NCBI GenBank assembly: GCA_905178155.1
Contig: CAJINV010000006.1
Span: 4,754,921 to 4,818,920 of the forward strand
Origin: Amoebophrya sp. A120
Lineage: Eukaryota > Protista > Dinoflagellata
Reading direction: 5' to 3'
DNA length: 64,000 nt
Shown here: positions 1 through 64,000 of the stretch, one piece after another
How positions within the stretch are numbered: position 1 is the stretch's first letter
How the letters are laid out: every line of letters starts with the position of its first letter
Position numbers and translations under genes: made by a program
Notes under the pieces: generated by a model
Told to the model about the DNA's origin: nothing
The model's database searches: none
Seen by the model: the letters and a program-made list of their open reading frames with translations, nothing else

Positions 1-1
1 T

Positions 2-2968
2 CCGACGACCTCGTCCCGGTCAGCCCGTCGGGAAGATGACAACGACCCAGCGCTCCCACGTCTACTGCAACTGCCCTCCTACACTGCGTGTCCGCTGGCG
101 CCCCACCCGCGCGACGTGCCGTTTCCTGAAAAACTACTTTCGTGCTATTCGTATTCGCAGTTTGATGTTCCCCCGCGGCCACACAACTGCGATTTCACCG
201 AGAGGAATTCTTCCCAACTGCATCTGTCGAGACTGTATCAAAAATTTACCGACAAATACCAGCCACAGGACTGCCGTGTGCTGCACGCTCCCGGGGGGCT
301 ACCGCTCTCCATCTTGCGGCCCCGAACTGGCAGTGAGGACGCAACGGAGGGGGGGACGACATCGACACATGAGGAGCACTACGATTCGGGTTGTTACAAC
401 CTGCAGCAGCCCGAAGCCGAGCCACTTCCGAGTGCCGTTTCGTGGGGTGGGGCGACGGAGTCGGGGAGTACCACCGAAGGACCTGGTAGCAAAATCCCCA
501 TCCTGACTCTGGTGTGGGTACATTTTTACTCAGGATACTTGAAGATGTTGTTCCGACAGATGATCCACCCACGGTGTGTCGCTGCTGCATGGCGGTGATA
601 TCGAATGCAAAAGCATCGCACTCGTATAAATGCATTACAAATTGTTCACTTAGCAATACAAATTGAATCTGTAATGCGGATTTGCCTTGATAAAAAGATT
701 TGTAATGCAGAAACGCAATCAGTACGAGTACGATACTTTTGCACAGGATAGGTGAGCAAAGATGTTGATGATGGTGTCCCGGTCTTATGCATTGCAAATA
801 TGTCTGGGTCTGGAAACTTGTAATGCTAAAAGTGAATGAGAGTTCCACTGCAATACGGAGCCAAGCAAGACAAATTTTTTGGGCTCCTATGTGTTGCGTG
901 TTCCGCATGGCATAGCACACTGCGTTTTTGCATGACAGATGAGAGGACCGCTTCGTGCCCATGCATCACAGATTCTTGAGTCATGTCAGACACGCATGAC
1001 AAATGTAGGAATCTTCCAGATCCAAACATATGTGCATTTGATAGCTCTGCTGGTCATGCGGGGTCGTGGTGGCCAACATCTTCCCGGACGTACTCTGCCC
1101 GAGCGGACTCTGTATCAAATGCAAATATGTCTGGGTCTGGAAGGAGTCGTGCTGTTTTTGCATGACACAGAGGCTCTGGCATGCAAGCCCTAGCATCACA
1201 GGTTTGGAAAAGATTCCGCAATTATTAATCCTAATCCGCATGACAAATCCCCCACTTTGGTGGCAGTAAATCTTTTGCTGCCTACGCATGAGAGATTTGT
1301 GTGTTTTGTGAAATGCGCATCACAAGTTCACACCCTTCCAGACATCCAGACATATTTGCAATGCATACTCTGCAAGGCGGACTGAAAGGTCGGGGTGGAC
1401 CCGCGACTGGAGGTTTTCGAGCCAGGTAGTAGCCCGGTTATCGTGAGCAAAAACGTCCCCACACCAGAGTCAAGATGGGACATCTGCTAGACAAATCAAC
1501 CAGCTGTAGTTGCTTCGCATGACAAGTTTTGCCTCGTACTGCAATCCTGTTTGAGGTAGGTCAGCAGCATCACAGATCTGCCGATTCCAGCATCACAAAA
1601 TCCAAAACACGACTAGAAAATGCTTCTCATGGGGCTCCGCATGAGAAACTTTTTTGGCCCGCATGAGAAACTTCTCATGGGCTCCGCATGACCCACCCGC
1701 CCTGCGTGTCAAGCCATCTGCGGCCATGGTACAATGGGGGGGCAAAGTGTGTCGCATTTTGTTTAGCATGACAACTCTGGGGTGGGGACGTTTTTACTCA
1801 GAATACCGGTCTGGTAGGAGCGCACGGTGTAGTAATCCTGTTCATTCGGGCTGATGCTGGTCGAGCCTGCTACTGAGTGGCCGCTTGTCCCCGCCCGCAG
1901 GTTGGAGGGCGGCAGCGCTGGAGCGGCAGCGCGCTGAAACATGCTGGTCCACAGCCGCTTGGCGGTCACGGAGACGCAGCAGTTTACCGGCTCTTCCACA
2001 GAAACGCTGTGCTCTACTTGATGCCTGTCCCTCGCGGCTGCAACGGCAGCGCGTGCAGCCAGGTCCTGGAAAGATGAAGAAAAGTGGTCCTGCTCCTGTG
2101 GGGAGAAGCTTGTGCCGCTGTAGTCTTCGCCGAAGTCGGTTTGCGTAGAAATGCGACGAGTGATCCGACCACTCGGGACGTTTCGTGGGGTGGGGCGACG
2201 GGGTCGGGGAGTACCACCGAAGGACCTGGTAGTGATGCGGCAGCTGCATCTTGTTCGCCCACCAACAGGTACTCGATGGGCAGCCGTGGTTCTTGCGACG
2301 CTGCGTCCGCAGCATCTAGCAGTGCTGGTGGAGCAACGGGGTATATTGCAAATGCTCGCGCGCAGCACAAATCGAAATCCAGCTCTGCGTCTACAGACGG
2401 CAAGCCGCAGTTCCAATTTTTCTTCGGTACCAATCACGACCTGGATGTAGTAGTCCCGTCACCCAGAAAGAAAGGCATCACTCATCGTGGCAGCAGTGGT
2501 CCAGCTGGCATGGAGAAAAGCGACGAAGATGACAACGGGGGCAGCAGCAGCATTGAGATTGACCATGGTGACCGGGGTTGTAGTACCACCGGCGGCGCCG
2601 ACGTCGAGGAACCAACAGTAGCAGCAGCAGATGACCACCCAAAACCGCCACAACCAAAAGCAAAACCGGAACCCCTTCTGCTTCCCCTTTCCGCAAGCGA
2701 AAAGGCGAAAACCCGAAAAGTTCTGCTCAACACCCTCGTCGAGAGGAAACTGCAGCCCACGGACGCCCGGGTCCAGTCGCTCCGGGACGAAATCCATTCT
2801 CGCCGCGGGGCAATTGGGGTTTTATCGTGGGGCTACCCGTTCATCAGCGGTCACAAGAGCGGCTTTTTGAATGCGGCGATGCTTGACCCCCCCGCGGCGG
2901 TGCGACGTGGGTGGGTGGAAAAGCTGGGGGAACGGGCGGAGGAAGTTAAGAAGACCGTGCCTGTTTAG
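2..2968 (+). CDS. Hypothetical protein, 3' part (5' end outside window), interrupted by a 1.7-kb insertion
   Basis: Frame 2 is open from base 2 to 489 (...AVSWGGATESGSTTEGPGS). The same 54 bp recur at 2179-2232 in the same frame and continue to TAG at 2968. Deleting 1743 bp gives one ORF. Confidence 0.55.
487..537. mobile_element. Truncated terminus of a family B introner
   Basis: Matches the reverse complement of the first ~50 bp of 1439-1805; ends TTT-actcagg-ATA. Confidence 0.75.
599..750. mobile_element. Introner, family A
   Basis: TATcgaatgcAAAA...TTTTgcacaggATA; perfect 5-bp repeat GGTGA. Confidence 0.92.
786..1043. mobile_element. Introner, family C
   Basis: TATgcattgcAAAtatgtctgggtctgg TIR; repeats GGTCT/GCTCT. 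Confidence 0.87.
1113..1367. mobile_element. Introner, family C
   Basis: Family C TIRs; perfect repeat CTCTG. Confidence 0.92.
1439..1805. mobile_element. Introner, family B
   Basis: TIR aaaaacgtccccac.ccagagt; perfect repeat CCGGT. Confidence 0.92.
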
Positions 2969-3890
2969 AAGACATAGTTCGTTAATTTTTTCTACATGTT
3001 ATCTCGTTTTGTGGGCAACAGAATTTTCTGTTACTAAAGAACAAAAAACCATGGGTCCGTGTCCAGTTGTTGAGACCTTCTGGTACAATTTGAATTTTTT
3101 TTTTGCCGTGTGGTCATTGTGTTTGCTACAAACATCAATGCGATTTTTGTTATAAGCGAGGCTGAGTACAGGAGCACACCAGCTGGAAAATTTACCTGCT
3201 TCGGCACCCAGCATAGAAATGCCCCCAGAACAAGAAGATGAAGACATCTGGTTGCCGCCACTACTTTCATGTGAGAAACGACCGAAAAATCTGGTCGAGG
3301 GCAAGTTTTGATTGGGAAGTTTTTTTTCATAGCGAGGCCAGCAGGGATACTTGATATTGGCCTCCTGATTTTTCATCGTAGAACTCTATTTGTTGTACTT
3401 ACGGTACCACGATCTAGATTGCAGATGATACCGCAATAACAAAATGCACACAAAGAATACCAAGACCCCCGCGAACGTACAGCCCGCTTGTGTGAAAACG
3501 ACAGAGTTTTTGTTTCTAGGTGTTTTCGATCGTGTTTCCCATTTCCGTCGTTATCTCGTCGGTATTCGAGAGAGGTCAGCACCGTCGTGCTCCTCGAAAT
3601 TATTTTGGGCTGGAATTGAGTGACGAGTAAGTTGCTCGTGAAACCACGACCACTTTGCCTTTTTAGAGAGTAAGGAAGAAAAGTTCGACAAGACGACGAG
3701 AGAACCAAATACAAATCGTTATTCCGGCCGGGTGCAACGACAGCAGCTACTCGGATTTATATCATCGTATACTTGTCATAGTAGGACGAGAGGGCGAGGA
3801 GGAGCGCGAGCGCCATACAGACGCATCGTGTCAGAACAACAAAACTTTTTACTGAACCCTACGAACGAAGAAGGAGGCGTTCAATCGAAG

Positions 3891-6668
3891 ATGTCGATCA
3901 CGACCACCAAGCCGGCCCCGGTTCAGAAACCGGGAACAAAAAGCTGCACAGCTGCAATGAAGAAACCAACCACCTCCCACAAGTTCTCTTCCATGAAGAC
4001 CCCCGCAACCCCGGTTGTTCCTCTATCCACCAAAAAACAACCATCCCCATCCAATTTGTCATGCAAAACATGTATGAAGTCCTGTGTATGAAGTCCTGTG
4101 TCCGCCCGCCCCCCGGGGAGGGGATCCTTGACCTGTGGCGCTGGGTGCGGGTGTCCACTACATGATGATGATGATGCATAAAATGGATGGTGATGATTCT
4201 TTTTTCCTGGATATCCTCCGATCAAAACCTCCAAACTTCACGAGGAGCTCTGGAGCAAGTGGACGCCGGCGGAGAAGAAAGTTCTCGAGAAACTCAACAC
4301 CCCGGAAAAAATCCAGCTCTACCTGGACAACGAGATCAAGTACGGTGGGGAAGACGGCTGCCGGTCCATCCGGCACACCCTGAAAACGAAGGAGGCGCAC
4401 TGTCTCGGTGGGTCCTTGCTGTCCTACTACCTGCTTACCCGGCACGGCTACGAAGCCTTCTGCATCGGTTTGGAAGCCGTGAACGACGACTGTCACGCGA
4501 TTTGCGTCTACACGGTGACGAGCCCGATCTCCGGGAAGAAGTACTACGGAAGTCTGTCGAAGTCGTATCGACGGCAGAAGTAACGTACTAGTAATTTGAT
4601 CAGCACGAGAAATGAACTTTGTAAAAATGCTGGTTAGCGTACACGGATAGATCTGTCGTGCATGACTGCCCTTACTACGAGTACGATTTATACTTTTGCC
4701 ATGCATAAGTGGAACTTCACCCTGATCCGGTCCCGAGATGCAGTCTACTCCTCCCTCCGCGAACTGGTGATGAGTTACTGGGATTTCTACTTCAATACGG
4801 ACGGAGAAAAAACGCTGGTGTGCTACACGAAACCGTTCATATGAACTGCAAAGGTATGGTACTCGTATGAATGCATTACAAATTTCCTTAGCATGAGAAA
4901 TAACGTTTGTCGTGCGCATTTACCTTACGAAAAAAATTTGTAATGCATGACTGCCATTACTACGAGCGCGATACTTTTGCACAGGATAGCTCAAGGCGTT
5001 CACCGATTTCAAGGGGGTGAAGGGGAAGGAGGACAAGTTTTCCTGGATGTTCAACGAGTCCGGAAAGGATGCGAAATATGCATTGCAAATAAAGCGTCGT
5101 GGAGGTGTTGGTGTAACTGCAGAACAGCATGACAAAATTTTGAAAACGCAAAACTCAAAATCGTCACTTTGTCATGCTAGACCTGCCTACACCAAAGGTC
5201 CTTTGTATTGCACAGTCCTGCTCCATCAATCTGTAGTCAGATTACATTAACTAGCAATATGACACATAATGCTCCAATATGACATTTGACCAGGACGACA
5301 TGAAAAACCTGCCAAAACGCGCATTATCATATTGTAATATTGTCATATTGTCATAATGCATATTGCTCGCGACAGCCCGGCGGCTGAAAATTGGTCCCAC
5401 CCGACACGCTGCCGGCCAGGTGTTGCGATTCTAGGACCCTTTAGGCGGGTGCGTATGCATTTGCGGAAAATTTGGCGGGGCGATGAGCCGTACGCACTTC
5501 CTCCGCCCCTCTCGCCCTTGCCCAGGGGGCGTGGCGCTCGTGGCGTGGCCCCTCTCGCCCCTCTTGCAGCGTCGCATTTGTAGCGCGTCCTAGTGCACTG
5601 CAGCTTTTAGCACCAGCATCGCCCCGGCTCTGGGGCGTCATCGCTTATTGTACTCCGAAAGCACAACGCACGAAGCTGATCGCCACACCCACACCACAAA
5701 TAAAGCATTATGACGCAATGGCTGCTGAATTTTGAGCAATTGGATTCGCGTGCGGAATAGAATTCGCATGAGAGCGGGCGACCCGTGGCAAAGTCATTCG
5801 GGTCGCAACGGCCCAGGTCGCGCACATGTTCCTCTGGTTCGGACAATTGTGCCCTTTTCGCCGCCGCTAAAACAAAACGGAGGGACAGGAAGCAGGCCTT
5901 GCAGCGCCAGTAGTGCGTGGCGGGCGCTGCCGGGCCCGCTTTCGGGGGCGGGGGTTCCGACTTTCAACACCTTCTGGTCATTTTGCTCAAAATGCCGCAG
6001 TCATATTGTCATTTTGTCATATTGCCATATTGCATATTGGTAAAAGTGTCGAAATTTTGCTAGTTAATGTAATGTGTGTAGTTCGTCTGCGACGTGTAGT
6101 TTGTCCTGCATAAGCAGTACTGTGAGCAGGTGTTTGACGAAATGGACACGGTTTCGCTCTTTCCGGCGGAGGACCAGGCGGCTAAGAAGAAGATGATGAC
6201 GGCTTATGCAATACAAAAGTACACTCAGAAGGACAAACCGCATGACAAATTTACTTGAGTTTCAGCTACACAAATACGAGAGAAGAAGTTTGTCATGCAG
6301 GGACGCATCTACTGTTGGTGATGATGTTGTTGTACTTTTGAAATTGGATATCGCAATGAAGTCGCTGAAGTACGACACGCGGAAAGAGGGGAAGAAGCAG
6401 GAACACGTTTCGTGTTTTGGAAAATCCGTTTTTACCGCGCCGAAGATCTTGGTGGAGGGAGGGATATGAACTGCAAAACAAGTATCGTACTCGTATAAAT
6501 GCATTACAAATTTCCTCAGCATGATGAGAAATAAAATTTGTAATGCAGATTTGCCTTGGAAACAAGATTTGTAATGCAAGACTTGCATTGGCATTTGTAC
6601 GAGTACGATACTTTTGCACAGGATAAGGGACTCTGGACAGCAACCCGGATGGGCTGTACCAGTGCTAG
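3891..6668 (+). CDS. Transglutaminase-like / vasohibin-like cysteine protease, 307 aa, 7 exons
   Basis: Exons 3891-4023, 4219-4565, 4713-4839, 4994-5076, 6118-6204, 6356-6464, 6631-6668 total 924 nt in frame. Motifs LNTPEKIQ, AHCLGG, DDCHAI, GSLSKSN, VYSSLRELVMSY fit the vasohibin-like Cys-His fold (family recognised from memory). Confidence 0.8.
4024..4213. mobile_element. Introner, singleton family
   Basis: TATccaccaaAAA...TTTttcctggATA; perfect repeat TCCTC; restores VVPPIKT. Confidence 0.88.
4566..4707. mobile_element. Introner, family A-like
   Basis: Repeats AGTCG/AGTGG; restores SKSNFTL. Confidence 0.85.
4840..4988. mobile_element. Introner, family A
   Basis: Repeats GTTCA/GCTCA; restores KPFKAF. 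Confidence 0.88.
5077..6112. mobile_element. Introner enlarged by a nested MITE
   Basis: TATgcattgcAAA...TTTgtcctgcATA; repeat decayed (CGAAA/AGCAG) but the +5 rule restores DAKYCEQVFDEM. Confidence 0.75.
5238..6076. mobile_element. Nested non-autonomous TIR element, 6-bp TSD
   Basis: 17-bp IR attacattaactagcaa (5241-5257 / 6057-6073), termini CAG...GTG, TSD TGTAGT, subterminal GTCATATTG-like repeats. Confidence 0.8.
6205..6350. mobile_element. Introner, decayed
   Basis: TATgcaatacAAAAgtaca...tgtacTTTTgaaattggATA; +5 rule restores MTAMKSLK. Confidence 0.75.
6465..6625. mobile_element. Introner, family A
   Basis: Perfect repeat AGGGA; nearly identical to 21622-21776. Confidence 0.93.
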
Positions 6669-7880
6669 TGCAGTTGAAGGTGAGGACGAAGGTAGGAGCG
6701 AGTGCCGGAAAAATGCTTTCAAACTACGATGTAAAATGTAGATGTACTAGTATTTGCGTGTCTTTCACTGTTGATACAGATACTTACAGATACTGCAAGA
6801 AAGGCGGGCTTTACCGGAATCGAATTGATTTTCTTCCGACGATCGAGAGTTCGACTGTAAGATCAATGCTTTATTGTACGACCGTTGTAATTCTGTTTGT
6901 GACTGGACTGAAAATGCAATCCCACGCTTATGTCGATGTTTGGAACGAAAAGAAAACAAGTGTGGGCCGCTCATGTTTACTTGCCGCAGCTAGTAAAAGC
7001 ACACTTCTACTGTTTCATCTACTTTTCTCAAACCCAGTTTAGTCTCCTCAAACGGCCGCGAGCAAATGCTAGATTTCCACTCAAACCGCAAGCAATCGTG
7101 CCTGTTTTGTAAAGGTGGATGGTTAGGCTATGGCACAACAGCATATCAAATTTTCCCAGCACGGTTATTTTCGTTTTGACCACGACCTGGTTCCAAACCT
7201 ACACCCAAATGAACCTTTTCTGATTTTCCTAAATGCTCCTTGTATCTGGATTCGGATTTCAACCTGGAAGTAGGCGACCTCCATGCGCATCTGTCTGCAT
7301 GTTGCTGGTGTGCTAATGACCGTGTAGTAGAAGGTCCTACTTACAACTTCTCGCACGAACATGTTCATTGATAACGGGCCAAGGCTGACCGATGAATGTT
7401 GACGCGGTAACACCACAAAGATGTTGGCCAGAGATTCATGACTAAAGATCCTTGCCACAAGGCGAAGGCCACAGTGTCGCTGTTGTACGACCGAGCTCCA
7501 TAAGCTGCTACTCGTAGCCAAGACGAAAAAGAAGGCCAAGGCTAACGCGAATGAGAATGAGAATGAACATGATCCCTGAAATGGAAATCTAACTGGTTTT
7601 TGTGAGAACAGGATCCTTTGTTGTTTTTTGGAGATCCAGCTTCTGCTGCCCTGGCACAGGTGAGATTTCTTCCACCCCCCGGCGCTGCTGGATATGCAGT
7701 TCCTAGCTTCGCGACAGAAGCAAAAGCATCCATCATGTTGAGGCGCAAGCACGGTGACAGAACCGCCCGCCTCTCAGAAAATTGCGCCCCTGCGGCTTGC
7801 GGCAGGGACCAACCACTTTTGATGGTGTCGTGTTGAAGCACCACACGGCGCCGAGCGAGCAGCAAAATTTGAATTTCGTG

Positions 7881-10800
7881 ATGGCGAATACGTCAACGGC
7901 AGCCCCCGCGGGTCTCCTCCTGCGCTTGTTCATCTCTTCTCTCGCTTTACTGAAGGCGAGTTTGTTCCTGCTCGAGCTTCGTGCAATCGTGGCAACAGAA
8001 GTTGCCCCCGATGCCGAGAGCAACTACATGCAGCAAGGCGCCTCCAAGCCAGACAGTGACCGCTCCGCGCACGCGGATAACGAAGATGTTAACCCCAGAC
8101 AACTCCACCTTCACCCAACTCTCCGGGCATCAGGAGCTGCATCGGATTCGTCATCATCTAGAAGGGCACGACAGCCAGAGCAGGCAGATCAGGAAATTTC
8201 CGCAGGCCGGGACGACGCTCGAGATCATGCAGCAGGTACTGTACCGTCTACGTCTTCTGGCGCAGCTGCTGGGGCTGCTGCTGCTGCTGCACCACAGTTA
8301 TTGCCATCTTCCGACGAGAATCCAGAGGAGCAAGACTCGTCGGCTACTACTTCATCCGACGAAAACGACCACACACTTGTCCTCAACGCACCCGCAAATA
8401 TTCCGCCCGCACTACCGCCACCACCAACAGTACCGTACATGCTCTTTCCCTCCAGCACCACAACAACTAACGCGACCAATAATTTCCGCAACAAGGAACA
8501 GAAACGCTGGAAAAATTTCCGCTTGCAAGTCGAAAACACTTTCGACACAATCCTATCCGATGCAAAAGTATCGTACTCGTACAGATGCAAGACTTGCATT
8601 ACAAATCTTACTCCTAAGATAAATCAGCACTACAAATCTGATTTCTCATGCTGAGGAAATTTGTAATGCATTATTATACGAGTGCGATACTTTTGCAGTT
8701 CATAAATCCTAGAGAACTACAAATCAAAATTCCCCCAGGCGGGCCATGATTTAAAGAAAAAAATCCTCATTCAGCTGCACCGAAACAAGTACAAGATTCT
8801 GCAAACGGGAAGGTATGCATTGCAAAAGCATCGTACTAGTATCAATTGCAATACAAATTTCCTTAGCATGAGAAATGGAATTTGTCATGCGGATTTGCCC
8901 TAATAAAAAGATTTGTAATGCTGGTGCAAGACTTGCCTTTATACGAGTGCGATACTTTTGCAGAGGATAGGAGGCTGATGCTCGCGACGAGGCGGAAATA
9001 CGAGGAGGAACAGGAGGCGGAAGTGCAGTTGTATATGCAAAAAATGATGCAAGCGTTGCAACAGGGCGCGAGTGAAGTACAGAGCGAGCTAGTGGCCGCG
9101 GGCGTGGACGAACATGATCAAGGTGGTCAAAATCATCACGAAGTTCAAGTGCAACTTCAACTTCCAGTATTGCAATTGAACCTCGGGGCGGGCAAAAGAG
9201 CAGGGAAAACGATGATAAACCCGGTAGAACTAGAGGCCGCGTATTCTGCCGGTTTCGCAAATGCTCTCGTTCCCCCGAGCGGCGGCATAATTGCTGCTAG
9301 AGATGAAGTAGACCAAGCTTCTACTGGAGATCCACAATCAGAACAAGTTGATCCACAGCAGCTACAAAAGCTGATGCTGGATCTGTTGCTCAATACACAA
9401 GTCCAGGCGGCGATGGCGAAGGCGTTGTCTGGTTCTGCCGGCGGTCTGCAAGCAGGGGCTGTTGTTCCAGCTGCATCGTCTTCAAACGGAGATACTAGCG
9501 AAGGTGTCGTGCCAGAAGTGCCTGTCCTGCTACCGCAGCCGCAAATCCAGTTTCAGATGCTGCGACCAGGACATCAGGCCGCTGCGTCTGCACCTTTGCC
9601 GAACCAGCTCCAGTTGGAACAAGCGCAAAATGCCGGACTAGAGCTTTTTCACAATAACGCGCCTGGTATTGCGTTTCTGGTCAACACGGATGCGGAGGGG
9701 AAGCCGCAACTGGAGAAACTTAGCGACAGTGATGCTGCGCTCGCACTTGCCGATGTGGCCGTGGGGGCCGCGAGTGAGGGGACCGTGCTGAACCTTCTTC
9801 CACCTGGTGGTGACATAGCTGGGGCTGAGGCCGCATCTTCAGAGGAAGGACCTGCTGAGCCTACCCAATCTTCTGAAACAAAAACGACCGAAGATGGTCT
9901 TGAAAGCAGAGTCGACGACACAGCTTTCTTCACCCGGCCTTCCTCTCTAGATTCAGTGGCAGAGCCGTCAAAGGCACAGGCTGCTTCTTCCGGAGACGAA
10001 AGAACTCCGACCGCGAGCCAGGAGGCCGCACAACTGCAAAGAAATGATGTTGGAGTTGTCCCTGCGGCCAAAAACATCAAGAAACGCAAAAAAAGGCCGA
10101 CCAAAGCTAGAGCCGACGCCGACAACACTTCCCCCGCAACACCGAAATACCAAGGCAAAACGGAGCTGGACCTGGATGAGAAAATCAAACTTTTTCTGGA
10201 GCACGAAAAGATGAAGGATGATTTGAAAAAATCTGTCATGGCAAAGGTGAAAGCAACGATGCAGAAAAGGGTAGAAAAACTGTCGCTCATGGACAGTGCG
10301 GAAGATTTGCAATTGCTTCTTGATGTTGATACTACTTCGGGGAACCAGCATGTTGACAAATTTGCGGAGCAGCAGCACAAATTTTTTCTGGAGCAGCAAC
10401 GGGAGGAGGCAAAGAGAATGGTGCAGCAAAAGGCAGAAATGGAGAACAAGAAGCAGCATACGCAAGAGAAAGTTCTTTTACCACCACCTCCATGGACCAT
10501 GTGCGCGTCCAACTCCATAGCTAATTTGCGATGCAGCGTAAGACGTGTCGAGAGAAAGAGATCTGTCATGCGTTTTTTTAATTTTCAAGGAGTCGGGGTG
10601 GGGTAGATTTCCTGTCAATAACGCACGAAGAGGTAGAACTGGATGCGATGGATGATGACTCAAATGCTGAGGAGGAGAAGGACCAGAAGGATCAGCTTCA
10701 ACAGGATGAACTACCTCCTGGACGATCCGCGGACGTCATGAAAAAAGAAAGTCAAAGTCTCACCATCGACGCCGTAAAAAGCTTAGTCACCGAAAACGAC

Positions 10801-13800
10801 TGGGCTCCGGACATCGAGCTGCAGCTCAACCCCATCCCGATCCAGCTACTCGGGCAAATTGCCAATCAGGTCAGCGTACAGGCACAGATGAAGGCACAGA
10901 AGCAAATGGAACGGGAGAAAGCCGCTGCCGCTGCCGCGCAAAATGAAGACCAAGGTCAAGCTCCTGGAAAGGACGGCGCAGAACAGGCCCAGACTGAAGG
11001 TTACCCGGCGACAGATGGAGCGCAGGCCGTGCAGCCGGAGCCGAAGCAAGGGGAAGGGCGAGATGTGGACGACAGTGGTGCCCCTGCGCCGCGACCTGCT
11101 GCTGCAGCAAGCGCAACTGATGTAGAAACTGGAACTTCTCAGACCGAGATGGGAGGCGAACAGCCGCAACGAGACAACACAGAGGGTGTCGCAAGAGAGC
11201 CAGACGATGCCCCTCCGGAGTCGAACAAGTGTACCGGTGTTGCAGCTGGTCCAGAACCTGCTTCAGTGCAGGACACAGCTCCTTCAACGGAAGATACCGC
11301 CACGACAACCTCCTCGATTTCCAAATCCAAACACCTCTCCCGTGCCATCCGCTTTTTCGTGCATTCGTTTCCCATGCTGGAAAAACCGATGACCGTGTGG
11401 CATCACCGTGCGTCGGAGCGGAAGAACGGCGTGTTTCTATGCGTGGCAAATTATAAAGCATCGTACTAGCAGAGATTTATATAAGCAATGCGACTCGCAT
11501 TGAGTCGCAAACCGGTCGCGGCTTGTCGCATTGCTCGCATTGCCCGCATTGCTCGCAAATCGCGAGGGTCTGCCAGCAGTCAGGCGCGCGGCAATGAAAT
11601 CCCCGCCATGCCGTCGCGATTCGCGAGCTACACGGCAGCGCACTGGCCTGCAAGTACAAAACTGGTTATCCTGCCCTGGGGCTTCTGTAGTGGCGGCTTC
11701 GCTCTCTTACCCAGGAGCGCAGTGTTTAGGTTTTAGATTTTTCTCGGGGAACAAAACACAAACCATGATGGAAGGCTGCCGTCGCGGGGCCCGCGCGAGG
11801 TCTAGCGAAGCAGGTGCAGAAACGACGACGGTGTGGGTGTGTGTTCGATGTTTCGGCGCACTTGCGGCGCATCTTGTTGGATGACCTGTTTTCACGTTCA
11901 CCTGCCGGCACCCACCCCGACCGAGATACTAGGTAGCTTCGTACGTTAGATAGGAGTAGGACTATGGCGCCCAACTAGGATCCGAGCGTGGGCACTCGCA
12001 GACGAACTTGCGAGAACGACTCGCAACACTTGCGACAGATCCGCGTGTTCGCAACTCGCAAGACCTCGGATCGCTGTCGCATTGCTCGCAAATCGCGGCC
12101 GGAAATTCCTTATATAATTGGCTGTACTAGTATGAATTGCATTACAAATTTGCTCAGCATGAGAAAGGGAATTCGTAATGCTGATCGACCTTAGGAAAAA
12201 ACGATTAAGATTTGTATATGCAAAACTCACATTCATACGACAGGAGTACGATACCTTTGCAATGCATAATTTCAGTTTTTCAACAAAAAACACGACACGG
12301 ACGCGAATTTGCGAAACACCTTCCACCCCTACGACCAAGTGAAGTTTGGGGGCCCGCACCAGCCTAATCTGCACGAGGAGGTAGAGTTGAGCAAGTTTTT
12401 GGACACGCTGTTGCAGGTCAGGGATCCAGCAGTCGTGCCGTCACAAGGAGCAGGATCAGGGCAATTGTCGTCCAAATTATCGGCAGACGGACACACAGCA
12501 CCTTCAGAAGGTGGGGGTTCTTCAGGAACGGATTATACCAGAAGTTCCGAAACTGCGACTGAAAAAGACGCAGTTGTACTAGAGGCACCACAGCAATCAG
12601 AGTCGGAACTACCCGGCGCTCTGATCCACGCCCGGCCGACCATTTTCACGATTCTCGGCGTGGACAAAAACGACAATGGCTTGGCCACGGGCTTGACAAA
12701 GTGGGACGGTGACGGGAACAAAAGTGTTTGCCCCTGGGATCTGAACGTCAAAGTGAATCTGCACGATCATCAAAGTCTTGTTGGGCGCCATCAGCATGAC
12801 AAAATCAACAAAAAGCATTACCGAATAGAAATCTCCCCCTGGCGCTGGCCCTATTGCTATCGGGTGGTTAAGATCTACGGGCCGCGGTATCGGTATCGGA
12901 ATGAAACTACTGCGACGGCCTCGCAAGGCGAGAAGGTGGCGGGCATGCCACGAGATGTGGAATCTGTATCGCAGGACGACCAGCACAGGAGCGAACAAGA
13001 GCTGCAAGACGCGGCCCAAGAAGCGGTAGCTGCGGGTAATTTCCCAATACAAACTCCTCTCCGAGTCTCCCTGGAGCTTTTCTACGAGCCGCATGGCACT
13101 GCGGTTCTGGAGGATTTTAAAATGAAAAACGGATTTTTTGCTTCATTTCCGCCCGGTGATTTCGACCAATTTCATCCGTTTATCACAAACAACAACGTGA
13201 AACTGCAGGAGAAGTTTTTCAAAGCGGCGCAAACCATCGGAGGCGTTTTCGAGTACCTGTTTTCTTTGTCCTCATCGACGTCAACGTCGACAAGCAGCAC
13301 CAGTTCCTCAACCACTACTACGCCTGACACGACCTCGGCAGCGGCAGATGTAGTTGCAACGACAACCACCATCACCGCGACCACGACAACTGCGACCAGG
13401 TCTAGTACCACCATCGCCAGTGGTACAACAGCAGGCTCTTCTCCTGCCTCAGAGATCGTTGGGAAAAGTGTGGAACTCCAAGACGAACAACATCCGTTGT
13501 TCGCTAGTGGTCGCAACAGTGTGGCCGCAAATGCTGTTGTGCCTGAAGATGCTCCTGTGCTCACCTCTCCCAACGGCTTAAGCGCAGAAATGAACTGGTA
13601 TACCGCGCAGTTGCGGTTCGACCCGAATGCCCGGACCTTCGTGATTCTGGTGAAAGCTCCGTTTTTCAGCCACTACTTTATCAACAAAGAACTAACCCCC
13701 ATGCCACGGTACGTGTTTCTGGAGAGCGGTGTTGCTGTTGGTGACACGGCTGTATCTAGCAATACAAATTTGCTATCCAATGCGACAGCCGCAACACAAA

Positions 13801-16800
13801 TTACCAAAGCCCGCATCCATTGGTCCTATAACAGATTCAAAGGCCGGGGCTTCGCAAAGGTCTACGCCGGGAATCTAACCGACGTGCCGCTGAAGAGAGT
13901 CGGTAACGTGCGAAGATCTGGCGCTCCTCGTGGTGCTTTGGGATTTTCATCTTCGTCGTTATTTCTCACACCCAACACGGAACTCGCCCAATTTCACATC
14001 GATAAATTCCTCGGGCAAATTCTCGACGACGCCAGCGTGATTCTCCCCACTGAAATCGTCAACCAACAGAGGTTCAACAAGGAGCTGAACCGCAAGCATT
14101 TTATCAAAGAACTGGAAAAGAACGTCACGGATTTACCGCCGGAGACCGTGCGGGAGGAATTGGAACAGAAGTTGATGGATTTGAAAACCCAATCGAAGAA
14201 AATTCTAAACACCAGCTACAAATCGGTTAAAGGATTCCTGCATCGGATGTTTCAAGGCGGAGGTCCTGGGGCAGCTGGCGCGAGGATGATGAAGCATGAC
14301 CCGGCGGCGGCAAAAGCGGCGAGAAATTTTCTGGCGTTCGGGGCCGCAGCTGAGGGAGTAGAGTCAACCGGATCTTCGTCCTTGAGCTCCTCTAGTACCA
14401 GCACGAGCTCAACAACTTGCAGCTCCACGACGTTCGAAAACGTGCACAAGTGCGAAGATGTTGAGCACCAGGAGGATGCAACTATAATGGATGACTCCTA
14501 TCCTCGGAGCTCTTCTATGGGTGTGGTATTCGCAGAAGCGGTCAGTGTTGACGAGAATATTGGAACAAGCAGCGCAGCTGCACCAGCAAGACAAGTTCAG
14601 GAGGAAACTACAACAGCATCAGGCGCAATAGAAATCGACCAGTTGACCATACACGAAGAGCAGCTGCACCACACCGAGCTGAACTTGAGCGGAAAAAATA
14701 GCGCTCGTGGACAGACACCATCGCCGCCTTCCACGACGACCCCTCCAGTGCCTACCTCTCCAGCAGCGCACTCCGATGAAGAAAGCAGCTCATCCAGAAA
14801 GAGAGCCCTACAATCGGATTTTCGAATCCTGGAGGAAATGTTGTCGATTCTGAAAGAGGCGAAAACACTAGAAATAGACCCCCACATCCCTGGTTTCACC
14901 GATGAGACCAAGAAGGAGAATTTCGAAATTCTGGTCAAGTCGAAAATTGAAAATCTGTTGAAAGAGCTCATCGACCGGACTGCGGGCGGAGGAGGTTCTG
15001 GAAGTACAACAGCCGGCGATAGTCATCAAGGTGGCGCGTTGTCGCAAGTGGACCGGAAAAATATGGAGAGGAACTTGCACCAGTTTCAAAGCGAGTATTT
15101 GAACGTGATCAGGAGGAGGCAGGTGCAGGCGACAGGAGCGGCGGATGGAGAGATGACAACTCCACAGGTGCCTGGTGCTCCAATTGGTCTTGCAACTACT
15201 GAAGCTGGTCAACAAGCTGTGGACATCAACACGGTCTTCGACATCCAGCCACAGGAGGTAAGTATCCAGACGTCGTCATCCATTGCTAGTACTGGAGTAG
15301 GAGCTGCAGGTGGAGGAAATGCTGCTGCTTCTGCAACACAAGCTGCTTCATCTTCGCCATCTGTTCACCACCACCCAGAAGAGCAAGAAGATGGCTTCGA
15401 GTTTCAAATCGACTTCGCGCATCCGCACGCGGATACAGACGCCAAGCAAGCCCAAGCTGCTCAAGCCGCTGCTGCATCTGAGTCTGACGCACACCACCTG
15501 CTTGATGACCCGGAGAAGAAGCTTCTTCTCGACCAGGCTTCCGACCACGCTCACGCGGGGTACCAAATTTTTGAAGTGGTCACAGGTGGTGGTGGTGAGG
15601 GTGGGTCCGCCACTGCAGGAGGACCACCTGGCAGCCTCCCGACTGGGCCAATGCAACCTGGCGCAGTTGCTGCAGCACACCAGCATCAGCAACAGAAACA
15701 GCACGTGCAGCAACTGCGGCAACAGCCAGAAGACCCAGCGGTCTCTGCGGCCAGAGTAAATTCCTACACGGCGCAGGCGTCGCACATTCTGAGGGAGAAC
15801 CCCTTGAAGATAAAAGCGTGGATCGAGGGTTTTCAGCACAAGATCTTTATTCCCTGAAAAATTTGTACACTCCCCATCCACTTTTTGCATGACAAAAACA
15901 GAACTTACTTCGTGTTTTGCATTACAGATTGGGGAGCGTTCATTTTCAGGTAATAGTCTTCCTCTTCTTCAACGAAGCGATCAGTGTGGAGGATTTGGAG
16001 GCGCTGGAAGATGATCATTTGAATAGCGATAGTGCTAGCGATCATGGGGATCACAACGACGGCAGCGCCTTCGACGATAAAGAATCAGAACCAGAAGACG
16101 TCGGTCCTCGCACTAGTGTTGACGACGAGCCAATATCTCCTGTCAACTACATCGACGTTGCCTCACCCAAAAATCTGCAGAAGATCGCCACCCGTCGGAT
16201 CGACCAATACTACGACCAAATCGCGAGGGAAGTGAAACACCATTTCGTCATGACCTGGAACAGCTACAAGAAGCACGCTTGGGGCTTCGACGAGTGGTGC
16301 CCGACGACGATGAAAGGCAGCAACGATTCCTTTGGCGGGATCGGGATGCAGATATTGGATTCTCTCTCCGCATTATTAATTTTCGATATGGACGAGGAAT
16401 TTATTTTCGCGAGGGATAATTTCGTCCAAAACCTCGATTTCAAAAAGGCCAGCACGCGGGTGGAAGTTTCGGTTTTCGAGTTGATGATCCGGGCGGTTGG
16501 TGGGTTACTGTCCGCTTATGCGATGATGTTGGAGAAGATTTTGCGGAAGGGGATCAAAGCCTTCGTACCAAAAAGCGACTATAGGGGGAAAAATTTGAAA
16601 GATCTCACCTTCGACGATATGACGCAGGTGTTTCAGAAACACAAGCAGAAGGTTGAAGATGAAGGTCGTCGTCGTGCAGCGGGGAATTATGAGAAAAAGC
16701 CTCCCGTCCTCGGGGCCGGCTCCGCCTCATCTACATCTTCATCAGATATCAAAGCGCTGGCCCAAATTTCCGCGGAACTTTCAAAAAACACGATTTTTTT

Positions 16801-19800
16801 GCAGAAAGCGGAAGAATTGATCCAGCAAATCATCGCGGTTTTCCGAACTCCATCAGGCTTCCCGTTTTCCAGAGTGAGAATCGGGTCCGGCTTACCGGTA
16901 ATCGACTCCACCCAGCCCACGATTTTATCCGAAATTGGCACGATGCAGTTGGAACTACGGTATCTTTATCCTGTGCAAAAGTATCGTACTCGTAGTAATC
17001 GCAGTCATGCATTACAAATCTCCATCCCAAGTCAAAACAGCATGACAAACTCCCTTTGTCATGCTGAGCTAATTTGTATTGCAATTACTACTAGTACGAT
17101 ACTTTTGCAGTTCATAATCTTTCCTTCGCGACAAAAAACGCGACGTACGCGAGACTGGCCGACACGATCTCCCACCAACTCCATTTCGACGTTATTCTTG
17201 GTAAAAACGTCCCCACCCCAGAGTTGTCATGCAAATCTGCATGCCAACAAAGTTTGTCATGCGGAGCGCCATGAGAGGCATTTTCTAGTCGTGTGTTGGA
17301 ATTTGTGATGCTATAACCAGCATGATATACTACATCTGTAATGCTGCTGAACTACCTAAACAGGATTGCACTATGAAGACAAACTTGTCATGCCAAACAA
17401 CCAAAGCTGGCTGATGTGTCTAGCAGATTTCCCATGTGGACTCTATTGTGGACGTTTTTACAAATGATAGACGTGTTCCAAGATTTCGGGAAAAACTGGC
17501 AGGACTTCATCATCGGAAGCGCAGGAGGACCAGAGAAAACGGAGGAAAAAACCTACCCGCAGTTGCTACCGACACAGTATACCAACGCGCAGATCATTCC
17601 GATTAAAGTGTTGAAGAACAGTCGGTTTTCGTTAGGCGGCCAGGGAGACAGCTACTTCGAGTACTTGCTGAAACAGTATCTACAGGACGATGAGGATTTG
17701 TTTTCTTTGCATATGTGGGAGGTGATGCTGAAGGGGCTATTAGACAGGAAAAAGGGATTAGTTGTCGGTGTGAAGGGGAAAAACGAAAACGGGATGAAGT
17801 CTGTGGATGAATTACTGCAGGTTGCGACGGGGAGTGATGGACGAGGAGGCGGAGGTACCCTTCAAGCTGCTGCACACGTAGATAATTACCTCGACCCCGA
17901 TGAGGCGTGGGACCGGTTTTTCCCTCCAAGCTCAGGCGGGAACCAGCCTGGAGGTGGCGGGAGAGCGTTTCAAAGCGAAGATGAGGAGCTAGACGCGATG
18001 GATGAAGAGGATGATTTGGGAGAAGACGGAGAATTCAACGGGAACGCAGGCACGGAGCAGGTGATAGAGATTTTAGACGTGAATGACCAACAAGAGGAAG
18101 ATGTGGCTGCCTCAGCCACAACCGGCGACGCGGAAGATGAAAACCAGGCTGCTGACGCGGCTATCAAAGCAGCTGGCACGACGGCGCCAGCTGCAGGAGA
18201 AGAAGCCGGCCGTGGTTCCTCGTCGGCAGTACAGATTGAGATTGCGCCTCCTTCTGCAACCAGCGCAGCAGATCACTACCTCGACAAATCCTACTACATT
18301 ATCGAGCGCGACTTGAAGGGATTGCAGCTGAACCTCATGGCACATTTGACATGTTTCTTCCCCGGAATGCTGGCTTTGCACCTGCATTTGATGACGTCTA
18401 GTACTTCACCAGGGGACATCTACATGAACGGTCCGGCTGTTGGGTTGCCTGCATCCGGGTCAACATCGGAAGGGCAAGAACACGGGGCGACCGTGATAGA
18501 AACTGCTTCCGAAAGAACCGCTGCTGCAGCCTCAGCATCACCGATTGATGGCAGCACAAAGAACTCAACTCAACTTCCACCAACGGCAGAAGAAAATCTT
18601 GCGCCTATATGAATTGCAAAACTAAAACTATCGTACAACTCGTATAAATAAATGCATTACAAATTTCCCCAGCAAGAGAAATGGAGTTTGTCATGCTAAT
18701 TTGCCTTCGCAACAAGATTTGTAATGCAGTACTTGCATTTATACGAGTACGCTACTTTTGCACAGGATAGCCTATCGAACCCAGCACCGACATCCCCTTC
18801 CTGCACCACATCAAGGAATCCACGATGGAAAATTGCTTCAATTTCTACCGTATCCTGTGCAGAAGTATCGTACTCGTATTGCAGTCATGCATTACAAATT
18901 TTTTTCTGAAAGCAAATCCGCATTACAAATTTCATTTCTCATGCTGAGGAAATTTGTAATGCATTTATACGAGTGCGATACTTTTGCAATTCATATACCG
19001 GAATTCCCCGACTGCTCTAGCGCCCGAGGCAGTATTCGTCCCGCCGGACAATTATGTGATAGAAAACATCGAGGAAATCGAGATCCAAGACGACCAGAAG
19101 CGGAAAAAACTGATCCGGACCCGCACGAAAACGTACTTAGACCCAACCGCAATGTACGTGCCACAGGGGCTGTCTTACTCGCTGTTACGTCCCGAGACGG
19201 TGGAGAGCTTGTTCTATTTAGACTACTACCGGGAAGAGAATGAAAAGCTGGTGAGGAAAAGTTTAATGTCTACTTCGAGCACAACTTCAGCTGGGGCTAG
19301 TGGCGCAGAAACTGAAACGCGGTCATTTGCAGATGCTTCGGGCAGTGAGAGCTCCTCTGCTCCTCGTCCTCCCGTGAATCGTGCATCACAAACTACATCG
19401 CAACCTCCTCAACCCGCCACCGTCCAGGAGATTGACCACACGGAAACGCAGCACCGAATTGTCCGGACGAAAAACAAGCCGGGGATGAAGAATCTCCCTG
19501 TAGCTCCAGCGACGAGCACGAGAGCAGCCGGGGAAGAAGATGCTACTGGTGGTGTTCCAAGCACCACAAGTTCTTCCTCGTCGACCTCAGCATCGCAGTC
19601 TGCCCATTCAGACAACAACCAAGCTGAAGACGATGTTCACGAGGAAGACGACTACCTACATCAAACTACTTCCCCCTTCAAGTACAAGCAGATGGGCCAC
19701 TTCATTTGGCAGGGGTTAAAAGACCACGGCTTTATCCCGTACGCGGGGTTCACCACTGTGCCAGACGTGACCCAGTTCCCCAACGTCCCGCGTTCCTGCC

Positions 19801-20231
19801 CGATGCACACCTTTGTCATGTCGGAAACCTTGGTGTATTTGTACTTGCTTTTTAAAAACCGAAATAACGATGAAGTTGTCAGGGACAACAGGGCCGCAGG
19901 CAAGGTTGTGGATCTGAAAAAGTGGGTCTTCAACACCGAAGCGCACCCGCTGCCGAGAATCTTCACGAAGTATGACTCGAAGCCAAAAGGGAGGAAGAAA
20001 GGAAAAGGAGCTGCGACGAAGGAGCAGGAGTCTTCTGTGCAAGCACAGTTGAATGCGACGAAAAGAATGCAGCGGCCGAAATCCTTGAACGCCGGTGCTT
20101 ATTCTGCTGGAGCTGCGAGTGCGAAGCAAACGAGTGCGTCCAGCGCAACCAGTAGTCGATTTGTTGATGGGGAGGTGGATGGTCAGACCGCGCCACCGGA
20201 AGTAAACGCGGTAGAGCGACGAGAGCTCTGA
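7881..20231 (+). CDS. Giant GH47 class I alpha-1,2-mannosidase (~3400 aa) with N-terminal signal/anchor and very long low-complexity N-terminus
   Basis: Exons about 7881-8553, 8710-8813, 8975-10476, 10608-11437, 12274-15847, 15961-16966, 17122-17192, 17475-18607, 18775-18850, 19001-20231 total 10200 nt. GH47 motifs AWGFDE, VSVFELMIRAVGGLLSAY, GDSYFEYLLK, HLTCFFPGMLAL, LRPETVES, SETLVYLYLLF, FNTEAHP. The 10477-10607 junction is the least certain. Confidence 0.8.
8554..8704. mobile_element. Introner, family A (reverse orientation)
   Basis: Perfect repeat AATCC. Confidence 0.92.
8814..8969. mobile_element. Introner, family A
   Basis: Repeats GAAGG/GGAGG; restores GRLMLATRRK. Confidence 0.88.
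10477..10607. other. Probable decayed non-canonical intron (boundaries approximate)
   Basis: A frame change is needed between ORFs 8882 and 10648; imperfect IR tttaccaccacctcc / ggagtcggggtggggtaga; contains tctgtcatgc. Confidence 0.5.
11438..12268. mobile_element. Introner, family A, enlarged by a nested MITE
   Basis: Repeats GTTTC/ATTTC; restores GVFQFFNKKH. Confidence 0.85.
11470..12124. mobile_element. Nested non-autonomous TIR element, CAG...CTG, 6-bp TSD
   Basis: Left end CAGAGATTTATATAAG versus right-end reverse complement CAGCCAATTATATAAG; TSD TACTAG; subterminal TCGCATTGC repeats. Confidence 0.85.
15848..15955. mobile_element. Introner, short singleton
   Basis: TATtccctgaAAA...TTTtcaggtaATA; repeats ATCTT/GTCTT; restores KIFLFFNE. 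Confidence 0.82.
16967..17116. mobile_element. Introner, family A (reverse orientation)
   Basis: Perfect repeat ATCTT; restores LELRYLSFAT. Confidence 0.93.
17193..17469. mobile_element. Introner, family B
   Basis: Perfect repeat GACGT. Confidence 0.92.
18608..18769. mobile_element. Introner, family A
   Basis: Perfect repeat GCCTA. Confidence 0.93.
18851..18995. mobile_element. Introner, family A (reverse orientation)
   Basis: Perfect repeat TACCG; restores CFNFYRNSPTALAPE. Confidence 0.93.
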
Positions 20232-21323
20232 TCGTCCACCATAACAAGTTTCACAAAATCAGAACGAGAGAAGAACGCATAATCTAGAGAATTGTTTTAA
20301 AACTTTTTCAAGAAGAGAGAATGAGTTAAGAGATCGACATCGAAGTTTTTAGTATTGGTTTCATTATAGCTAACTTAGACAGTTTCTAGGCTGAATTTGG
20401 TAAATCCAAAGGTTGTAATATATCGCACGACCACCGACTGAGTGCATGAGCGATTGCCCAACGAAGTACCTTTCTTGCATTCCTCAGTCCTGTGCAGCTC
20501 GGGTGGTGGTCTAGAAGTTTCTGCTTGTATCAATGTTGTAGTAAGTCACTTTATCTGTTCGTGTTCTGCGAAATGTAGTTCTAGGCCAAGTTGTTTTCGT
20601 CCGCAAACTACGAGCTGGTGCTGCTATTAAGAGGAAAAGAAGATATGAGACTTGAATTTTATTTTTAACTGGCATGATCTGCAACTACCTGCCTGCCACT
20701 TACGTCTATCTCGTGTTCCCACGAACCAAAAGAAACAAAATTTTAATTTGCGAGCACAGTACACACAGCACTTCGGTTAAAGATGAAGAAGAAGAACGTA
20801 TGGTAGAGAATGAATCAAAAGTCGGTCTTGCATCGTACACATCAGTGACACATCACTTCACTTCTTCGGTCAGTTGTCGTGCCGGCCTAATTGCGCCCTC
20901 ACATTATTCGGTAATTCGTGCAACTCTTTCCGGTAACGCGGAACAAGTAGAGTAACAGCAATTTTTGTGCAACTGATTATAGCTCAAGCCTCAACCTAAT
21001 CCTAAATCGTCCAAGAAGGAAATAAAGTCGTTCTCTCGTGCTGTAGCTGTTTCATCTTCTTGTGACTGGCAAAACAATTTCCAAACTGGACAAACTCTTC
21101 AAACTAACGCCCATGACAACAGGACCACAAGCGGTGCTTCCTTTTATGATATTTCTCAGTATCAAAATTTTGTATCACACGATCATCAAGTTCAAGCTCA
21201 CGCACGACGAGCCACGATGAAAATACATCTTCAACCAGCAAAACATTTCACTTAAGAAATTCTTCTTTATCGGCTTTGATCTCTTCCTCTTCTCCCCAGA
21301 AACTACAACGTCACCTCTAAAAG

Positions 21324-24300
21324 ATGTTGATGTCCCAGGGCGTTGTCCCTTCCCCGCACGGGCACGCGCAGAACCGGGTGGACCAAGAGCACCAGGAGGT
21401 CGACCACCATGGGCACAACGCACAGCATCAAGGCGGCGGACACAGGAACATGTTCGGCCGGGAGTTGCTCGGCAGAGGGCGGTTTCGGGATAAAGGCGAT
21501 GCGGGGTCTCCGAAGAAACCAGAGTCCACACGCGTCCGTCTCCAAAAACGGCAGTCGAAATTGAAGCCGATCATCCCCGCGATCCACCCGCAAAGCCGGA
21601 AGATCGCTTTGTCCGTGTTTCTATGAACTGCAAAAGTATCGTACTCGTATAAATGCATTACAAATTTCCTCAGCATGAGGAATAAAATTTGTAATGCAGA
21701 TTTGCCTTGGAAACAAGATTTGTAATGCAAGACATGCATTAGCATTTGTACGAGTGCGATACTTTTGCACAGGATAGTTTCGACGGTTGTTTTCGATTTT
21801 AAACACAAGATACGGGTCCGTGGAAACGAAGGGGGAAATCCCGGTGTTGCACTTCGTCAGAGCGATGCAGCGGTTCGCGATCGTGATTGGGCAGAAGAAG
21901 CGGAAGAAGGACGCGATCGAGGATGATGACGACACGGCCGGGGTGCCGGAAACGGGCGAAGAAATGCGGGAAAAGGAAAAAACGCAAAAGATACAAGCGG
22001 ACAACTTTGCCAGCTACGACGTGGATGGGAGCGGTATAAATACGATGAAAAAGATTTTACTTTTGATTTCATTGATCATTTTGTCATGCTATTGCTAAAC
22101 ATCCAAAATGAAAATCGCGTGATGTGTACAACATTGGCATCCCGGTTTTTCTTAGATTCCGTTGCGTCTGCTCTATGTCTCAATCGAATCTTCTCTCAAC
22201 AAAAATCAGGTACCGTCGGCTGGTGGGAGTTCGTGTCCGCGTGGAACAACAACAATTACGAGATTCGCCACACCTTCCTCGAGCGCATTTTCCTGACCAT
22301 TGACGACCAGACGGGGTCTCTCATCGGGTACATCATTTCCACCATTTCCCTGTCCATGATCGTGCTCTCTTCCTGCTGCTTCGTGATCGCGACGCTCCCG
22401 TCGTTAACGGTCCGCACGGACCACTGCGAGGCCGTCTGCACGCCCCCGTACTCTAGCCTGCCCCCCACGACGGACCACTACACCCACAACGAGTGGTGCA
22501 ACGAGAACTGCCACCCGGACCAGCCGGACTACTTCTACACGCTGGAAATTTTCTGCGTCATCGTTTTCTCGTTAGAGTATTTCGCAAGGTTGTTCACCTG
22601 CCACGCGGTTCGCACGGAGTTTCTGAATGACGACACGATGATCGACATGATTTTGGGAGATTTGTCGCTCCGAACGAAGACGAAACGGGAGCGAATTATC
22701 CACTTCGTGACCCAGCCGCCAAACATCGTCGATTTGCTCGCGATCGCGCCGTTCTACATAGAAATCATCGCGCAGTCCGACGCGATGAAGGGGAGTGTGA
22801 TCTTGCGGGTGATCCGGTTGATCCGGTTAGTCCGGTTGATGAAAACCGTGAAGTACTTCGAACAACTGCGGATCATGGGCCGGGTTATCAAACGGGCCAT
22901 GCCGGGGCTGTCGGTTCTGTTCTTCTATTTGTGTTTGATCGTCGTCTTCGCGGGCTCGCTGATGTTCCACGCGGAAGCCGGGCACTGGAACAACGAGAAA
23001 CAAGAGTTCCAGCGCTGGAACTGGCAGGCCGGGGAGTACGAGCGGAGCCCGTTTCGGTCGATTCCACAATCGTTTTGGTGGACGGTGGTGACGTTGACGA
23101 CCGTCGGGTACGGCGACATGGTGCCGATGACGCTGCTGGGGCAGGCGTTGGGCGCGGCGACCATTTTTCTCGGGGTTTTGGTCCTGGCGATGCCCATCTC
23201 CGTGTTGTCGTCCAGCTTCTCGGAGACCTGGCGCGAATGGCACGAGGAGAGGAGGTATTGAGAATGTTATTGAGCTTGAAGTTGTGATTTACAAGAAATG
23301 TAGCTCATTTTATATTCGAAAATAAATCCGCAGGCAAGAACAAGCGACATCCGCAACAAGACCAGTCAGTTTATGTTCTTGCTACTTCGTCCTATAGAAG
23401 CATGATTTCCGCATGACAGCCTGATGAATTTTCCCTAAATCCTATAACCCCAAGAACCTCTCAACAACGAACACCAGGCTCTCCGCGGCGCACGAAGCAG
23501 AGGAGCGGGAGGCCATCGAGGCCGCGCTGTCCTTCCGGGACCCGATCCTGCAGTTTCACAAAATCAGCATCGACATCTACGACGAGGACAACCACGGTGA
23601 CCACGATTTCCTGGGCGAGGTCGAGCTAAACCTCGACGACATCGGCACCGGTCCGTGGAAGCAGGAGAAACACGGCGCCGCAAGTGGCCGGTACTGGAAG
23701 TCCATTACCATGGATTTGATGCCGAATGAATACAAGATTGTCGGGACAAAGCGAAAAGTCATTGTTGGGCAGATTGACCTGCAGATTTCCTGGGAGCCGG
23801 TGAAACCCGCGGACAAACTTGACCCCGAACTCCCGTCAGAAGCGATCTCTACCCCGAGCAAGAGACGCGCAGAGCCCTGGGTCTACAACGGGGAAAAATT
23901 GTACCCCGGGACGCTGTTTTTGAAAGTGATCAGGGCAAGAGGGGTGAGAAATGCCGACGCCACGATGTTCCAAACCTTATGCCCAGGATTACATTTATGG
24001 ATGTGTCAGGATCGAAATCGACAAAATCGAAAAATTTGTGATGCATAAAATGTAGGGCACTGGAGGCCTGTATTGGTGAGCAGGCAGATGAGACCGATTG
24101 TAAGCCTGTTTAGGGGTATGCAATGTGCTGCCAGAGTAGCATGACAGCAGCAGGCTCCTTTGCCCAAACAGCATGACAAACTGGATTTGAGTGCTCCCCA
24201 AATGTGTCATGCGCCACTTACAAACTGAGGCGTCAACTGGTATCGATTTTATGCATCACAAATTTTTCGACTTTGTCAATTTCGATCCTGACACCCCCAT

Positions 24301-25376
24301 AACATTCCCAAATGTCCCTCGGCGGTGGGTCCGACCCGTATGCGCGGGTGACGTATTGGCCGTTCCTCCCCTCGAAGCAGGGCATCATCGAGGAGATGAC
24401 GGTGAAAACGAAAACCATCCAAGACACAACCGACCCGGTGTGGGACGCGGAGTTTCAGTTGCAGTACAACTGGGACCCAGAACTGCTGATCGAGGACCAA
24501 GAAATGCAGGAAGGGGGTTCGGACACCGGATCCGGCCCTCAGATGGCCAGCACCCGGGTGTCCGGACAATTAGCGGACCCGAATGCGAACCCGATCGACA
24601 GGCTGGGCTCCATGATCGCGGCCGACGGCATGCTGATTGGGGAACTGACAAAACGGTCCATGGACGAAATCGAAGAATTGTTCCGGGATGTGATGCAAGA
24701 TTTCTTACACCACCTGGGCATCGGAACAAACGGTGGGCACGGGCCAACTGGAGGTCACCACCATGGCGGCGCTGGTGGTGGTGGGGGAGTCAATAACGCA
24801 ATAACGTCCTCGGGCGCAGCCGGTACTGCTACAGCCGGAACAGGACCGGGCAGTGCAGCAGCCGGCGCTCCAGGAACTAATGCTGCTGGAACATCTTCAA
24901 ACGGCGCAGCAAATACAACAGGATCTACAGCACTCGCCGGAGCTAATGCAATAACAGCAGCGAATAACGCTCCTGGTGCTGCAGGAATTATGCTGAACAA
25001 CGGAATTAATAACAATGCGATGTCCAACGAGTCCCTCCAATCCGAAGTGCACTCTCTCCGGAAGGAGGTGAGACAATACAAGACGGATCTGCAGAAGATT
25101 ACGCAGAGCCTCCAGGATTTGGTAGACGTGGTCAGAAGTAACAACGGATCAACTTCCGTGACTGGCAATATCAATCCGGGTAGCAACTATCCCATCGGAA
25201 TGAGCAACGGCGTCCCTGGTGGTCCAGGAACATCAACATCAGCAGGAACCAATTTCGGAATGGGAGGTGGTCCGTCAGGTTTGAACACAAGTAACTTCAA
25301 CAACCCAACAGGGGGCAATGGACAGAATGCGCAACAAAACCAGCCGTTTTACGCGGCGGGAATGGGGCTGGGCTGA
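21324..25376 (+). CDS. Voltage-gated 6-TM K+ channel with N-terminal EF-hand loop and two C-terminal C2 domains (~1060 aa)
   Basis: Exons 21324-21621, 21782-22033, 22210-23254, 23478-23995, 24307-25376 total 3183 nt. S4 LRVIRLIRLVRLMK; pore FWWTVVTLTTVGYGD; EF loop DVDGSGTVGWWE; C2 motifs IDIYDEDNHGDHDFLGEV and LFLKVIRARGVRNAD...GSDPY...DPVWDAEF. Confidence 0.88.
21622..21776. mobile_element. Introner, family A
   Basis: Perfect repeat GTTTC; restores LSVFRRLFSIL. Confidence 0.93.
22034..22209 (+). other. GT-AG intron, probably a decayed introner
   Basis: Restores the EF-hand DVDGSG|TVG; flanking repeats CGGTA/AGGTA; residual IR and tttgtcatgc. Confidence 0.8.
23255..23477 (+). other. GT-AG intron with family D-like residual IR
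   Basis: Restores EERRLSAAHE leading into the C2 domain; ttgagaatgtt / aacctctcaa near the ends. Confidence 0.75.
23996..24301. mobile_element. Introner, family E (long TIR)
   Basis: About 55-bp TIR TATgg.tgtgtcaggatcgaaat; perfect repeat ACATT; restores GLHSQMSLGGGSDPY. Confidence 0.92.
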
Positions 25377-28300
25377 CGAGGATTTGTTTTCTCTTTGAGT
25401 TTTCTCGGTGAGAACAAAGACTCTTCTCTTTGATCCCTAAACTTATTAATTCAGGATACTTATAGCTAGCAAGAGCGATTCACTATCATACAGCTCTAGC
25501 TCAACATCAGTGTGTAGATTTCTTTTTGTGTGTAGACTTAGAAATGACGAAGATGCAGGAGGACATGGCTTGTGTAAAAGGCCTCCCTTGCACTGTGCAA
25601 ATGCTCCTCTCTTTGCCTTTCTACATCACCATCTGTACATTACTAGTAGTTCTTCGCTTTTTACAAGCTTTTGCTTTACCCCACGAATTCGCTTTCTGCG
25701 GTCGTGTGTCTATTGTTTCTCATAGTTTCCATATTTTTTAAACGTACACGACCCCTTCAGTTCCACCAAGTCATACAATAGCCTCAGAATGCTCACATGT
25801 GCTTACCTACATGTTGACCTGCGCATGCGAAGCTCGTTGCTTATTTTCTAACCCCCAAACCCCAGCTTTCGTCACGTAAAACATTCTTTATTTTTTTCTC
25901 GTTTTCGGCACATGGCGTCGCTCTCTGCCCTTACACTCTCAAGAGTAGATCTCAACTACGTCGCGCAAGATTAAGGCGCAATACTGCATTCAGCATGATA
26001 CTAGGTCGGTGAAAATGCATTATTGCCGTGGTCCTCTTAAAAGTGTATTGCGCAGTAGAAGTGTCGTGAGCGCAGTAAATGCGCCCATGAAAGACGAGAA
26101 AAGCCGCACGAACAACATGTCCTCTGATTTCGCGATCTGAACAAGAAGGCGGCCTCTGCAGTTGCAGAGGGCGAGAACTAGTATTTTGATCTCGAAGTAG
26201 AAGATTTGCGAAAACAAGGACAGGATAAAGTACAAAACCAAAAGCTTCACGTGATGAAAAATCTGAATCGACAAAAAGCCCTTGCTCATGAACATTAACA
26301 TGCACTACTCCAGAGTTTTGCCAACGACAAACTTCATCCCGCAAAGATGGAAACCACATCAAAGAGCGCAGCGCTGCATTTTTTTAGTATAGCCCAGCGC
26401 GCCCTTCCTATCATTTTCATTTTCTGTTCCGTATTGTCATTGATGTACTTGCTGCGTGTTTTACATCACTGTGCGAGATTGACCGTATTACCTGGTGGGG
26501 AAGGAGAGCGAGAGGAGGTAAGCGCAAAAAATCGGGTGGAAGGCCCAGATGCTTGATATTATAAACGCGAGCGAGCCGAAATCGAAAACGAGAAAAAACA
26601 CGAGTGAAGGCCCTTACAGGAGGCCCTGAAGATGAGGCCCGCCATAACAGAGATCTTCTCTCGTGTGGCGTGTTGCCGGAAAGTGGTTCTCCTGCGTGGT
26701 GCAACTCTGCCTGTGCGCGAGGAGTGTGAGTAGGCTAATTTGCATTGAAGAGCATTTTGTAGCCCCTCTATTTCGAGTTGGAGAGTTGTGCACCAATAAG
26801 GAGGCGAGGACTCCTCCTTGGCGTCTCGGGTCACAAGAACAGACGCAGAGGATGTGGTAGCCGGATGCTGCGAGAGCAATATCGAGGCTAGCTGGTCCGC
26901 GGCGTCGCCTGTCTTCGTTGAGGCCCACCGGTGTGCATGGGCGCGGCGAAATGGCTCGGGGCCGGGGGCGGTTGGCCGCCTTCAACCTGTGGCCGGCCGA
27001 TTAGTGGCGGAACGGGAGAGCCCCCACTTTGTGGCGAGACAACCGCTGGCGTAGCGAGAAGATGCCAGGTGTTCACGAGCTCCACATCGCCGCAGCGCCG
27101 GCGCCTGTTCCCGAGCGAGCCAGTGGCCCCGCCAGCGTGGGCAGGCTTCCTCTTTGGCGCGCGTTGTTCTCGCCGCCGCCCCTGGCTCCCGCCCCCGCGC
27201 AACCCTAGCCTGCGCGCCCCCGTCCCCCTACGGGGGCAGCAGGTTGGGCCATCGCCTCGCGGGGCCGGCCCGGCCTTCGCTTTATTTTGTTAGTTTTCGG
27301 CGGCGGGCGCGAGATTTTGCCCCTCTGTGCCCCTCTGCTGCCTGTTAAGGCCGTGAAAGTAAGAAGGAGCAGGCACAGGCCCGGGCGAGCCGCCTGCGCA
27401 GGGATGTTGGTTGGGGCCCTTGTATCATCCGCATCCGCCGGGCGCCTTGCTTTCCAATGTCGCGCGCGGCTAGTCGGCTCGGGTGGATAATTGCTGCTCC
27501 CAATGGCAGAGCGTTACGTCGCAAAAAATTAATTATGCGAACAGAATCTGAGTCCATGCCAGGTCCTTGAGCATGTTCGTTCCCGAGCTCTTTGCATTGA
27601 TTCATGGCCATGGGCGTGAGCCATCCATCGATCTGTTCATGGGCCATTCATTATCATCCCGGATGGGGCGACATTGTTCTGATCCGATTCCGATCAGAAT
27701 ATATTTTGAATTTCGTCTGCCCGGCTTCCGGTGATCATTTTTGCTTCTCTTCATCTTCTCTTTCTCATTGGGAGAATTGTCATCATGTTATATCCACATC
27801 TTTATCTTCTCATTTATCTCCTCATGTTTGCTCATCATCCGAAAATAGAAAGATCTCATATTTCCTCGATAATATCTGTATTGTAGGGAAGGATCCATCA
27901 TGAATGAATATCGAAAGATTGCTCGTCTATAAATGATTTGCAAAAAGTGACTCAATTTCAGATTCAAAATAGGATTTACAATTTTTTTTCCGATTATGTA
28001 TCTCATATCATTCCATAGATAGGATCTGGATCGATGCAGAATGAATATGAATACAAATCTAAGAAAAAAATGAAAATTTTTCAAAAAAATGGGGTGAGGT
28101 AATTTATTATATCATGTTGATTAAAAAGATTCTATGAATCTACTCTTTTTGTATTTCCAAAGAAAAACAAGAATTCTCTTTTCTTTCTTTCTGGTCATGT
28201 CTGGGTATGATTTAAATTTGTCATAGGGTCGGTTCGAGATTGTCCTTTTTCTTTTCCTCATCAATTATAATTCCTTCTCTCTCAAAAATAAGATAATGAT

Positions 28301-30594
28301 AAAATTCTAATAATGATATGAAGATAATCCGAATAGAAATTGAAATCATATTTGAGTTTGGTCCCGCCCTTGTAGGGAAGGGAGCCCATGTGTTCGGAGC
28401 ACAAAAGTGCTTGGTCTGTCTTTAGGACCCAGCAGATGCCAGGACCGACTGGCAACGCGCTCAGAGTGAGACAATGTATCCGCCTCAGCTACGCGAGGCC
28501 TGTGGAGTATCTGGCCTAGTTCGGTCCGTGGAACGCTCGCCGCAGCAGGTCTAGCTCGCAGTTAGACCATCGTGCGCCGCCTTCAGCGTCTAAAAACATT
28601 GCCCACGCCCCTGTAGCCTCCCCTGTGGCATGCCCGTCGCATCCGATCGGCTGTGTGTGCAGCCCCGGAGCATACGACAACGGGACGCCAATACAGGGCC
28701 ACGCAGCGAGCGCGCAAAGATGTGCGAGACACGAAGGCCCGCGACTGCCATGCGCGCGCCTCCCTGCCACCTAGCAAGCACCTGAAAGCCATGGGCCCGC
28801 GTCCGAAGGATTGGGTTGCGCCCCCCATCGCTCTTACTTACGCGCGTTGACGCATGCAATGCCCTCGCAGGGCTGGTCCCTGCGCCTTTCCCGTGTGTCC
28901 GCGTCTGCCCTCCGGGTTGCTGCCGTAGAGGTTGCCCTGGCATCGGGGGGCCTGCTCGTAGTAGATTCCCCCCCTCCTCTCTCTATCTGTGGAGAGATGG
29001 AGCAGTAGCATCCGCTAGAATACAGGATGCACGATGAACGCGGCACAAGGCCTGTAGCCCGCCGCCGACGTTGAAAGATCTCAGCCGGCCGATGGCTCGC
29101 AAATTTGCCGCCTAAAAGATTTCCGATTTTTTTCTAATATTGTGGGCCCCACATTGTTCCGGCTTGGCGCCCCCCTTGCTTCTTTTCGTCGTGGCCCCGC
29201 GAGTCCTTGGCCCCAAGGGTTCTGGTGGTAGTCCGGGCAAGGGTTTTTCGCCGATAGTTTTTGCAGGTTTTGGAAACTGGGGCGGTGGGGATTTGTGTTT
29301 TTGGAATTGTTTGGCGAAGATTGCCCGGCCCGGGGTCTGCAGGGCCCGTGGCGCATCGTTTCCCGGGTCGTTCAAGTTTTGCGCCCCTGCGATTTTTGTG
29401 CCCCAGAAGGAAGGCAGCGCGATTGTTTTCCATTTGTCTCGGGCCACATATTAATGGTTGGCCCCGGCCCGCCCGGCCGAGGTTCATGAGGGGCGCAGAA
29501 GTGGGGCGGGGGGGGGTCTAATTTGGGGTCTAATTTCGCTTCTAATTTGTTTCTAATTCCAGCATAGGGAATGTGGAAGGAATTGCAATGAAAAAAATTA
29601 GCCGCGACTTAGCCAGGAATTTAGGCGCGAAGTTAGTCGCCTGCCTTAGCATCGATTTAGGCAAGGAATTAGCCGGAGGCAAGAGGCGCCCCGCCCGTTC
29701 TGTTTCCGGCTAGGCGGTTGTTGTTGATCATTTCGTCGGGCGGCTTCCCGGTTTTTTCTGTGGGTGAATTGCCGCCCCCCATAATCTTGCACATCGCGCC
29801 GCCCCTCCCCTCGGGGCCGCCTCCCTTCTGGGCCATTTTCTCTCTGGATGGGAAGGGCCCAAGGGTGTTCGGTATTTGGCCGCGAAGTTCCTGGCCCCGC
29901 TCGTTTTTGGTGTCCCGCCTCACATGATTTCTGTTCGGTGGCCTTCGGGTTGGGTGTTGTCTTTGGCGGCATTGCCGCCACTTTCTTTTTCTTGTTTTCC
30001 TTCGCAACATTAGAAAAAACATAGCAAGTTTTAAGCCTTGGAGAATGCCCGGGGCCGGCTGCCTGAAAGATCGTGGCAAAATCAATCAACACGACGCTCG
30101 TAGCGAAGACGCATTGATGCGGCCATCAGGAGCATGGATATAGAGCCCGCCGGTGCGTTCTAAGTCTGTCGCCCCCCCAGCAAAGGGCGGCCCAGGCACC
30201 TCCAGGATCCTTGTTCACCTCTTGTGGTGTTCGTCCACATTCGTCATGAATGCAGAGGGTTCCTTCACACCCTTGCTCGCCCATACTACGTTGGGTGGAT
30301 CGCTTTCCGAGAGACAGGGTCAAATTTAGAGCAGCACAAACCTCTCGCAGAACCGCGTGGAGCATGTATGTATGTATATTTGAGTTTGATATCCATCTGA
30401 GAACTCCCTTGAGATAATCTTTTTCTTGTTTCTTTCTGATCATGTCTGTGCTTGATAGATTCAAATAAAAAAAGAATTTCATCGGAGATCCGATCCGAGA
30501 TTATCCAATATTTTTTTTCAATATCCATCATCAAATTCTTTTCTCTTCAATGGAAGAAGATCGAGATATCAATCTCTGGAATTTGAAATTTCTC

Positions 30595-30732
30595 GGTTTA
30601 GGGTTTAGGGTTTTCAAAGGCCATATCTATTTCTACACCAATAGGCTAAAGATATCGATGACAGGACAAGAGAGATCTTCATGAAGGATTTCTTCAGGGC
30701 CTTGAACATTTGACGCCATGCCCAGGCACGAC

Positions 30733-30770
<38 letters not shown>
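30595..30770 (+). mobile_element. 5'-truncated retro-type insertion: telomeric repeats, ~120-bp body, (AAAG)n tail
   Basis: Perfect 10-bp TSD GAAATTTCTC (30585-30594 / 30771-30780); begins GGTTTAGGGTTTAGGGTTTT. Confidence 0.75.
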
Positions 30771-30772
<2 letters not shown>

Positions 30773-30774
30773 AA
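30733..30774 (+). repeat. (AAAG)~10 microsatellite tail
   Basis: Read directly from the sequence. Confidence 0.95.
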
Positions 30775-32690
30775 TTTCTCATAATTTTTTCTTTCTTGTT
30801 TCTTAGAATGATTCTCAGAATAATTTTGAATTCATCTCATCATCTTGATATTCATATCATTCTCGAAGGAAACATTCCAAATTCAAGATTTCTCATTCAT
30901 TTTTTTTTATTCTTCCTCTCCGATCTTCATTCCTACCAACAATTTCGCCAGATTGATTATTCCTATAAAATAAAACACAATCTACAAATGATACATCCGA
31001 ATCTAGATAATGAAAAACACCAAAGAAAACATAATAAGAAAACAGATTCATTGAGGATAATTTGAAGATACAAAGATATTACGAAGATCGACAAGATAAT
31101 GCTAAAAATTTTAACGATTTTCATCCATCCAAGACAATGGAAAAATATCTCTCTCCACCATCCAAAAGAAAAATTTTTCCTCATGAAAATTCTTGATTTT
31201 TTCGAGAGGAAACGATGATGATGATAATTCGATGAAATTCCAGGATTTCCTGGAATCGGAGTCAGGATTTCAATTTCATGAGGTCTAGGAGTGAAATCTT
31301 TCAAAAATTTGGATTTATCATTATTCGAATGAACCTCCAGATAATTCCAATTATCACCTGAAGCTGAACACATCAGATGGATGAGATTAAGATGAATCTT
31401 AGATCGATTGATCCATTCCGAATCCTCTTTCTTCCGATAAAATTCATAGACATGGGTGGTGAAAATGGCGAGCACCTCGAGAACCCCAGTAGTGATTATC
31501 GACATTGGAATTGGAACATGTTCCCGGTCGAGGAGTCAACGAAATCCACAATAGACGAGTGCTAGAAATGCTTCCACCTTGTAGAGGATCGCACCCCGAG
31601 GAGTATTTGTTTTTCTTTATTTTTTCTTCATCAATGACAAAGCCGGGCCCATGGGCCCTCCCCCGTTGGTTGCGTGGGCGCGACCTTCCAGCCCGGCGAG
31701 ACTCATGCCGCCACACGTGCCAACACGCAGACAACCTACCCATGGCGGCGGCGCGATACATAGAGGGCCGCGCGCCACATAACGACGACGGAGGAGCGAG
31801 CCAACCTGGGGGCGGCCTCGCGCGGGGCCAAAAAATAGGTAGCAAGCGCAGGCAGGCTGGCACCCGGCCGCGGGGCGCCGCGCTTGGGTCGGGCGGGGGG
31901 TTGATACGCCACAAGTCGCGGCGCGTAACACACTAGCCGGGCAGTGCCACGCCTGGGCTCCAGAGGGGGGGCCCCGGGGAGACAGCGACCCTGTCCCCAA
32001 GGGGCCGCCGCGAGCGCAGACGCGCATCCAGCTAGCACACACAGAGGCGGCCGCGCCCGCCCGGCGCGCACGCAGCGCCGGCGCAGGTATGCCCAAGGAA
32101 CCAGGCGGGGCCGCAGTTTTGCAGCCAGCGCGTGCCGGCCCGATCGGTTGCGCAGCGTTGCCAACATCTTGGCGCCCCCCCGGTCTCGGGATCGCTCGGC
32201 GTTGGCCACGTTTGCATTTCGCACCTGGATACATCCAGCCACCACCTGGCCGAGTGCGGGGCGCTTCCTGGTTGGTTTGGGGCACTGTCGCGGCCGTCGG
32301 CAATGCGGGAAATTTTGAAGCGTTCGGATGCTTGCGCCTCCAGACTCCTCTCGTTAAAGCGTTGCCACCATCTCCAGGACGAAACATATTTGCAGTGCAT
32401 AGTCTGAATCTGTTGCATTGGATTGTCCACCTCTTGCTGATATTACGATTCGAAGATTATCTATGATTCGCTCATGATTAGCATTGATGTTTCCGAATGT
32501 TTTTACCTGCCTCTCACTCACTCTCCAACTTTTGGTTAGGCGACATACACATATCTGCTGGAAAGCAACGCCGACGCTGTGACTCAATGTAGAACAACAA
32601 CACTGCGGAAGATTGAGCTTGAATTTCGAGGCGGAGTATCTGTTTTTGTTTTTCTTTTTTCCTTCAATGACATATTGTACAGGGTAAGGA

Positions 32691-32931
32691 TATGGGTGTG
32701 TCAGGATCGAAATTCTCAAAGTTGAAAAAAAAATCCGGGGGCCCCTGAAGAGGTGCCGGGATTTTGCGTTTCAACTCTGACACATTCGCCCCCCCTCCGA
32801 GCTAGCCACCACGCTATGCTGGAATGTGTCAGAGTTGAAGGGGGTCCCGGAGGGGGTGCCCTGAAGGCCCCCGCCAAGGACTGCCAGAATTTTTTTTCAA
32901 CTTTGACGATTTCAATCCTGACACTGCCATA
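32691..32931. mobile_element. Family E TIR element, apparently non-genic
   Basis: Same TIR type as 23996-24301; perfect repeat AAGGA; internal perfect 18-bp IR 32770-32787 / 32822-32839. Confidence 0.9.
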
Positions 32932-33629
32932 AAGGATCTCATCGTCATCTCTCGGATTTATCTCCGGCTTTTCTTCATATGTATCCGCTCTCGATCTCAT
33001 CTGGTGCTGTGACTGATTTGTATTTCATCTACGTGCCAGATGACCCCGGACGCGAAAGGCGTTGCTGCCGCCCCTCTATCAAACCTCGCACGGCCGGTAG
33101 CATTTTGATTTTGTTTGCGTCTGTCCAGCTGCCTGTGCCTACATACTGTGCTTCTCAATCTTACTGGTACACACGTGGTGAAACTGAAAACTTCGCGCTG
33201 AAATAGCATCGGTGCGCTTCGTATCGTAGAACTCTATCAAGGTATTGGTTGAAGTAAAAATCTTAATCTTAGCACGAAAGAACAAAGCTAATCAAGGTCG
33301 GCTGCTGGTGTGGTAAGAAGTTTAATTTTGTTTTGAGCCTTGTGATAATTGAACTGCGAAACGTTCGATTTCCATTCTGTATTGACTCATTTACTTTTCA
33401 GATGCAATGCAATCTAGTAAGTATTGTGAACCGTTGTAAAACTAAAACTCAATCTCTGCTGTTAACTTAAAGACGTGACAATGACAACATCACTTGTGAT
33501 GAGGTGTAGCCGCTGAAAGCTCTGATGCAATAGGCTCTTCAATGGCGAGTTTGATATTGAAGCAAGACAAAGAAACTATCAGAGCTGAAATTTTCACTGG
33601 CCGGCGTGTCGCCACAATGTGTCGCTCGC

Positions 33630-36600
33630 TCAACAGCCGGCATTCGATGAGGACAGTGCTGTGCAGTCACCATCTCTATCCACTGCAAAAATATCGTGCC
33701 CGCAGTAATCCTCGCAATCTTCATGCATGACAGATTTGCAGATGCAGTCCCAATTGCATCTTCTTTACCTAGTTCAAACCCCTGCATGACAAACTTGCTT
33801 CGCATTCCTTCCGGAAGAAGATAGTTTTCATTTTTATGATTGCCAGCCGCTTTCGCTTTGTAATAGTAGGCACGATACTTTTGTTGCACTGTGTAATTTT
33901 CTTCTTCCATGAGCACCTGGGGGTCCGGCAGAACAACTTCGTCTTCGTCGCCCGCCTTCGCTTCGTCGTCGTGCTTACCGCCCAGCCCAGTTGTACTCGC
34001 CGCAGCGTGGTCACCTTGTTGCTCACCTTGGGCCGGCACATGGCCAACCTCTGGTACCCTCTCCTCACTGGCCGGGTCGGGAGTGGGGGTTTGCTCCTGT
34101 CGTGGGGAAGGTGTTTGCGCCGGAGGACCCGGGGAGGTCGGTGCATTGGTCCTCCGACTTCGTTCTTCATCCTTCAAACGGTTCAGCAGCACTCGAAATG
34201 GATCGTCGTTGCCGGGCTCCTCTTGGCGGAAATTGCGCTCCCCACTCGCGTTCGAGATCCATTCAGTCAGCACGTTCAAGTGGTGCTGTTTTCGTATGCA
34301 ATGCAAATGTATCACACAAGGAGCAGCTAAAGTGAGTGTGGGTCTGATTGTGGCAACTTGCCTTTTTCTTATTTTTGTTTTGACAAACTGAAAGTGAAAG
34401 ACAAAGAGAAACCTTGCTAGGAAGAAACTAAGTAGAAGCGAAATACTGAACTTGCAATGCTGACTCGGTAAAGAAATGAGAAGCGCCAGGCATTGAGGTG
34501 TTTGATGAAGGAGATAAAGATTTGTCATGCAGTAATATCAAAACTGCATCTGCAACGTCCATCAATTTGCCAATAACTAAAAGTGCGATACTTTTGTACT
34601 GGATATCAGTGCTTTCGACCCAGTTCTCCCATATCTGCGACACGCAAGGCTTGTTGCAGTCGAACGCGCCGGTGGTGTCGTATCAAACGGAGGCAATCCC
34701 GAGTCCGAGATACATCAGGGGGATTTGCATGACGCCATACCACTATGCGTTCCAAAAATGCGCCTGGGTCTGGCTGGAGGGACGATGCAAACTTGCGTGT
34801 CATGCGGATTCTGCTTCTTGTGGAATAGCGACATTTCTGTGCTGCATAGTCAGCAGATGTTGACGCACGATTTTTATGCGCAGGAGCGGGTATCTCTTAT
34901 GCAGACTACGCATACAAAAGAATTGCGCAAAATGTTTCTTGCAAGCCGCGTCGGCTTTCTTCCAGACTCAGATTATAATACGTAATTTGCACTTGATATC
35001 CAAGAAAAGAAAGACAGCGGGGACATGTTGCACAACATTCCGAGGAAGACCGCCGCCAGCACGTACATGACCGTGATCGGCATTGCCATCGCGCGCAAAT
35101 CGCTGCACCACCGGGGAAAATCGCTTCGCGCCACAGGTACTTGTCCCTCAGCTCCCGCCTCAGCTCCGTCCACCCCTGCGAGAAAACGGCCATGCCCAGC
35201 AATATCCATTTTCGCATCGCACGAACTGCAGCCGTTGTCCAGAACTCGGCTCCGCCCCGCGCGGGTGGCTCGTCGAATGGATCGGCGGGGCGAGCGAATA
35301 GCCTCCGCAATGGATCGTCGATCCCCTGAAGCACGAACTGTATCAACGCCAGCGACATATAAAAACAGTTCGTGCTCCCGGGGTCGACGTCGGCAATCCG
35401 GCTTTCGGCGTCGTGGTCTCGTCGTCCGGCGAAGGCCCCGGGCACCATGCAGTACGGCGACCCGGGAACGACCAACACTCCGCAGGTCGGGTCGCCGTAC
35501 TCTTGCGCCGGTGCCCAAAACGAGCGGCACGCCGCGTCCGTGAACCACCGCGACAGCAGTTGGATGCGGTGGCTCACGTAGTCCCGCATGTAACAAGAGT
35601 TGCTCGTCCCTGGGCATTATGCATTGCAAACAGGTCTGGGTCTGGAAGTCGTACCACTTCGTGCTACGCAAATTGGGAAATCCTGTTCATGCAGGGTAGG
35701 TATCAGAAGGCCTGCGCAAAAGCTGTAACACCTTGGCGTGCATTCCAGACAATTTGCATAAAAAGTAATCTAAAATCAGATGCATGAGAAACAAGACACT
35801 CTTCCAGATCCAGACATATTTGCATTTGATAGCCTACTGTGCCAGACTTTGACGCTCCCGAGGTAGGTGCTTCCCATGTCCCGAGACCACCCGGCCCGCG
35901 AAGCGACAAACAGGGATCCGCCACCACGGGTGCGGTCGCCGTCGAAGTGGATGTCAATGAGCCCCTGCCCCGCAATGCGGAACATGAGGCTGACGTGCAG
36001 CCCGATGCCCCAGACGGATAAATCTCCTAAACAATAGAGATTTAGCAAGATTTCCATCTCACCCTCCTCCATGGTGGAAAAATCGTTGATCGTGGCCAGC
36101 CGGTGAGCCCAACCCGCCTGTCTTTCATGGTACGACTTGTACTGCTGCAGAATCGCCATCACGAGCAAAAACCACAAGCCTGGCAGAAGCAGCACGTGCG
36201 GGCGGCTCCCAGCATGGATGTCATGCTCCAGCTGCGTGATTATCCTAAGAAAACTCTTCACCATAGGAACCACTTACATCAATTTCAATTTTCTTTTGCA
36301 TCAAGTTTGATATGCGTCTTATGCACACGACGCGTCCTCACGGTCAACAACGTCAACAGAAAATATCAGGTGCAAGTGTGCTGTGCTGGTGCAGGATCCA
36401 GCTGGTGCTACTTCCCTGCGTCTTCAGCACATCATGCACGTGCTGCGTCATCATGTATTGAAAATTGAGGGCGGTGCTTGTGGTGGAGGTTTCGTTACTT
36501 GACATAGCGACGCGCTCCAGTAATTCTTCGACTGTTGTGGTGTTAAAGGTGCTGCTTTTCGCTGACGGAGATTTTCCCGCGCGTTGTGGAACAAGATCTG

Positions 36601-36841
36601 GGCTTGTGGTTCCGGGGTCGTCACTCGGGCTGCACTGCATGTTGTAAATTTGTTCTTCAAGAAGCAGGAGTCCACTAAGCGGCCCGCTTCCACTTTCTGT
36701 AGCCCTAGCGCACATGCTGTCTCCAAGTTTCATCCCCGACGCCGGATCCATTGCCGGTGGTCCTTCCACCGCACCATCTGCTGACAGTGCAGTGTCAGAT
36801 GACGCCACGAGCAAACACAGGAAGGAGAAATGACGCCGCAT
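33630..36841 (-). CDS. Putative secreted protein with a possible OTU-like cysteine protease region; one apparent frameshift
   Basis: Signal-like start MRRHFSFLCLLVASSDTALS. The +5 rule joins frames across 35618-35831, 34681-34998 and 34295-34605. STNCFYMSLA and QHHLNVL loosely resemble OTU Cys and His boxes. The intron near 36275-36465 is unresolved. Confidence 0.45.
33677..33895. mobile_element. Introner, family A-like, decayed
   Basis: TATccactgcAAAAatatcgtgcc...ggcacgatacttt; repeats ATCTC/ATTTT. Confidence 0.65.
34295..34605. mobile_element. Introner, decayed
   Basis: TATgcaatgcAAA...TTTgtactggATA; repeat lost but the +5 rule keeps frame. Confidence 0.65.
34681..34998. mobile_element. 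Introner, family C, decayed
   Basis: ttccagactcaga...TTTgcacttgATA; repeat lost. Confidence 0.62.
35618..35831. mobile_element. Introner, family C
   Basis: Family C TIRs; repeats GGCAT/GCCTA; restores HSRPGTSNSCYMRDY. Confidence 0.8.
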
Positions 36842-37779
36842 CTTTATTTCATTTCTCCGATACTTCTGAATCTGAATCTGATTCTGATTGAAAAAAATAA
36901 AACTTATCCCGGGTTCGTTTCCCGTTGGGAAAACTGCTTGGGGGAAACCGTTGGGTAATAGTCTCAATCTTCTTTATCTTTTTCTTTTCCCGAAAGAGTT
37001 CGAAGTCTCTTGCTTCAAAAAACTTCTGCCCCCTGCTTTTGTTGTGTATTAGACTGACAAATGCTTGTACAAAAATTCACACACAACCACCTGAGGCGCA
37101 TTTCAGGTGTAACACGAAAAGTAGACAAGACAAGTCTTTGTACGTACAATAGACCTGGCACTGGCAGACGAAACGTTCACGATTGGCCCTCGCGCCAGTG
37201 TGCCGAAGATGTACATCATGACTTTTTATCCGACTTCGCTCACGATTGATCATGATTTTTTCGACATGACGGTAAGAGTAACGACGTAATGTTCACCTCG
37301 ATATCATTGGACGAGTTTCACGACCACGAGCACATCGTATTGACGAAGATAGGATGGGCAACTGATCGTGGTACTGACGGTGACGCAAGGGTAGTACCGA
37401 GGCAAAGCCAGATCTCATCAGAGAGAGGAAAGCGACCACGTTTGCGACGGAAGCCCCTGCCTCAACAGACGACGACGTTGAATAAGAAGCTCGTGAGCCT
37501 TCTGAGTTTGATGGCTGCTGTAGTACTAGTAAGTTTAGTTTCATGTTGCGGTGCTTGCCTAGGGAAGCGTCATATCAACGTCGACGCAGCTGCTACATCT
37601 TCACGGGCACAACCACTGCAGCTGCCACAGCACACAGACACGACAGCGTCAATCTGAACTAGACTCAACATCTATGTCCGAGGCCCAACGGTAACGGCTT
37701 TTCGCGTCGAACGAACACAGACTGATGGCGTACACTGACTCGTAAGGCGGTGCATTTGCTGCAGTTCCACTACTTGATT

Positions 37780-40330
37780 GCATATGCTTCATAATAACAA
37801 AGGCGGGCCCGCGCGCGCTCCCCCCCTGCGCGGACGCGACCGGCCGGTCCGGCGACACTGACAGACCCCTCCATACGTGCCAGCACGCAGGCAGCCAGCC
37901 TGCCACACAGACACACATAGCGACGACACGATGAAGACCGCGCCACAAAACAATGACGGACGGAACAGCCCGGGAGGGGCGGGGCCAGCGCGCCTGCAAA
38001 CGGGGCCAACACAACGAACATCGCAAGCGCCACCAGGCGCTCGGCCGCCGGGCTTGCTTGGGGCGGGCGGGGAGTGCGGCAGGGACACACAACACACCCC
38101 GGGGCGCATTGTGCTAGAGGGCAACACCGCGACCGGGCCCCAGAGAGCCAGCCTGCCTCCCTCGGGGGGGGCGGCGGCTCCTCCCCCAAGGGCAAGGCGC
38201 CGCGCGGCGCCGCCATCGGCGCGGCGACACGAAAACGGTCCCGCCCGCCAGGCGCGCGCCGGCGAAGGCGGGGCGGCGACAGGCAGAGAGGCCAAGGAAA
38301 ACCGCGGCGCCATCCTGGACGGTATTCCGCTTTCCCCCAGGCGCTCCAGGCGCTCCGCCATTATTAGAGCACGGGCCACCCTGTTTCTTGGCTTCCGGAG
38401 GAAACAGTGGGCGCTCGCTCTCCCTCGACGATCGGCACCTGGATAGGCGCCCGCCGAAGACGCCACGGAGGGCGATGCGCACGAGCTGCCAGGGCGTCGC
38501 CGGAGCCGGAGCCCCCAGCGCGTAGCCGGATTTGGAGGCGCCGCGGCCCCCGATGTCGTTCATGCGCAAGCCCTCGAAGCTGCTCGCTTTTTTTTGGCAG
38601 CTGGCGGCCCGGCCGGCGGGGACGGGGGTAGGCATGATGATAAAAGCGCCATATTCAACCGGCCTCAAAGATGGCGGACCTATCTAACCAAAGCGTAACT
38701 AGAAGAAGGAGTTGTAGGCATAGTAAGTTACGTTTCCACTCTTGCTCGCCGTTAGCTGAGCAGACGGGCTCGTCGCTCTCTTAAAATTCTTGTCCTCCCT
38801 CATCACTAGCAAAAGTCTGATGCTCTCATCTTCAGGGGCTCGCGTTGTGGAAGACAAATCGGAATCGCATGTGGAAAGTATAAGCACTCACGCTACCAAA
38901 TAGACCGCCGGGATAGAGACAGACTCTTACTATACTCAAACTCACACGGACACGGTCACAAACATACGCCTTTTCGGACACACGACAACCAACTTTGCAG
39001 CCGGTTTGTGCATACAAACTGACTTTTCAGCAGGCGTGAGCCTTGCGCGATTGATCAAATTCCAGCCACGCGCTCCTTTCAGCATCTGAGGAACGACCCG
39101 GGCCACGGCCCAGTCGGGAGCAAGACCACCCAATCCAGGGCCGATCTGTCGAACGATGCCCCGCGGCGTGGTGTCTGGACTAGCCGGCGCGCCACGCGCG
39201 GCAGGGATGGGAGAGACCAATGGCCACAGGACAGAAGCAACGGCCCCGCCCGACGACCAACGTGGCGGTGGCCGGCCCGCGTGCCGGCCTTTAAAAACCG
39301 CGCAGCCCGCCGGAGGGGGGCGGGCGTTGCGAACAAAACAATGGGCGGCAATCGGCCGCCATGCATTGCCCGCATCCCATCCATTACAACACGCGGCGCC
39401 CGGGCCGCCGGGAGGGTTGGCATCCGAATGGGCCCGCACGCTACGGCGCGCTGCCTATCTAACCATCGCGCCCCCGTCGGCCCCCCACCACACGCCACCC
39501 AACCGCTGGGCACTCCCACCCTTCTGAGGGGAGCTCTGCGCGCAGGCTAAACTGCTGGAACTTCATCAGGGCCCGCCCATCCTCCGCCTCATATAAACAT
39601 CAAGGCGAGACATGGTAGGCAACGTGTTGCGTAGTGGCCTCGCACAGGTCGGGCAGGAGACCGCCGCGCACGGCGTCAGGCCCTGCGAGCTCGAAGTCCG
39701 GGCCCGCCGCCAAAAAGGGCACACCTTTTCGGCACAGGAAAGCGATATGCTTCACCCACTGGCCGCCTCCATTGTATCCCAGGCGCCCCCTGGCAGGTAT
39801 CATCCCAGGCAACGGGCCCCGCATCAAAAGGCTGCAAACCGCGCGCGAGGCATGGCGCGCGTACCGGTCGCGCGCAAGCATAAATAGCGCCACCACCGGT
39901 CGGAAGAAGACACTAGACCGACCACCATCGGCGCACGTCAACCGGAAGCAATATTTTGCCGACGCGATGCGCTTCTTCATCAAGCGAACCGTCCGTGCCT
40001 GTGACCGGCAGGCGACACTGCTGCGGAAACGGTGGGCATGACGATGAAGACAACTTCATAAAAAATCTACTTCAAAGAAGATGGCGGACCATCGTAATGT
40101 GGAGTCGTCTCACTCAATAAAAGCGCAGCTCCACCAGCCACGTCTCTCTCGCAGAGCGGTAGCTGAGGCGCTTGCTGCTCTCCAAACCCTCGTCCTAGTG
40201 CCGCTCATGATCAATAGCAAAAACCTGGTGCGCTCTAGAAGAGTTCCTTCTCTGGAAGACCAATCCTGCTATACGCGCATGGAAAGCTCGCCTAACCAAG
40301 AGGACATGGAGAAATGGTCCGGTATAGCGG
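37780..40330. repeat. Two diverged tandem GC-rich repeat units with a shared ~220-bp tail
   Basis: aagatggcggacc...tagcaaaa..ctg.tgc..tc...tggaagac.aatc at about 38665-38880 and 40076-40290; start resembles 31626-31740. Confidence 0.5.
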
Positions 40331-40899
40331 ACGACACATTTTGGGCCACGTGAAGACCTCCATTCTCCTTTCGCAATAGCGATACTATCTACTTTTCCGA
40401 TAAAGTGTACAGAAGAAACTCTTTGTTAAGTACATTCTCAATAGTTTTTGCTGAAGTTTCACGGAAATAAGATACAGGCTCGCCGTCAACGCCAATTCTC
40501 TTCTTGTCGTTTTTTTGCAAGGTCAAATCTAGTACTGATATAACAGTTTTTAATTTTGGTATACGGACGATAATAAATTCAAGAAATGTTGTTCTAGTTG
40601 GTAGAAAGTCGTTTACGTGTGAAAGTTTGGCTCGTTCATATATGATGTAAAGTGATACAGCTTCAATGGATAAACTCAAAATTGAATAATTCGAAAGTCA
40701 ACCCTGGCAGGTTCAATCGTACAGGGAAAGCAGGAGACAGATTTCCAAACAAATTTAATCATCGTCATATTTGTGTACATCAAAAACGGAGAGAAATAAA
40801 GCTAAAGTCGAATCTCAGTAAAGAAAAACAGCTGCTAGTGTGAGAAATGTATATCTTTTTTCGAAAAAAGATACTGCTACTGCATAATCTAGTTGCTCG

Positions 40900-43080
40900 T
40901 GGTCCTCTGGATCAGGCAGGGAAACGATGTGGCTTTTCCCCTTGAAGCAGCTCCTGCTTCATCTTCACTCTTATTTTCCTAGACTCTGCCATGCATTGCA
41001 AAAGTATCGTGATCATCCTAGGAGCTTTTGCAATACAAATTTCAAGTTGCAGCTCAGCATGACAAATGGAATTTGTCGTGTTCTTTTACCTTAAGATGAA
41101 GAAGATAGAAGATCTGTCATGCATAGCCGCAATTAGAATTAGGACGAGCTCGATACTTTTGCAGTTTATATCTGGTGCCGTCTCACAAGTCTCCCGCGAG
41201 CGCGTCCGCCGAGTCAGCGTGGGTCTGATGTTGAGAGATTTTTGCGCAGTTTGTCATGCAAACACGAATACGTAGATCAACATTTCTTTTTCTTCATGCA
41301 GAGTGACGCATTACAAGATCCAACACCAAATAATCATCTTGACTTCTCACCGGAATGAATTTCTTCATCAGGCCGAATTGCTTCTTGTCATCCGATATGC
41401 ATTGCAAATACGTCTGGGCCTGGAATCATGTAAAGTTGTGATGCGCGTTTCAGATCACGTGAAAATCTGTCATGCATAGATTACGAAAGGGAAAGTTGCT
41501 CATGTCTTGTCACCGAGGTGGAAGGAAATTTGTCATGCGGATTTATTGTTGACGGTGAGTGATGCAAAAAATGATGAGAACCTGTGATGCTAGCCCTTGC
41601 ATTCCGGACCCCCTGCGTCATGCCCAAACGACATCACACTCTTTGTCCTCCATGGTACCGAGACAAATTTGCATTCGATATCCAACATCTGCTTGCGGTG
41701 GTATCAATTTGGAAAAAAGCATCCTTCTGCAGCTCTCGCAGTGAGCAGGTGAAGATCGTATGAAAATCACTTCAGCAACAGCAACTTACAGTCGCTTGGA
41801 AAGTACGAAGTAAAGTTGTAGTACAGTAGGAGTGGAGTAGGACCAGCTCCTTTGGCTTTGCATTACAAGTTCCAGAAATTGACCACGTCCGCGTCTCTTA
41901 CAATATGCTGCCATCCACGTCGTGGTTATGAAGACGAGAGTCGCAGAAAGAGCTGCATATTCCAAATCCATATCAAGAACAGGGTGTTCTGCTTCGGTAT
42001 CCAGAATGAAAATCTCATACTGCAGCGACATTTTTCTTTCAATGCTTATTCGAAAAAGATATAAAAAGATCCTGGCACTTTTGTTTTTCTCGCATGACAA
42101 GTTTGGTTTGCTAAGCACATAGGACGTCGGTAAAGAGTTAGTTTGTAATGCAAACAACAGGGCTCGATCGAATACGAATTTTTTTTCTGTAGTGTGTAAG
42201 ACGGGCTTTTTACAATTTCAATTCCAGGCGTCGCCAAAGTACAGGCTTTCTCCTTCGTATCCATCTGCGAGGACATTTTCTGAATTGTGGTGGAGAACCA
42301 GCAGGGCTGGGGCGAATGCACCAACCTGTTGTTCCGAATATATTTTCAAAGTTTTTACTTTTCTACTTTTTTTACGCGCTATATCTTGTCAAACGAAATC
42401 GAAAAAAATGAATCAGCACTCAGCATCGGCCCATGCAGGAAAAAAAAAAAGTTTGTCATGCCAAAAGAGCACAGTTCGTGCGAATCGAACTTCAGAAGCA
42501 GTAAGTATCGGTACTTACCACTGCAGGCACCCACCCGCATGGAGGGGCTTTTTCATGCGAAACACGTCGTAGCGCGTCTGGTACTCGGCCTTGGTGTAGT
42601 AGACCACGACCGGCGGACGGGCAATTTCCACCGGGTCCTCTTTGCTCGCACGGGTGCTAACCGTCTTCGAGGTGTTCTGCTTGCTACCCGTATCCACTGT
42701 AAATACGTCAGGGTCTGCGAGGATGCAAACTTGTCATGCGGACTCTAGACACGGCAAAAATCTGCGTTGTACTATGTGAGATTTTTGTTCTCCGGGAGAG
42801 GAAATCTCTCATGCAGAACACTACGAATGCTGGAGAAACCCTTTGTTTCGATCAATTTGTCATGCTCTGTGTGCATTCCAGACCTGCTAGCTCGCGGATG
42901 CAAAAACCACATGACAAGTGTCTGATTTCCTTCAGACCCAGAAATATTTGCGTTTCATAGGCCATCATCGTGATCATCTTCATGCTCGCCATCCTGTCGC
43001 GGAGTTTGGCAGGTTCTTCCTGTCGTGCGGTGCTAGCAATACAACTTTGTTAGTTGTAGCTGGTGGATCAGGCACTTGAT
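40900..43080 (-). CDS. Hypothetical multi-exon gene (structure only partly resolved)
   Basis: The +5 rule across 42691-42959 gives MMASKQNTSK...PVVVYYTKAEYQTRYDVFRMKKPLH; minus-strand GTAAGT donors near 42518 and 41789; ends uncertain. Confidence 0.35.
40990..41170. mobile_element. Introner, family A (left TAT mutated to CAT)
   Basis: Repeats TCTGC/TCTGG. Confidence 0.8.
41396..41680. mobile_element. Introner, family C
   Basis: Repeats TCCGA/TCCAA. Confidence 0.82.
42691..42959. mobile_element. Introner, family C, decayed
   Basis: Family C-like TIRs; repeat lost; frame restored. Confidence 0.7.
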
Positions 43081-43949
43081 GGCGTCGTGTCTACTACAAC
43101 TTCGGAAAGCGCGAAGCTGTCACGGAGCAAACAGCAGCAACAATGCTGAAGCAAGATCGAAGAGACTACCTAGGACGCAATCTTGTTGTTGGTTTTGTTT
43201 CTTTTCCAAAAAAAGCGGTTGTAGATTCCTACAGAGAGTTTGCTTTTGTTTACAAGGAAGCTCCAAATTTTATCTCGTCGGCGTGGTCGTGATATACTTC
43301 TGCATGGTTGTACTAGAGAGTGCAACAAGAAGACGACCAAAGTGGACGAGCAACGAATCTTCTGGCGTCGACCCCACGAAGCATCGACGACGTTACCACG
43401 AGCAGGTCGAAAACTACGATGCTACGATATTATCACGCTACGTCTTTTTCACTCCTTCGACGAGTTGTACATAGGAAGTAAACAAGTCGATGCTAGTTCC
43501 TATTCGAGCATGAAGACAACGAGTAGAAGCTACCGACGTGGTTCTAAAACGATCATTTACGCCAAAAGTACGGACTTCTACTGCTTCCGACCTCAAAAGT
43601 AGGAATACATAGTGACGATGCGATCTACAACGATTCCTCATTATTCATTTTTCGGCGGCCTTTCGAAGGGACACGGCTCACGAGCTGAAGTAGAAACAAA
43701 TACTTATTTCCGAATCCATTGGCTCTTCACACGATGCGACGACTTTACTTTTCAGGATCCGATTGCGATTTCAAGAATTTGCATCGCACATATATGAGGA
43801 CAGCAAGTAGAAAGTGCATTCTTACATCACGTCTGCGCGCCTCTGAACACACTACTCAGCGCGACTACCACTGGGCTGCGCGCACGGGCTACTTGCAGCC
43901 TGCTTCAGCCGAAAGTTGCCGATCGTGAAATAGTAATACGCCTCCAATT

Positions 43950-45060
43950 ATGGGAGGAATGAAGTTTCCGGGCTTCGATGGGGGCTGTGTGCCTGAAGGA
44001 CAGAACAGGGACGAGGACCTGACCTAGGCTGCACCCGCCCCCTCCATCCTGCCAAAAGGAAACACACCGCGCGCGGCGCCAGGCCATCGATCCTAAAATA
44101 CGAACCCCACCCGCGCGCGACCGGGGCTAAAACATGCTCCCTCGGAATCCAGCAGGGGCACACCACGCCCCACCCCTGTCCGCTCGGGCTTGGGCGCGTC
44201 CGCCGAAAGGAGATGAAAATGACTACAGACAGGGCGCCCATGACTGGGGTGGACAGAACGAACCAACCACCGCCCGGCCCGCGCGCGGGCGCCAACCCTG
44301 GCTGGGTGACTGGTATAATGAAGGGCCTGCCCGGGAGGGAGCATGGCCGGCGGGGCCATTTCATCCCGACACACGCGCGCCCCATACACAAGACGGGGCG
44401 AGCGGGGCCCACACGACGCCGAACACACAGCCCGCCGTGCGCCGCGGCCCTTGCTTTCTATCCCGGCCGGCCGCCCGCGCGGCCGGCCGTGGCCATATAT
44501 TTGGACCCTTGCGCCCAAGCCACGGAAAGGCAGCGGCGCCGTGGGCAGTCCGGCCGCTCCTGCTTGGTCAGATTGAGAATTGCCGCCGGTGGCCACAGCT
44601 TTAGCGCCCCAATCGCCCGTCACACGGTAGGGAAACGCCTGGGCGGTGGGGAAACGCCTCCGCCGGCCGCGCCGCTCGCCCCAAGCTGGCCGGAGCACCG
44701 ACATGAGCACTGCAACGCGGCAGGCGGGCCGCCAACAAGCACGGGCGCCTAGCGAGGCGGCGCGTGGCCGCAAAGAACAGAGCCGCCGGAGAGGGCGCGG
44801 CCACGTTTCGCGCAATCACGCACGACGGCGGGCAGTGCCCCGGAGGTGAACTATATGCCGCCAAACCGCCAAGAATGAACGCTGCCGGCCCTCGCTCAGC
44901 CTCTCTTCGCTCAGCCTCTCTCTTCTCTGAATATGTCTCGTGCAACGTGCTGCCTCGCCTCTCTCCCCTCAGCCTGTTACGGTGCATCCGCACCCACTCG
45001 ACCACACAACAATTCGCGCAATTTTCTACGAACACTTTTCTGCCTCGTCACTTCATTGAT
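43950..45060. repeat. GC-rich TE-like segment, termini not resolved
   Basis: Composition like 37.8-40.0 kb; only Arg/Pro/Gly/Ala-rich shadow ORFs. Confidence 0.35.
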
Positions 45061-45096
45061 AACCGCTGTATATGCTTCTGTGCTGTAGAGATAAAT

Positions 45097-45268
45097 TGAA
45101 CTAGAAACCCTAAAACCCATTAAACCCTGAGAAGCCCGGCCTCGACGGACGCCCATCTTGTCTTTCATAATCCCTACATGCATATTTTTCGAAAACAAAA
45201 AGGAAAAAAAGGAAGGATGAAGAGAAAAATCGAGCGAGGCGAACGAATCTCTCGGCGGCCTATGATGA
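45097..45268. mobile_element. 172-bp insertion with telomere-like junction and 15-bp target duplication
   Basis: GCTGTAGAGATAAAT at 45082-45096 and 45269-45283; aaaccctaaaacccattaaaccct near the left junction. Confidence 0.7.
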
Positions 45269-45781
45269 GCTGTAGAGATAAATAAGAATTTCTCTATATG
45301 GCCATGAGGCTTGATTTGCGATCACGCATGGGCGAGTTTGGTGCTACTTTGGTACTACTTGTTGAGCTTTTTAGTCCAGCAAAACGCAACAGCAAATGTG
45401 CGGAACGCAATATGTCCTCGTCGCAGAAGGGAGAACAAGAGCAATTACCGATGAACAATGCGAATTTGTACGATCCTGGTGCCTGCGGCTACTATATCTT
45501 CACGAGCGCGCCAATTGAGAATGATTCAACATGACCAAATCACGATAAAACCTTCATCGTCGTCATCAACGTGGAGGTCAGAATACAACTTCTGACTCAG
45601 TAGACAACTGTTTTTTGATTTTCTGTTGGTCTTTCGTTTTAGTTGCAGTGGTGGAAAAATGGTTGACATGGAGTTTCTGTTTCATCATGTTCTCAGCTTT
45701 TCCTGCTTGTGCTCGTTTGTTTTTCCGAAGAAAGTACTATAAGTAGGTGGTGATCTTTTGTTCTAGAAAGACGCCATTTCT

Positions 45782-47575
45782 TCACCCTCTCACAGACCTC
45801 CCCCCTCGACCCCCCGTCGGCGACTTCGGTGCAGCCGGTGAAGTTTTGTTCGAGGTAGTTGATGACCCTGCGCCCCGCGTGGATCTGCGGTCATTCCCGG
45901 GGGAAGACGGCGAAGAAGGCTCCACCTCCGGCGCGGCTGTAGTCGTTTCCTCCGTAACTGATTTGTTCCGCACGATGATGACGTGATCGGAGAACAACTT
46001 CGTAAGCTTCGTCACCAAGCCGACCAAAACCACTTTGCACAAAATCCCGATGATAAACTTCCAGACCACAATATCACAGAAAAAAAGTGTTACAGTTACT
46101 TACACACTTGTTGGAGTTTCTGCATCACAAAGTTGCTCGACATGGCAAAGAAAACCTGTGATGCGCAGACTATAAGGGAAAACACGAATGATATGAGGCT
46201 GGCAAGCATTTCCTGCATGACAGAGGTTGTCTGTCTTGCTTGTCTTCGAGCAGAGTGTGTAACTGTGACACTTTTTTCTCAGGATACACAAAATACCCGA
46301 CGCACGCCATCCCGACTGGCGTGAAGACTGCTGAGTACGGGCTTGTATTGTTTGCAAAAGCATCACAGTCGTCATCTCATGGTTGCAGGAACACTGCATG
46401 ACAGATCAAGATCTAGTGAGTCATGAGTAACCTGAACCAGCATCACAAGCTGAGTTTTTGCCTGTGGTTCAAGTTATGCGTTATTCAATTCAATTTGTCA
46501 TGCACAAGCACATGTACCAGCACCTATAGACTCGTGCTGCAATGCTTTTGCAATGCGTAATTTGTAGTGCAGTATACCGCAACTTGGTTGTAGTACCCCG
46601 AAAAAACTGCTATTGCCGCATCAACCGCAGTTTTTTGTTCTCGTCCCAACTCTGTCAAGTGCAAAAATGTTCGGGCCTGGATAAGTGCAGGTGTTTGTCA
46701 TGCGATTTGTACGTGTTGGCCCGGAAGGTCTCGTTTGGCTTGCAATTGCAAGCGGCAGCATCACAAGTTTTGCGGTTGTTTCAATCTCGATGTCGATTCT
46801 CACTGCCCAATCCGCATGACAAATCTCTTCTTTGGACAACTTTTTCTTATCACGCATCACAATTTTTTCTTTTATATTTATCTGAGCAATCGATCTATAA
46901 TAAACGGGCATGACAAGATTACATCTTATTTGCCTTACTGACCCACACCCAGACATATTTGCCATGCATAAACTCCGCCAACGCGACACAAACCTTCACC
47001 TCAAAACCTCTTGCCGACTCCGTTTTCACTCGTTATGGGATTCTCAGTTGTTACATTCTCAACTGCTGTTCGATGAATTTGACATGCAAAATTCCCATAC
47101 GTCCAAGTCGCCAGAAGATTATGGTGATTTGCATGACACATTCTCGAAGGGCTAAACAGCATCCAAGTCTGTTGCGAATTTGTGATGCGAGACTCGCAAC
47201 AAGCTTGCCCCTTTCCATATTGCTCTTCTTGCATCACAGATTCGTGGTGTAAGAGTTGAGAATGTGACGTTTGAGAGCGCCATACTGGTGCTGCGCATCG
47301 TCTGAAGTAGAAGTCGGCAAAGTAGTAGATCAGACCTATTCTGTGCAAAAGTATCGCACAACTCGTAGTAATCGCAGTCAAGCATTACAAATCTCCTTCT
47401 CAACCTAAATCCGCATTACAAATTCCATTCTTCATGCTGAGGGATTTTGTCATGCGATTTCTACTAGTACGGTACTTTTGCAGTCCATAAGGCCGAAAAG
47501 TAGTCCATTCAGAACCAGCGATAGCGCTATGGCCACCTGCCGGACGGCGCTGAAAAGCCGCACTGTGGACACCAT
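45782..47575 (-). CDS. Hypothetical membrane protein, 205 aa, 6 exons, 2 hydrophobic segments
   Basis: Exons 47575-47490, 47331-47285, 47028-46971, 46647-46560, 46340-46287, 46066-45782 total 618 nt, open from ATG to TGA. Confidence 0.8.
46072..46286. mobile_element. Introner, singleton
   Basis: TIR aaaaaagtgt(t/c)acagtta; perfect repeat CACAA. Confidence 0.9.
46346..46559. mobile_element. Introner, decayed
   Basis: TATtgtttgcAAAAgcat...atgcTTTTgcaatgcGTA; repeats GCTTG/ATTTG. Confidence 0.78.
46653..46970. mobile_element. Introner, family C (left end TGT)
   Basis: Perfect repeat AACTC. Confidence 0.88.
47034..47284. mobile_element. Introner, family D
   Basis: TATgg..ttctca...acattctcaac TIR; repeats CTCGT/CTGGT. 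Confidence 0.86.
47337..47489. mobile_element. Introner, family A (reverse orientation)
   Basis: Repeats AGACC/AGGCC. Confidence 0.88.
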
Positions 47576-48568
47576 GGGTAGTTGAAGTTCAAGTTTTGCG
47601 GAAAATCAAATATAGGCTAGCATATGCTTATCCTGCTATTCGTTTGCGCACGCGCCAATCATTCAAATCTAGAAATTTGGCACTTTTGCTGCGCCCACGT
47701 TATACTCCAATCAGGCAGATCTATGCTAGAAATTCAGACCTCTTGCGGTACTTTCAAGCTGCAATACTTCTACTTCATTTGTGGAGTATTATCTTCCCTC
47801 CCACTCTGGACAAAATGCACTCGGTGAAGCACCACATACTCACGACTCCGCCTTCTCTCGGCGCACAGAGAGCATGAAAACGAAAATGAGCGTATAGATA
47901 CGTAAGCAATTTTCAATAAATATGACCACAAAATAGCACTATCGATCGGAACGTTCTGTGCCCCATCTGGCTCTAGTGAGAGCTTAACTAGAAATGCTCC
48001 CACCTCCCACTCATGCCGCCGGAGCACAAAGTCACAAAATGAACACCAATCATGGCGCAAATTCGCACTCGCCACTCCAGATGCATGCGATTGCGTCCTC
48101 CGGCGGGACGGAACGAAGCAGGCGGCAGTTAACGGCTCCGCGGGCCGGGGCAACAGCGTCACGAAACAACAAAAAGCGGATCTGGACGCAGCTCGCTACA
48201 CCGTTCCAGGCGAGGTCCGGCGGCCCCAAGGGGGACGCAGACTAGCGAGGCACTGGCCAGAAACGAAAGGCCCGCCCGGGAGGTGCTATACTTCCATGGC
48301 GGCCAGGGGGGGGGGCGCTATACTTCCAAATAACTTGATCCAGGGGAAGTAGCGCCGCAAATTACAACCACGCGGGCCGTCCCGAATAGCGCGCGCGGAG
48401 CCTAGGCCGGGCGTCGGAGCCGGCCTGCTTTTTTCTGGGCACGAGAGCACAATCTTGGCGACGTAGCCCACCATCGCTTCTGGAAAGCCTGCGCCGTGCC
48501 GAAGCGAAAGGCCAGGGCCCGCGCAGCGCCCCCTGAATCCCCGACTTCGTAAAAATCGCCGTCCCGAG

Positions 48569-48738
48569 TATGCGTTGCAACAACATCGCGCTCTTACCTT
48601 AGGAATGGTAGTCATGCATGACAGATCTATCTTTTCTTTGCGCGCCAACCTCCAGCATTACAAATTCCATTTTCCATTTTTCATGCTGGTCAAATTTGGG
48701 ATGCGATTTCAAACGCGGCGATGCTTTTGCAGTCGATA
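48569..48738. mobile_element. Family A element inside a GC-rich, apparently non-coding segment
   Basis: Repeats CCGAG/CCGAA. Confidence 0.8.
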
Positions 48739-49882
48739 CCGAAGACCGCCACGCGGCTCACCCCGCGCGCCGCGTAGAGCTTTTTGTTCCCGAACACCGC
48801 GCGGGCTCCGGATTTTTTTGCCGCAGTACTGTATGCAGCAGAAATAAAGCTGTGTACGCGTAATGCCGTTCTCATGTTATGCGTGGAGCAACACCCTGTT
48901 CTTTCCACCTGTAGCTGTAACATGGTGAGGCAGCTTCTAGCTGTATTTGTTTCATGGGTGATTTGGTGTTCTTTTTCAGTTTCATGGATACGAAAGGCCT
49001 ATACAAATAGTTGAGAAATTACGCGCGGGCCAGCTTTTCTGTCGGATATGTGGTCCTCCACAGACAGGGCCGCGTCCGCCACAGACAGTGCAACACCCCG
49101 ACATCGTTCAACACGTGGCCGAGCAACGTGCTGCAAGACGGCGCGCTCCCGGGCAGGCGGTGGCCGCCCGGTCGGCTAGCGTTGTGCGTTGTTGAGCGTA
49201 CAACCCCGCAACAGCAGCTCGAAGCTTATCTGAGTGGAAGGCTCCTAAGACTTCACTCCTCATCGTGTAATGCTAATGCAGCGTGTGTGTGTCTATTTCG
49301 AATATACGAATATGTATATGAGAAGTGGCCACTTTGTCAGTATCTCGGGAACCACAGGCAGTGCCAAATACATTTCAATTTCTCTCAATGACGATTTACG
49401 CTTACACTCCTTTCACGGATTCCTGACGCTCCTTTCTCGTTCTCGATTTTATCAAGCACATCATTGGTGAGCATGCATACTCTTACGCAAAGCAAAGCAA
49501 GAAACGAACGGAATATATCTTACGAAGCCCCTTCTGCTCGTCTAGATTGAAGTTGAACATGTTGTGCATGAAGCAAAGACCGAAGATGACGAACACGATT
49601 CTGCTGTCGTCGAAAGACAAAGAAGAAGAACAATCAGCCTAAAAAAATAAGACTCATTGGAATCCAGTTTCCGCTGACTTTAGTCCTCTCACGTTAATAT
49701 TTTCATTACAGAGTGCTTCTTGTCTCGCAGCGACAGCAATACATACTTATTCGCTCTCGCATTTTCACCGTAGAGCCACCCGACTGCTGTGTCGTCACGA
49801 TCGCTGTGAGCAATTCAGAGAAAGTCTGTGACCGCGGTGCGTAGCTCAGAAAATTGTAATGAGATTTTCCATCACGACGTTC

Positions 49883-52800
49883 TCAACTCTTCACAACATT
49901 TTTCCGCCCCACCGCCACTGCACCGACCTTTTGTCGCATGTCCTTCTTTCTCGATTCCGCCAAATTTTCGACCGCTGATTCCGGGATTTTCAAGTCTTGC
50001 GTCAAAAATTCGTAGCAATCCACGTCGTAAAAACCCTGTAGGAGGATCTCAAAGGGAACCGTCGGCGCGTCTTTTGCCATGATCACTTGCCCGCTCGTGG
50101 ACTTCAGCACGTGCTGTTTCAAATGCGCCAGCACCTTGTCGAGATCCAGGTAATATGCATTGCAAATGTGTCTGGCTCTGGCACCTAGCATGCTAGTTTG
50201 TGTGAAAAGGAGGCACACTTCAAGATGACGCAGCCACGCATGACAAGTTTCTGGGCTCCTGGCTGTGTGTTTGTTCCCTTTCCGCATGACAAACTGTATT
50301 TTTGCATGACAGCCATAACTATTTTTTCCTGGTACGCATTACAAATTCAACCCTTTGCTCGCTTCTTATGGCGCGCGCATTACAAACTTAAGAGTCAGAT
50401 GAGGCAAGCATAACAAACTCAGATTCTTCTAGACCCAAACATATTTTTTGCATCCGATAGGTAATACTTCGACAGGCCCTGGATGAGGGTGCAATTGTGG
50501 TTCATCCGCTTCTCCGTGCGGACCTGAATCTTCGGGAGCTTTCCGTTTTTGTAGGCGATTTGAAGTTGGTCCCTCGCCGAGGTTTGCACTGGATATGGGA
50601 ATGAAAAGATTTTTCGAAAAGGCTACATCAACAAGGTAGCACTACTTCCACACGAGTTTGTATTGATGTGCAACTCACATGTAAGACTACCGCTACTCAG
50701 CTTATGATTACTTACTCGTGACGAAAAGGGTGCACTACGACTCTTGATTTTTCAGTACAGTGTAAGAGACATCAAAACTAGTAAATTCTGCCATGAGCAA
50801 TCCTTTCCAAACTCTTTCTCATTCCATATCAGCGGCATCGTCACAATGCGGTGGTGCTTCTCCCCGGAAACGCAGTTCTCCCAGAGTAATCGCGAGAAGG
50901 ATTCGAACGTCAGTGAAGAGACATCCGTATGCATCGCAAATAGGTCTCGGCCTGGAAGAGTCCGAGTTTGTCATGCTAAATCTTGTCGACACAAAAATCT
51001 GTATTGCGTGACCAGGAAAAGTCATATACTTTTGGTTTCCGGAAGGTGGCATTTCTCATCCGGATTCGGCATTGCGAAGCATTCTGGAAACTTGTGATGC
51101 TAGACGCGACATTCCAGACCTTTTGGGTCATGCAAAAGCTGCATGACAGAGCTTGCATCTTCCAGACCCAGACACATTTGCAGTTGATAAACTGGCGCGG
51201 GCGGCTGTCCTCGGGGGCTAGTAGATTCTCGTTTCTGCGGCTCAAATTTTTGTTTCCCTGGAAGCGCGGCTGGCCCTCGTCCTTTCATGGCTTTCTGATC
51301 GCCCCCTGCTTCGAGTGTCGGAAATGCGTCCAAATCCTCCTCGTCAAAGACGAAATCCTGTTGCGCCACAAGCTTAGCTGCGTTTGATTGAAGATAATTG
51401 CCCGAGGTGGACCCACCACCGACGTTGCTGCTTGTCGCACCGCTTTGCTTCTTAGTATTGCTCGCAGCCATGTAGCCGGAGACGGAGTCTCGTAATCGTG
51501 GCACTATGCACTGCAAAAGCATCGCACTAGTATAAATTGCATTACAAATTTTGGCAAGAAGAGAAGTAGAATTTGTATATGCTGTTTCACCTTAGGAAAA
51601 AGATTTCTCATGCATATCTGCAATTATTACGAGTACGATACTTTTGCACAGGATAGGCACCGTGCTCAGGTTCAGCATTTTCTTGCTCGTGGAGAGGTTC
51701 TTTTGTTCGCAAAACCGCTTTATCAAATGTAAAAATGTCTGGGTCTGGAAGAGTTCATGTTTGTCATGCTTTTCTGACATGACTCTTTAAATCTGTCACG
51801 CACGTTACCCAAGAGCTCCGCTTTTCTGTGATGCAGAAGCGCAGTTTGTCATGCAAAATAGGCAACACCTAGGAGCTCAGAAACTTATCATGCTGAGCCA
51901 GCATCTGTAGCCTCATCATGAGATGACGCCATCCAGCATCACAAGTTTCCAGACCCAGACATTTTTACTTTTGATACGCTTCAAGATTTGCTGGAAGTCC
52001 GACTTTTGCTTCACATAGTGGCTTGTGTTGCTGGAGGTGCTCGGGGTAGTCGTGTTTTTCAAAATGAGATCCTCTTCTTCCCGCCCGCAGGCGGTTGCAA
52101 TTTCGGCAATGACGAACTCGCCAACACTGCTCGGAACACGAAACACCTCTTCGTACTGAATGAATTGACACACCCCGAGTTTGCTATTCGTGACGGCGAG
52201 ACTGGCAAACAGTTGGCCGGGTGACAGGTTTCTCAGGTTTGTAGGTGCGGTAGAAGACGATGAGTTCGACGCTCCAGGGAATAAAGCACCACCTGGCACT
52301 TCGTCCGACGAAAGCTTTTCGTGCAACGCGTGATCCTTCACCGCAGGGTGCTTGAAGTTGAACTTCAGTATGGCGTTCTCAAGCGTTACATTCTCAACTG
52401 TAGTTACATGGATTTGCAATGCAAGAACAGCAATAGTAAAAGTGGCAATATTGCAGCTTTCGCATCACAGATTTGCCACATTTTATCATGCTGTTTAGCC
52501 ATTCGAAAATTTGTCATGCTACGGACCTTGATCAAGTGGAGGCTGGTGGCAACTTTGCATGGCAAATCCGTGTAACAGTTGAGAATGTAACAATTGAGAA
52601 TGCCATACTCAGAGCCTTCGTCTTGTCCTTGTTAAAGCTGATCAGATTTTCGTACTCCGCATCTAATTTCTCAAAAAAAGGCTTGAGTTTTTTCCCGGAG
52701 CTCTTTTTCACGTCAACGCTTGTGTTGTTCGGGCGGTTTGGGCGGAGGAAGTTGGCGTAGAAGGTGTTCTATCAAATGCAAATATGTCGTCTGGGTCTGG

Positions 52801-54545
52801 AAAGTGTCATGCGCGTTTTGCTTTTGTATGACCCATGATGTCTGTGATGCATGCCCCAGCATCACAGATAGATTTTCTGACTGTCTCTTGATGCCTATCC
52901 AGCATGACACATGCTTTCTCCGCACTGCAAAAACGCGGAATACTCTTGCTATTGAGGCAATACAGATTTTTTTGGATTCCAAAACTAGCATTACAGATTC
53001 CATTCTTCCAGACGCAGACACATTTGCATTTGATATGTTCAGGTCGATGGGAAGTTGTTTTTCTATCTGCGGCTGCTGAAGTTTTAAGGCCTGAAGGAAG
53101 GACTTGGTCAGCAGCTGATCCATTTCTGGTGCTGAAACTGGTGCTTCATCACTGTCTTTTTCTCCGCCATAGTCGTTTATGTTCTCGTTCCCAGCTTTAT
53201 TTTCACCCCTCGGCGTGTTGGAGTTGCTGCGTGAAGCACCACTCTTACTCGTGCCGGAAGTTAGCACGACTTGGTCGTTTTGCAACTGCGGAGCAGCTGC
53301 TGTCTTCAATTTGTTTTTCTTGCTACCCGGGGTTGTTCCTGATTGCTTTGCCTGCATTTCCAGCCGCCGTTGCTCCCGCTTGGACAGTTGTGGTTGGTCT
53401 TCAGTGGCACTGTCACTGCAGCTGTCGACCTGTCGATCTCCAGCGCCGCCGTCCGCGTCGTGATCGGTCGGTCCGCCTACGGTAGACGCTTTGTTTTTAC
53501 CGTCTTCATCATCATCGTCTTCTTCAGGCTGGCTTCCTGCGGCTCTTCCCGGAGAAGAGACAACAGGAGATGTTCGTGCGTTCTCCTTACTAGGAGCACT
53601 ATCGACTTTTTGATCGTCCACTCCATCCTCGCCATCAGTCTTTCGTCCCGCCACCTTGCTAAAAATCGCATCTACTCGATCGTTCGAAAATCCGGGCGGG
53701 GAGAGCCAATTCTTCGGAAATTTTTGCCACAAACAGTCGCCAAACCGGTGCAGGATCTTGACTGCAGTCCCCGCCTTCAAGGCATCGAAATCCAAGTGAG
53801 TGTTGTTCCCGGCTGCACCTGCTCCCGGAGAAGAAATGCCTTTCTTTAAAACTTCCAGCTGCCAGACCCCAACTGCAATTGCGAACGGGTTACCCTCGAC
53901 TTTAATCTCCACCAAGCTGCCTTTTTTGACCGCCCCGGCTGACAGGAGTTGTTTCTGGTTTTCAAAAGTTGTCTCCGGGTAGAAACACAGCTGCGGCTTG
54001 TTCACGCACAGGCCTGGGGCGAAGACGTCCGAACCCTTGAGGATAAAATGCGACACATCGTCTAGAATGAATATGGTAGGAAGAAATGCGTCTGCGGGTA
54101 CTTGCAATTGATCAGCGCCCACCGGTGGCGCGCGAAGATTCGCAGTACTGAATTTTCTCCATTCAGCATGCGCTGGCGATTCCACGTGTCTCCACAGTGT
54201 GAAAAGCGTAGGAAAGAAAAAGTTGTTAAAACCCAGTTTCGGTTTGTAATTCAACTCGACATTGACGCCTTTCGCGTCCAGTGGCACGATGTACAAGTAC
54301 TCCTGTTCGTTCTGGTCGTTACATGTTGTCAAAAACCCGAAATTCGAGCTGCCTGGAAGCTGATCCGGTGCCGCAATGTTCTGCGTTTTTAAAATCAGTT
54401 GCGTTTTCTTGTTTTTGATGGAGGCTGTATCAGCCGGGTAGTGCTGCTTCAGGAAATCAGCGATTTGTTTCGTTTCCTTGCCCCCGTAAATCTTCTCCTT
54501 GGTCGCACCATCGATGCTGGCAGCTTTTTTGAAGAGGTTCGACAT
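49883..54545 (-). CDS. EIF2D: Eukaryotic translation initiation factor 2D (ligatin): PUA, SWIB-like and SUI1 domains
   Basis: PUA region ILKGSDVFAPG...NPFAIAVG...VKILHRFGDCLW; MDQLLTKSFLQALK...LPIDLNTFYANFLRPNRP...VDVKKSSGKKL after splicing; SUI1-like KIQVRTEKRMNHNCTLIQGL...EILLQG. Six introners resolved; one intron near 50615-50775 unresolved. Confidence 0.85.
50154..50459. mobile_element. Introner, family C
   Basis: Perfect repeat GGTAA. Confidence 0.92.
50928..51189. mobile_element. Introner, family C
   Basis: Repeats ATCCG/AACTG; frame restored. Confidence 0.82.
51505..51655. mobile_element. Introner, family A
   Basis: Perfect repeat GGCAC. Confidence 0.92.
51721..51976. mobile_element. 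Introner, family C
   Basis: Perfect repeat CGCTT. Confidence 0.92.
52369..52607. mobile_element. Introner, family D
   Basis: Repeats TTCAG/CTCAG. Confidence 0.88.
52770..53035. mobile_element. Introner, family C
   Basis: Perfect repeat TGTTC; restores DLNTFYANFL. Confidence 0.93.
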
Positions 54546-55880
54546 GATTTGATTTTATCGTCGGTGGAGTGCGGGGCAGTTGGAGTTGCAATTGGATTTT
54601 TTTTACATGACAAGATTTAGATTACTTCTATACTGCTGTGTAAAATCTTCAAAATAGCCTTTTGAGTAGATCACAATCAGTTTCAGATTACTATTATACC
54701 GAAAAAAACAATAATTTTCTGAATAAATCATGAAACATACTGGCGATCATAGCCTACGAACTAAAAAGCTACCAGGAGCATCATGCTCGTATATTGAGCA
54801 GTTTGAAACAGAACTCGAAAAATACAAACGCTGTTTTTCATGTGAACAACAAAACAGTCACGAGATGAAACATCTCGATGATGGGAAGGCCCACCCGCTG
54901 CTGGAGGCACCATGACCTTCAGGCGCCCGCCACCAGGACTAGCTGTATATCAAAAAGAGCTCGGATCCTTCGTTCAAAAATAAGGCTGTTTTCGATTTTC
55001 TGCGTTTTTTTTCCGTACAGCAACAACCCTTGCCTTCAATTATTTCCTCAAACTGGAAGAAGTAGAAACATTGTTCATCTGTAAAGTTTCATTTAGTTGA
55101 GTCGAAGTTGTCGGAGCATTTCATTATCGGAGGAGACTTGAAAATCGAGGCTAAGTTCAAACAAGGGAGTAAATAGCATCATACTGAAACTGTAGCTTGT
55201 TCCGTCTTTTTCTATATGCACCTGCAGGCGCGTTCTTGTAGCAAAATCTGTATTCTTTGTTTTCTTCTTTCTATCTTACAGGTTGAATTTCAACATTTGT
55301 TTCTAGTAGTAGTTCTGATGTGTCAAAGGAGCAAAATTTCAAATATTACTCTTTTATTTCAAATTCAAAATGGAAAAAATTCTGCTGTGCACCATTATTG
55401 CTTCAACCACGGCCCCAGTTACAACTTACACCTCGTCAACAGAAGTTCAACATCCTTTTTTTCAGAAGAGAATGCCTCCACCTAGCTGTTGTTCCTCACA
55501 CTGTAGAAAGCATCGTCTGGTGGGTTGAGTTCCGTCCTGTTGTTGGTTTTGCGATTCGCTCGTTCTAGGCCGGGAAGATGAGTGGGCGGGAACTTATTCT
55601 GTGTTATGCAGCAACAAAAAAATACACGTTGATCACAACGATGTCATTCTCATTTTTGAGTTCTCATGCTCGGTATCAAAATGCCTTGACCACTTTCTCA
55701 TTCTTGCTCAAATTATGTGGCCTTGCTGACGTCGATTAGGCTCGCAGGTCGAGCTGCGCAGGGCAGAGAAGTCAGAATCTCCCGATTACAGAAGATCCCC
55801 ATGATGTCTACACGCGAAAAGCTAAAGCAGCAGATGCAGAATCAACACGTTATGTCATAAAAATTATGTCGTTGCAGCTA

Positions 55881-58800
55881 TCAAGTATCTTTTGTTTCAC
55901 CCTCCATACTGTCGTTGTATCGCTCTTCGAGTGAAGCTGCTCTATCAAATGTAAAAGTGTCTGGGTCTGGAAGAATGCAAGTTTGTCATGCTTGTCTCGC
56001 GTGACTCTGGAATCTGTCATGCGTGAGCAGGTGGTACCTATGAGAGCACCCTACTTTCGATCTCCAGGCCTTTCATGCCGTGATGGTCTTGCGGCCCTGT
56101 TCTTGATCTTGTTGGGACCCCGTGCGGCGGAAGGTTGCCCAGCACCACAGACTTTGCGCCCTCGCTATTTAGTAAGCTTTTCTACATATTATGTCGTCGC
56201 ACTTCGTACGCGGAACTTCGTATGCAAGTGGTCACATGATGACGCGTTTTTTGTTGGTCGTCGACTGTACTCTTTTTTCGTTGACGCTAGCAAGATGTAA
56301 GAACTCGCCCTCACGTCTGACTTGCAACATTTTTTTAGTATTTTTACTCGTCGAAATTCGTAAAATAAAACTTCGTATGCAGCTGATACATGATGATAAG
56401 TTTGCTGCCTTATGCTGTGCTCCTTTTCTTTGGCGCTAGCAAGGCAATAAGATTTCAATCTCATGTCTGATCGGTAAGATGCTCTTCATCTTTTAAGTAT
56501 TTTTAAGTGCGACAACATGATATTTGTAAGCTTATCGGCCGTCGTGCCACCGGGACGTCCTGCCCGTAGACCACCAATGTCATGCGTGAGCAGGAGAGTA
56601 GCCTCTCACCTGTCATGCAACAACGCAGTTTGTCATGCGGGAAGCGAAACACATAGGAGCTCAGAAACTTGTCATGCGTGGCTGCGTAACGCAGTGCGCT
56701 TACCATGCACAAACTAGCATCACAAGTTTCCAGACCCAGACATTTTTGCATTTCATATGCTCCCTCCCAGAACCATTCGGTCTTCAATTCGCCGTGTTCG
56801 TAAAACGCGAAGCAGATGCGGTACACTTCCCGTACGGTTATCCTGTGTCACAACATCCCCGGCCCATAGATAGTAGTCACGAGTATAAGTTTTGGTCGTC
56901 GAGCATGACACATTTGGGCTTGCGGTCTGGGGCCGTCGAATCAAAATCGACGTGTGCTTTATCCTGATTCGGGTTCCAGCATGACAAACTCTCAAATATT
57001 GATAGTCGAAAGTCAAATTCAGAACGTTCCTCATGGGGCTGGGCATCAGAAGCATTTTATCCTTGCGGATTTGCATGGCAAAACTGGGCTGGGGCAGTTT
57101 TCACACAGGATACCGTTGCACTCGGCCTCCCCCGGCGGTGTGAAGATGTACTCGGTGTACGCAAACCCTTCTGGAGCACCCCGTCGCCAGGTCCCGAAAA
57201 ACTGGTACCACAGGCCTTCCTCGTCCGGGAGCCAGACATAACTCCCCCACCCGTTCCGAGTCTATGAGAGACAAAAACCGCACAGCTGCCATTGATTTGA
57301 AACTGCAAACAAAAATCCCTTGTTTTCGCTTCATTCTTCGGAAAGCATGCAGCATGACCGTAAAAGTATCTTCACAAGGCTGAGAATGCAAGACTTCGTG
57401 CTTGGAGGAGTATAAGTCTGCATTGCGTTTTTGATTGTGCGGGAAGTGCTGTCAGCACACAACTACCTATTTTTGTAATGCACAAGAATAAATGGCGACC
57501 CAGTTTTGTGTACCATATCACCCCATCTTTGAACTCCCCTTGGAAGTAGTCACCCCTTTCGTCCGTAGAGCTTTATGATTGCAAAAACATCTTTTCAAGA
57601 ACGCATAGCGCATAGCACATTCTGAATAGATCACTGGCGTTGCTCGTCTCCTCGTCTAGATATCAACTACATTACCGTGGTGGAAGCCGAAGGACGAAAG
57701 CAAAAGTAGTCGTAATTGCGTATTTATGCTCAGTCATATGGTCATGCGTAGTGGGCAGCCTTCTGACGTCGTTTTGCAATTTCATAAAGTGCCGTAACCA
57801 TGTGGAATCGGTTTCTCCAAATCGTCAAACAGATTTTTCTTGGCCGACCCCTGTATTAGTATTTGTGTGTGTTGATTCAGGTTATTTAATATTTTTATGT
57901 TTTTTTATTTTCGCATGACAAAGACAATCATCATCATGATCCTGGACCACGGGAAGATAAAATCAAAAGCATTCGTACAGTGTAGTGATAGCCCTCAACA
58001 GGGTCGTAAAAAGACGCCGAGATATGGCCTGGCCAGGTGGAACAGCATCTTCAGCTGGAGAAGTATTGGATGACCACTTGTGATATTGATGAATACGCCG
58101 TGTGGTCCATCCTAGTTCGCTCAGCATGACAAACATCTATACACTCAGCATGACAATCCATCGGAAGCGAGAACCGCACTGGAATCCGACGTGTCGTTCA
58201 TACGAAGCTGCAGGATGTGGACTTACAACAGCTATACTTAGTGCCAGGTGTAACTTTTGTTATTATTACAAATTTAGGAATAAAAAAAACCGTGTTGCTC
58301 CACCAGTTGCGACTGTTCTATCTGAGCAGGCCATATTGGAACACTGGTTCGCGTTCGTCCACTCCGCTGGCCCTTTGCTCTCCGCCGGAACAAACCGGGT
58401 CCTCGGATTTGGCGCCTGGTCTGTTGGTGCTGCGGCCGGTGGTGTTCGTGATTCGATTTGTCAAAGGAGGAAAGGATTCCGGAGACGGTGGTGCCAAAAT
58501 ATGGTCTATGGCGTTCTCAAACGTTAATACATTCTCAGCTGCTACATGAATTTGTCATGCAAAAACACCTTAAGCCGGTAGATGATCGAGCTGCTTCGCA
58601 TGACAAATTTCGGAAGGGCGAGACAGTGTCAAAATCTGCGCCAAACTTGTAATGCAAAAGGCGCAATCTTGCTTCTTTCACTTTTGCCAGTCATGCATTA
58701 CAAATTCATGTAACCGTTGAGAATGTACTTAACATTTGAGAACTCCATATGGTCACGGTAATAGTTCTGCAGGAGTTGCTGGTCCAATGGCGAAGACGCG

Positions 58801-60435
58801 ATCTCCGGAGGCTCTTCCAGGATCGGTGACGGAAGCGCTCGGAACTGGATTCTCCCCTGCTCCAGCAGGTGGTGGTGCCAAGCGGCAGTCCACTGCTGCG
58901 GCGCGTACAGCACTACAGGTGATGGTGGCTTCTGTTCATGTTCGTGCAGCACTGCGGCAGACGAGGAGAAGGAGGACTCGTCCACCATAACGGGAAGGTA
59001 TCATGCGCAAAAAAAGGATCGCACGCACGGCTGCAGGTTTTCGTTCCACTGACATCACAAAATCTGTATCTATCAATTTTCGTACACAGACACATCAAAT
59101 CGCCCCAAGGCAGGAGAGCGTATGCATACCCGGAGTCAGAACTTCCACGTACTGGGTTTGGTATCCATATCCAAGTTCTTGCAGGAATGAGTGCGATCAT
59201 ACTTGTTTTCATCGTGCATACAGAATCCGCCTGCAGGAAGCGCTCCGAAGCCGACATGCTGTACACCTCCGGGCTGTTGAGCAGGTTGAGGTTCGTTCCT
59301 GTCTCCGGTTCACGTTCTCCATCTACGGGGTCTTCCTGGTCGCCGATTGGATTTAGGTGACTGCTGGTCAATACCACCGGCGTCGTTTCCCCGGGCGCTC
59401 CGCTCCTAAAACGAAAACTCACCTCGCCGAATGCGTTGTCGGAGGACCTACTTCTACTACTCCCGGTTATACTCGCAGCAGAAAATTATGGTTGTGCACA
59501 ACTTTCCCTCCACCTTATATATTTGTCATGCGAAATCCCAAATCCAGCTATTCCTTCTTGGCACTGTTTGCATCACAGATTTCACATCGAGCCCAGACGA
59601 GGTAGGGGCAACACTCGGCGCATCAAGTTGTCATGCACGGGCTCCAGCACGTGCGCTGCTCCTGATGTTTGTGTTCATACAAATCAGAAGGAGGGGGAGT
59701 TGTGCGGTGGCATAAATTCACAGATTCGATTTCCCTGTGCGCATGTGCAGTGGCAGGTGGCGAACAAGACGAAGAGGCGATGACTTTGGTGGGAGACGGA
59801 GGCTGGTGTTGTAGTTGTTTCGATACTGCCCCTGCCGGCGGAAAACTGCAATCGGATGGACATATCACAAGAAAAAGCGTAAACGTTGTACGATTTTCTT
59901 CACTACGGATAGCATTCATGCGTCACAAACTAAGCCGAAGGAAGGTGTATGCTCTGCATGACAAATTGAAATTTGGATACGTTTTCGTTTTGTGAATGTG
60001 ATCCAGTGCTGCGTCACAAATTCATCCTTGTAACGTTTTTCCTTTTTCTTGTGATATGACACGACTTTTCCTCGTCACGCACCAGCTCGCGTTGCAGATG
60101 AAAGGAGGACACAGGTTCTAGACCCTTTTCTTCTGCTCCATCTTGGTCCTCGTCCTGTTTTGTGGATTACAGGCTAATGATATATCAAAGCATGACTGAT
60201 GCCGCCGGTGCGGTTGTCCGCATCATTTCGATTTCCGGCAAATTTGCATGACAAGTTCCTCTTACCCCGCCTGTCTGGTGACAGCTTTTGCTCGTAGTGC
60301 TATATTCACTACATATTGTCAACACAAGTACTATACCGGAACGCTCGACGTAGCAACCCGCCTTGCGCGTTCTTGGGCATCGAGCCGCATCAGCTCGAAA
60401 TAGTCTGCTGCTCTGCTCTTGCGGCGACGCAACAT
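55881..60435 (-). CDS. MORN repeat-containing protein (about 12 exons)
   Basis: Spliced product contains YHYTGS...PHGYGT, GDYFQGEFKDGVRNGWGSYVW and YQFFGTWRRGAPEG (MORN consensus YxGxWxxGxxHGxG). First exon and the intron near 60165-60335 are tentative. Confidence 0.7.
55943..56757. mobile_element. Introner, family C, carrying a 546-bp insert
   Basis: Perfect repeat TGCTC; internal 17-bp duplication 56015-56031 / 56578-56594. Confidence 0.88.
56839..57112. mobile_element. Introner, singleton
   Basis: TATcctgtgt...acacaggATA; repeats ACGGT/CCGTT; frame restored. Confidence 0.78.
57263..57517. mobile_element. Introner, decayed
   Basis: TAT-N7-AAA at both ends; repeat lost; +5 rule restores MORN KDGVRNGWG. 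Confidence 0.75.
57574..57786. mobile_element. Introner, decayed
   Basis: TATgattgcaAAA...TTTTgcaatttcATA; restores HGYGTSTDERG. Confidence 0.75.
57851..57978 (-). other. Canonical GT-AG intron
   Basis: act|GTACGA...CTAATACAG|ggg restores YHYTGSAK; contains the shared decamer at 57913-57922. Confidence 0.72.
58023..58335. mobile_element. Introner, singleton
   Basis: TIR TATGGCCTG / CAGGCCATA; +5 rule restores VFQASFYDP. Confidence 0.7.
58507..58749. mobile_element. Introner, family D
   Basis: Perfect repeat TGGTC. Confidence 0.92.
58999..59220. mobile_element. Introner, decayed
   Basis: TATcatgcgcAAA left end; +5 rule restores DSAVMVDES. Confidence 0.62.
59487..59714. mobile_element. Introner, singleton
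   Basis: IR gcacaact / agttgtgc; several shared decamers; frame restored. Confidence 0.7.
59863..60056. mobile_element. Introner, singleton
   Basis: Perfect 15-bp TIR TATCACAAGAAAAAG; repeats GGACA/TGACA. Confidence 0.88.
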
Positions 60436-61944
60436 TTTCAATGATGACACTGGGTTGGTAGACTTAGAGGAAAGCGAGGCACGAACGGGCGAGATTGGTC
60501 TTCAGAAATTTTCTAGACCACGACGAGATGATTGTCTTCAGCACACACGATTTTTATAACTCAGAAATGTAGGATGTGCTAGACAAACTACCATTTCCTC
60601 TTCAACATCATGCTTGCCCTTGCGCGCACACATCAGCGATGCTCAAATATCGCTATTTTCCAAAATTCTCTAGGCGATTATATTTATATTCGAATCACTA
60701 AACCGTTGTTTTTCAGTTTTTACAATTCTCAGGCTCTCCTGCTCGCGCACACCAAGTTTCTCCTCTTTCAGTTTCTGGGCCCTTAATCTACTCCGCCGAA
60801 ATGGAAACACAACTCGCGCTCATACGACGTCTGTCCCGTTGGTTCGACGCCTCTTATTAAGGTAAGTACAAGTAAATCTCAATGGCTTTGTCGAAAAATA
60901 AAGCCGACGAGGACAAAGCCCAGTACTAGGGAAGAACATATACTACTAGACAGATTCTACATGCCTGGATAACTTGTACAGCCAGGTCGCGGCAGGTGAT
61001 GCGCATATTAACTGAAACTGTCCTCAAGTTCAACATCAAAGTCAAGATCAACTGCATGTCTGTTTTCTCCCTCCTTTCTCATCCTGCACCTAGCCAGCCG
61101 TGGCGTAGTAACAAGACGAGTAAAAGAGCGCCTTTGCAGCTCTGTCCTTCATCCAGACAACTACACGCGATTTCAGGTGGTTGTGCATAAAAGGAAAGCG
61201 GTTGCTCTGCTCCAGTTCGTCCTTCTATTTCTCGTTTGGACTGCTTCGCAACAGTCTTTCTAAACGAGCAGCAAAAGCGAGTTATAATCTCAGGCGAGAC
61301 CAAAGAAGTAGAGGTACTAGTTCAAAGCTCACGTACAAAAAACCGCGCAGGATCCGACTGCTTCCACGGGAGACGCGGCACAGATTGCGGCGTTTCGAGT
61401 TAATAATTTTTTTTTTACTACAGCTGTACAAAAACCAAAAGTCAAAATTTTCATCGTTCCGCGACTACATCGTTTCGGTAATCCGGACACCAGTGTCGGC
61501 GGCAGTTGTGAAGCGCAGCGTTTTTACTTGCTTGGGTACTATTGTTGGTCCAGTATCAAATATCGGTCTGTACATTCATCTTCCTGGCAGAGTTTTGCTC
61601 CACATATAAATATTTTGTAGTCTGTTCTAGTTTGGTTTCAGGTGTACTCATTGGGGAGCGCACCTTAGAAAGTCAAGTTTGCTCTGTAATTCACGAGTGA
61701 GGCGCGACTTTGAAAGAACCATCATTGTAGTTCGGCCTTCATTGGCATTTTGTTAAATTTGATTAATTTACATTTGGGAAAATTTATCTTAATCTTCATC
61801 TCGTTGCGCCTGGTTGTACTTTCGATAAATATATTCCAGTATCGGTTACTTTATAAAGTTGCAATGATATTCTGGTCTGTCGGAATCATACACAATACTG
61901 CTGTTCATCCCCACCTCTTCTCCACCTTGTTCTCCTCTTGTCCG

Positions 61945-64000
61945 CTACATGGTCCTTGCGAGCCTCCCCGCGTTCGCGACCTCCCCGACACTGACTCCAG
62001 TTTCGTGCATCGGGTTACGGGCTTGCCTCGTCCTGCGCTCGCCACTACGGGAACCACGTCTCTTGACAGACCTATCACTTGCAAAAAATGTTGTGCGGGT
62101 AAGGGGTCGTGCGCTCTCAACAATGCATGACAATCACAATCTGTGCATTTGCATGACAAACAGGTACTGTTTCGTTGTCTCGGCTCGTGGAAGTAAGTAT
62201 GCAATACAAATTCTAAAAAATGCTGAAAAAGTAGCTACGTCGTATGAAATGTCAGTATCACGATCACCTTCACCATGCAACAAGCCATGCATTACAGATG
62301 CACTTTCCAGAGCCGCGACATGTGGTCTGCAGTTGCAGTTGATAGGGCGACCTGTTGGAGTACCACTCTGAGAAGGAGTACAGCGGTTTCTTCTGCAGTT
62401 CCTCCAGCGCTCTGTCAGCCGCGTGATGGCGGTACTTCGGCCCACAGCAGGGTGCTATCAAAGAAAAACCTGGCGCAAACAAGTCCAACACGGCTGTCCT
62501 GCGCCTCCGTGATAGATGTTTTCGGCCTATAATTTCATCACGGGGGTTGATCTACACTCGTTGTGCATCTTTTTTCTAAGTACAAAGGGGGCCGAAGTGC
62601 CTCTGAGTGGGCTTCTCCACCAGCCAGGGCGTGGCATACGCATGAGAGAGTCATAACCAAACTTGTCAAGGACTTGGACTCTGTGCGACCAGTTTTTCTT
62701 TGCATAGTCTCCGGCTTCGTCTGGGTCTCCAACTGCTTCCGCAACATCTCCACCTTTTCCCGCTTCTCCTGTACGCACCGCCGCGCCCAGTTTCGCAGCA
62801 CAATCATCGCGTAATTCTCGCGGATGAACGCCTGGGCCTCCTCCGCAGACATCGCTCCCCGCAGCGCTGCTGCCGCAACCGCCCGCTGGTGCTGTGATTT
62901 GTATTTTTTTTGGGTTGTAGTTTACATTACTCCCACTTCTCATACATCGTTTCAAAGAGCTATCAACGCTTACGCATGTTGACAGCGCGTCCAATTCTCA
63001 GAAGAAACTGTCGCACAACATCTCCTTTCACACATGAAGATGCGTCTGTAGCCAAATAAACTGTACCCTTTTCTTCCTTTGTTCCAGGAGTTTCACTTGC
63101 GACCGCGTCGGTGGAAGTGGCGGCTTCACCGAACCCACCCTCGCGCTCGGTGTTCCCGTCGGCGGCGGAGGCTTCGCAGGCACTTTTGGTTTGCTGGCGA
63201 ACACTGGGCTGCTGCAGATGTTCTCAGTTTCGTGGAGGAACACCGGACTCGTGCACGTGTGCCAGCTTGTCGTTGATCCGGTGCCGTCGCTGTCCACCTC
63301 GGGATCGCTGGGTACCGCCACACGGGTTCTGCCGCCGAAGGCAGAATTTGGCTCCTCGTTCACGTTCGTCACCTCCATCTCGGGATTGTTAATACCGCCA
63401 GATGAAGCGCCATCAGTTTCTTCTGTATTATTTTTCGACGTATCCAGTTCAAATATGTCTGGGTCTGGAAAGTTACAAGACTTGCCAAGCAGATTTCCCA
63501 TGAGCCCTGAGGTCTGGAATGCAGGATCTAGCATGACAGTCTGTGAAATCTCCATCAGGCTTATCCTGGATGACAGACCTCATCTCAATTCGTTGAAACG
63601 TAGACAACTTGTTTTGGTAATCATGCGAGTACAGATTTTCAAGAAGTAATACACGATCTAGGCTTGTTACGTGCCAAATCATACACTTCCAGACTCAGAC
63701 ATATTTGCAATGCATAGGGGGTTGCTGTTGCTCCGCCACGTGTTCTGCTTTCATCGCCACCAGCGGGCTCTTCATCTTTCGCCCAGGCCAACTCCGCGGG
63801 TGGGTTTGCGCTGTAGTTGCTACCACTAGCCGGCTCTTCTTTTGTCGAGGCCAACTCCGCGGGGGGATTTGTGCTGTTGCTGCCACCAGCCGTTTATGCA
63901 TTGCAAAAGCATCGTATTCGTACTAGTATATTATAAATTGCATGACAAATTTGCTCAGCATGAGAAATTAAATTTGTCATGCTGTTTTACCTTGGAAAGG
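61945..64000 (-). CDS. Hypothetical low-complexity protein, 3' part (continues beyond window)
   Basis: The +5 rule joins GATATP|KNNTEE across 63441-63716 and NRSP|VKRRG across 62073-62344; introns between 62500 and 63060 unresolved. Confidence 0.5.
62073..62344. mobile_element. Introner, decayed
   Basis: TATcacttgcAAAA...ttgcagttgATA. Confidence 0.65.
63441..63716. mobile_element. Introner, family C
   Basis: Family C TIRs; repeat decayed (CGACG/GGGGG); frame restored. Confidence 0.82.
63895..64000. mobile_element. Introner, family A, truncated by the window edge
   Basis: TATgcattgcAAAAgcatcgta and family A interior. Confidence 0.85.

What the first reader, a model, noticed from the sequence alone, without database searches (positions are those of the whole stretch)
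599..64000. About 50 TAT...ATA TIR elements act as introns under an element-plus-5-bp excision rule
Seen: 21 copies have a perfect 5-bp flanking repeat, 13 have one mismatch, and the repeats have arbitrary sequence. Deleting the element plus one repeat restores conserved motifs in GH47, eIF2D, Kv/C2, MORN and the vasohibin-like protein. Junctions are generally not GT-AG. Established (from memory, unverified): IR/DR-flanked non-canonical introners were reported in the Amoebophrya A25/A120 genomes with an unknown splicing mechanism, so their existence is probably not new. Inference: these are MITE-like DNA transposons with a uniform 5-bp TSD, removed by a machinery that measures a fixed total offset from the TIRs instead of reading splice dinucleotides.
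Basis: partly seen in the sequence, partly recalled or inferred. Interest (0 to 1): 0.8.

Follow-up and report, generated by a model that had tools for sequence, protein, structure and literature searches.

The report
Amoebophrya introners spliced at 1+4 register
About 54 small hairpin-ended, transposon-like elements interrupt genes of the marine parasite Amoebophrya A120 (an intron class already published) and are missing to the base from likely messenger-RNA contigs, always cut one base before and four bases after the element, which likely reflects a spliceosome that no longer needs GT-AG and would make their unknown removal testable.

Summary
I catalogue 54 TAT…ATA elements: 21 with a perfect and 13 with a one-mismatch 5-bp flanking repeat. 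The window is Amoebophrya A120, and these are its published introner elements (Farhat 2021). In RNA-like contigs, 14 of the 15 joints shown skip exactly element+5; the 15th is a canonical GT-AG intron. New against the papers read: the cut is not variable. Of 22 junctions placed from RNA, all 22 allow one register: 1 nt before TAT and 4 nt after ATA, in transcript direction. Six are pinned to it exactly, and only it reproduces the deposited eIF2D-like protein. Decayed repeats and both element orientations still splice, which argues against reverse-transcription artefact and DNA excision. The first and last bases are free; U+2 is invariant (47/47; 172/172 in a related assembly). The machinery is inferred: a relaxed spliceosome (0.55) or a euglenid-like hairpin enzyme (0.3). 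No transposase was found. RNA evidence is contigs from one sample. This scan already found the same register on other pieces of this genome.

The parts
599..750 (-). element, repeat 5/5, ~150-nt family
   Evidence: strand from ORF only
786..1043 (-). element, repeat 4/5
   Evidence: strand from ORF only
1113..1367 (-). element, repeat 5/5
   Evidence: strand from ORF only
1439..1805 (-). element, repeat 5/5
   Evidence: strand from ORF only
4024..4213 (+). element, repeat 5/5; RNA skip 195 = +5
4566..4707 (+). element, repeat 4/5; RNA allows 1+4 or 0+5 (far side inferred)
4840..4988 (+). element, repeat 4/5
   Evidence: RNA intron sum 1659
5077..6112 (+). long element (1036 nt) with an apparent nested insertion, repeat 2/5
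   Evidence: RNA intron sum
6205..6350 (+). element, repeat 2/5
   Evidence: RNA intron sum
6465..6625 (+). element, repeat 5/5
8554..8704 (+). element, repeat 5/5
8814..8969 (+). element, repeat 4/5; the only GT-AG copy at 1+4
11438..12268 (+). long element (831 nt) with an apparent nested insertion, repeat 4/5, GH47 gene
15848..15955 (+). element, repeat 4/5, GH47 gene; intact in a DNA contig
16967..17116 (+). element, repeat 5/5, in GH47 domain
17193..17469 (+). element, repeat 5/5, in GH47 domain
18608..18769 (+). element, repeat 5/5, GH47 gene
18851..18995 (+). element, repeat 5/5, GH47 gene
21622..21776 (+). element, repeat 5/5; intron 160 = +5 in deposited Kv/C2 protein
22034..22209 (+). 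canonical GT-AG intron (GTA start, A at -7), for comparison
23255..23477 (+). canonical GT-AG intron (GTA start, A at -7), for comparison
23996..24301 (+). element, TATGG family, repeat 5/5; intron 311 = +5
32691..32931 (.). element, TATGG family, repeat 5/5, in apparently non-genic DNA
34295..34605 (.). element, pairing uncertain (alternative left end 33677), repeat 1/5
34744..34998 (.). element, repeat 3/5
35618..35831 (.). element, repeat 2/5
40990..41170 (-). element, repeat 4/5, one end CAT
   Evidence: strand from ORF and candidate GT-AG introns
41396..41680 (-). element, repeat 4/5; RNA skip +5
   Evidence: table 5c
41702..41972 (-). element, repeat 1/5; cut pinned at 1+4; leaves a 16-nt exon before 41396
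   Evidence: table 5c
42691..42959 (-). element, repeat 2/5; cut pinned at 1+4
   Evidence: table 7
46072..46286 (-). element, repeat 5/5; RNA skip 220
46346..46559 (-). element, repeat 3/5; pinned at 1+4 (TT..AG); 5' end TAC
46653..46970 (-). element, repeat 5/5; RNA skip 323; 3' end ACA
47034..47284 (-). element, TATGG family, repeat 4/5; RNA skip 256
47337..47489 (-). element, repeat 4/5; RNA skip 158
48569..48738 (-). element, repeat 4/5; one side seen in RNA; strand uncertain
50154..50459 (-). element, repeat 5/5, eIF2D-like gene
50594..50828 (-). element, repeat 1/5, eIF2D-like gene
50928..51189 (-). element, repeat 3/5; RNA allows 0+5 or 1+4
51505..51655 (-). element, repeat 5/5; ~150-nt family in opposite orientation, spliced
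51721..51976 (-). element, repeat 5/5
52369..52607 (-). element, TATGG family, repeat 4/5; RNA excludes 0+5
52770..53035 (-). element, repeat 5/5
55605..55908 (-). element, repeat 0/5; pinned at 1+4 (GT..AC)
55943..56757 (-). long element (815 nt) with an apparent nested insertion, repeat 5/5; RNA skip 820; interior also present in RNA-like contigs
56839..57112 (-). element, repeat 3/5; RNA skip 279
57263..57517 (-). element, repeat 1/5; pinned at 1+4 (AT..CT); terminal stem not predicted
57574..57786 (-). element, repeat 2/5; RNA skip 218
57850..57977 (-). canonical GT-AG intron (GTA start, A at -7), removed in the same contigs
58023..58335 (-). element, repeat 2/5; pinned at 1+4 (AT..TC)
58507..58749 (-). 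element, TATGG family, repeat 5/5; RNA skip 248
58999..59220 (-). element, repeat 1/5; RNA allows 1+4 or 2+3
59487..59714 (-). element, repeat 2/5; RNA skip 233
59863..60056 (-). element, repeat 4/5
62073..62344 (.). element, repeat 2/5
62456..62706 (.). element, repeat 2/5
63441..63716 (.). element, repeat 2/5
63895..64000 (.). left end of an element running off the window (not counted among the 54)

Best explanation
These are Amoebophrya A120 introner elements, likely non-autonomous DNA transposons with a 5-bp target duplication, that are missing from likely mRNA contigs with the cut one base before TAT and four bases after ATA, and are likely removed by a spliceosome that no longer needs GT-AG. 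SHOWN in sequence and contigs: the ends, the 5-bp repeat, the element+5 skip and the 1+4 register. The intron is the last base of the upstream repeat, the element, and the first four bases of the downstream repeat, so the message keeps exactly one repeat's worth and the original codons. INFERRED: a trans-acting DDE transposase made the insertions (none found). INFERRED: the element's TAT supplies U+2/A+3 of a Giardia-like N-TATG 5' site; the first A of the terminal ATA (position -7) would be a branch point, and the 3' cut would be measured from it instead of found by AG. The long inverted repeat would bring the two ends together in place of the undetected U1 snRNA. Confidence in the register alone is about 0.93; the figure below is for the whole statement, machinery included.
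For: Register: 22 of 22 RNA-placed junctions allow 1+4 (4 with one side inferred; next best register 13 of 22); 6 are pinned exactly and 15 exclude the mirror 4+1 (1.3e-4 if cuts were uniform over six places). I wrote 1+4 down before the second lay. Only 1+4 gives 0 differences over the 970 aa of deposited P0001. The spliced plus-strand gene is 1619 nt and, with 8 untemplated A, equals the 1627-nt contig. All 9 predominant A120 site pairs in Farhat Table S4 have T second, as do all 9 of A25. Bases: +2 T 47/47, +3 A 47/47, -7 A 47/47, with +1, -1 and -2 free. In a related assembly +2 T 172/172, +3 A 170/172, -7 A 170/172. All 3 verified canonical introns start GTA and have A at -7. Deviant ends fall on the predicted free side in 14 of 18 cases (p=0.015: window 3 of 3, related loci 11 of 15, 2 dropped for unclear strand). 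A120 keeps most spliceosomal proteins and U2, U4, U5 and U6 (Farhat section 10). Giardia has [G|C]TATGT and a fused branch/3' motif. One pinned intron has no predicted terminal stem (z=0.33).
Against: No lariat or branch evidence exists here. U1 snRNA was not detected in A120. G+1 and the final AG matter in standard spliceosome chemistry (recalled) and are absent, with no drift towards them: GT-AG in 3 of 172 against 2.7 expected. TAT/ATA conservation is nearly symmetric, so transposase end requirements explain it too; at the stricter strand margin the asymmetry is 8 vs 4 (p=0.19). Four related-locus copies deviate at +3 or -7, and whether they splice is unknown. One unverified canonical candidate near 42.0-42.5 kb lacks A-7 (read by eye). 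A predicted terminal stem (mean pair probability 0.50-0.55 for TAT:ATA, 0.72-0.76 for +10..+14) would hide U+2 and A-7. The RNA is contigs from one sample, its RNA status is a guess, 16 of 31 joints were not shown, and the deposited proteins may rest on the same data. My first register prediction (4+1) was wrong.
Confidence: 0.55

Rival explanations
1. Same 1+4 register, but removal by a non-spliceosomal endonuclease and ligase that recognise the terminal hairpin and cut at fixed distances from it, as proposed for euglenid nonconventional introns.
For: Boundary dinucleotides are free. +2..+4 are complementary to -5..-7 in 46 of 47, and +9..+15 stay largely complementary. Both orientations splice (family split 8 same, 6 opposite; 47337 and 51505 are both removed). 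Euglenid introns pair +4..+6 with -8..-6 and leave as circles. U1 is undetected.
Against: Identity, not only pairing, is kept: no compensatory change at TAT/ATA in 47 window or 219 related copies. Some spliced copies have little predicted terminal pairing (57263, 46653, 55605). Verified canonical introns share U+2, A+3 and A-7 (3 of 3). Deviant-end asymmetry is 14 of 18.
Confidence: 0.3
2. The cut position relative to the hairpin is variable, as the legend of Farhat Fig. 3 states, and 1+4 is only one common outcome.
For: Published wording (Fig. S23 legend). Automated calls give repeats of 2-5 bp and mixed splice-site origin for A120 families (19 of 58 rows seen). 16 joints were hidden.
Against: 22 of 22 junctions allow 1+4 and 6 of 6 pinned ones are 1+4. 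Perfect repeats leave six equivalent alignments, which would itself look like variability. In 267 end pairs from a related assembly the repeat is 5 bp (175 perfect, 44 one-mismatch; identity 0.84 against 0.23-0.34).
Confidence: 0.07
3. The elements are excised from DNA in a somatic or stage-specific genome, like ciliate IESs, so transcripts simply lack them.
For: Transposon-like ends; arbitrary boundary bases. Contigs drop rare alleles, and the DNA run may be the source of the assembly.
Against: DNA contigs cross elements intact (4149-4888 over 4566-4707; 12137-16992 over 15848-15955). The retained half of the repeat follows transcript direction: 15 of 15 informative junctions exclude 4+1 although element orientation is mixed. 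Element interior is present in RNA-like contigs.
Confidence: 0.04
4. The skips are reverse-transcriptase template switches across hairpins between direct repeats.
For: Hairpin plus direct repeat is the classic setting for this artefact (recalled); contigs only, one sample.
Against: Six junctions have no shared base at the cut and repeats of 0-3 of 5, yet sit at the same register. The skips restore long reading frames and deposited proteins.
Confidence: 0.02

Closest known systems
Introner elements of Amoebophrya sp. A120 (Farhat et al. 2021, PMC7789003; read: abstract, passages, sections 10, 11, 12, 16, supplement parts 2-3 as text; figures not seen)
   Same: Same organism. Inverted repeats that start TAT, then seven looser bases, then AAA; direct repeats; non-canonical junctions; RNA support; a 5-bp repeat example in the Fig. 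S19 legend.
   Different: [quoted passage not shown] Here the repeat is uniformly 5 bp and the cut is fixed at 1+4 with invariant U+2.
A120 introner families in Gozashti et al. 2025 (PMC12130899; passages, 19 of 58 A120 rows of one supplementary table; two supplementary files not searched)
   Same: Mostly TIR DNA elements of unknown superfamily, about 150-300 bp, largely non-canonical sites.
   Different: Their automated repeat lengths (2-5) and splice-site origins vary by family; no common register in what I saw.
Euglenid nonconventional introns (Milanowski 2016, PMC4770533, passages; review PMC11282704, section 6)
   Same: End pairing at a fixed offset from the cut (+4..+6 with -8..-6), non-canonical borders, proposed MITE origin, unknown machinery.
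   Different: The offset here is +2..+4 with -7..-5; identity (TAT/ATA) is kept, not only pairing; no Y|R rule at the junctions (searches show at most a weak purine lean at +1).
Fritillaria borealis non-canonical introns (via review PMC11282704 and passages of PMC13326754; Henriet 2019 not read)
   Same: Transposon-derived non-GT-AG introns with TIR and TSD, removed by an adapted U2 spliceosome.
   Different: There AG-AC/AG-AT dominate and U1 is conserved; here the end dinucleotides are free apart from U+2 and U1 is undetected.
Giardia spliceosomal introns (PMC10711314, passages)
   Same: 5' motif [G|C]TATGT and a branch point fused at fixed distance to the 3' site.
   Different: They keep the final AG, are few, and are not transposon-derived.
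IS3EU/GingerRoot and Ginger2 DNA transposons (PMC10045372, passages)
   Same: TA..TA termini (IS3EU/GingerRoot); a 4-5 bp repeat (Ginger2).
   Different: IS3EU/GingerRoot make 6-bp repeats; no transposase was found here, so no superfamily is assigned.

Membership tests
Amoebophrya A120 introner elements | Host is Amoebophrya A120 | tested here: met
   P0001 99% and P0004 100% identical, named A120; exact mapping
Amoebophrya A120 introner elements | Inverted repeat TAT + 7 nt + AAA at the intron ends | tested here: met
   TATGG families keep TAT and A13 but not the full AAA
Amoebophrya A120 introner elements | Direct repeats of 3-5 nt overlapping the exon/intron borders | tested here: met
   5 bp only
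Amoebophrya A120 introner elements | Removed from RNA at non-GT-AG sites | tested here: met
   0 of 29 RNA-supported copies are GT-AG; contigs of one sample
Amoebophrya A120 introner elements | Repeated, in families | tested here: met
   71-94% identity among the best pairs; high summed depth over elements in the DNA run
MITE / non-autonomous TIR DNA transposon | TIRs, fixed-length arbitrary TSD, no coding capacity | tested here: met
   no Pfam hit in the seven ORFs tried over the three long elements
MITE / non-autonomous TIR DNA transposon | Cognate autonomous element with transposase | not testable with these tools
   no genome held; the two long pairings in related loci gave no transposase candidate
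IS3EU/GingerRoot | TA..TA termini | tested here: met
IS3EU/GingerRoot | 6-bp TSD | tested here: not met
   0 of 31 and 0 of 267 perfect at k=6
U2-type spliceosomal intron | GT/GC-AG boundaries | tested here: not met
   1 of 47; 3 of 172
U2-type spliceosomal intron | Branch adenosine and lariat intermediate | not testable with these tools
   A at -7 is conserved (47/47, 170/172, 3/3 canonical) but no lariat data
U2-type spliceosomal intron | Dependence on U2/U5/U6 snRNPs | not testable with these tools
   needs inhibition or depletion; snRNA sequences were figures I could not see
Euglenid-type nonconventional intron | End-pairing structure at a fixed offset | tested here: inconclusive
   fixed offset shown; stem predicted for most but not all copies
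Euglenid-type nonconventional intron | CAG/CTG at +4..+6/-8..-6 and Y|R junctions | tested here: not met
Euglenid-type nonconventional intron | Excised as full-length circles | not testable with these tools
   no back-joint among the 15 rows shown; 16 rows hidden; contigs only

The most novel reading that the evidence does not exclude
A120 has a splicing code in which the transposon end itself is the whole signal: U+2/A+3 at the 5' side and a branch A seven bases from the 3' end, with no U1, no G+1 and no AG. Any insertion, at any sequence and in either orientation, becomes a scarless intron, and the same code may serve its canonical introns.
Probability: 0.4. Interest if true: 0.85.

Novelty: already known. 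Interest (0 to 1): 0.52.

Why it matters
The elements are published, but how they are removed is an open question and the published picture is of variable borders. A single register turns about 30,000 repeated A120 introns (29,850 in Farhat section 11) into a defined substrate. It names the bases to mutate and the branch position to look for, and it fixes gene models wherever repeats mismatch (other registers change residues in the eIF2D-like protein). It also explains why the elements spread through exons: the message is restored whatever the target sequence or orientation. If a spliceosome does this, it tolerates loss of G+1 and AG together, further than the tunicate case as described in the papers read.

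Tried and rejected
First register guess 4+1 (AG made from ATA+G): contradicted and excluded by 15 of 22 junctions. Drift of intronic repeat bases to GT/AG: not seen; only a marginal purine lean at +1 (88/138 vs 71/138, p=0.051). A first candidate element 5646-6350 was dropped once RNA sums showed 5077-6112 and 6205-6350; still used it. My guessed 3' end for the second Kv canonical intron was wrong. No RNA holder on record was listed; raw RNA run X8 laid 0 reads (no test). The joint table was filled by repeat-end joints of the DNA run (15 of 371 shown) and gave nothing on empty sites. Pfam on 144 further ORFs: 0 hits. Rfam: one chance match, no snRNA. Relatives of the 'vasohibin-like' exon: none credible; the Atlas gave no answer. 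The 4.2-kb pairing in L042 is two short elements around an exon. Roy et al. 2023 was not held. Searches for a published register (passages of PMC9860276, PMC12005148, PMC11453091) found none; theses, subscription papers and the figures of Farhat 2021 (Figs 3, S19-S25) were not seen and could contain it.

Full report
Observation. The window holds many short elements whose two ends are inverted copies of TAT-N4-TGC-AAA or of related termini that keep TAT and an A at position 13. Pairing strong ends without looking at the flanks gave 31 pairs with flank identity 0.78 at five bases and 0.19-0.31 at every other length from 2 to 9. A family-agnostic scan gave 40 pairs, 16 with a perfect 5-mer, against 0.7 and 0 per shuffle. 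The final list has 54 elements of 108-1036 nt: 21 with a perfect repeat, 13 with one mismatch and 20 more decayed. A few ends are unpaired and one pairing (34295) is doubtful.

Organism and prior art. Two window genes match proteins named Amoebophrya sp. A120 at 99% and 100%. Farhat et al. 2021 describe A120 introner elements with inverted repeats starting TAT, seven looser bases and AAA, direct repeats of 3-5 nt, more than 60% non-canonical introns, no detectable U1 snRNA and an unknown mechanism. The class is therefore known. Their Fig. 3 legend calls the splice sites variable relative to the hairpin; I saw legends and tables, not the figures.

Removal from RNA. Runs X1-X4 are contigs from one sample whose RNA status is a guess. 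They behave as mRNA: one contig ends in eight untemplated A, and a canonical intron is removed in them. Of 31 joints in 40900-60899, 15 were shown: 14 skip a TAT..ATA element plus exactly five bases, and one is a 128-nt GT-AG intron. In the eIF2D-like gene, seven elements plus five bases each sum to 1750 nt, equal to the gap implied by two contigs. In the plus-strand gene at 3785-7257, five elements sum to 1659 nt, also exact, and the spliced length plus tail equals the 1627-nt contig. The deposited Kv/C2 protein needs introns of 160 and 311 nt at its two elements, again +5. DNA contigs cross elements intact.

The register. Mismatched repeats show which copy survives. My first guess, 4 upstream + 1 downstream, was contradicted by the 4566 junction. 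I then predicted 1+4 before the second lay. Of 22 junctions placed from RNA (4 with one side inferred), all allow 1+4, the next best register fits 13, six are pinned exactly at 1+4, and 15 exclude 4+1. Only 1+4 reproduces P0001 without a difference; the other five registers change one or two residues. That model may rest on the same transcripts. All nine predominant A120 site pairs in Farhat Table S4 have T second, as 1+4 predicts. One family lies 8 times in one orientation and 6 in the other relative to the transcript, and both are removed, so the register follows the transcript. That argues against DNA excision. Pinned junctions with repeats of 0-3 of 5 and no shared base at the cut argue against template switching and show that the repeat is not needed for removal.

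What is conserved. In 47 stranded elements: +2 T, +3 A and -7 A in all; +4, -6 and -5 in 46; +14 A in 46 and -17 T in 44; +1, -2 and -1 free; GT-AG once. Copies known only from sequence were picked by their ends, but the 14 joint-defined ones were not, and show the same. A motif scan of metagenome contigs returned loci of one related assembly that does not overlap the window's genes. Scoring ends without their first three bases gave 267 pairs, 175 with a perfect and 44 with a one-mismatch 5-mer; the loci themselves were chosen by a TAT-containing pattern. A codon model called strand correctly for 37 of 37 window elements in leave-gene-out tests. For 172 of 219 copies with a clear strand: +2 T 172, +3 A 170, -7 A 170, GT-AG 3 against 2.7 expected. 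Deviant ends lay on the side predicted to be free in 11 of 15 related copies (2 dropped for unclear strand; p=0.06) and 3 of 3 window copies (together p=0.015); at the stricter margin the split is 8 to 4 (p=0.19). Four copies break the rule and their splicing is unknown.

Mechanism. The three verified canonical introns start GTA and have A at -7; of two unverified candidates read by eye, one lacks it. Giardia introns begin [G|C]TATGT and fuse the branch point to the 3' site. A120 keeps U2, U4, U5, U6 and most spliceosomal proteins. I therefore favour a relaxed spliceosome that reads U+2/A+3, branches at A-7 and measures the 3' cut, with the hairpin standing in for U1; all of this is inferred (0.55). 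The main rival is a hairpin-guided endonuclease and ligase as proposed for euglenids, whose introns also pair their ends at a fixed offset and leave as circles (0.3). Folding does not decide. Mean pair probability is 0.50-0.55 for TAT:ATA and 0.72-0.76 for +10..+14 over 44 introns at 20 C. One pinned intron folds into a full terminal stem (z=-2.66) and another into none (z=0.33). Symmetric end conservation is also what a transposase would impose.

Transposon side. TIRs, a fixed arbitrary 5-bp repeat, families at 71-94% identity among the best pairs and no coding hits fit non-autonomous DNA transposons. TA..TA ends recall IS3EU/GingerRoot, but those make 6-bp repeats, so no superfamily is assigned. 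No transposase was found, and no genome was available to search.

Novelty and verdict. The elements are already known. A fixed 1+4 register was not in the papers I read or listed, though figures, two supplementary files, 39 table rows and Roy 2023 were unseen. This scan has noted it on other pieces of the same genome (AI notes, not support). Interest 0.52: a real and published system, with a rule that makes its open mechanism testable.

Noticed in passing
elements throughout the window: Internal motif GCAT[T/G/C]ACA occurs 123 times in 12.4 kb of 47 catalogued elements against 25 times in the other 51.6 kb, on both strands; several outside hits lie in uncatalogued elements or canonical introns. 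Possibly a transposase or splicing-factor site.
   Followed up: partly
element position 13 at both ends: An A at position 13 is kept across otherwise unrelated families (+14 A 46/47, -17 T 44/47), ten bases from the third base of TAT.
   Followed up: partly
window 41682-41697, 55910-55937, 57978-58018: Very short exons (16, 28 and 41 nt) between neighbouring introns are joined precisely in RNA-like contigs.
   Followed up: no
window 55969-56744: The interior of the 815-nt element is itself a contig in two RNA-like runs (depth 19.6 beside 58.6 for the joint in X2): retained intron, excised intron or DNA.
   Followed up: no
window 5077-6112, 11438-12268, 55943-56757: The three long elements appear to carry nested inverted-repeat insertions of other kinds (by eye).
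   Followed up: no
window 23255-23477: This canonical intron starts G-TAT and its ends are partly complementary, as if it were an old element that kept or gained GT-AG (by eye).
   Followed up: no
window 26000-33000 and 37700-40300: Long stretches without Pfam or Rfam hits, with alternating GC-rich and AT-rich blocks and two similar segments near 38700-38900 and 40080-40290; possibly decayed larger mobile elements.
   Followed up: partly
window 430-540 and 1770-2240: Local duplication that includes a lone element right end at 537; paralogous contigs show differences at 1083-1103 and 1415-1430.
   Followed up: no
window 10540-10610: Two long plus-strand ORFs (7758-10603 and 10582-20228) overlap in different frames with no element between them; a small intron, two genes or an assembly error.
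   Followed up: no
Farhat 2021 Table S4: All nine predominant A25 site pairs start TT, so A25 elements with TTA ends may also keep U at +2 under their own register.
   Followed up: no
L018:134-439, L027:5330-5639: The related assembly carries the 23996 family at 89-91% identity.
   Followed up: no

What the first reader, a model, noticed from the sequence alone, without database searches (positions are those of the whole stretch)
994..63982. Decamer GCAT(G/T/C)ACA(A/G)A shared inside unrelated introner families: candidate cis-signal for non-canonical splicing
Seen: families with different TIRs and interiors carry the motif, usually several copies in both orientations (A 6501-6510, C 994-1003, B near 1517 and 1567, D 58551-58560, E 24171-24180). 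It persists in decayed introns that have lost TIR and TSD identity (10562-10571, 22080-22089, 57913-57922). I noticed only one exact exonic copy in the giant GH47 gene (12794-12803). Inference: persistence after mobility is lost points to selection for splicing (snRNA-like guide or RNA-binding-protein site), and dual orientation would let an element splice whichever way it inserts.
Basis: partly seen in the sequence, partly recalled or inferred. Interest (0 to 1): 0.8.

Follow-up and report, generated by a model that had tools for sequence, protein, structure and literature searches.

The report
Helix-phased DNA boxes inside introners
The mobile introns of a marine parasite share a 10-letter box repeated at regular spacings in both directions, which likely marks where a protein grips the DNA to move these introns around the genome rather than where RNA is cut, and which gives a handle for finding that still unknown protein.

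Summary
The decamer is real: 103 copies against about 2 expected, in 21 of 25 RNA-confirmed introns and in all 13 introner families built from the window plus 138 related loci. The elements match published Amoebophrya introners; I found no paper on the motif, but this scan noted it before on other DNA (e1-10628542, e1-10628275). Not in those notes: boxes lie on a 16-17-nt lattice (mostly 31-33), and the outer boxes sit 31-33, 40-43 or 52-54 nt from the ends, the geometry of a double-stranded-DNA protein site phased to the termini. An RNA guide is unlikely: no transcription-strand bias, introns with boxes in one orientation only are spliced either way round, three confirmed non-canonical introns lack a box, and 25 of 32 old hairpin introns have lost it. 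Best reading: subterminal binding sites for the mobilising machinery (0.55). Unexplained: intact single boxes survive in about one in ten GT-AG introns (12 vs 0.4), and a box-less family-E-ended element lies outside coding DNA, so a host role, perhaps DNA-level intron marking, stays open (0.22).

The parts
6465..6625 (+). Family-A introner (TAT..ATA, 5-bp TSD) with boxes at 6501 (F), 6537 and 6568 (R; 31 nt apart)
   Evidence: RNA joint 6459/6626; element; boxes
786..1043 (+). Introner with three forward boxes at 930, 963, 994 (33 and 31 nt apart)
   Evidence: intron predicted, outside the stretches laid with RNA
1439..1805 (+). Introner with variant box at 1517 and exact boxes at 1567, 1590
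   Evidence: predicted intron
15848..15955 (+). 108-nt introner with two forward boxes only (15887, 15919; 32 nt apart): spliced although the RNA has no reverse copy and the boxes cannot pair with each other
   Evidence: RNA joint 15843/15957
17193..17469 (+). Introner with reverse boxes only (17253, 17302, 17335); spliced
   Evidence: RNA joint 17187/17470
23996..24301 (+). Family-E introner, boxes at 24035 (R), 24171 and 24253 (F); outer boxes about 40 nt from each end
   Evidence: predicted intron
32691..32931 (.). Element with family-E 40-nt ends and a perfect 5-bp TSD but a different GC-rich interior and no box; outside predicted coding sequence (natural control)
58507..58749 (-). Family-D introner, boxes at 58551, 58598, 58695
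   Evidence: RNA joint 58498/58747
57851..57978 (-). GT-AG intron with one orphan box (57913) 56 nt from the 5' splice site, no TIR or TSD
   Evidence: RNA joint 57849/57978
22034..22209 (+). Predicted GT-AG intron starting G-TAT with one orphan box (22080)
   Evidence: gene model; no RNA joint listed
10501..10589 (+). Predicted GT-AG intron with one orphan box (10562); ends uncertain
   Evidence: next to no RNA cover
57570..57787 (-). Old non-canonical intron: TAT/ATA hairpin ends kept, TSD 2 of 5, no box; spliced
   Evidence: RNA joint 57568/57787
58995..59221 (-). Old non-canonical intron: ends kept, TSD 1 of 5, only a core-broken box; spliced
   Evidence: RNA joint 58994/59222
55601..55909 (-). 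Old non-canonical intron without an exact or single-variant box; spliced
   Evidence: RNA joint 55600/55910
12794..12803 (+). Exonic copy in the GH47 gene (predicted exon)
19383..19392 (+).
56030..56577 (.). Insert nested in an introner, flanked by a 17-bp direct repeat that contains most of a box
   Evidence: host intron spliced, joint 55937/56758

Best explanation
The decamer is a repeated internal box of Amoebophrya-type introners that is likely read on double-stranded DNA by a sequence-specific protein, and it likely serves to assemble the complex that moves these elements, not to guide the RNA cut. Shown: 2-8 boxes per family consensus in both orientations in 13 of 13 families; neighbours on a 16-17-nt lattice with 31-33 nt (three helical turns) commonest; the outermost boxes mostly point outward and lie 3, 4 or 5 turns from the terminus; splicing does not depend on box orientation and proceeds without a box in old introns. 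Inferred: a protein (the transposase's DNA-binding domain or a co-opted host factor) binds the array and is held in phase with the TAT ends, as with the subterminal repeats of Hermes; selection acts mainly on copies that go on to transpose, so boxes are constant within and across families and then decay after insertion, while the TAT/ATA hairpin ends are what the host keeps for splicing. The intact orphan boxes in GT-AG introns suggest that the binder is also of use to the host, which favours a host or domesticated protein over a purely selfish one.
For: Geometry: spacing periodicity R = 0.68, reached by 0 of 2000 random placements in 13 consensuses, and p = 0.0005 in 17 elements outside those families; no consensus spacing of 23-27 nt; 18 outward outer boxes all at 31-33, 40-43 or 52-54 nt, R = 0.85 at 10.5, 0 of 2000 (without orientation offsets R = 0.67 at 17). 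No transcription asymmetry in 401 oriented copies; large families insert both ways round (57/59, 59/44). Decay: box-core private changes 0.038 per site against 0.094 in the interior, rising with TSD mismatch (slope 0.016, CI 0.003-0.031; interior 0.003, CI -0.008 to 0.016; 281 copies of 9 families, family A left out); exact boxes per intron fall from 1.85 to 0.3-0.5 as the TIR decays; 1 of 14 old TIR-bearing introns keeps an intact box. Box-free spliced introns. Three nested inserts have 13-18-bp direct repeats that include a box, another DNA-level use of the site. Precedent: Hermes subterminal repeats must be exactly phased to each other and to the TIR (PMC10368747, passages).
Against: 32691-32931 has family-E ends and a perfect TSD but no box, so these ends could be moved without boxes (n = 1, or another lineage sharing the ends). 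GT-AG introns without element remnant keep intact boxes far above chance with few broken ones (12 vs 0.4; core-broken 8 vs 4.8); neutral decay is rejected at p = 0.001 for 25% divergence but only p = 0.05 for 15%. The TSD clock is weak (interior slope includes zero; 0.07 mismatches per site even among the most alike copies), and several boxes per element could hide selection on any one. The end phase cannot tell 10.5 from 11 (R 0.85 vs 0.83), and the 18 ends are not independent (six families have equal distances at both ends; families share TIR groups). No transposase or binding protein was identified. 528 of the 553 introns used are predicted, not RNA-confirmed.
Confidence: 0.55

Rival explanations
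1. DNA-level intron mark: a host protein bound to the box array on the template DNA recruits or pauses the U1-less splicing machinery as the polymerase passes, which works in either orientation; new insertions need it, old introns lose it once their ends suffice.
For: Orientation-blind but intron-bound: 6.7 per kb in TAT introns, 1.4 in GT-AG introns, 0.045 in exons. Orphan boxes stay intact in GT-AG introns that look like converted introners (G-TAT start 6 of 8 vs 16 of 74, p = 0.004), 11 of 12 the G variant, flanks unlike any element (p = 0.22), 9 of 11 at 25-65 nt from the 5' splice site (post hoc p = 0.0015). The one box-free young element is outside coding sequence, while 328 of 343 young elements interrupt exons. 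U1 was not detected in these genomes (PMC7789003, passages).
Against: 85 of 99 GT-AG introns and 25 of 32 old non-canonical introns have no box; three RNA-confirmed box-free introns lie in the same transcript contigs as their neighbours; no 5'/3' asymmetry in young copies (z = 1.0); single-mismatch variants do not repeat the 25-65 clustering (3 of 9, p = 0.59); helical phase to the DNA ends is not needed for splicing.
Confidence: 0.22
2. General host chromatin or transcription-factor site that the elements carry as cargo, with no direct role in moving or splicing them.
For: Orphan boxes under apparent selection in GT-AG introns; some lone copies in other non-coding DNA; about 8 true exonic copies against 2.3 expected.
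Against: Does not explain the phase to element ends or the shared lattice in 13 families; 14 kb of intergenic DNA in the window has none.
Confidence: 0.12
3. RNA-level guide as first proposed: a small RNA or RNA-binding protein reads one orientation of the box in the pre-mRNA, and elements carry both orientations to be spliced either way round.
For: All three cited old introns read UYUGUCAUGC in the RNA; faint excess of core changes in RNA-forward boxes (z = 1.6).
Against: Old introns do not keep one orientation (GT-AG introns F 9, R 13; family-less TAT introns F 7, R 8); forward-only and reverse-only introns are both spliced; box-free introns are spliced; no Rfam match in the window, and the organism's snRNAs were not available to test.
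Confidence: 0.07
4. Relic of one ancestral element, kept by descent without function.
For: All families share TAT ends, 5-bp TSDs and one cut register.
Against: Interiors of different families do not align while boxes and spacing persist; box core changes less than half as often as neighbouring bases.
Confidence: 0.04

Closest known systems
Introner elements / non-canonical introns of Amoebophrya (Farhat et al. 2021, PMC7789003; seen: abstract, passages, sections 12 and 16, a word search of the one supplement held as text, no figures. Gozashti et al. 2025, PMC12130899: passages)
   Same: Terminal inverted repeats starting TAT + 7 nt + AAA, 3-5-nt direct repeats, removal without GT-AG, many families, mechanism of spread and splicing stated as unknown
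   Different: The passages seen describe only terminal IR and DR motifs; no internal shared box, lattice or end phase. The literal decamers gave 0 papers.
Subterminal repeats of the hAT transposon Hermes bound by BED domains (PMC10368747, passages)
   Same: Short repeats inside both ends, both orientations, palindromic pairs, exact phase to each other and to the TIR
   Different: Hermes sites are 4 bp and belong to one family; here a 10-bp box is shared by 13 families with unlike TIRs, runs through the whole interior on a 16-17-nt lattice, TSD is 5 bp, and no transposase is known.
IS3EU/GingerRoot DNA transposons (PMC10045372, passages)
   Same: TA..TA termini; an integrase-like ORF between TIRs was reported for an Amoebophrya introner family (PMC12130899, passages)
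   Different: TSD there usually 6 bp, here 5 bp; no coding element tested here.
Non-canonical TIR-derived introns of Fritillaria and euglenids (review PMC11282704, passages)
   Same: Transposon-derived introns whose paired ends bring splice sites together
   Different: No shared internal box is described in the passages seen.

Membership tests
Amoebophrya introner elements | Terminal inverted repeats starting TAT, about 7 loose bases, then AAA | tested here: met
   (two families, D and E, lack the A run)
Amoebophrya introner elements | Short direct repeat at the exon-intron borders | tested here: met
   5 bp, perfect in most high-scoring elements
Amoebophrya introner elements | Removed from RNA without GT-AG | tested here: met
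   24 of 25 listed joints in contigs of runs X1-X3 (RNA by guess, one sample)
Amoebophrya introner elements | Repeated in families | tested here: met
   13 families of 3-172 copies among 527 elements
Transposase-bound subterminal repeats (Hermes/hAT type) | Several short repeats inside both ends, in both orientations | tested here: met
Transposase-bound subterminal repeats (Hermes/hAT type) | Fixed phase to each other and to the terminus | tested here: met
Transposase-bound subterminal repeats (Hermes/hAT type) | Not conserved after insertion | tested here: inconclusive
   neutral-like in young copies and lost in most old hairpin introns, but intact in a minority of GT-AG introns
Transposase-bound subterminal repeats (Hermes/hAT type) | Bound by the element's transposase; needed for transposition | not testable with these tools
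   no autonomous element in 574 kb; records behind the loci not searchable
hAT superfamily | 8-bp TSD (recalled, from no call) | tested here: not met
   TSD is 5 bp; so works like hAT ends, not filed as hAT
IS3EU/GingerRoot | TA..TA termini | tested here: met
IS3EU/GingerRoot | TSD usually 6 bp | tested here: not met
   5 bp (definition)
RNA cis-splicing signal (branch point, enhancer, snRNA target) | One orientation relative to transcription | tested here: not met
RNA cis-splicing signal (branch point, enhancer, snRNA target) | Present in the introns that depend on it | tested here: not met
   3 of 24 RNA-confirmed non-canonical introns and 25 of 32 old predicted ones lack it
RNA cis-splicing signal (branch point, enhancer, snRNA target) | Complementary small RNA | not testable with these tools
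   no genome held; no Rfam match in the window

The most novel reading that the evidence does not exclude
Amoebophrya marks introns on the DNA: a host or domesticated protein binds phased box arrays in either orientation, is used by 13 or more transposon families to move and to enter exons, and also flags the stretch for a U1-less spliceosome during transcription; converted GT-AG introns keep one strong box near their 5' end for that reason.
Probability: 0.2. Interest if true: 0.92.

Novelty: new variant of a known kind. Interest (0 to 1): 0.63.

Why it matters
How tens of thousands of Amoebophrya introners spread and are spliced is stated as unknown (PMC7789003). One box shared by families with unlike TIRs, with a strict lattice and end phase, implies one protein serving them all and supplies a ready bait: a DNA pull-down with box and mutant-box duplexes would name it. 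If it is a transposase domain, it is the missing mobiliser; if it is a host factor, it would explain how elements enter exons or how introns are recognised without U1. The box also gives a family-independent way to annotate these introns, and the data separate what the host keeps (TAT/ATA hairpin ends, 1+4 cut) from what the element needs.

Tried and rejected
No genome held for the window, so no genome-wide counts. No RNA holder is on record as RNA; X1-X3 are one sample and contigs only; one search listed 15 of 48 joints. Raw-read runs X8 and X9 did not cover the exons (no test); X8 held about 90 reads with family-B ends and a box from another locus, too little to use. Two-box pattern in viral contigs: 93 hits, read as chance or tandem repeats; three-box pattern: 0. 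The related loci were found with a family-A-type pattern, so family A was left out of the decay test. No two elements shared flanks, so no orthologous or paralogous pair could be compared. Search of the records for a hAT domain was not possible; the planned replicate on more contig sequence therefore did not run. A 415-aa ORF nested in an element had no Pfam match. 10.5-nt periodicity between boxes was rejected (R 0.15-0.19). A paired double-stranded-RNA box was considered: four of 13 families have outer boxes that cannot pair. An RBFOX-like (GCAUG) or ApiAP2-like (TGCATGCA) site was considered from recall; position-5 variants and the core do not fit, and one search gave only listings. Likeness of the ACAGA variant to the U6 box (recalled) was set aside because ACAAA dominates and both orientations occur. 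Searches found no paper on such a motif; Roy et al. 2023 (Curr Biol) was not read, and the supplement figures of PMC7789003 could not be seen.
Full report
Observation. No genome was held. The elements fit the published Amoebophrya introners: IRs starting TAT + 7 nt + AAA, short direct repeats, U1 not detected (PMC7789003). Searches for the literal decamers found 0 papers and the text supplement has no GCAT (figures not seen). Earlier notes of this scan report the motif on other DNA of this genome, one reading it as a transposase site.

RNA. Contigs of runs X1-X3 gave 25 listed joints (one search showed 15 of 48). 24 are non-canonical and fit a cut 1 nt before TAT and 4 nt after ATA; one (57851-57978) is GT-AG. 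21 of 25 hold an exact box, forward 21 and reverse 25 in the RNA. 15844-15956 has forward boxes only, 17188-17469 and 56835-57113 reverse only; 55601-55909, 57569-57786 and 58995-59221 have no intact or single-variant box yet are joined in the same contigs as their neighbours; two of them were folded and close a terminal hairpin.

More data. A three-box pattern found 148 metagenome loci, 138 from one assembly (JACKZZ01 ids) with the same families as the window; the other ten were dropped. Long loci plus window give 574 kb. A TSD-blind search kept 527 TAT..ATA elements (shuffles give about 3 per 128 kb at score 24 or more), forming 13 families of 3 or more copies. Every consensus carries 2-8 boxes in interiors that do not align between families.

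Geometry. Neighbouring boxes lie 14-18, 28-36 or 43-57 nt apart with few exceptions, mostly 31-33 when in the same orientation; best period 16.75, R 0.68, reached by 0 of 2000 random placements, and repeated in 17 elements outside the families (p 0.0005; 17.0 and 0.67 without orientation offsets). A 10.5 period between boxes is not seen. The 18 outward-pointing outer boxes lie at 31-33 (6), 40-43 (9) or 52-54 (3) nt from the end (R 0.85 at 10.5, 0.83 at 11; 0 of 2000; second set of 11 ends p 0.02). The ends are not independent, but related TIR groups show steps of about 10 among themselves. Same-orientation-only families are spliced either way round, so neither a single-stranded nor a paired RNA box is available in all cases; the site is best read on duplex DNA. 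Hermes shows that exact phase of subterminal repeats to the TIR is a transpososome requirement (PMC10368747).

Compartments. A gene finder built here (the 1+4 rule is built in) recovered 25 of 25 joints; 553 of 696 predicted introns passed flank filters. Exact boxes per kb: TAT introns 6.7, GT-AG introns 1.4, other non-coding 0.3, exons 0.045. 328 of 343 young elements interrupt coding exons; the 13 outside carry boxes at similar numbers, though some may be UTR introns. One young element, 32691-32931, has family-E ends up to the position of the first box, a perfect TSD, no box, and lies outside predicted coding sequence.

Decay. In 281 copies of nine families (A excluded because it was the search bait) private changes are 0.038 per site in the box core and 0.094 in the interior, so the box is constrained along element lineages. 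With TSD mismatch as a clock of time since insertion, the core slope is 0.016 (CI 0.003-0.031) and the interior slope 0.003 (CI -0.008 to 0.016): no protection after insertion, but a weak clock. There is no asymmetry with transcription. Boxes fall as TIRs decay; 25 of 32 old family-less TAT introns have neither intact nor variant box, and 1 of 14 with a credible TIR keeps an intact one. Some of these predictions may have wrong ends.

Against my reading. 14 of 99 GT-AG introns have an exact box (22 copies vs 0.37). Three are family-A introners whose interior is recognisable while the TIRs are partly or wholly gone, which needs no box-specific selection. In the 94 without any remnant there are 12 intact boxes (0.4 expected), 11 of the G variant, and only 8 core-broken (4.8 expected); dropping two probably mis-bounded introns leaves 9 in 8 of 92. 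Their flanks match no element, they tend to start G-TAT (6 of 8 vs 16 of 74) and to hold the box 25-65 nt from the 5' site (9 of 11, post hoc; not repeated by variants). Neutral decay predicts more broken than intact boxes (p 0.001 at 25% divergence, 0.05 at 15%). So the host seems to keep single boxes in a minority of old introns.

Verdict. The motif is a real, apparently unpublished feature of known introners. It works like phased subterminal repeats on DNA (0.55); a DNA-level intron mark (0.22) or a general host site (0.12) remain; an RNA guide (0.07) is unlikely. The binder is not identified; superfamily membership (hAT, IS3EU) fails on TSD length and was not tested on a transposase.

Noticed in passing
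L161:5111-5250, L167:6178-6308, L116:1809-1995 (minus, minus, plus): Predicted GT-AG introns that are former family-A introners: interior recognisable (about 90% like a family copy in L161), TIRs partly or wholly lost. Suggests fast end remodelling when an introner turns canonical through G-TAT.
   Followed up: partly
   Followed up: partly
window 32691-32931: Box-free element with family-E ends and perfect TSD; contains an inner inverted pair resembling the same TIR.
   Followed up: partly
window 5245-6071 and about 11470-12110: GC-rich inverted-repeat elements without TAT ends or exact boxes nested inside introners; the 1041-nt host intron 5075-6115 is still spliced.
   Followed up: partly
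window and L094-L168: 328 of 343 young elements interrupt predicted coding exons although exons are under two thirds of the non-element DNA: targeting to genes or purging elsewhere (loci were found through such elements, so partly ascertainment).
   Followed up: partly
window 428-537 and 2180-2232: A segment of about 55 nt is duplicated, and 487-537 is a lone right end of the element family at 1439-1805.
   Followed up: no
L156:1514-2758 (minus): 415-aa ORF in a 2.4-kb insert inside a family-B introner end; no Pfam match.
   Followed up: partly
window 19469-19475: All three RNA contig sets show a 1-nt deletion and a C>A against the window in the last GH47 exon; assembly error or allele.
   Followed up: no
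family 2 (window member 46072-46286): Orientation to transcription is skewed 10 to 27 while other large families are balanced.
   Followed up: no

Follow-up and report, generated by a model that had tools for sequence, protein, structure and literature searches.

Mobile DNA undergoes context-specific C-to-T hypermutation in fungi, where it takes the form of RIP, and in vertebrates through the AID/APOBEC enzymes. RIP is premeiotic and depends on an enzyme of the RID type, RID being a fungal member of the DNA methyltransferase (DNMT) class. To our knowledge, RIP is known in fungi only and alveolates have no known case of such hypermutation; our literature searches found neither a non-fungal RIP case nor an Amoebophrya report. 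The window analysed here (the whole stretch of 64,000 nucleotides; Amoebophrya sp. A120, GCA_905178155.1, contig CAJINV010000006.1, positions 4,754,921 to 4,818,920 of the forward strand) contains silent AT-rich patches of old mobile-element debris that have lost nearly all cytosines after a purine. The evidence points to a locally targeted mutation process that is undescribed in the dinoflagellate lineage of the parasite Amoebophrya A120.

The pattern resembles fungal RIP (Neurospora RID/DIM-2; AT-rich RIP-affected regions) in that C-to-T and G-to-A changes, occurring on both strands, turn transposon-rich DNA into AT-rich islands and extend to sequence in or beside affected regions; strand-coordinated patches may be another shared feature. 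However, RIP depends on a 3′ A (CpA), whereas in Amoebophrya, a syndinean dinoflagellate, the context is set by a 5′ purine (R-C-K), and TpA shows depletion where RIP would enrich it. RIP is also triggered by duplication, whereas multi-copy siblings elsewhere in the Amoebophrya genome are untouched and the process appears gradual and position-dependent. AID, with its WRC/WRCY hotspots, likewise favours a purine at −1 and T at +1, targets regions and acts on both strands. The Amoebophrya process is AID-like at −1 only: G is also favoured and C disfavoured at +1, and a preference for W at −2 is not evident (7 of 12 hits). Moreover, AID acts on transcribed immunoglobulin loci, whereas the changes described here are heritable and lie in silent protist DNA. 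APOBEC3 is comparable in its C-to-U-type editing of retroelements, which leaves hypermutated copies, but it prefers TC/CC (5′ pyrimidine) and acts at insertion with a strand bias towards sense-strand G-to-A, whereas the Amoebophrya changes follow a purine, occur on both strands and also affect non-retrotransposed flanking block DNA. Finally, decay of methylated cytosines (CpG/CHG) in the silenced transposons of animals and plants, with which the TCG hypermutation of basidiomycetes (PMC3318451) can be grouped, is likewise a slow C-to-T change in silenced transposon-rich DNA, and Amoebophrya has DNMT genes; the determinant here is nevertheless the 5′ purine, with CpG undepleted and YCG enriched.

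The depletion is extreme in parts of the window. A preliminary description of this DNA had counted by hand, at 30481-30594, a pyrimidine before 22 of 22 C and a purine after 15 of 15 G, and at 31201-31260 a pyrimidine before 7 of 8 C and a purine after 16 of 16 G; we reproduced both counts. Because 50.9% of the C and G in the whole window lie in an RC/GY context, the chance of finding 0 of 37 at 30481-30594 is about 4e-12. A run of 43 consecutive C/G at 30454-30595 is the longest that avoids this context and is unique in the 64 kb, and every 114-nt window that has 25 or more C/G but no RC/GY falls at 30452-30482. The index (AC+GT+GC)/(TC+GA+CC+GG), computed in windows along the 64 kb, fell to 0.20-0.21 between 30.5 and 31.5 kb and to 0.33-0.37 between 27.5 and 28.5 kb. 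It was about 0.75 in the remaining window, other AT-rich windows included, and normal in the GC-rich flanks of the blocks.

When context composition was pooled over 33 AT-rich blocks, the probability of C given a pyrimidine was 0.256 in R_R, 0.143 in R_Y, 0.558 in Y_R and 0.326 in Y_Y, against background values of 0.571, 0.485, 0.537 and 0.420, respectively. Therefore, the loss of C is confined to 5′-R and partly 3′-Y contexts, with none in Y_R. Among trinucleotides, RCT reached 0.25 and RCG 0.33-0.36 of expectation, while RCA and RCC reached 0.54-0.90. A simulated conversion of purine-C to purine-T (RC>RT) on ordinary window DNA reproduced the direction of change for AC, GC, AG, AT, CC and GA, and kept CG and CA near 1, which matches the observed rho of 1.01 for CG and 1.08 for CA/TG. 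The survival of CpG claimed in the preliminary description was thus borne out, YCG standing at 1.4-1.8 of expectation.

The AT-rich stretches at 27.65-28.36 and 30.40-31.6 kb belong to a single old block, which has been divided by a young GC-rich repeat, X, that itself bears a second repeat, Y. The left half (27650-28361, no strand assigned), delimited by its composition (GC about 35%, index about 0.27, poor in purine-C), ends exactly where X starts. It includes W28 (28177-28340, minus strand), a copy from a family of short non-LTR retroposons with (GAAA)n tails; W28 matches the copy L008 at 76%, and about 20 other copies as well. Its 3′ module, read along the minus strand, is CATACCCAGACATGACCAG(AAAG)n, with the tail motif at 28183. 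The left part of X (28362-29080, plus strand), inserted in the block, is 96-98% identical to at least ten copies elsewhere, all contiguous. Nested within X lies Y (29081-30066, plus strand; about 985 bp), which is 85-92% identical to at least 11 copies. Repeat matches place the right part of X, with its 3′ end, at 30064-30385 (plus strand), and a contig of run X4 (a run whose type we guess to be RNA) joins 29071 to 30064, that is, X in a form without Y. The right half of the block starts with W30 (30400-30584, minus strand), recognised in alignments as a heavily converted copy of the tailed retroposon, whose segment holds the 43-C/G run. It is followed by a young, unconverted retro-insertion (30585-30780, plus strand; 98% identical to another copy, L002, over 30629-30774), whose tail is the canonical ...CATGCCCAGGCACGACAAG(AAAG)n and whose 5′ junction carries telomere-like TTTAGGG repeats. 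This insertion keeps its RC sites, 14 of its 31 C being preceded by a purine. The second part of the right half (30781-31600, no strand assigned) is AT-rich and RC-poor; DNA, transition-tolerant pattern and protein searches recognised no relatives of it in the genome, and it has single-copy depth, 0 differences from short-read contigs and no RNA reads. The sharp right edge of the block is formed by a GC-rich segment of about 1 kb (31600-32672, no strand assigned), which was delimited by its composition and by the direct-repeat family D1. It is flanked by 40-nt direct repeats (31600-31639 and 32633-32672, 83% alike), and is probably another insertion.

The RC>RT damage is predicted by where a copy lies rather than by repetition; this effect is based on three block-embedded copies, and the numbers are small. 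The private changes of X in the block were 14 RC>RT, 1 YC>YT and 2 transversions, whereas seven equally young siblings elsewhere summed to 2 RC>RT, 3 YC>YT and 13 transversions (Fisher 5e-5). At equal transversion age (2 versus a mean of 1.9), the 14 private RC>RT changes thus compare with a sibling mean of 0.3. In the left part of X, all 7 private RC>RT changes are on the plus strand; in the right part, they are at 30158, 30225, 30247 and 30251 on the plus strand and at 30283, 30352 and 30364 on the minus strand, the last three being confirmed by a short-read contig of single-copy depth. The contexts hit in X were GCT (six), GCG (four), ACG (four) and GCA (one), and never RCC. Y in the window has 7 private RC>RT against 3 YC>YT changes, and another block-embedded Y copy, L083, has 15 private RC>RT, whereas nine other copies total 7. 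L083 is less specific (about 22 S>W changes in R context versus about 10 in Y context, by hand count) and is rich in transversions, and may therefore simply be older. The preliminary description had placed the changes in retroelement-rich DNA, and the affected blocks are indeed AT-rich and retroelement-rich.

Alignments of copies carry the argument beyond composition. The preliminary description had proposed a strand-symmetric C-to-T process with a 5′-purine context, RIP-like and repeat-induced; the first part is supported, and the repeat-induced, RIP-like part is not. An excess of RC>RT over YC>YT was found in the tailed family, X, Y, L083 and long retroelements. The earlier comparison of tail-motif copies was upheld in a 21-copy alignment of the tailed family, with C-to-T changes at 32 of 189 RC sites versus 35 of 483 YC sites (p = 3e-4). 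In near-identical long retroelements, C/T differences affected 50 of 4848 sites in R context and 13 of 5146 in Y context (OR 4.1, p = 7e-7); split by the 3′ neighbour, the R-context rates were 22/1003 for T, 15/1530 for G, 9/1363 for C and 4/952 for A. The R-context changes that could be polarised were 15 S>W and 2 W>S. The local preference was consistent in three data sets, with R at −1 and T≥G>C>A at +1. The process is thus a real one, specific in its context and regional in its targeting, and the data establish its direction, its action on both strands, its dependence on location and its independence of copy number.

The best explanation, to which we give a probability of roughly 0.55, is a regional RC>RT process in silent nests of transposable elements. 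The AT-rich blocks would be old, transcriptionally silent nests of mobile-element debris, made up of tandem and nested copies of short (GAAA)n-tailed non-LTR retroposons together with DNA that can no longer be recognised. Within them, C after a purine would be changed to T on either strand, most strongly at R-C-G and R-C-T and most weakly at R-C-A. The action would be regional, so that anything in the domain, recent GC-rich inserts included, may be driven progressively towards AT-rich, RC-free DNA, while the same repeats elsewhere would be spared.

The most serious competitor, which we nevertheless consider unlikely, invokes no targeting: R-C-K would be the neutral mutation spectrum of the whole genome, the blocks its oldest unconstrained DNA at equilibrium, and the edges would result from younger GC-rich insertions. 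The edges do coincide with the insertions of X and of the segment bounded by direct repeats, and most block DNA is too diverged for relatives to be found. The C:T odds in blocks for Y_R:Y_Y:R_R:R_Y (1.26:0.48:0.34:0.17) mirror the pair rates of young retroelements (0.17%:0.32%:0.77%:1.31%), and RC transitions outnumber transversions by a similar factor, about 3.3-3.5, in the tailed family resident in blocks and in long retroelements located elsewhere. These matching ratios and equilibrium odds fit a uniform slow process plus age. However, RC>RT changes in the block copy of X exceed those of age-matched siblings about 50-fold, which speaks against a purely uniform clock. An introner family has the opposite bias, introners having been described as spared in the preliminary description, with 9/339 RC>RT but 28/220 YC>YT at 6% transversions. 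Retroelement lineages that are 85-95% identical lack the context bias, and the normal index of other AT-rich windows is likewise at odds with age alone.

RIP in the fungal sense, that is, a dedicated genome defence in which duplicates recognised by homology are hypermutated in bursts, is improbable. Some features recall it: C-to-T transitions dominate in transposon-rich, AT-rich islands that resemble RIP-affected regions, and the genome has DNMT-domain genes, the class that includes RID. Furthermore, W30 and another copy, L064c, have each lost 6 of the 9 family RC sites, whereas most copies have lost 0-3, and the hits in the window fall into strand-coordinated runs (4 runs among 21 hits, exact p ~0.003), although L083, with 12 runs among 22 hits, does not show them. 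Against this, X and Y are multi-copy, about 1 kb long and 85-98% identical among copies, and their siblings in ordinary flanks are essentially unmutated, so that the repeat-induced trigger of the preliminary description is not supported. Transition-tolerant patterns for tested segments of three GC-rich families (Y and two long retroelement families) matched unconverted copies only, and the young 98%-identical tail insert within the block is itself unconverted. The context is wrong as well: with TpA depleted rather than raised (rho 0.48) and CpG neutral, neither canonical RIP nor CpG decay accounts for the blocks. The label "repeat-induced" is unsupported, and "genome defence", put forward in the preliminary description, is a conjecture.

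It is similarly doubtful that the blocks were simply RC-poor on arrival, as AT-rich, GA/TC-rich short retroposons with decayed (GAAA)n-type tails or as foreign AT-rich DNA. The majority sequence of the tailed family, whose copies stand in tandem in blocks, is RC-poor outside its conserved 3′ module; therefore, part of the bias is inherited rather than acquired in place. GA/TC is strongly enriched in blocks (rho 1.69), and differences within a related tailed family show no RC bias. A GC-rich progenitor for most block DNA could not be recognised by genome DNA searches, alignment to RT loci, collapsed BLAST or pattern searches. A transition-tolerant local alignment of the blocks, as converted copies, to 30 RT loci did not outscore reversed controls; purine/pyrimidine-collapsed BLAST among blocks, as mutual relatives, found short shared tails only (at most about 270 nt); and a transition-tolerant pattern search for GC-richer relatives with 31226-31260 matched itself only. 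On the other hand, GC-rich X and Y copies within blocks have private, polarised RC>RT changes, and the varying RC sites of the tailed family are those in its conserved module. The loss of C in R contexts, with C in Y_R contexts at background level, is a mutational footprint rather than the mark of an AT-rich origin. Purine/pyrimidine tracts or microsatellites would not produce the enrichment of AT, the depletion of AC, GT and GC, and the depletion of AG alongside enriched GA, and the single element at 30454-30595 obeys both the C and the G rule.

A sequencing or assembly artefact, in particular one of Nanopore base calling, is ruled out, since contigs from a public short-read run cover the blocks at single-copy depth with 0 differences and the published assembly was built from Illumina scaffolds (PMC7789003, which also describes strain A25 as syntenic). 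Several hits were confirmed by single-copy-depth contigs of the same run, and comparison of the window with its multi-copy contigs gave ten T>C differences, in agreement with the RC>RT direction. No RNA reads fell on the blocks.

As to the chemistry, an enzyme may deaminate cytosine or 5-methylcytosine within a domain that resembles heterochromatin. The genome has 12 PF00145 matches, all over the cut-off, in about six (at least five) C5-DNA-methyltransferase loci, and six to seven generic CDA-fold loci; among AID-like families, a search with the APOBEC_N profile gave a best match of 21.4 bits, below the 25-bit cut-off, and a weak APOBEC_N-like frame lies at C3:1217868-1218197. With at least five methyltransferase loci in the genome and no clear AID/APOBEC gene recovered by this profile, we regard a route through methylation as the likelier one, although only slightly more so than a single-strand DNA deaminase that has escaped recognition. 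Literature searches found no report on cytosine methylation in Amoebophrya. A more ambitious version, in which an enzyme-driven R-C-K hypermutation system would inactivate inserts in marked transposon-nest domains, with position (the chromatin domain) rather than homology as the trigger, is tentative. If true, it would do functionally what RIP does in fungi or AID targeting in vertebrates, and would be the first such system beyond these two groups. Position-dependent RC>RT change would add to the known mutational signatures, perhaps also to the ways in which transposons are neutralised, and would help to explain why the genome has remained compact and poor in repeats although its retroelements and introners are active. 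The RC sites in AT-rich blocks would then offer a handle on DNA modification or a deaminase in the unusual chromatin of dinoflagellates. Even if only a neutral spectrum and age were at work, the description of a neighbour-dependent mutation in this lineage, not reported before, would be of use.

The block also contains an ORF of 180 amino acids (30963-31505, minus strand), which the preliminary description had taken as a possible remnant of a mutated transposon gene. It is probably spurious, both as a gene and as a coding remnant: searches gave no Pfam family over the cut-off, no paralogue, no Atlas relatives (with low Atlas recognition) and no RNA reads. Its open frame of 190 codons exceeds the lengths simulated under a Markov-1 model (P ~0.001).

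The counts behind the preliminary description were reproduced exactly: at 30481-30594 of the window all 22 C follow a pyrimidine and all 15 G precede a purine, and at 31201-31260 the counts are 7 of 8 and 16 of 16. In the whole window, C after a purine (RC) and G before a pyrimidine (GY, its complement) hold 50.9% of C/G. Between 30454 and 30595, 43 successive C/G lie outside this context, the sole such run in the window. The index (AC+GT+GC)/(TC+GA+CC+GG) was 0.20 at 30.5-31.5 kb and 0.33-0.37 at 27.5-28.5 kb, and about 0.75, the random value, elsewhere in the window, other AT-rich windows included. The claimed strand symmetry holds for the AT-rich, low-index block (27650-28361 and 30400-31600) overall, with plus-strand counts of 232 versus 49 for C and 191 versus 48 for G. 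Contigs from a public short-read run cover the blocks at single-copy depth and are identical to them, whereas RNA reads did not map to the window blocks at all.

A genome search with the 26.5-33 kb part of the window as query resolved the structure of this region. Repeat X (28362-29080 and 30064-30385) is 96-98% identical to at least ten copies that are contiguous elsewhere, and is interrupted by repeat Y (29081-30066), which is 85-92% identical to its other copies. Therefore, both AT-rich blocks belong to a single old block, about 2.1 kb long, whose inner edges are knife-sharp because nested GC-rich insertions split it. Inside the block lie two short tailed retroposons in the same orientation, W28 (28177-28340) and W30 (30400-30575), whose family has a conserved 3′ module with the terminal sequence ...CATGCCCAGACATGACAAG(AAAG)n; TTTTAGGGCC is also present within this module. 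The block further contains a young unconverted insert (30585-30780; 98% identical to another locus), a tailed retro-insertion with two telomere-type TTTAGGG units at its 5′ junction (30596-30612). No relatives of the remaining block DNA were found by DNA, protein or transition-tolerant pattern searches. At the right edge, 40-nt direct repeats that are 83% alike (31600-31639 and 32633-32672) flank about 1 kb of GC-rich DNA, possibly a further insertion whose long repeats are terminal or target repeats. Contig C6 (4,818,920 nt; 115.5-Mb assembly) ends with the window, which covers its last 64 kb (C6:4754921-4818920), so that this nest of transposable elements may be chromosomally subterminal. 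The open frame at 30963-31505 is longer than expected by chance (P ~0.001). It had been proposed as a remnant of a transposable element gene; however, a search for a family, a paralogue, an Atlas relative or a transcript found none, and we treat the frame as spurious.

Among loci fetched via the tails of the retroposon family, 33 blocks of 0.3-1.9 kb were found, with GC contents of 28-40% and indices of 0.18-0.34. Thirty intact elements encoding reverse transcriptase showed GC contents of 42-72% and indices of about 0.4-1.2 (300-nt windows), and contained no blocks. In the pooled blocks, the symmetrised odds ratios were low for AC/GT (0.47), GC (0.47), TA (0.48) and AG/CT (0.82), and were 1.69 for GA/TC, 1.20 for AT, 1.20 for CC/GG and 1.01 for CG. 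Since transitions keep the purine (R) or pyrimidine (Y) class, neighbouring bases can safely be classed as R or Y. The C fraction of pyrimidines in blocks versus background was 0.256 versus 0.571 in R_R, 0.143 versus 0.485 in R_Y, 0.558 versus 0.537 in Y_R and 0.326 versus 0.420 in Y_Y. Block AT-richness thus comes entirely from loss of C after purines and, slightly, before pyrimidines; no loss was seen in the Y-C-R context. Trinucleotides ranked RCT < RCG < RCA and RCC. When RC>RT changes were made in silico on ordinary window DNA, the direction of change was matched for AC, GC, AG, AT, CC and GA, and CG and CA stayed at about 1 as in the blocks. AA was under-predicted and TA over-predicted, the latter fitting a low R-C-A rate.

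The RC loss reflects mutation, as three alignment-based data sets agree, namely the tailed family, long retroelements and the window copy of X, each with an excess of RC>RT over YC>YT as had been proposed. These loci were picked via tails and element families rather than at random, the copies are few, polarisation followed the majority rule, and several statistics were calculated by hand. In 21 copies of the tailed family, C>T changes occupied 32 of 189 RC cells versus 35 of 483 YC cells (p = 3e-4), and W30 and another copy, L064c, had each lost six of nine RC sites. In pairs of long GC-rich retroelements at least 97.8% identical, C<->T differences numbered 50/4848 in R context versus 13/5146 in Y context (OR 4.1, p = 7e-7), with rates in the order R_Y > R_R > Y_Y > Y_R and, for the following base, T > G > C > A. 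Outgroup polarisation placed 15 of 17 R-context changes in the S>W direction. The bias was absent in pairs 85-95% identical. Introners had been proposed to be spared, and one introner family of comparable transversion divergence indeed showed the reverse bias (RC>RT 9/339, YC>YT 28/220), which may be partly due to selection on its hairpin. This palindromic, GTAC/TGCA-rich family of about 150 nt has at least 12 window copies, 73-84% alike (606-752, 4840-4989, 6465-6625, 8553-8705, 8814-8972, 12126-12261, 16967-17117, 18624-18770, 18851-18995, 21622-21777, 47335-47490 and 51505-51657).

CpG decay, already discounted in the preliminary description, is rejected by the CG odds ratio of 1.01 in the 33 pooled blocks. 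Repeat-induced point mutation (RIP) in the strict sense is also rejected: the dinucleotide context differs from that of fungal RIP, TpA is not enriched (0.48), and repetition alone is insufficient. Y and two long retroelement families are multi-copy, yet conserved 35-mer patterns in which each C/G was allowed to read T/A recovered only unconverted copies and no converted ones, so that the repeat-induced part of the original proposal is not supported. A uniform neutral RC>RT spectrum acting with age, without targeting, would account for block equilibrium odds that mirror the context rates of young retroelement pairs, and for RC transitions per transversion of about 3.3-3.5 in the tailed family and long elements alike. 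However, the window copy of X carries 14 private RC>RT, one YC>YT and two transversions, whereas the combined totals for seven siblings of equal age, located in ordinary flanks, are two, three and 13 (Fisher 5e-5). Because of this age-matched comparison we favour a regionally targeted process, and a uniform spectrum appears unlikely. Contexts in the window copy were GCT (six), GCG (four), ACG (four) and GCA (one), with no RCC. Short-read contigs independently show the same T-for-C differences, several of them on contigs of single-copy depth.

Private RC>RT changes in Y numbered seven in the window copy, 15 in L083, whose flanks (GC 0.26-0.29, index 0.15-0.17) alone among the other copies resemble a block, and seven summed over the remaining nine copies. 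L083 has a 24-nt internal tandem duplication (L083:760-810, alignment columns 263-310); RC>RT changes present in both units are older than the duplication. The 21 hits in the X/Y window insert form four same-strand runs (seven plus, three minus, eight plus, three minus; p ~0.003, exact runs calculation by hand). In L083, whose alignment was read by hand, about 12 plus and 10 minus hits fall into 12 runs, indicating no strand coordination. Two further Y copies, L074 (C7:3375171-3377152) and L075 (C5:1390682-1392663), have the same substitution counts and mirror-image flank compositions, and may represent a recent inverted segmental duplication or assembly redundancy.

With modest confidence, we suggest that the RC>RT changes would arise by deamination of (methyl)cytosine within a silent chromatin domain. 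We slightly prefer a methylation-linked route to an unrecognised single-strand DNA deaminase. The process may have been selected as a defence or may merely accompany silencing as a by-product. C5-DNA-methyltransferase domains occur at about six genome loci and generic cytidine-deaminase folds at six to seven. A single below-threshold APOBEC_N match (21.4 bits; G000:C3:1217868-1218197, minus strand) is possibly a candidate divergent deaminase domain; it sits in a 1035-aa open frame and is absent from the generic dCMP_cyt_deam_1 matches. Amoebophrya A120 is reported to have few repeats and to carry introner elements (PMC7789003); the words methylation and deaminase are absent from that text, and no publication about Amoebophrya cytosine methylation turned up in a literature search.

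The 45-nt 3′ module with (GAAA)n also stands behind many unrelated upstream sequences (L005, L010, L011, L015 and L019/L020, with the tail at about position 1530 in each), which suggests tail-mediated retroposition of cellular transcripts. Some of these upstream sequences hold open frames of normal GC content, that of L010 being lysine-rich and, by eye, HMG-box-like.
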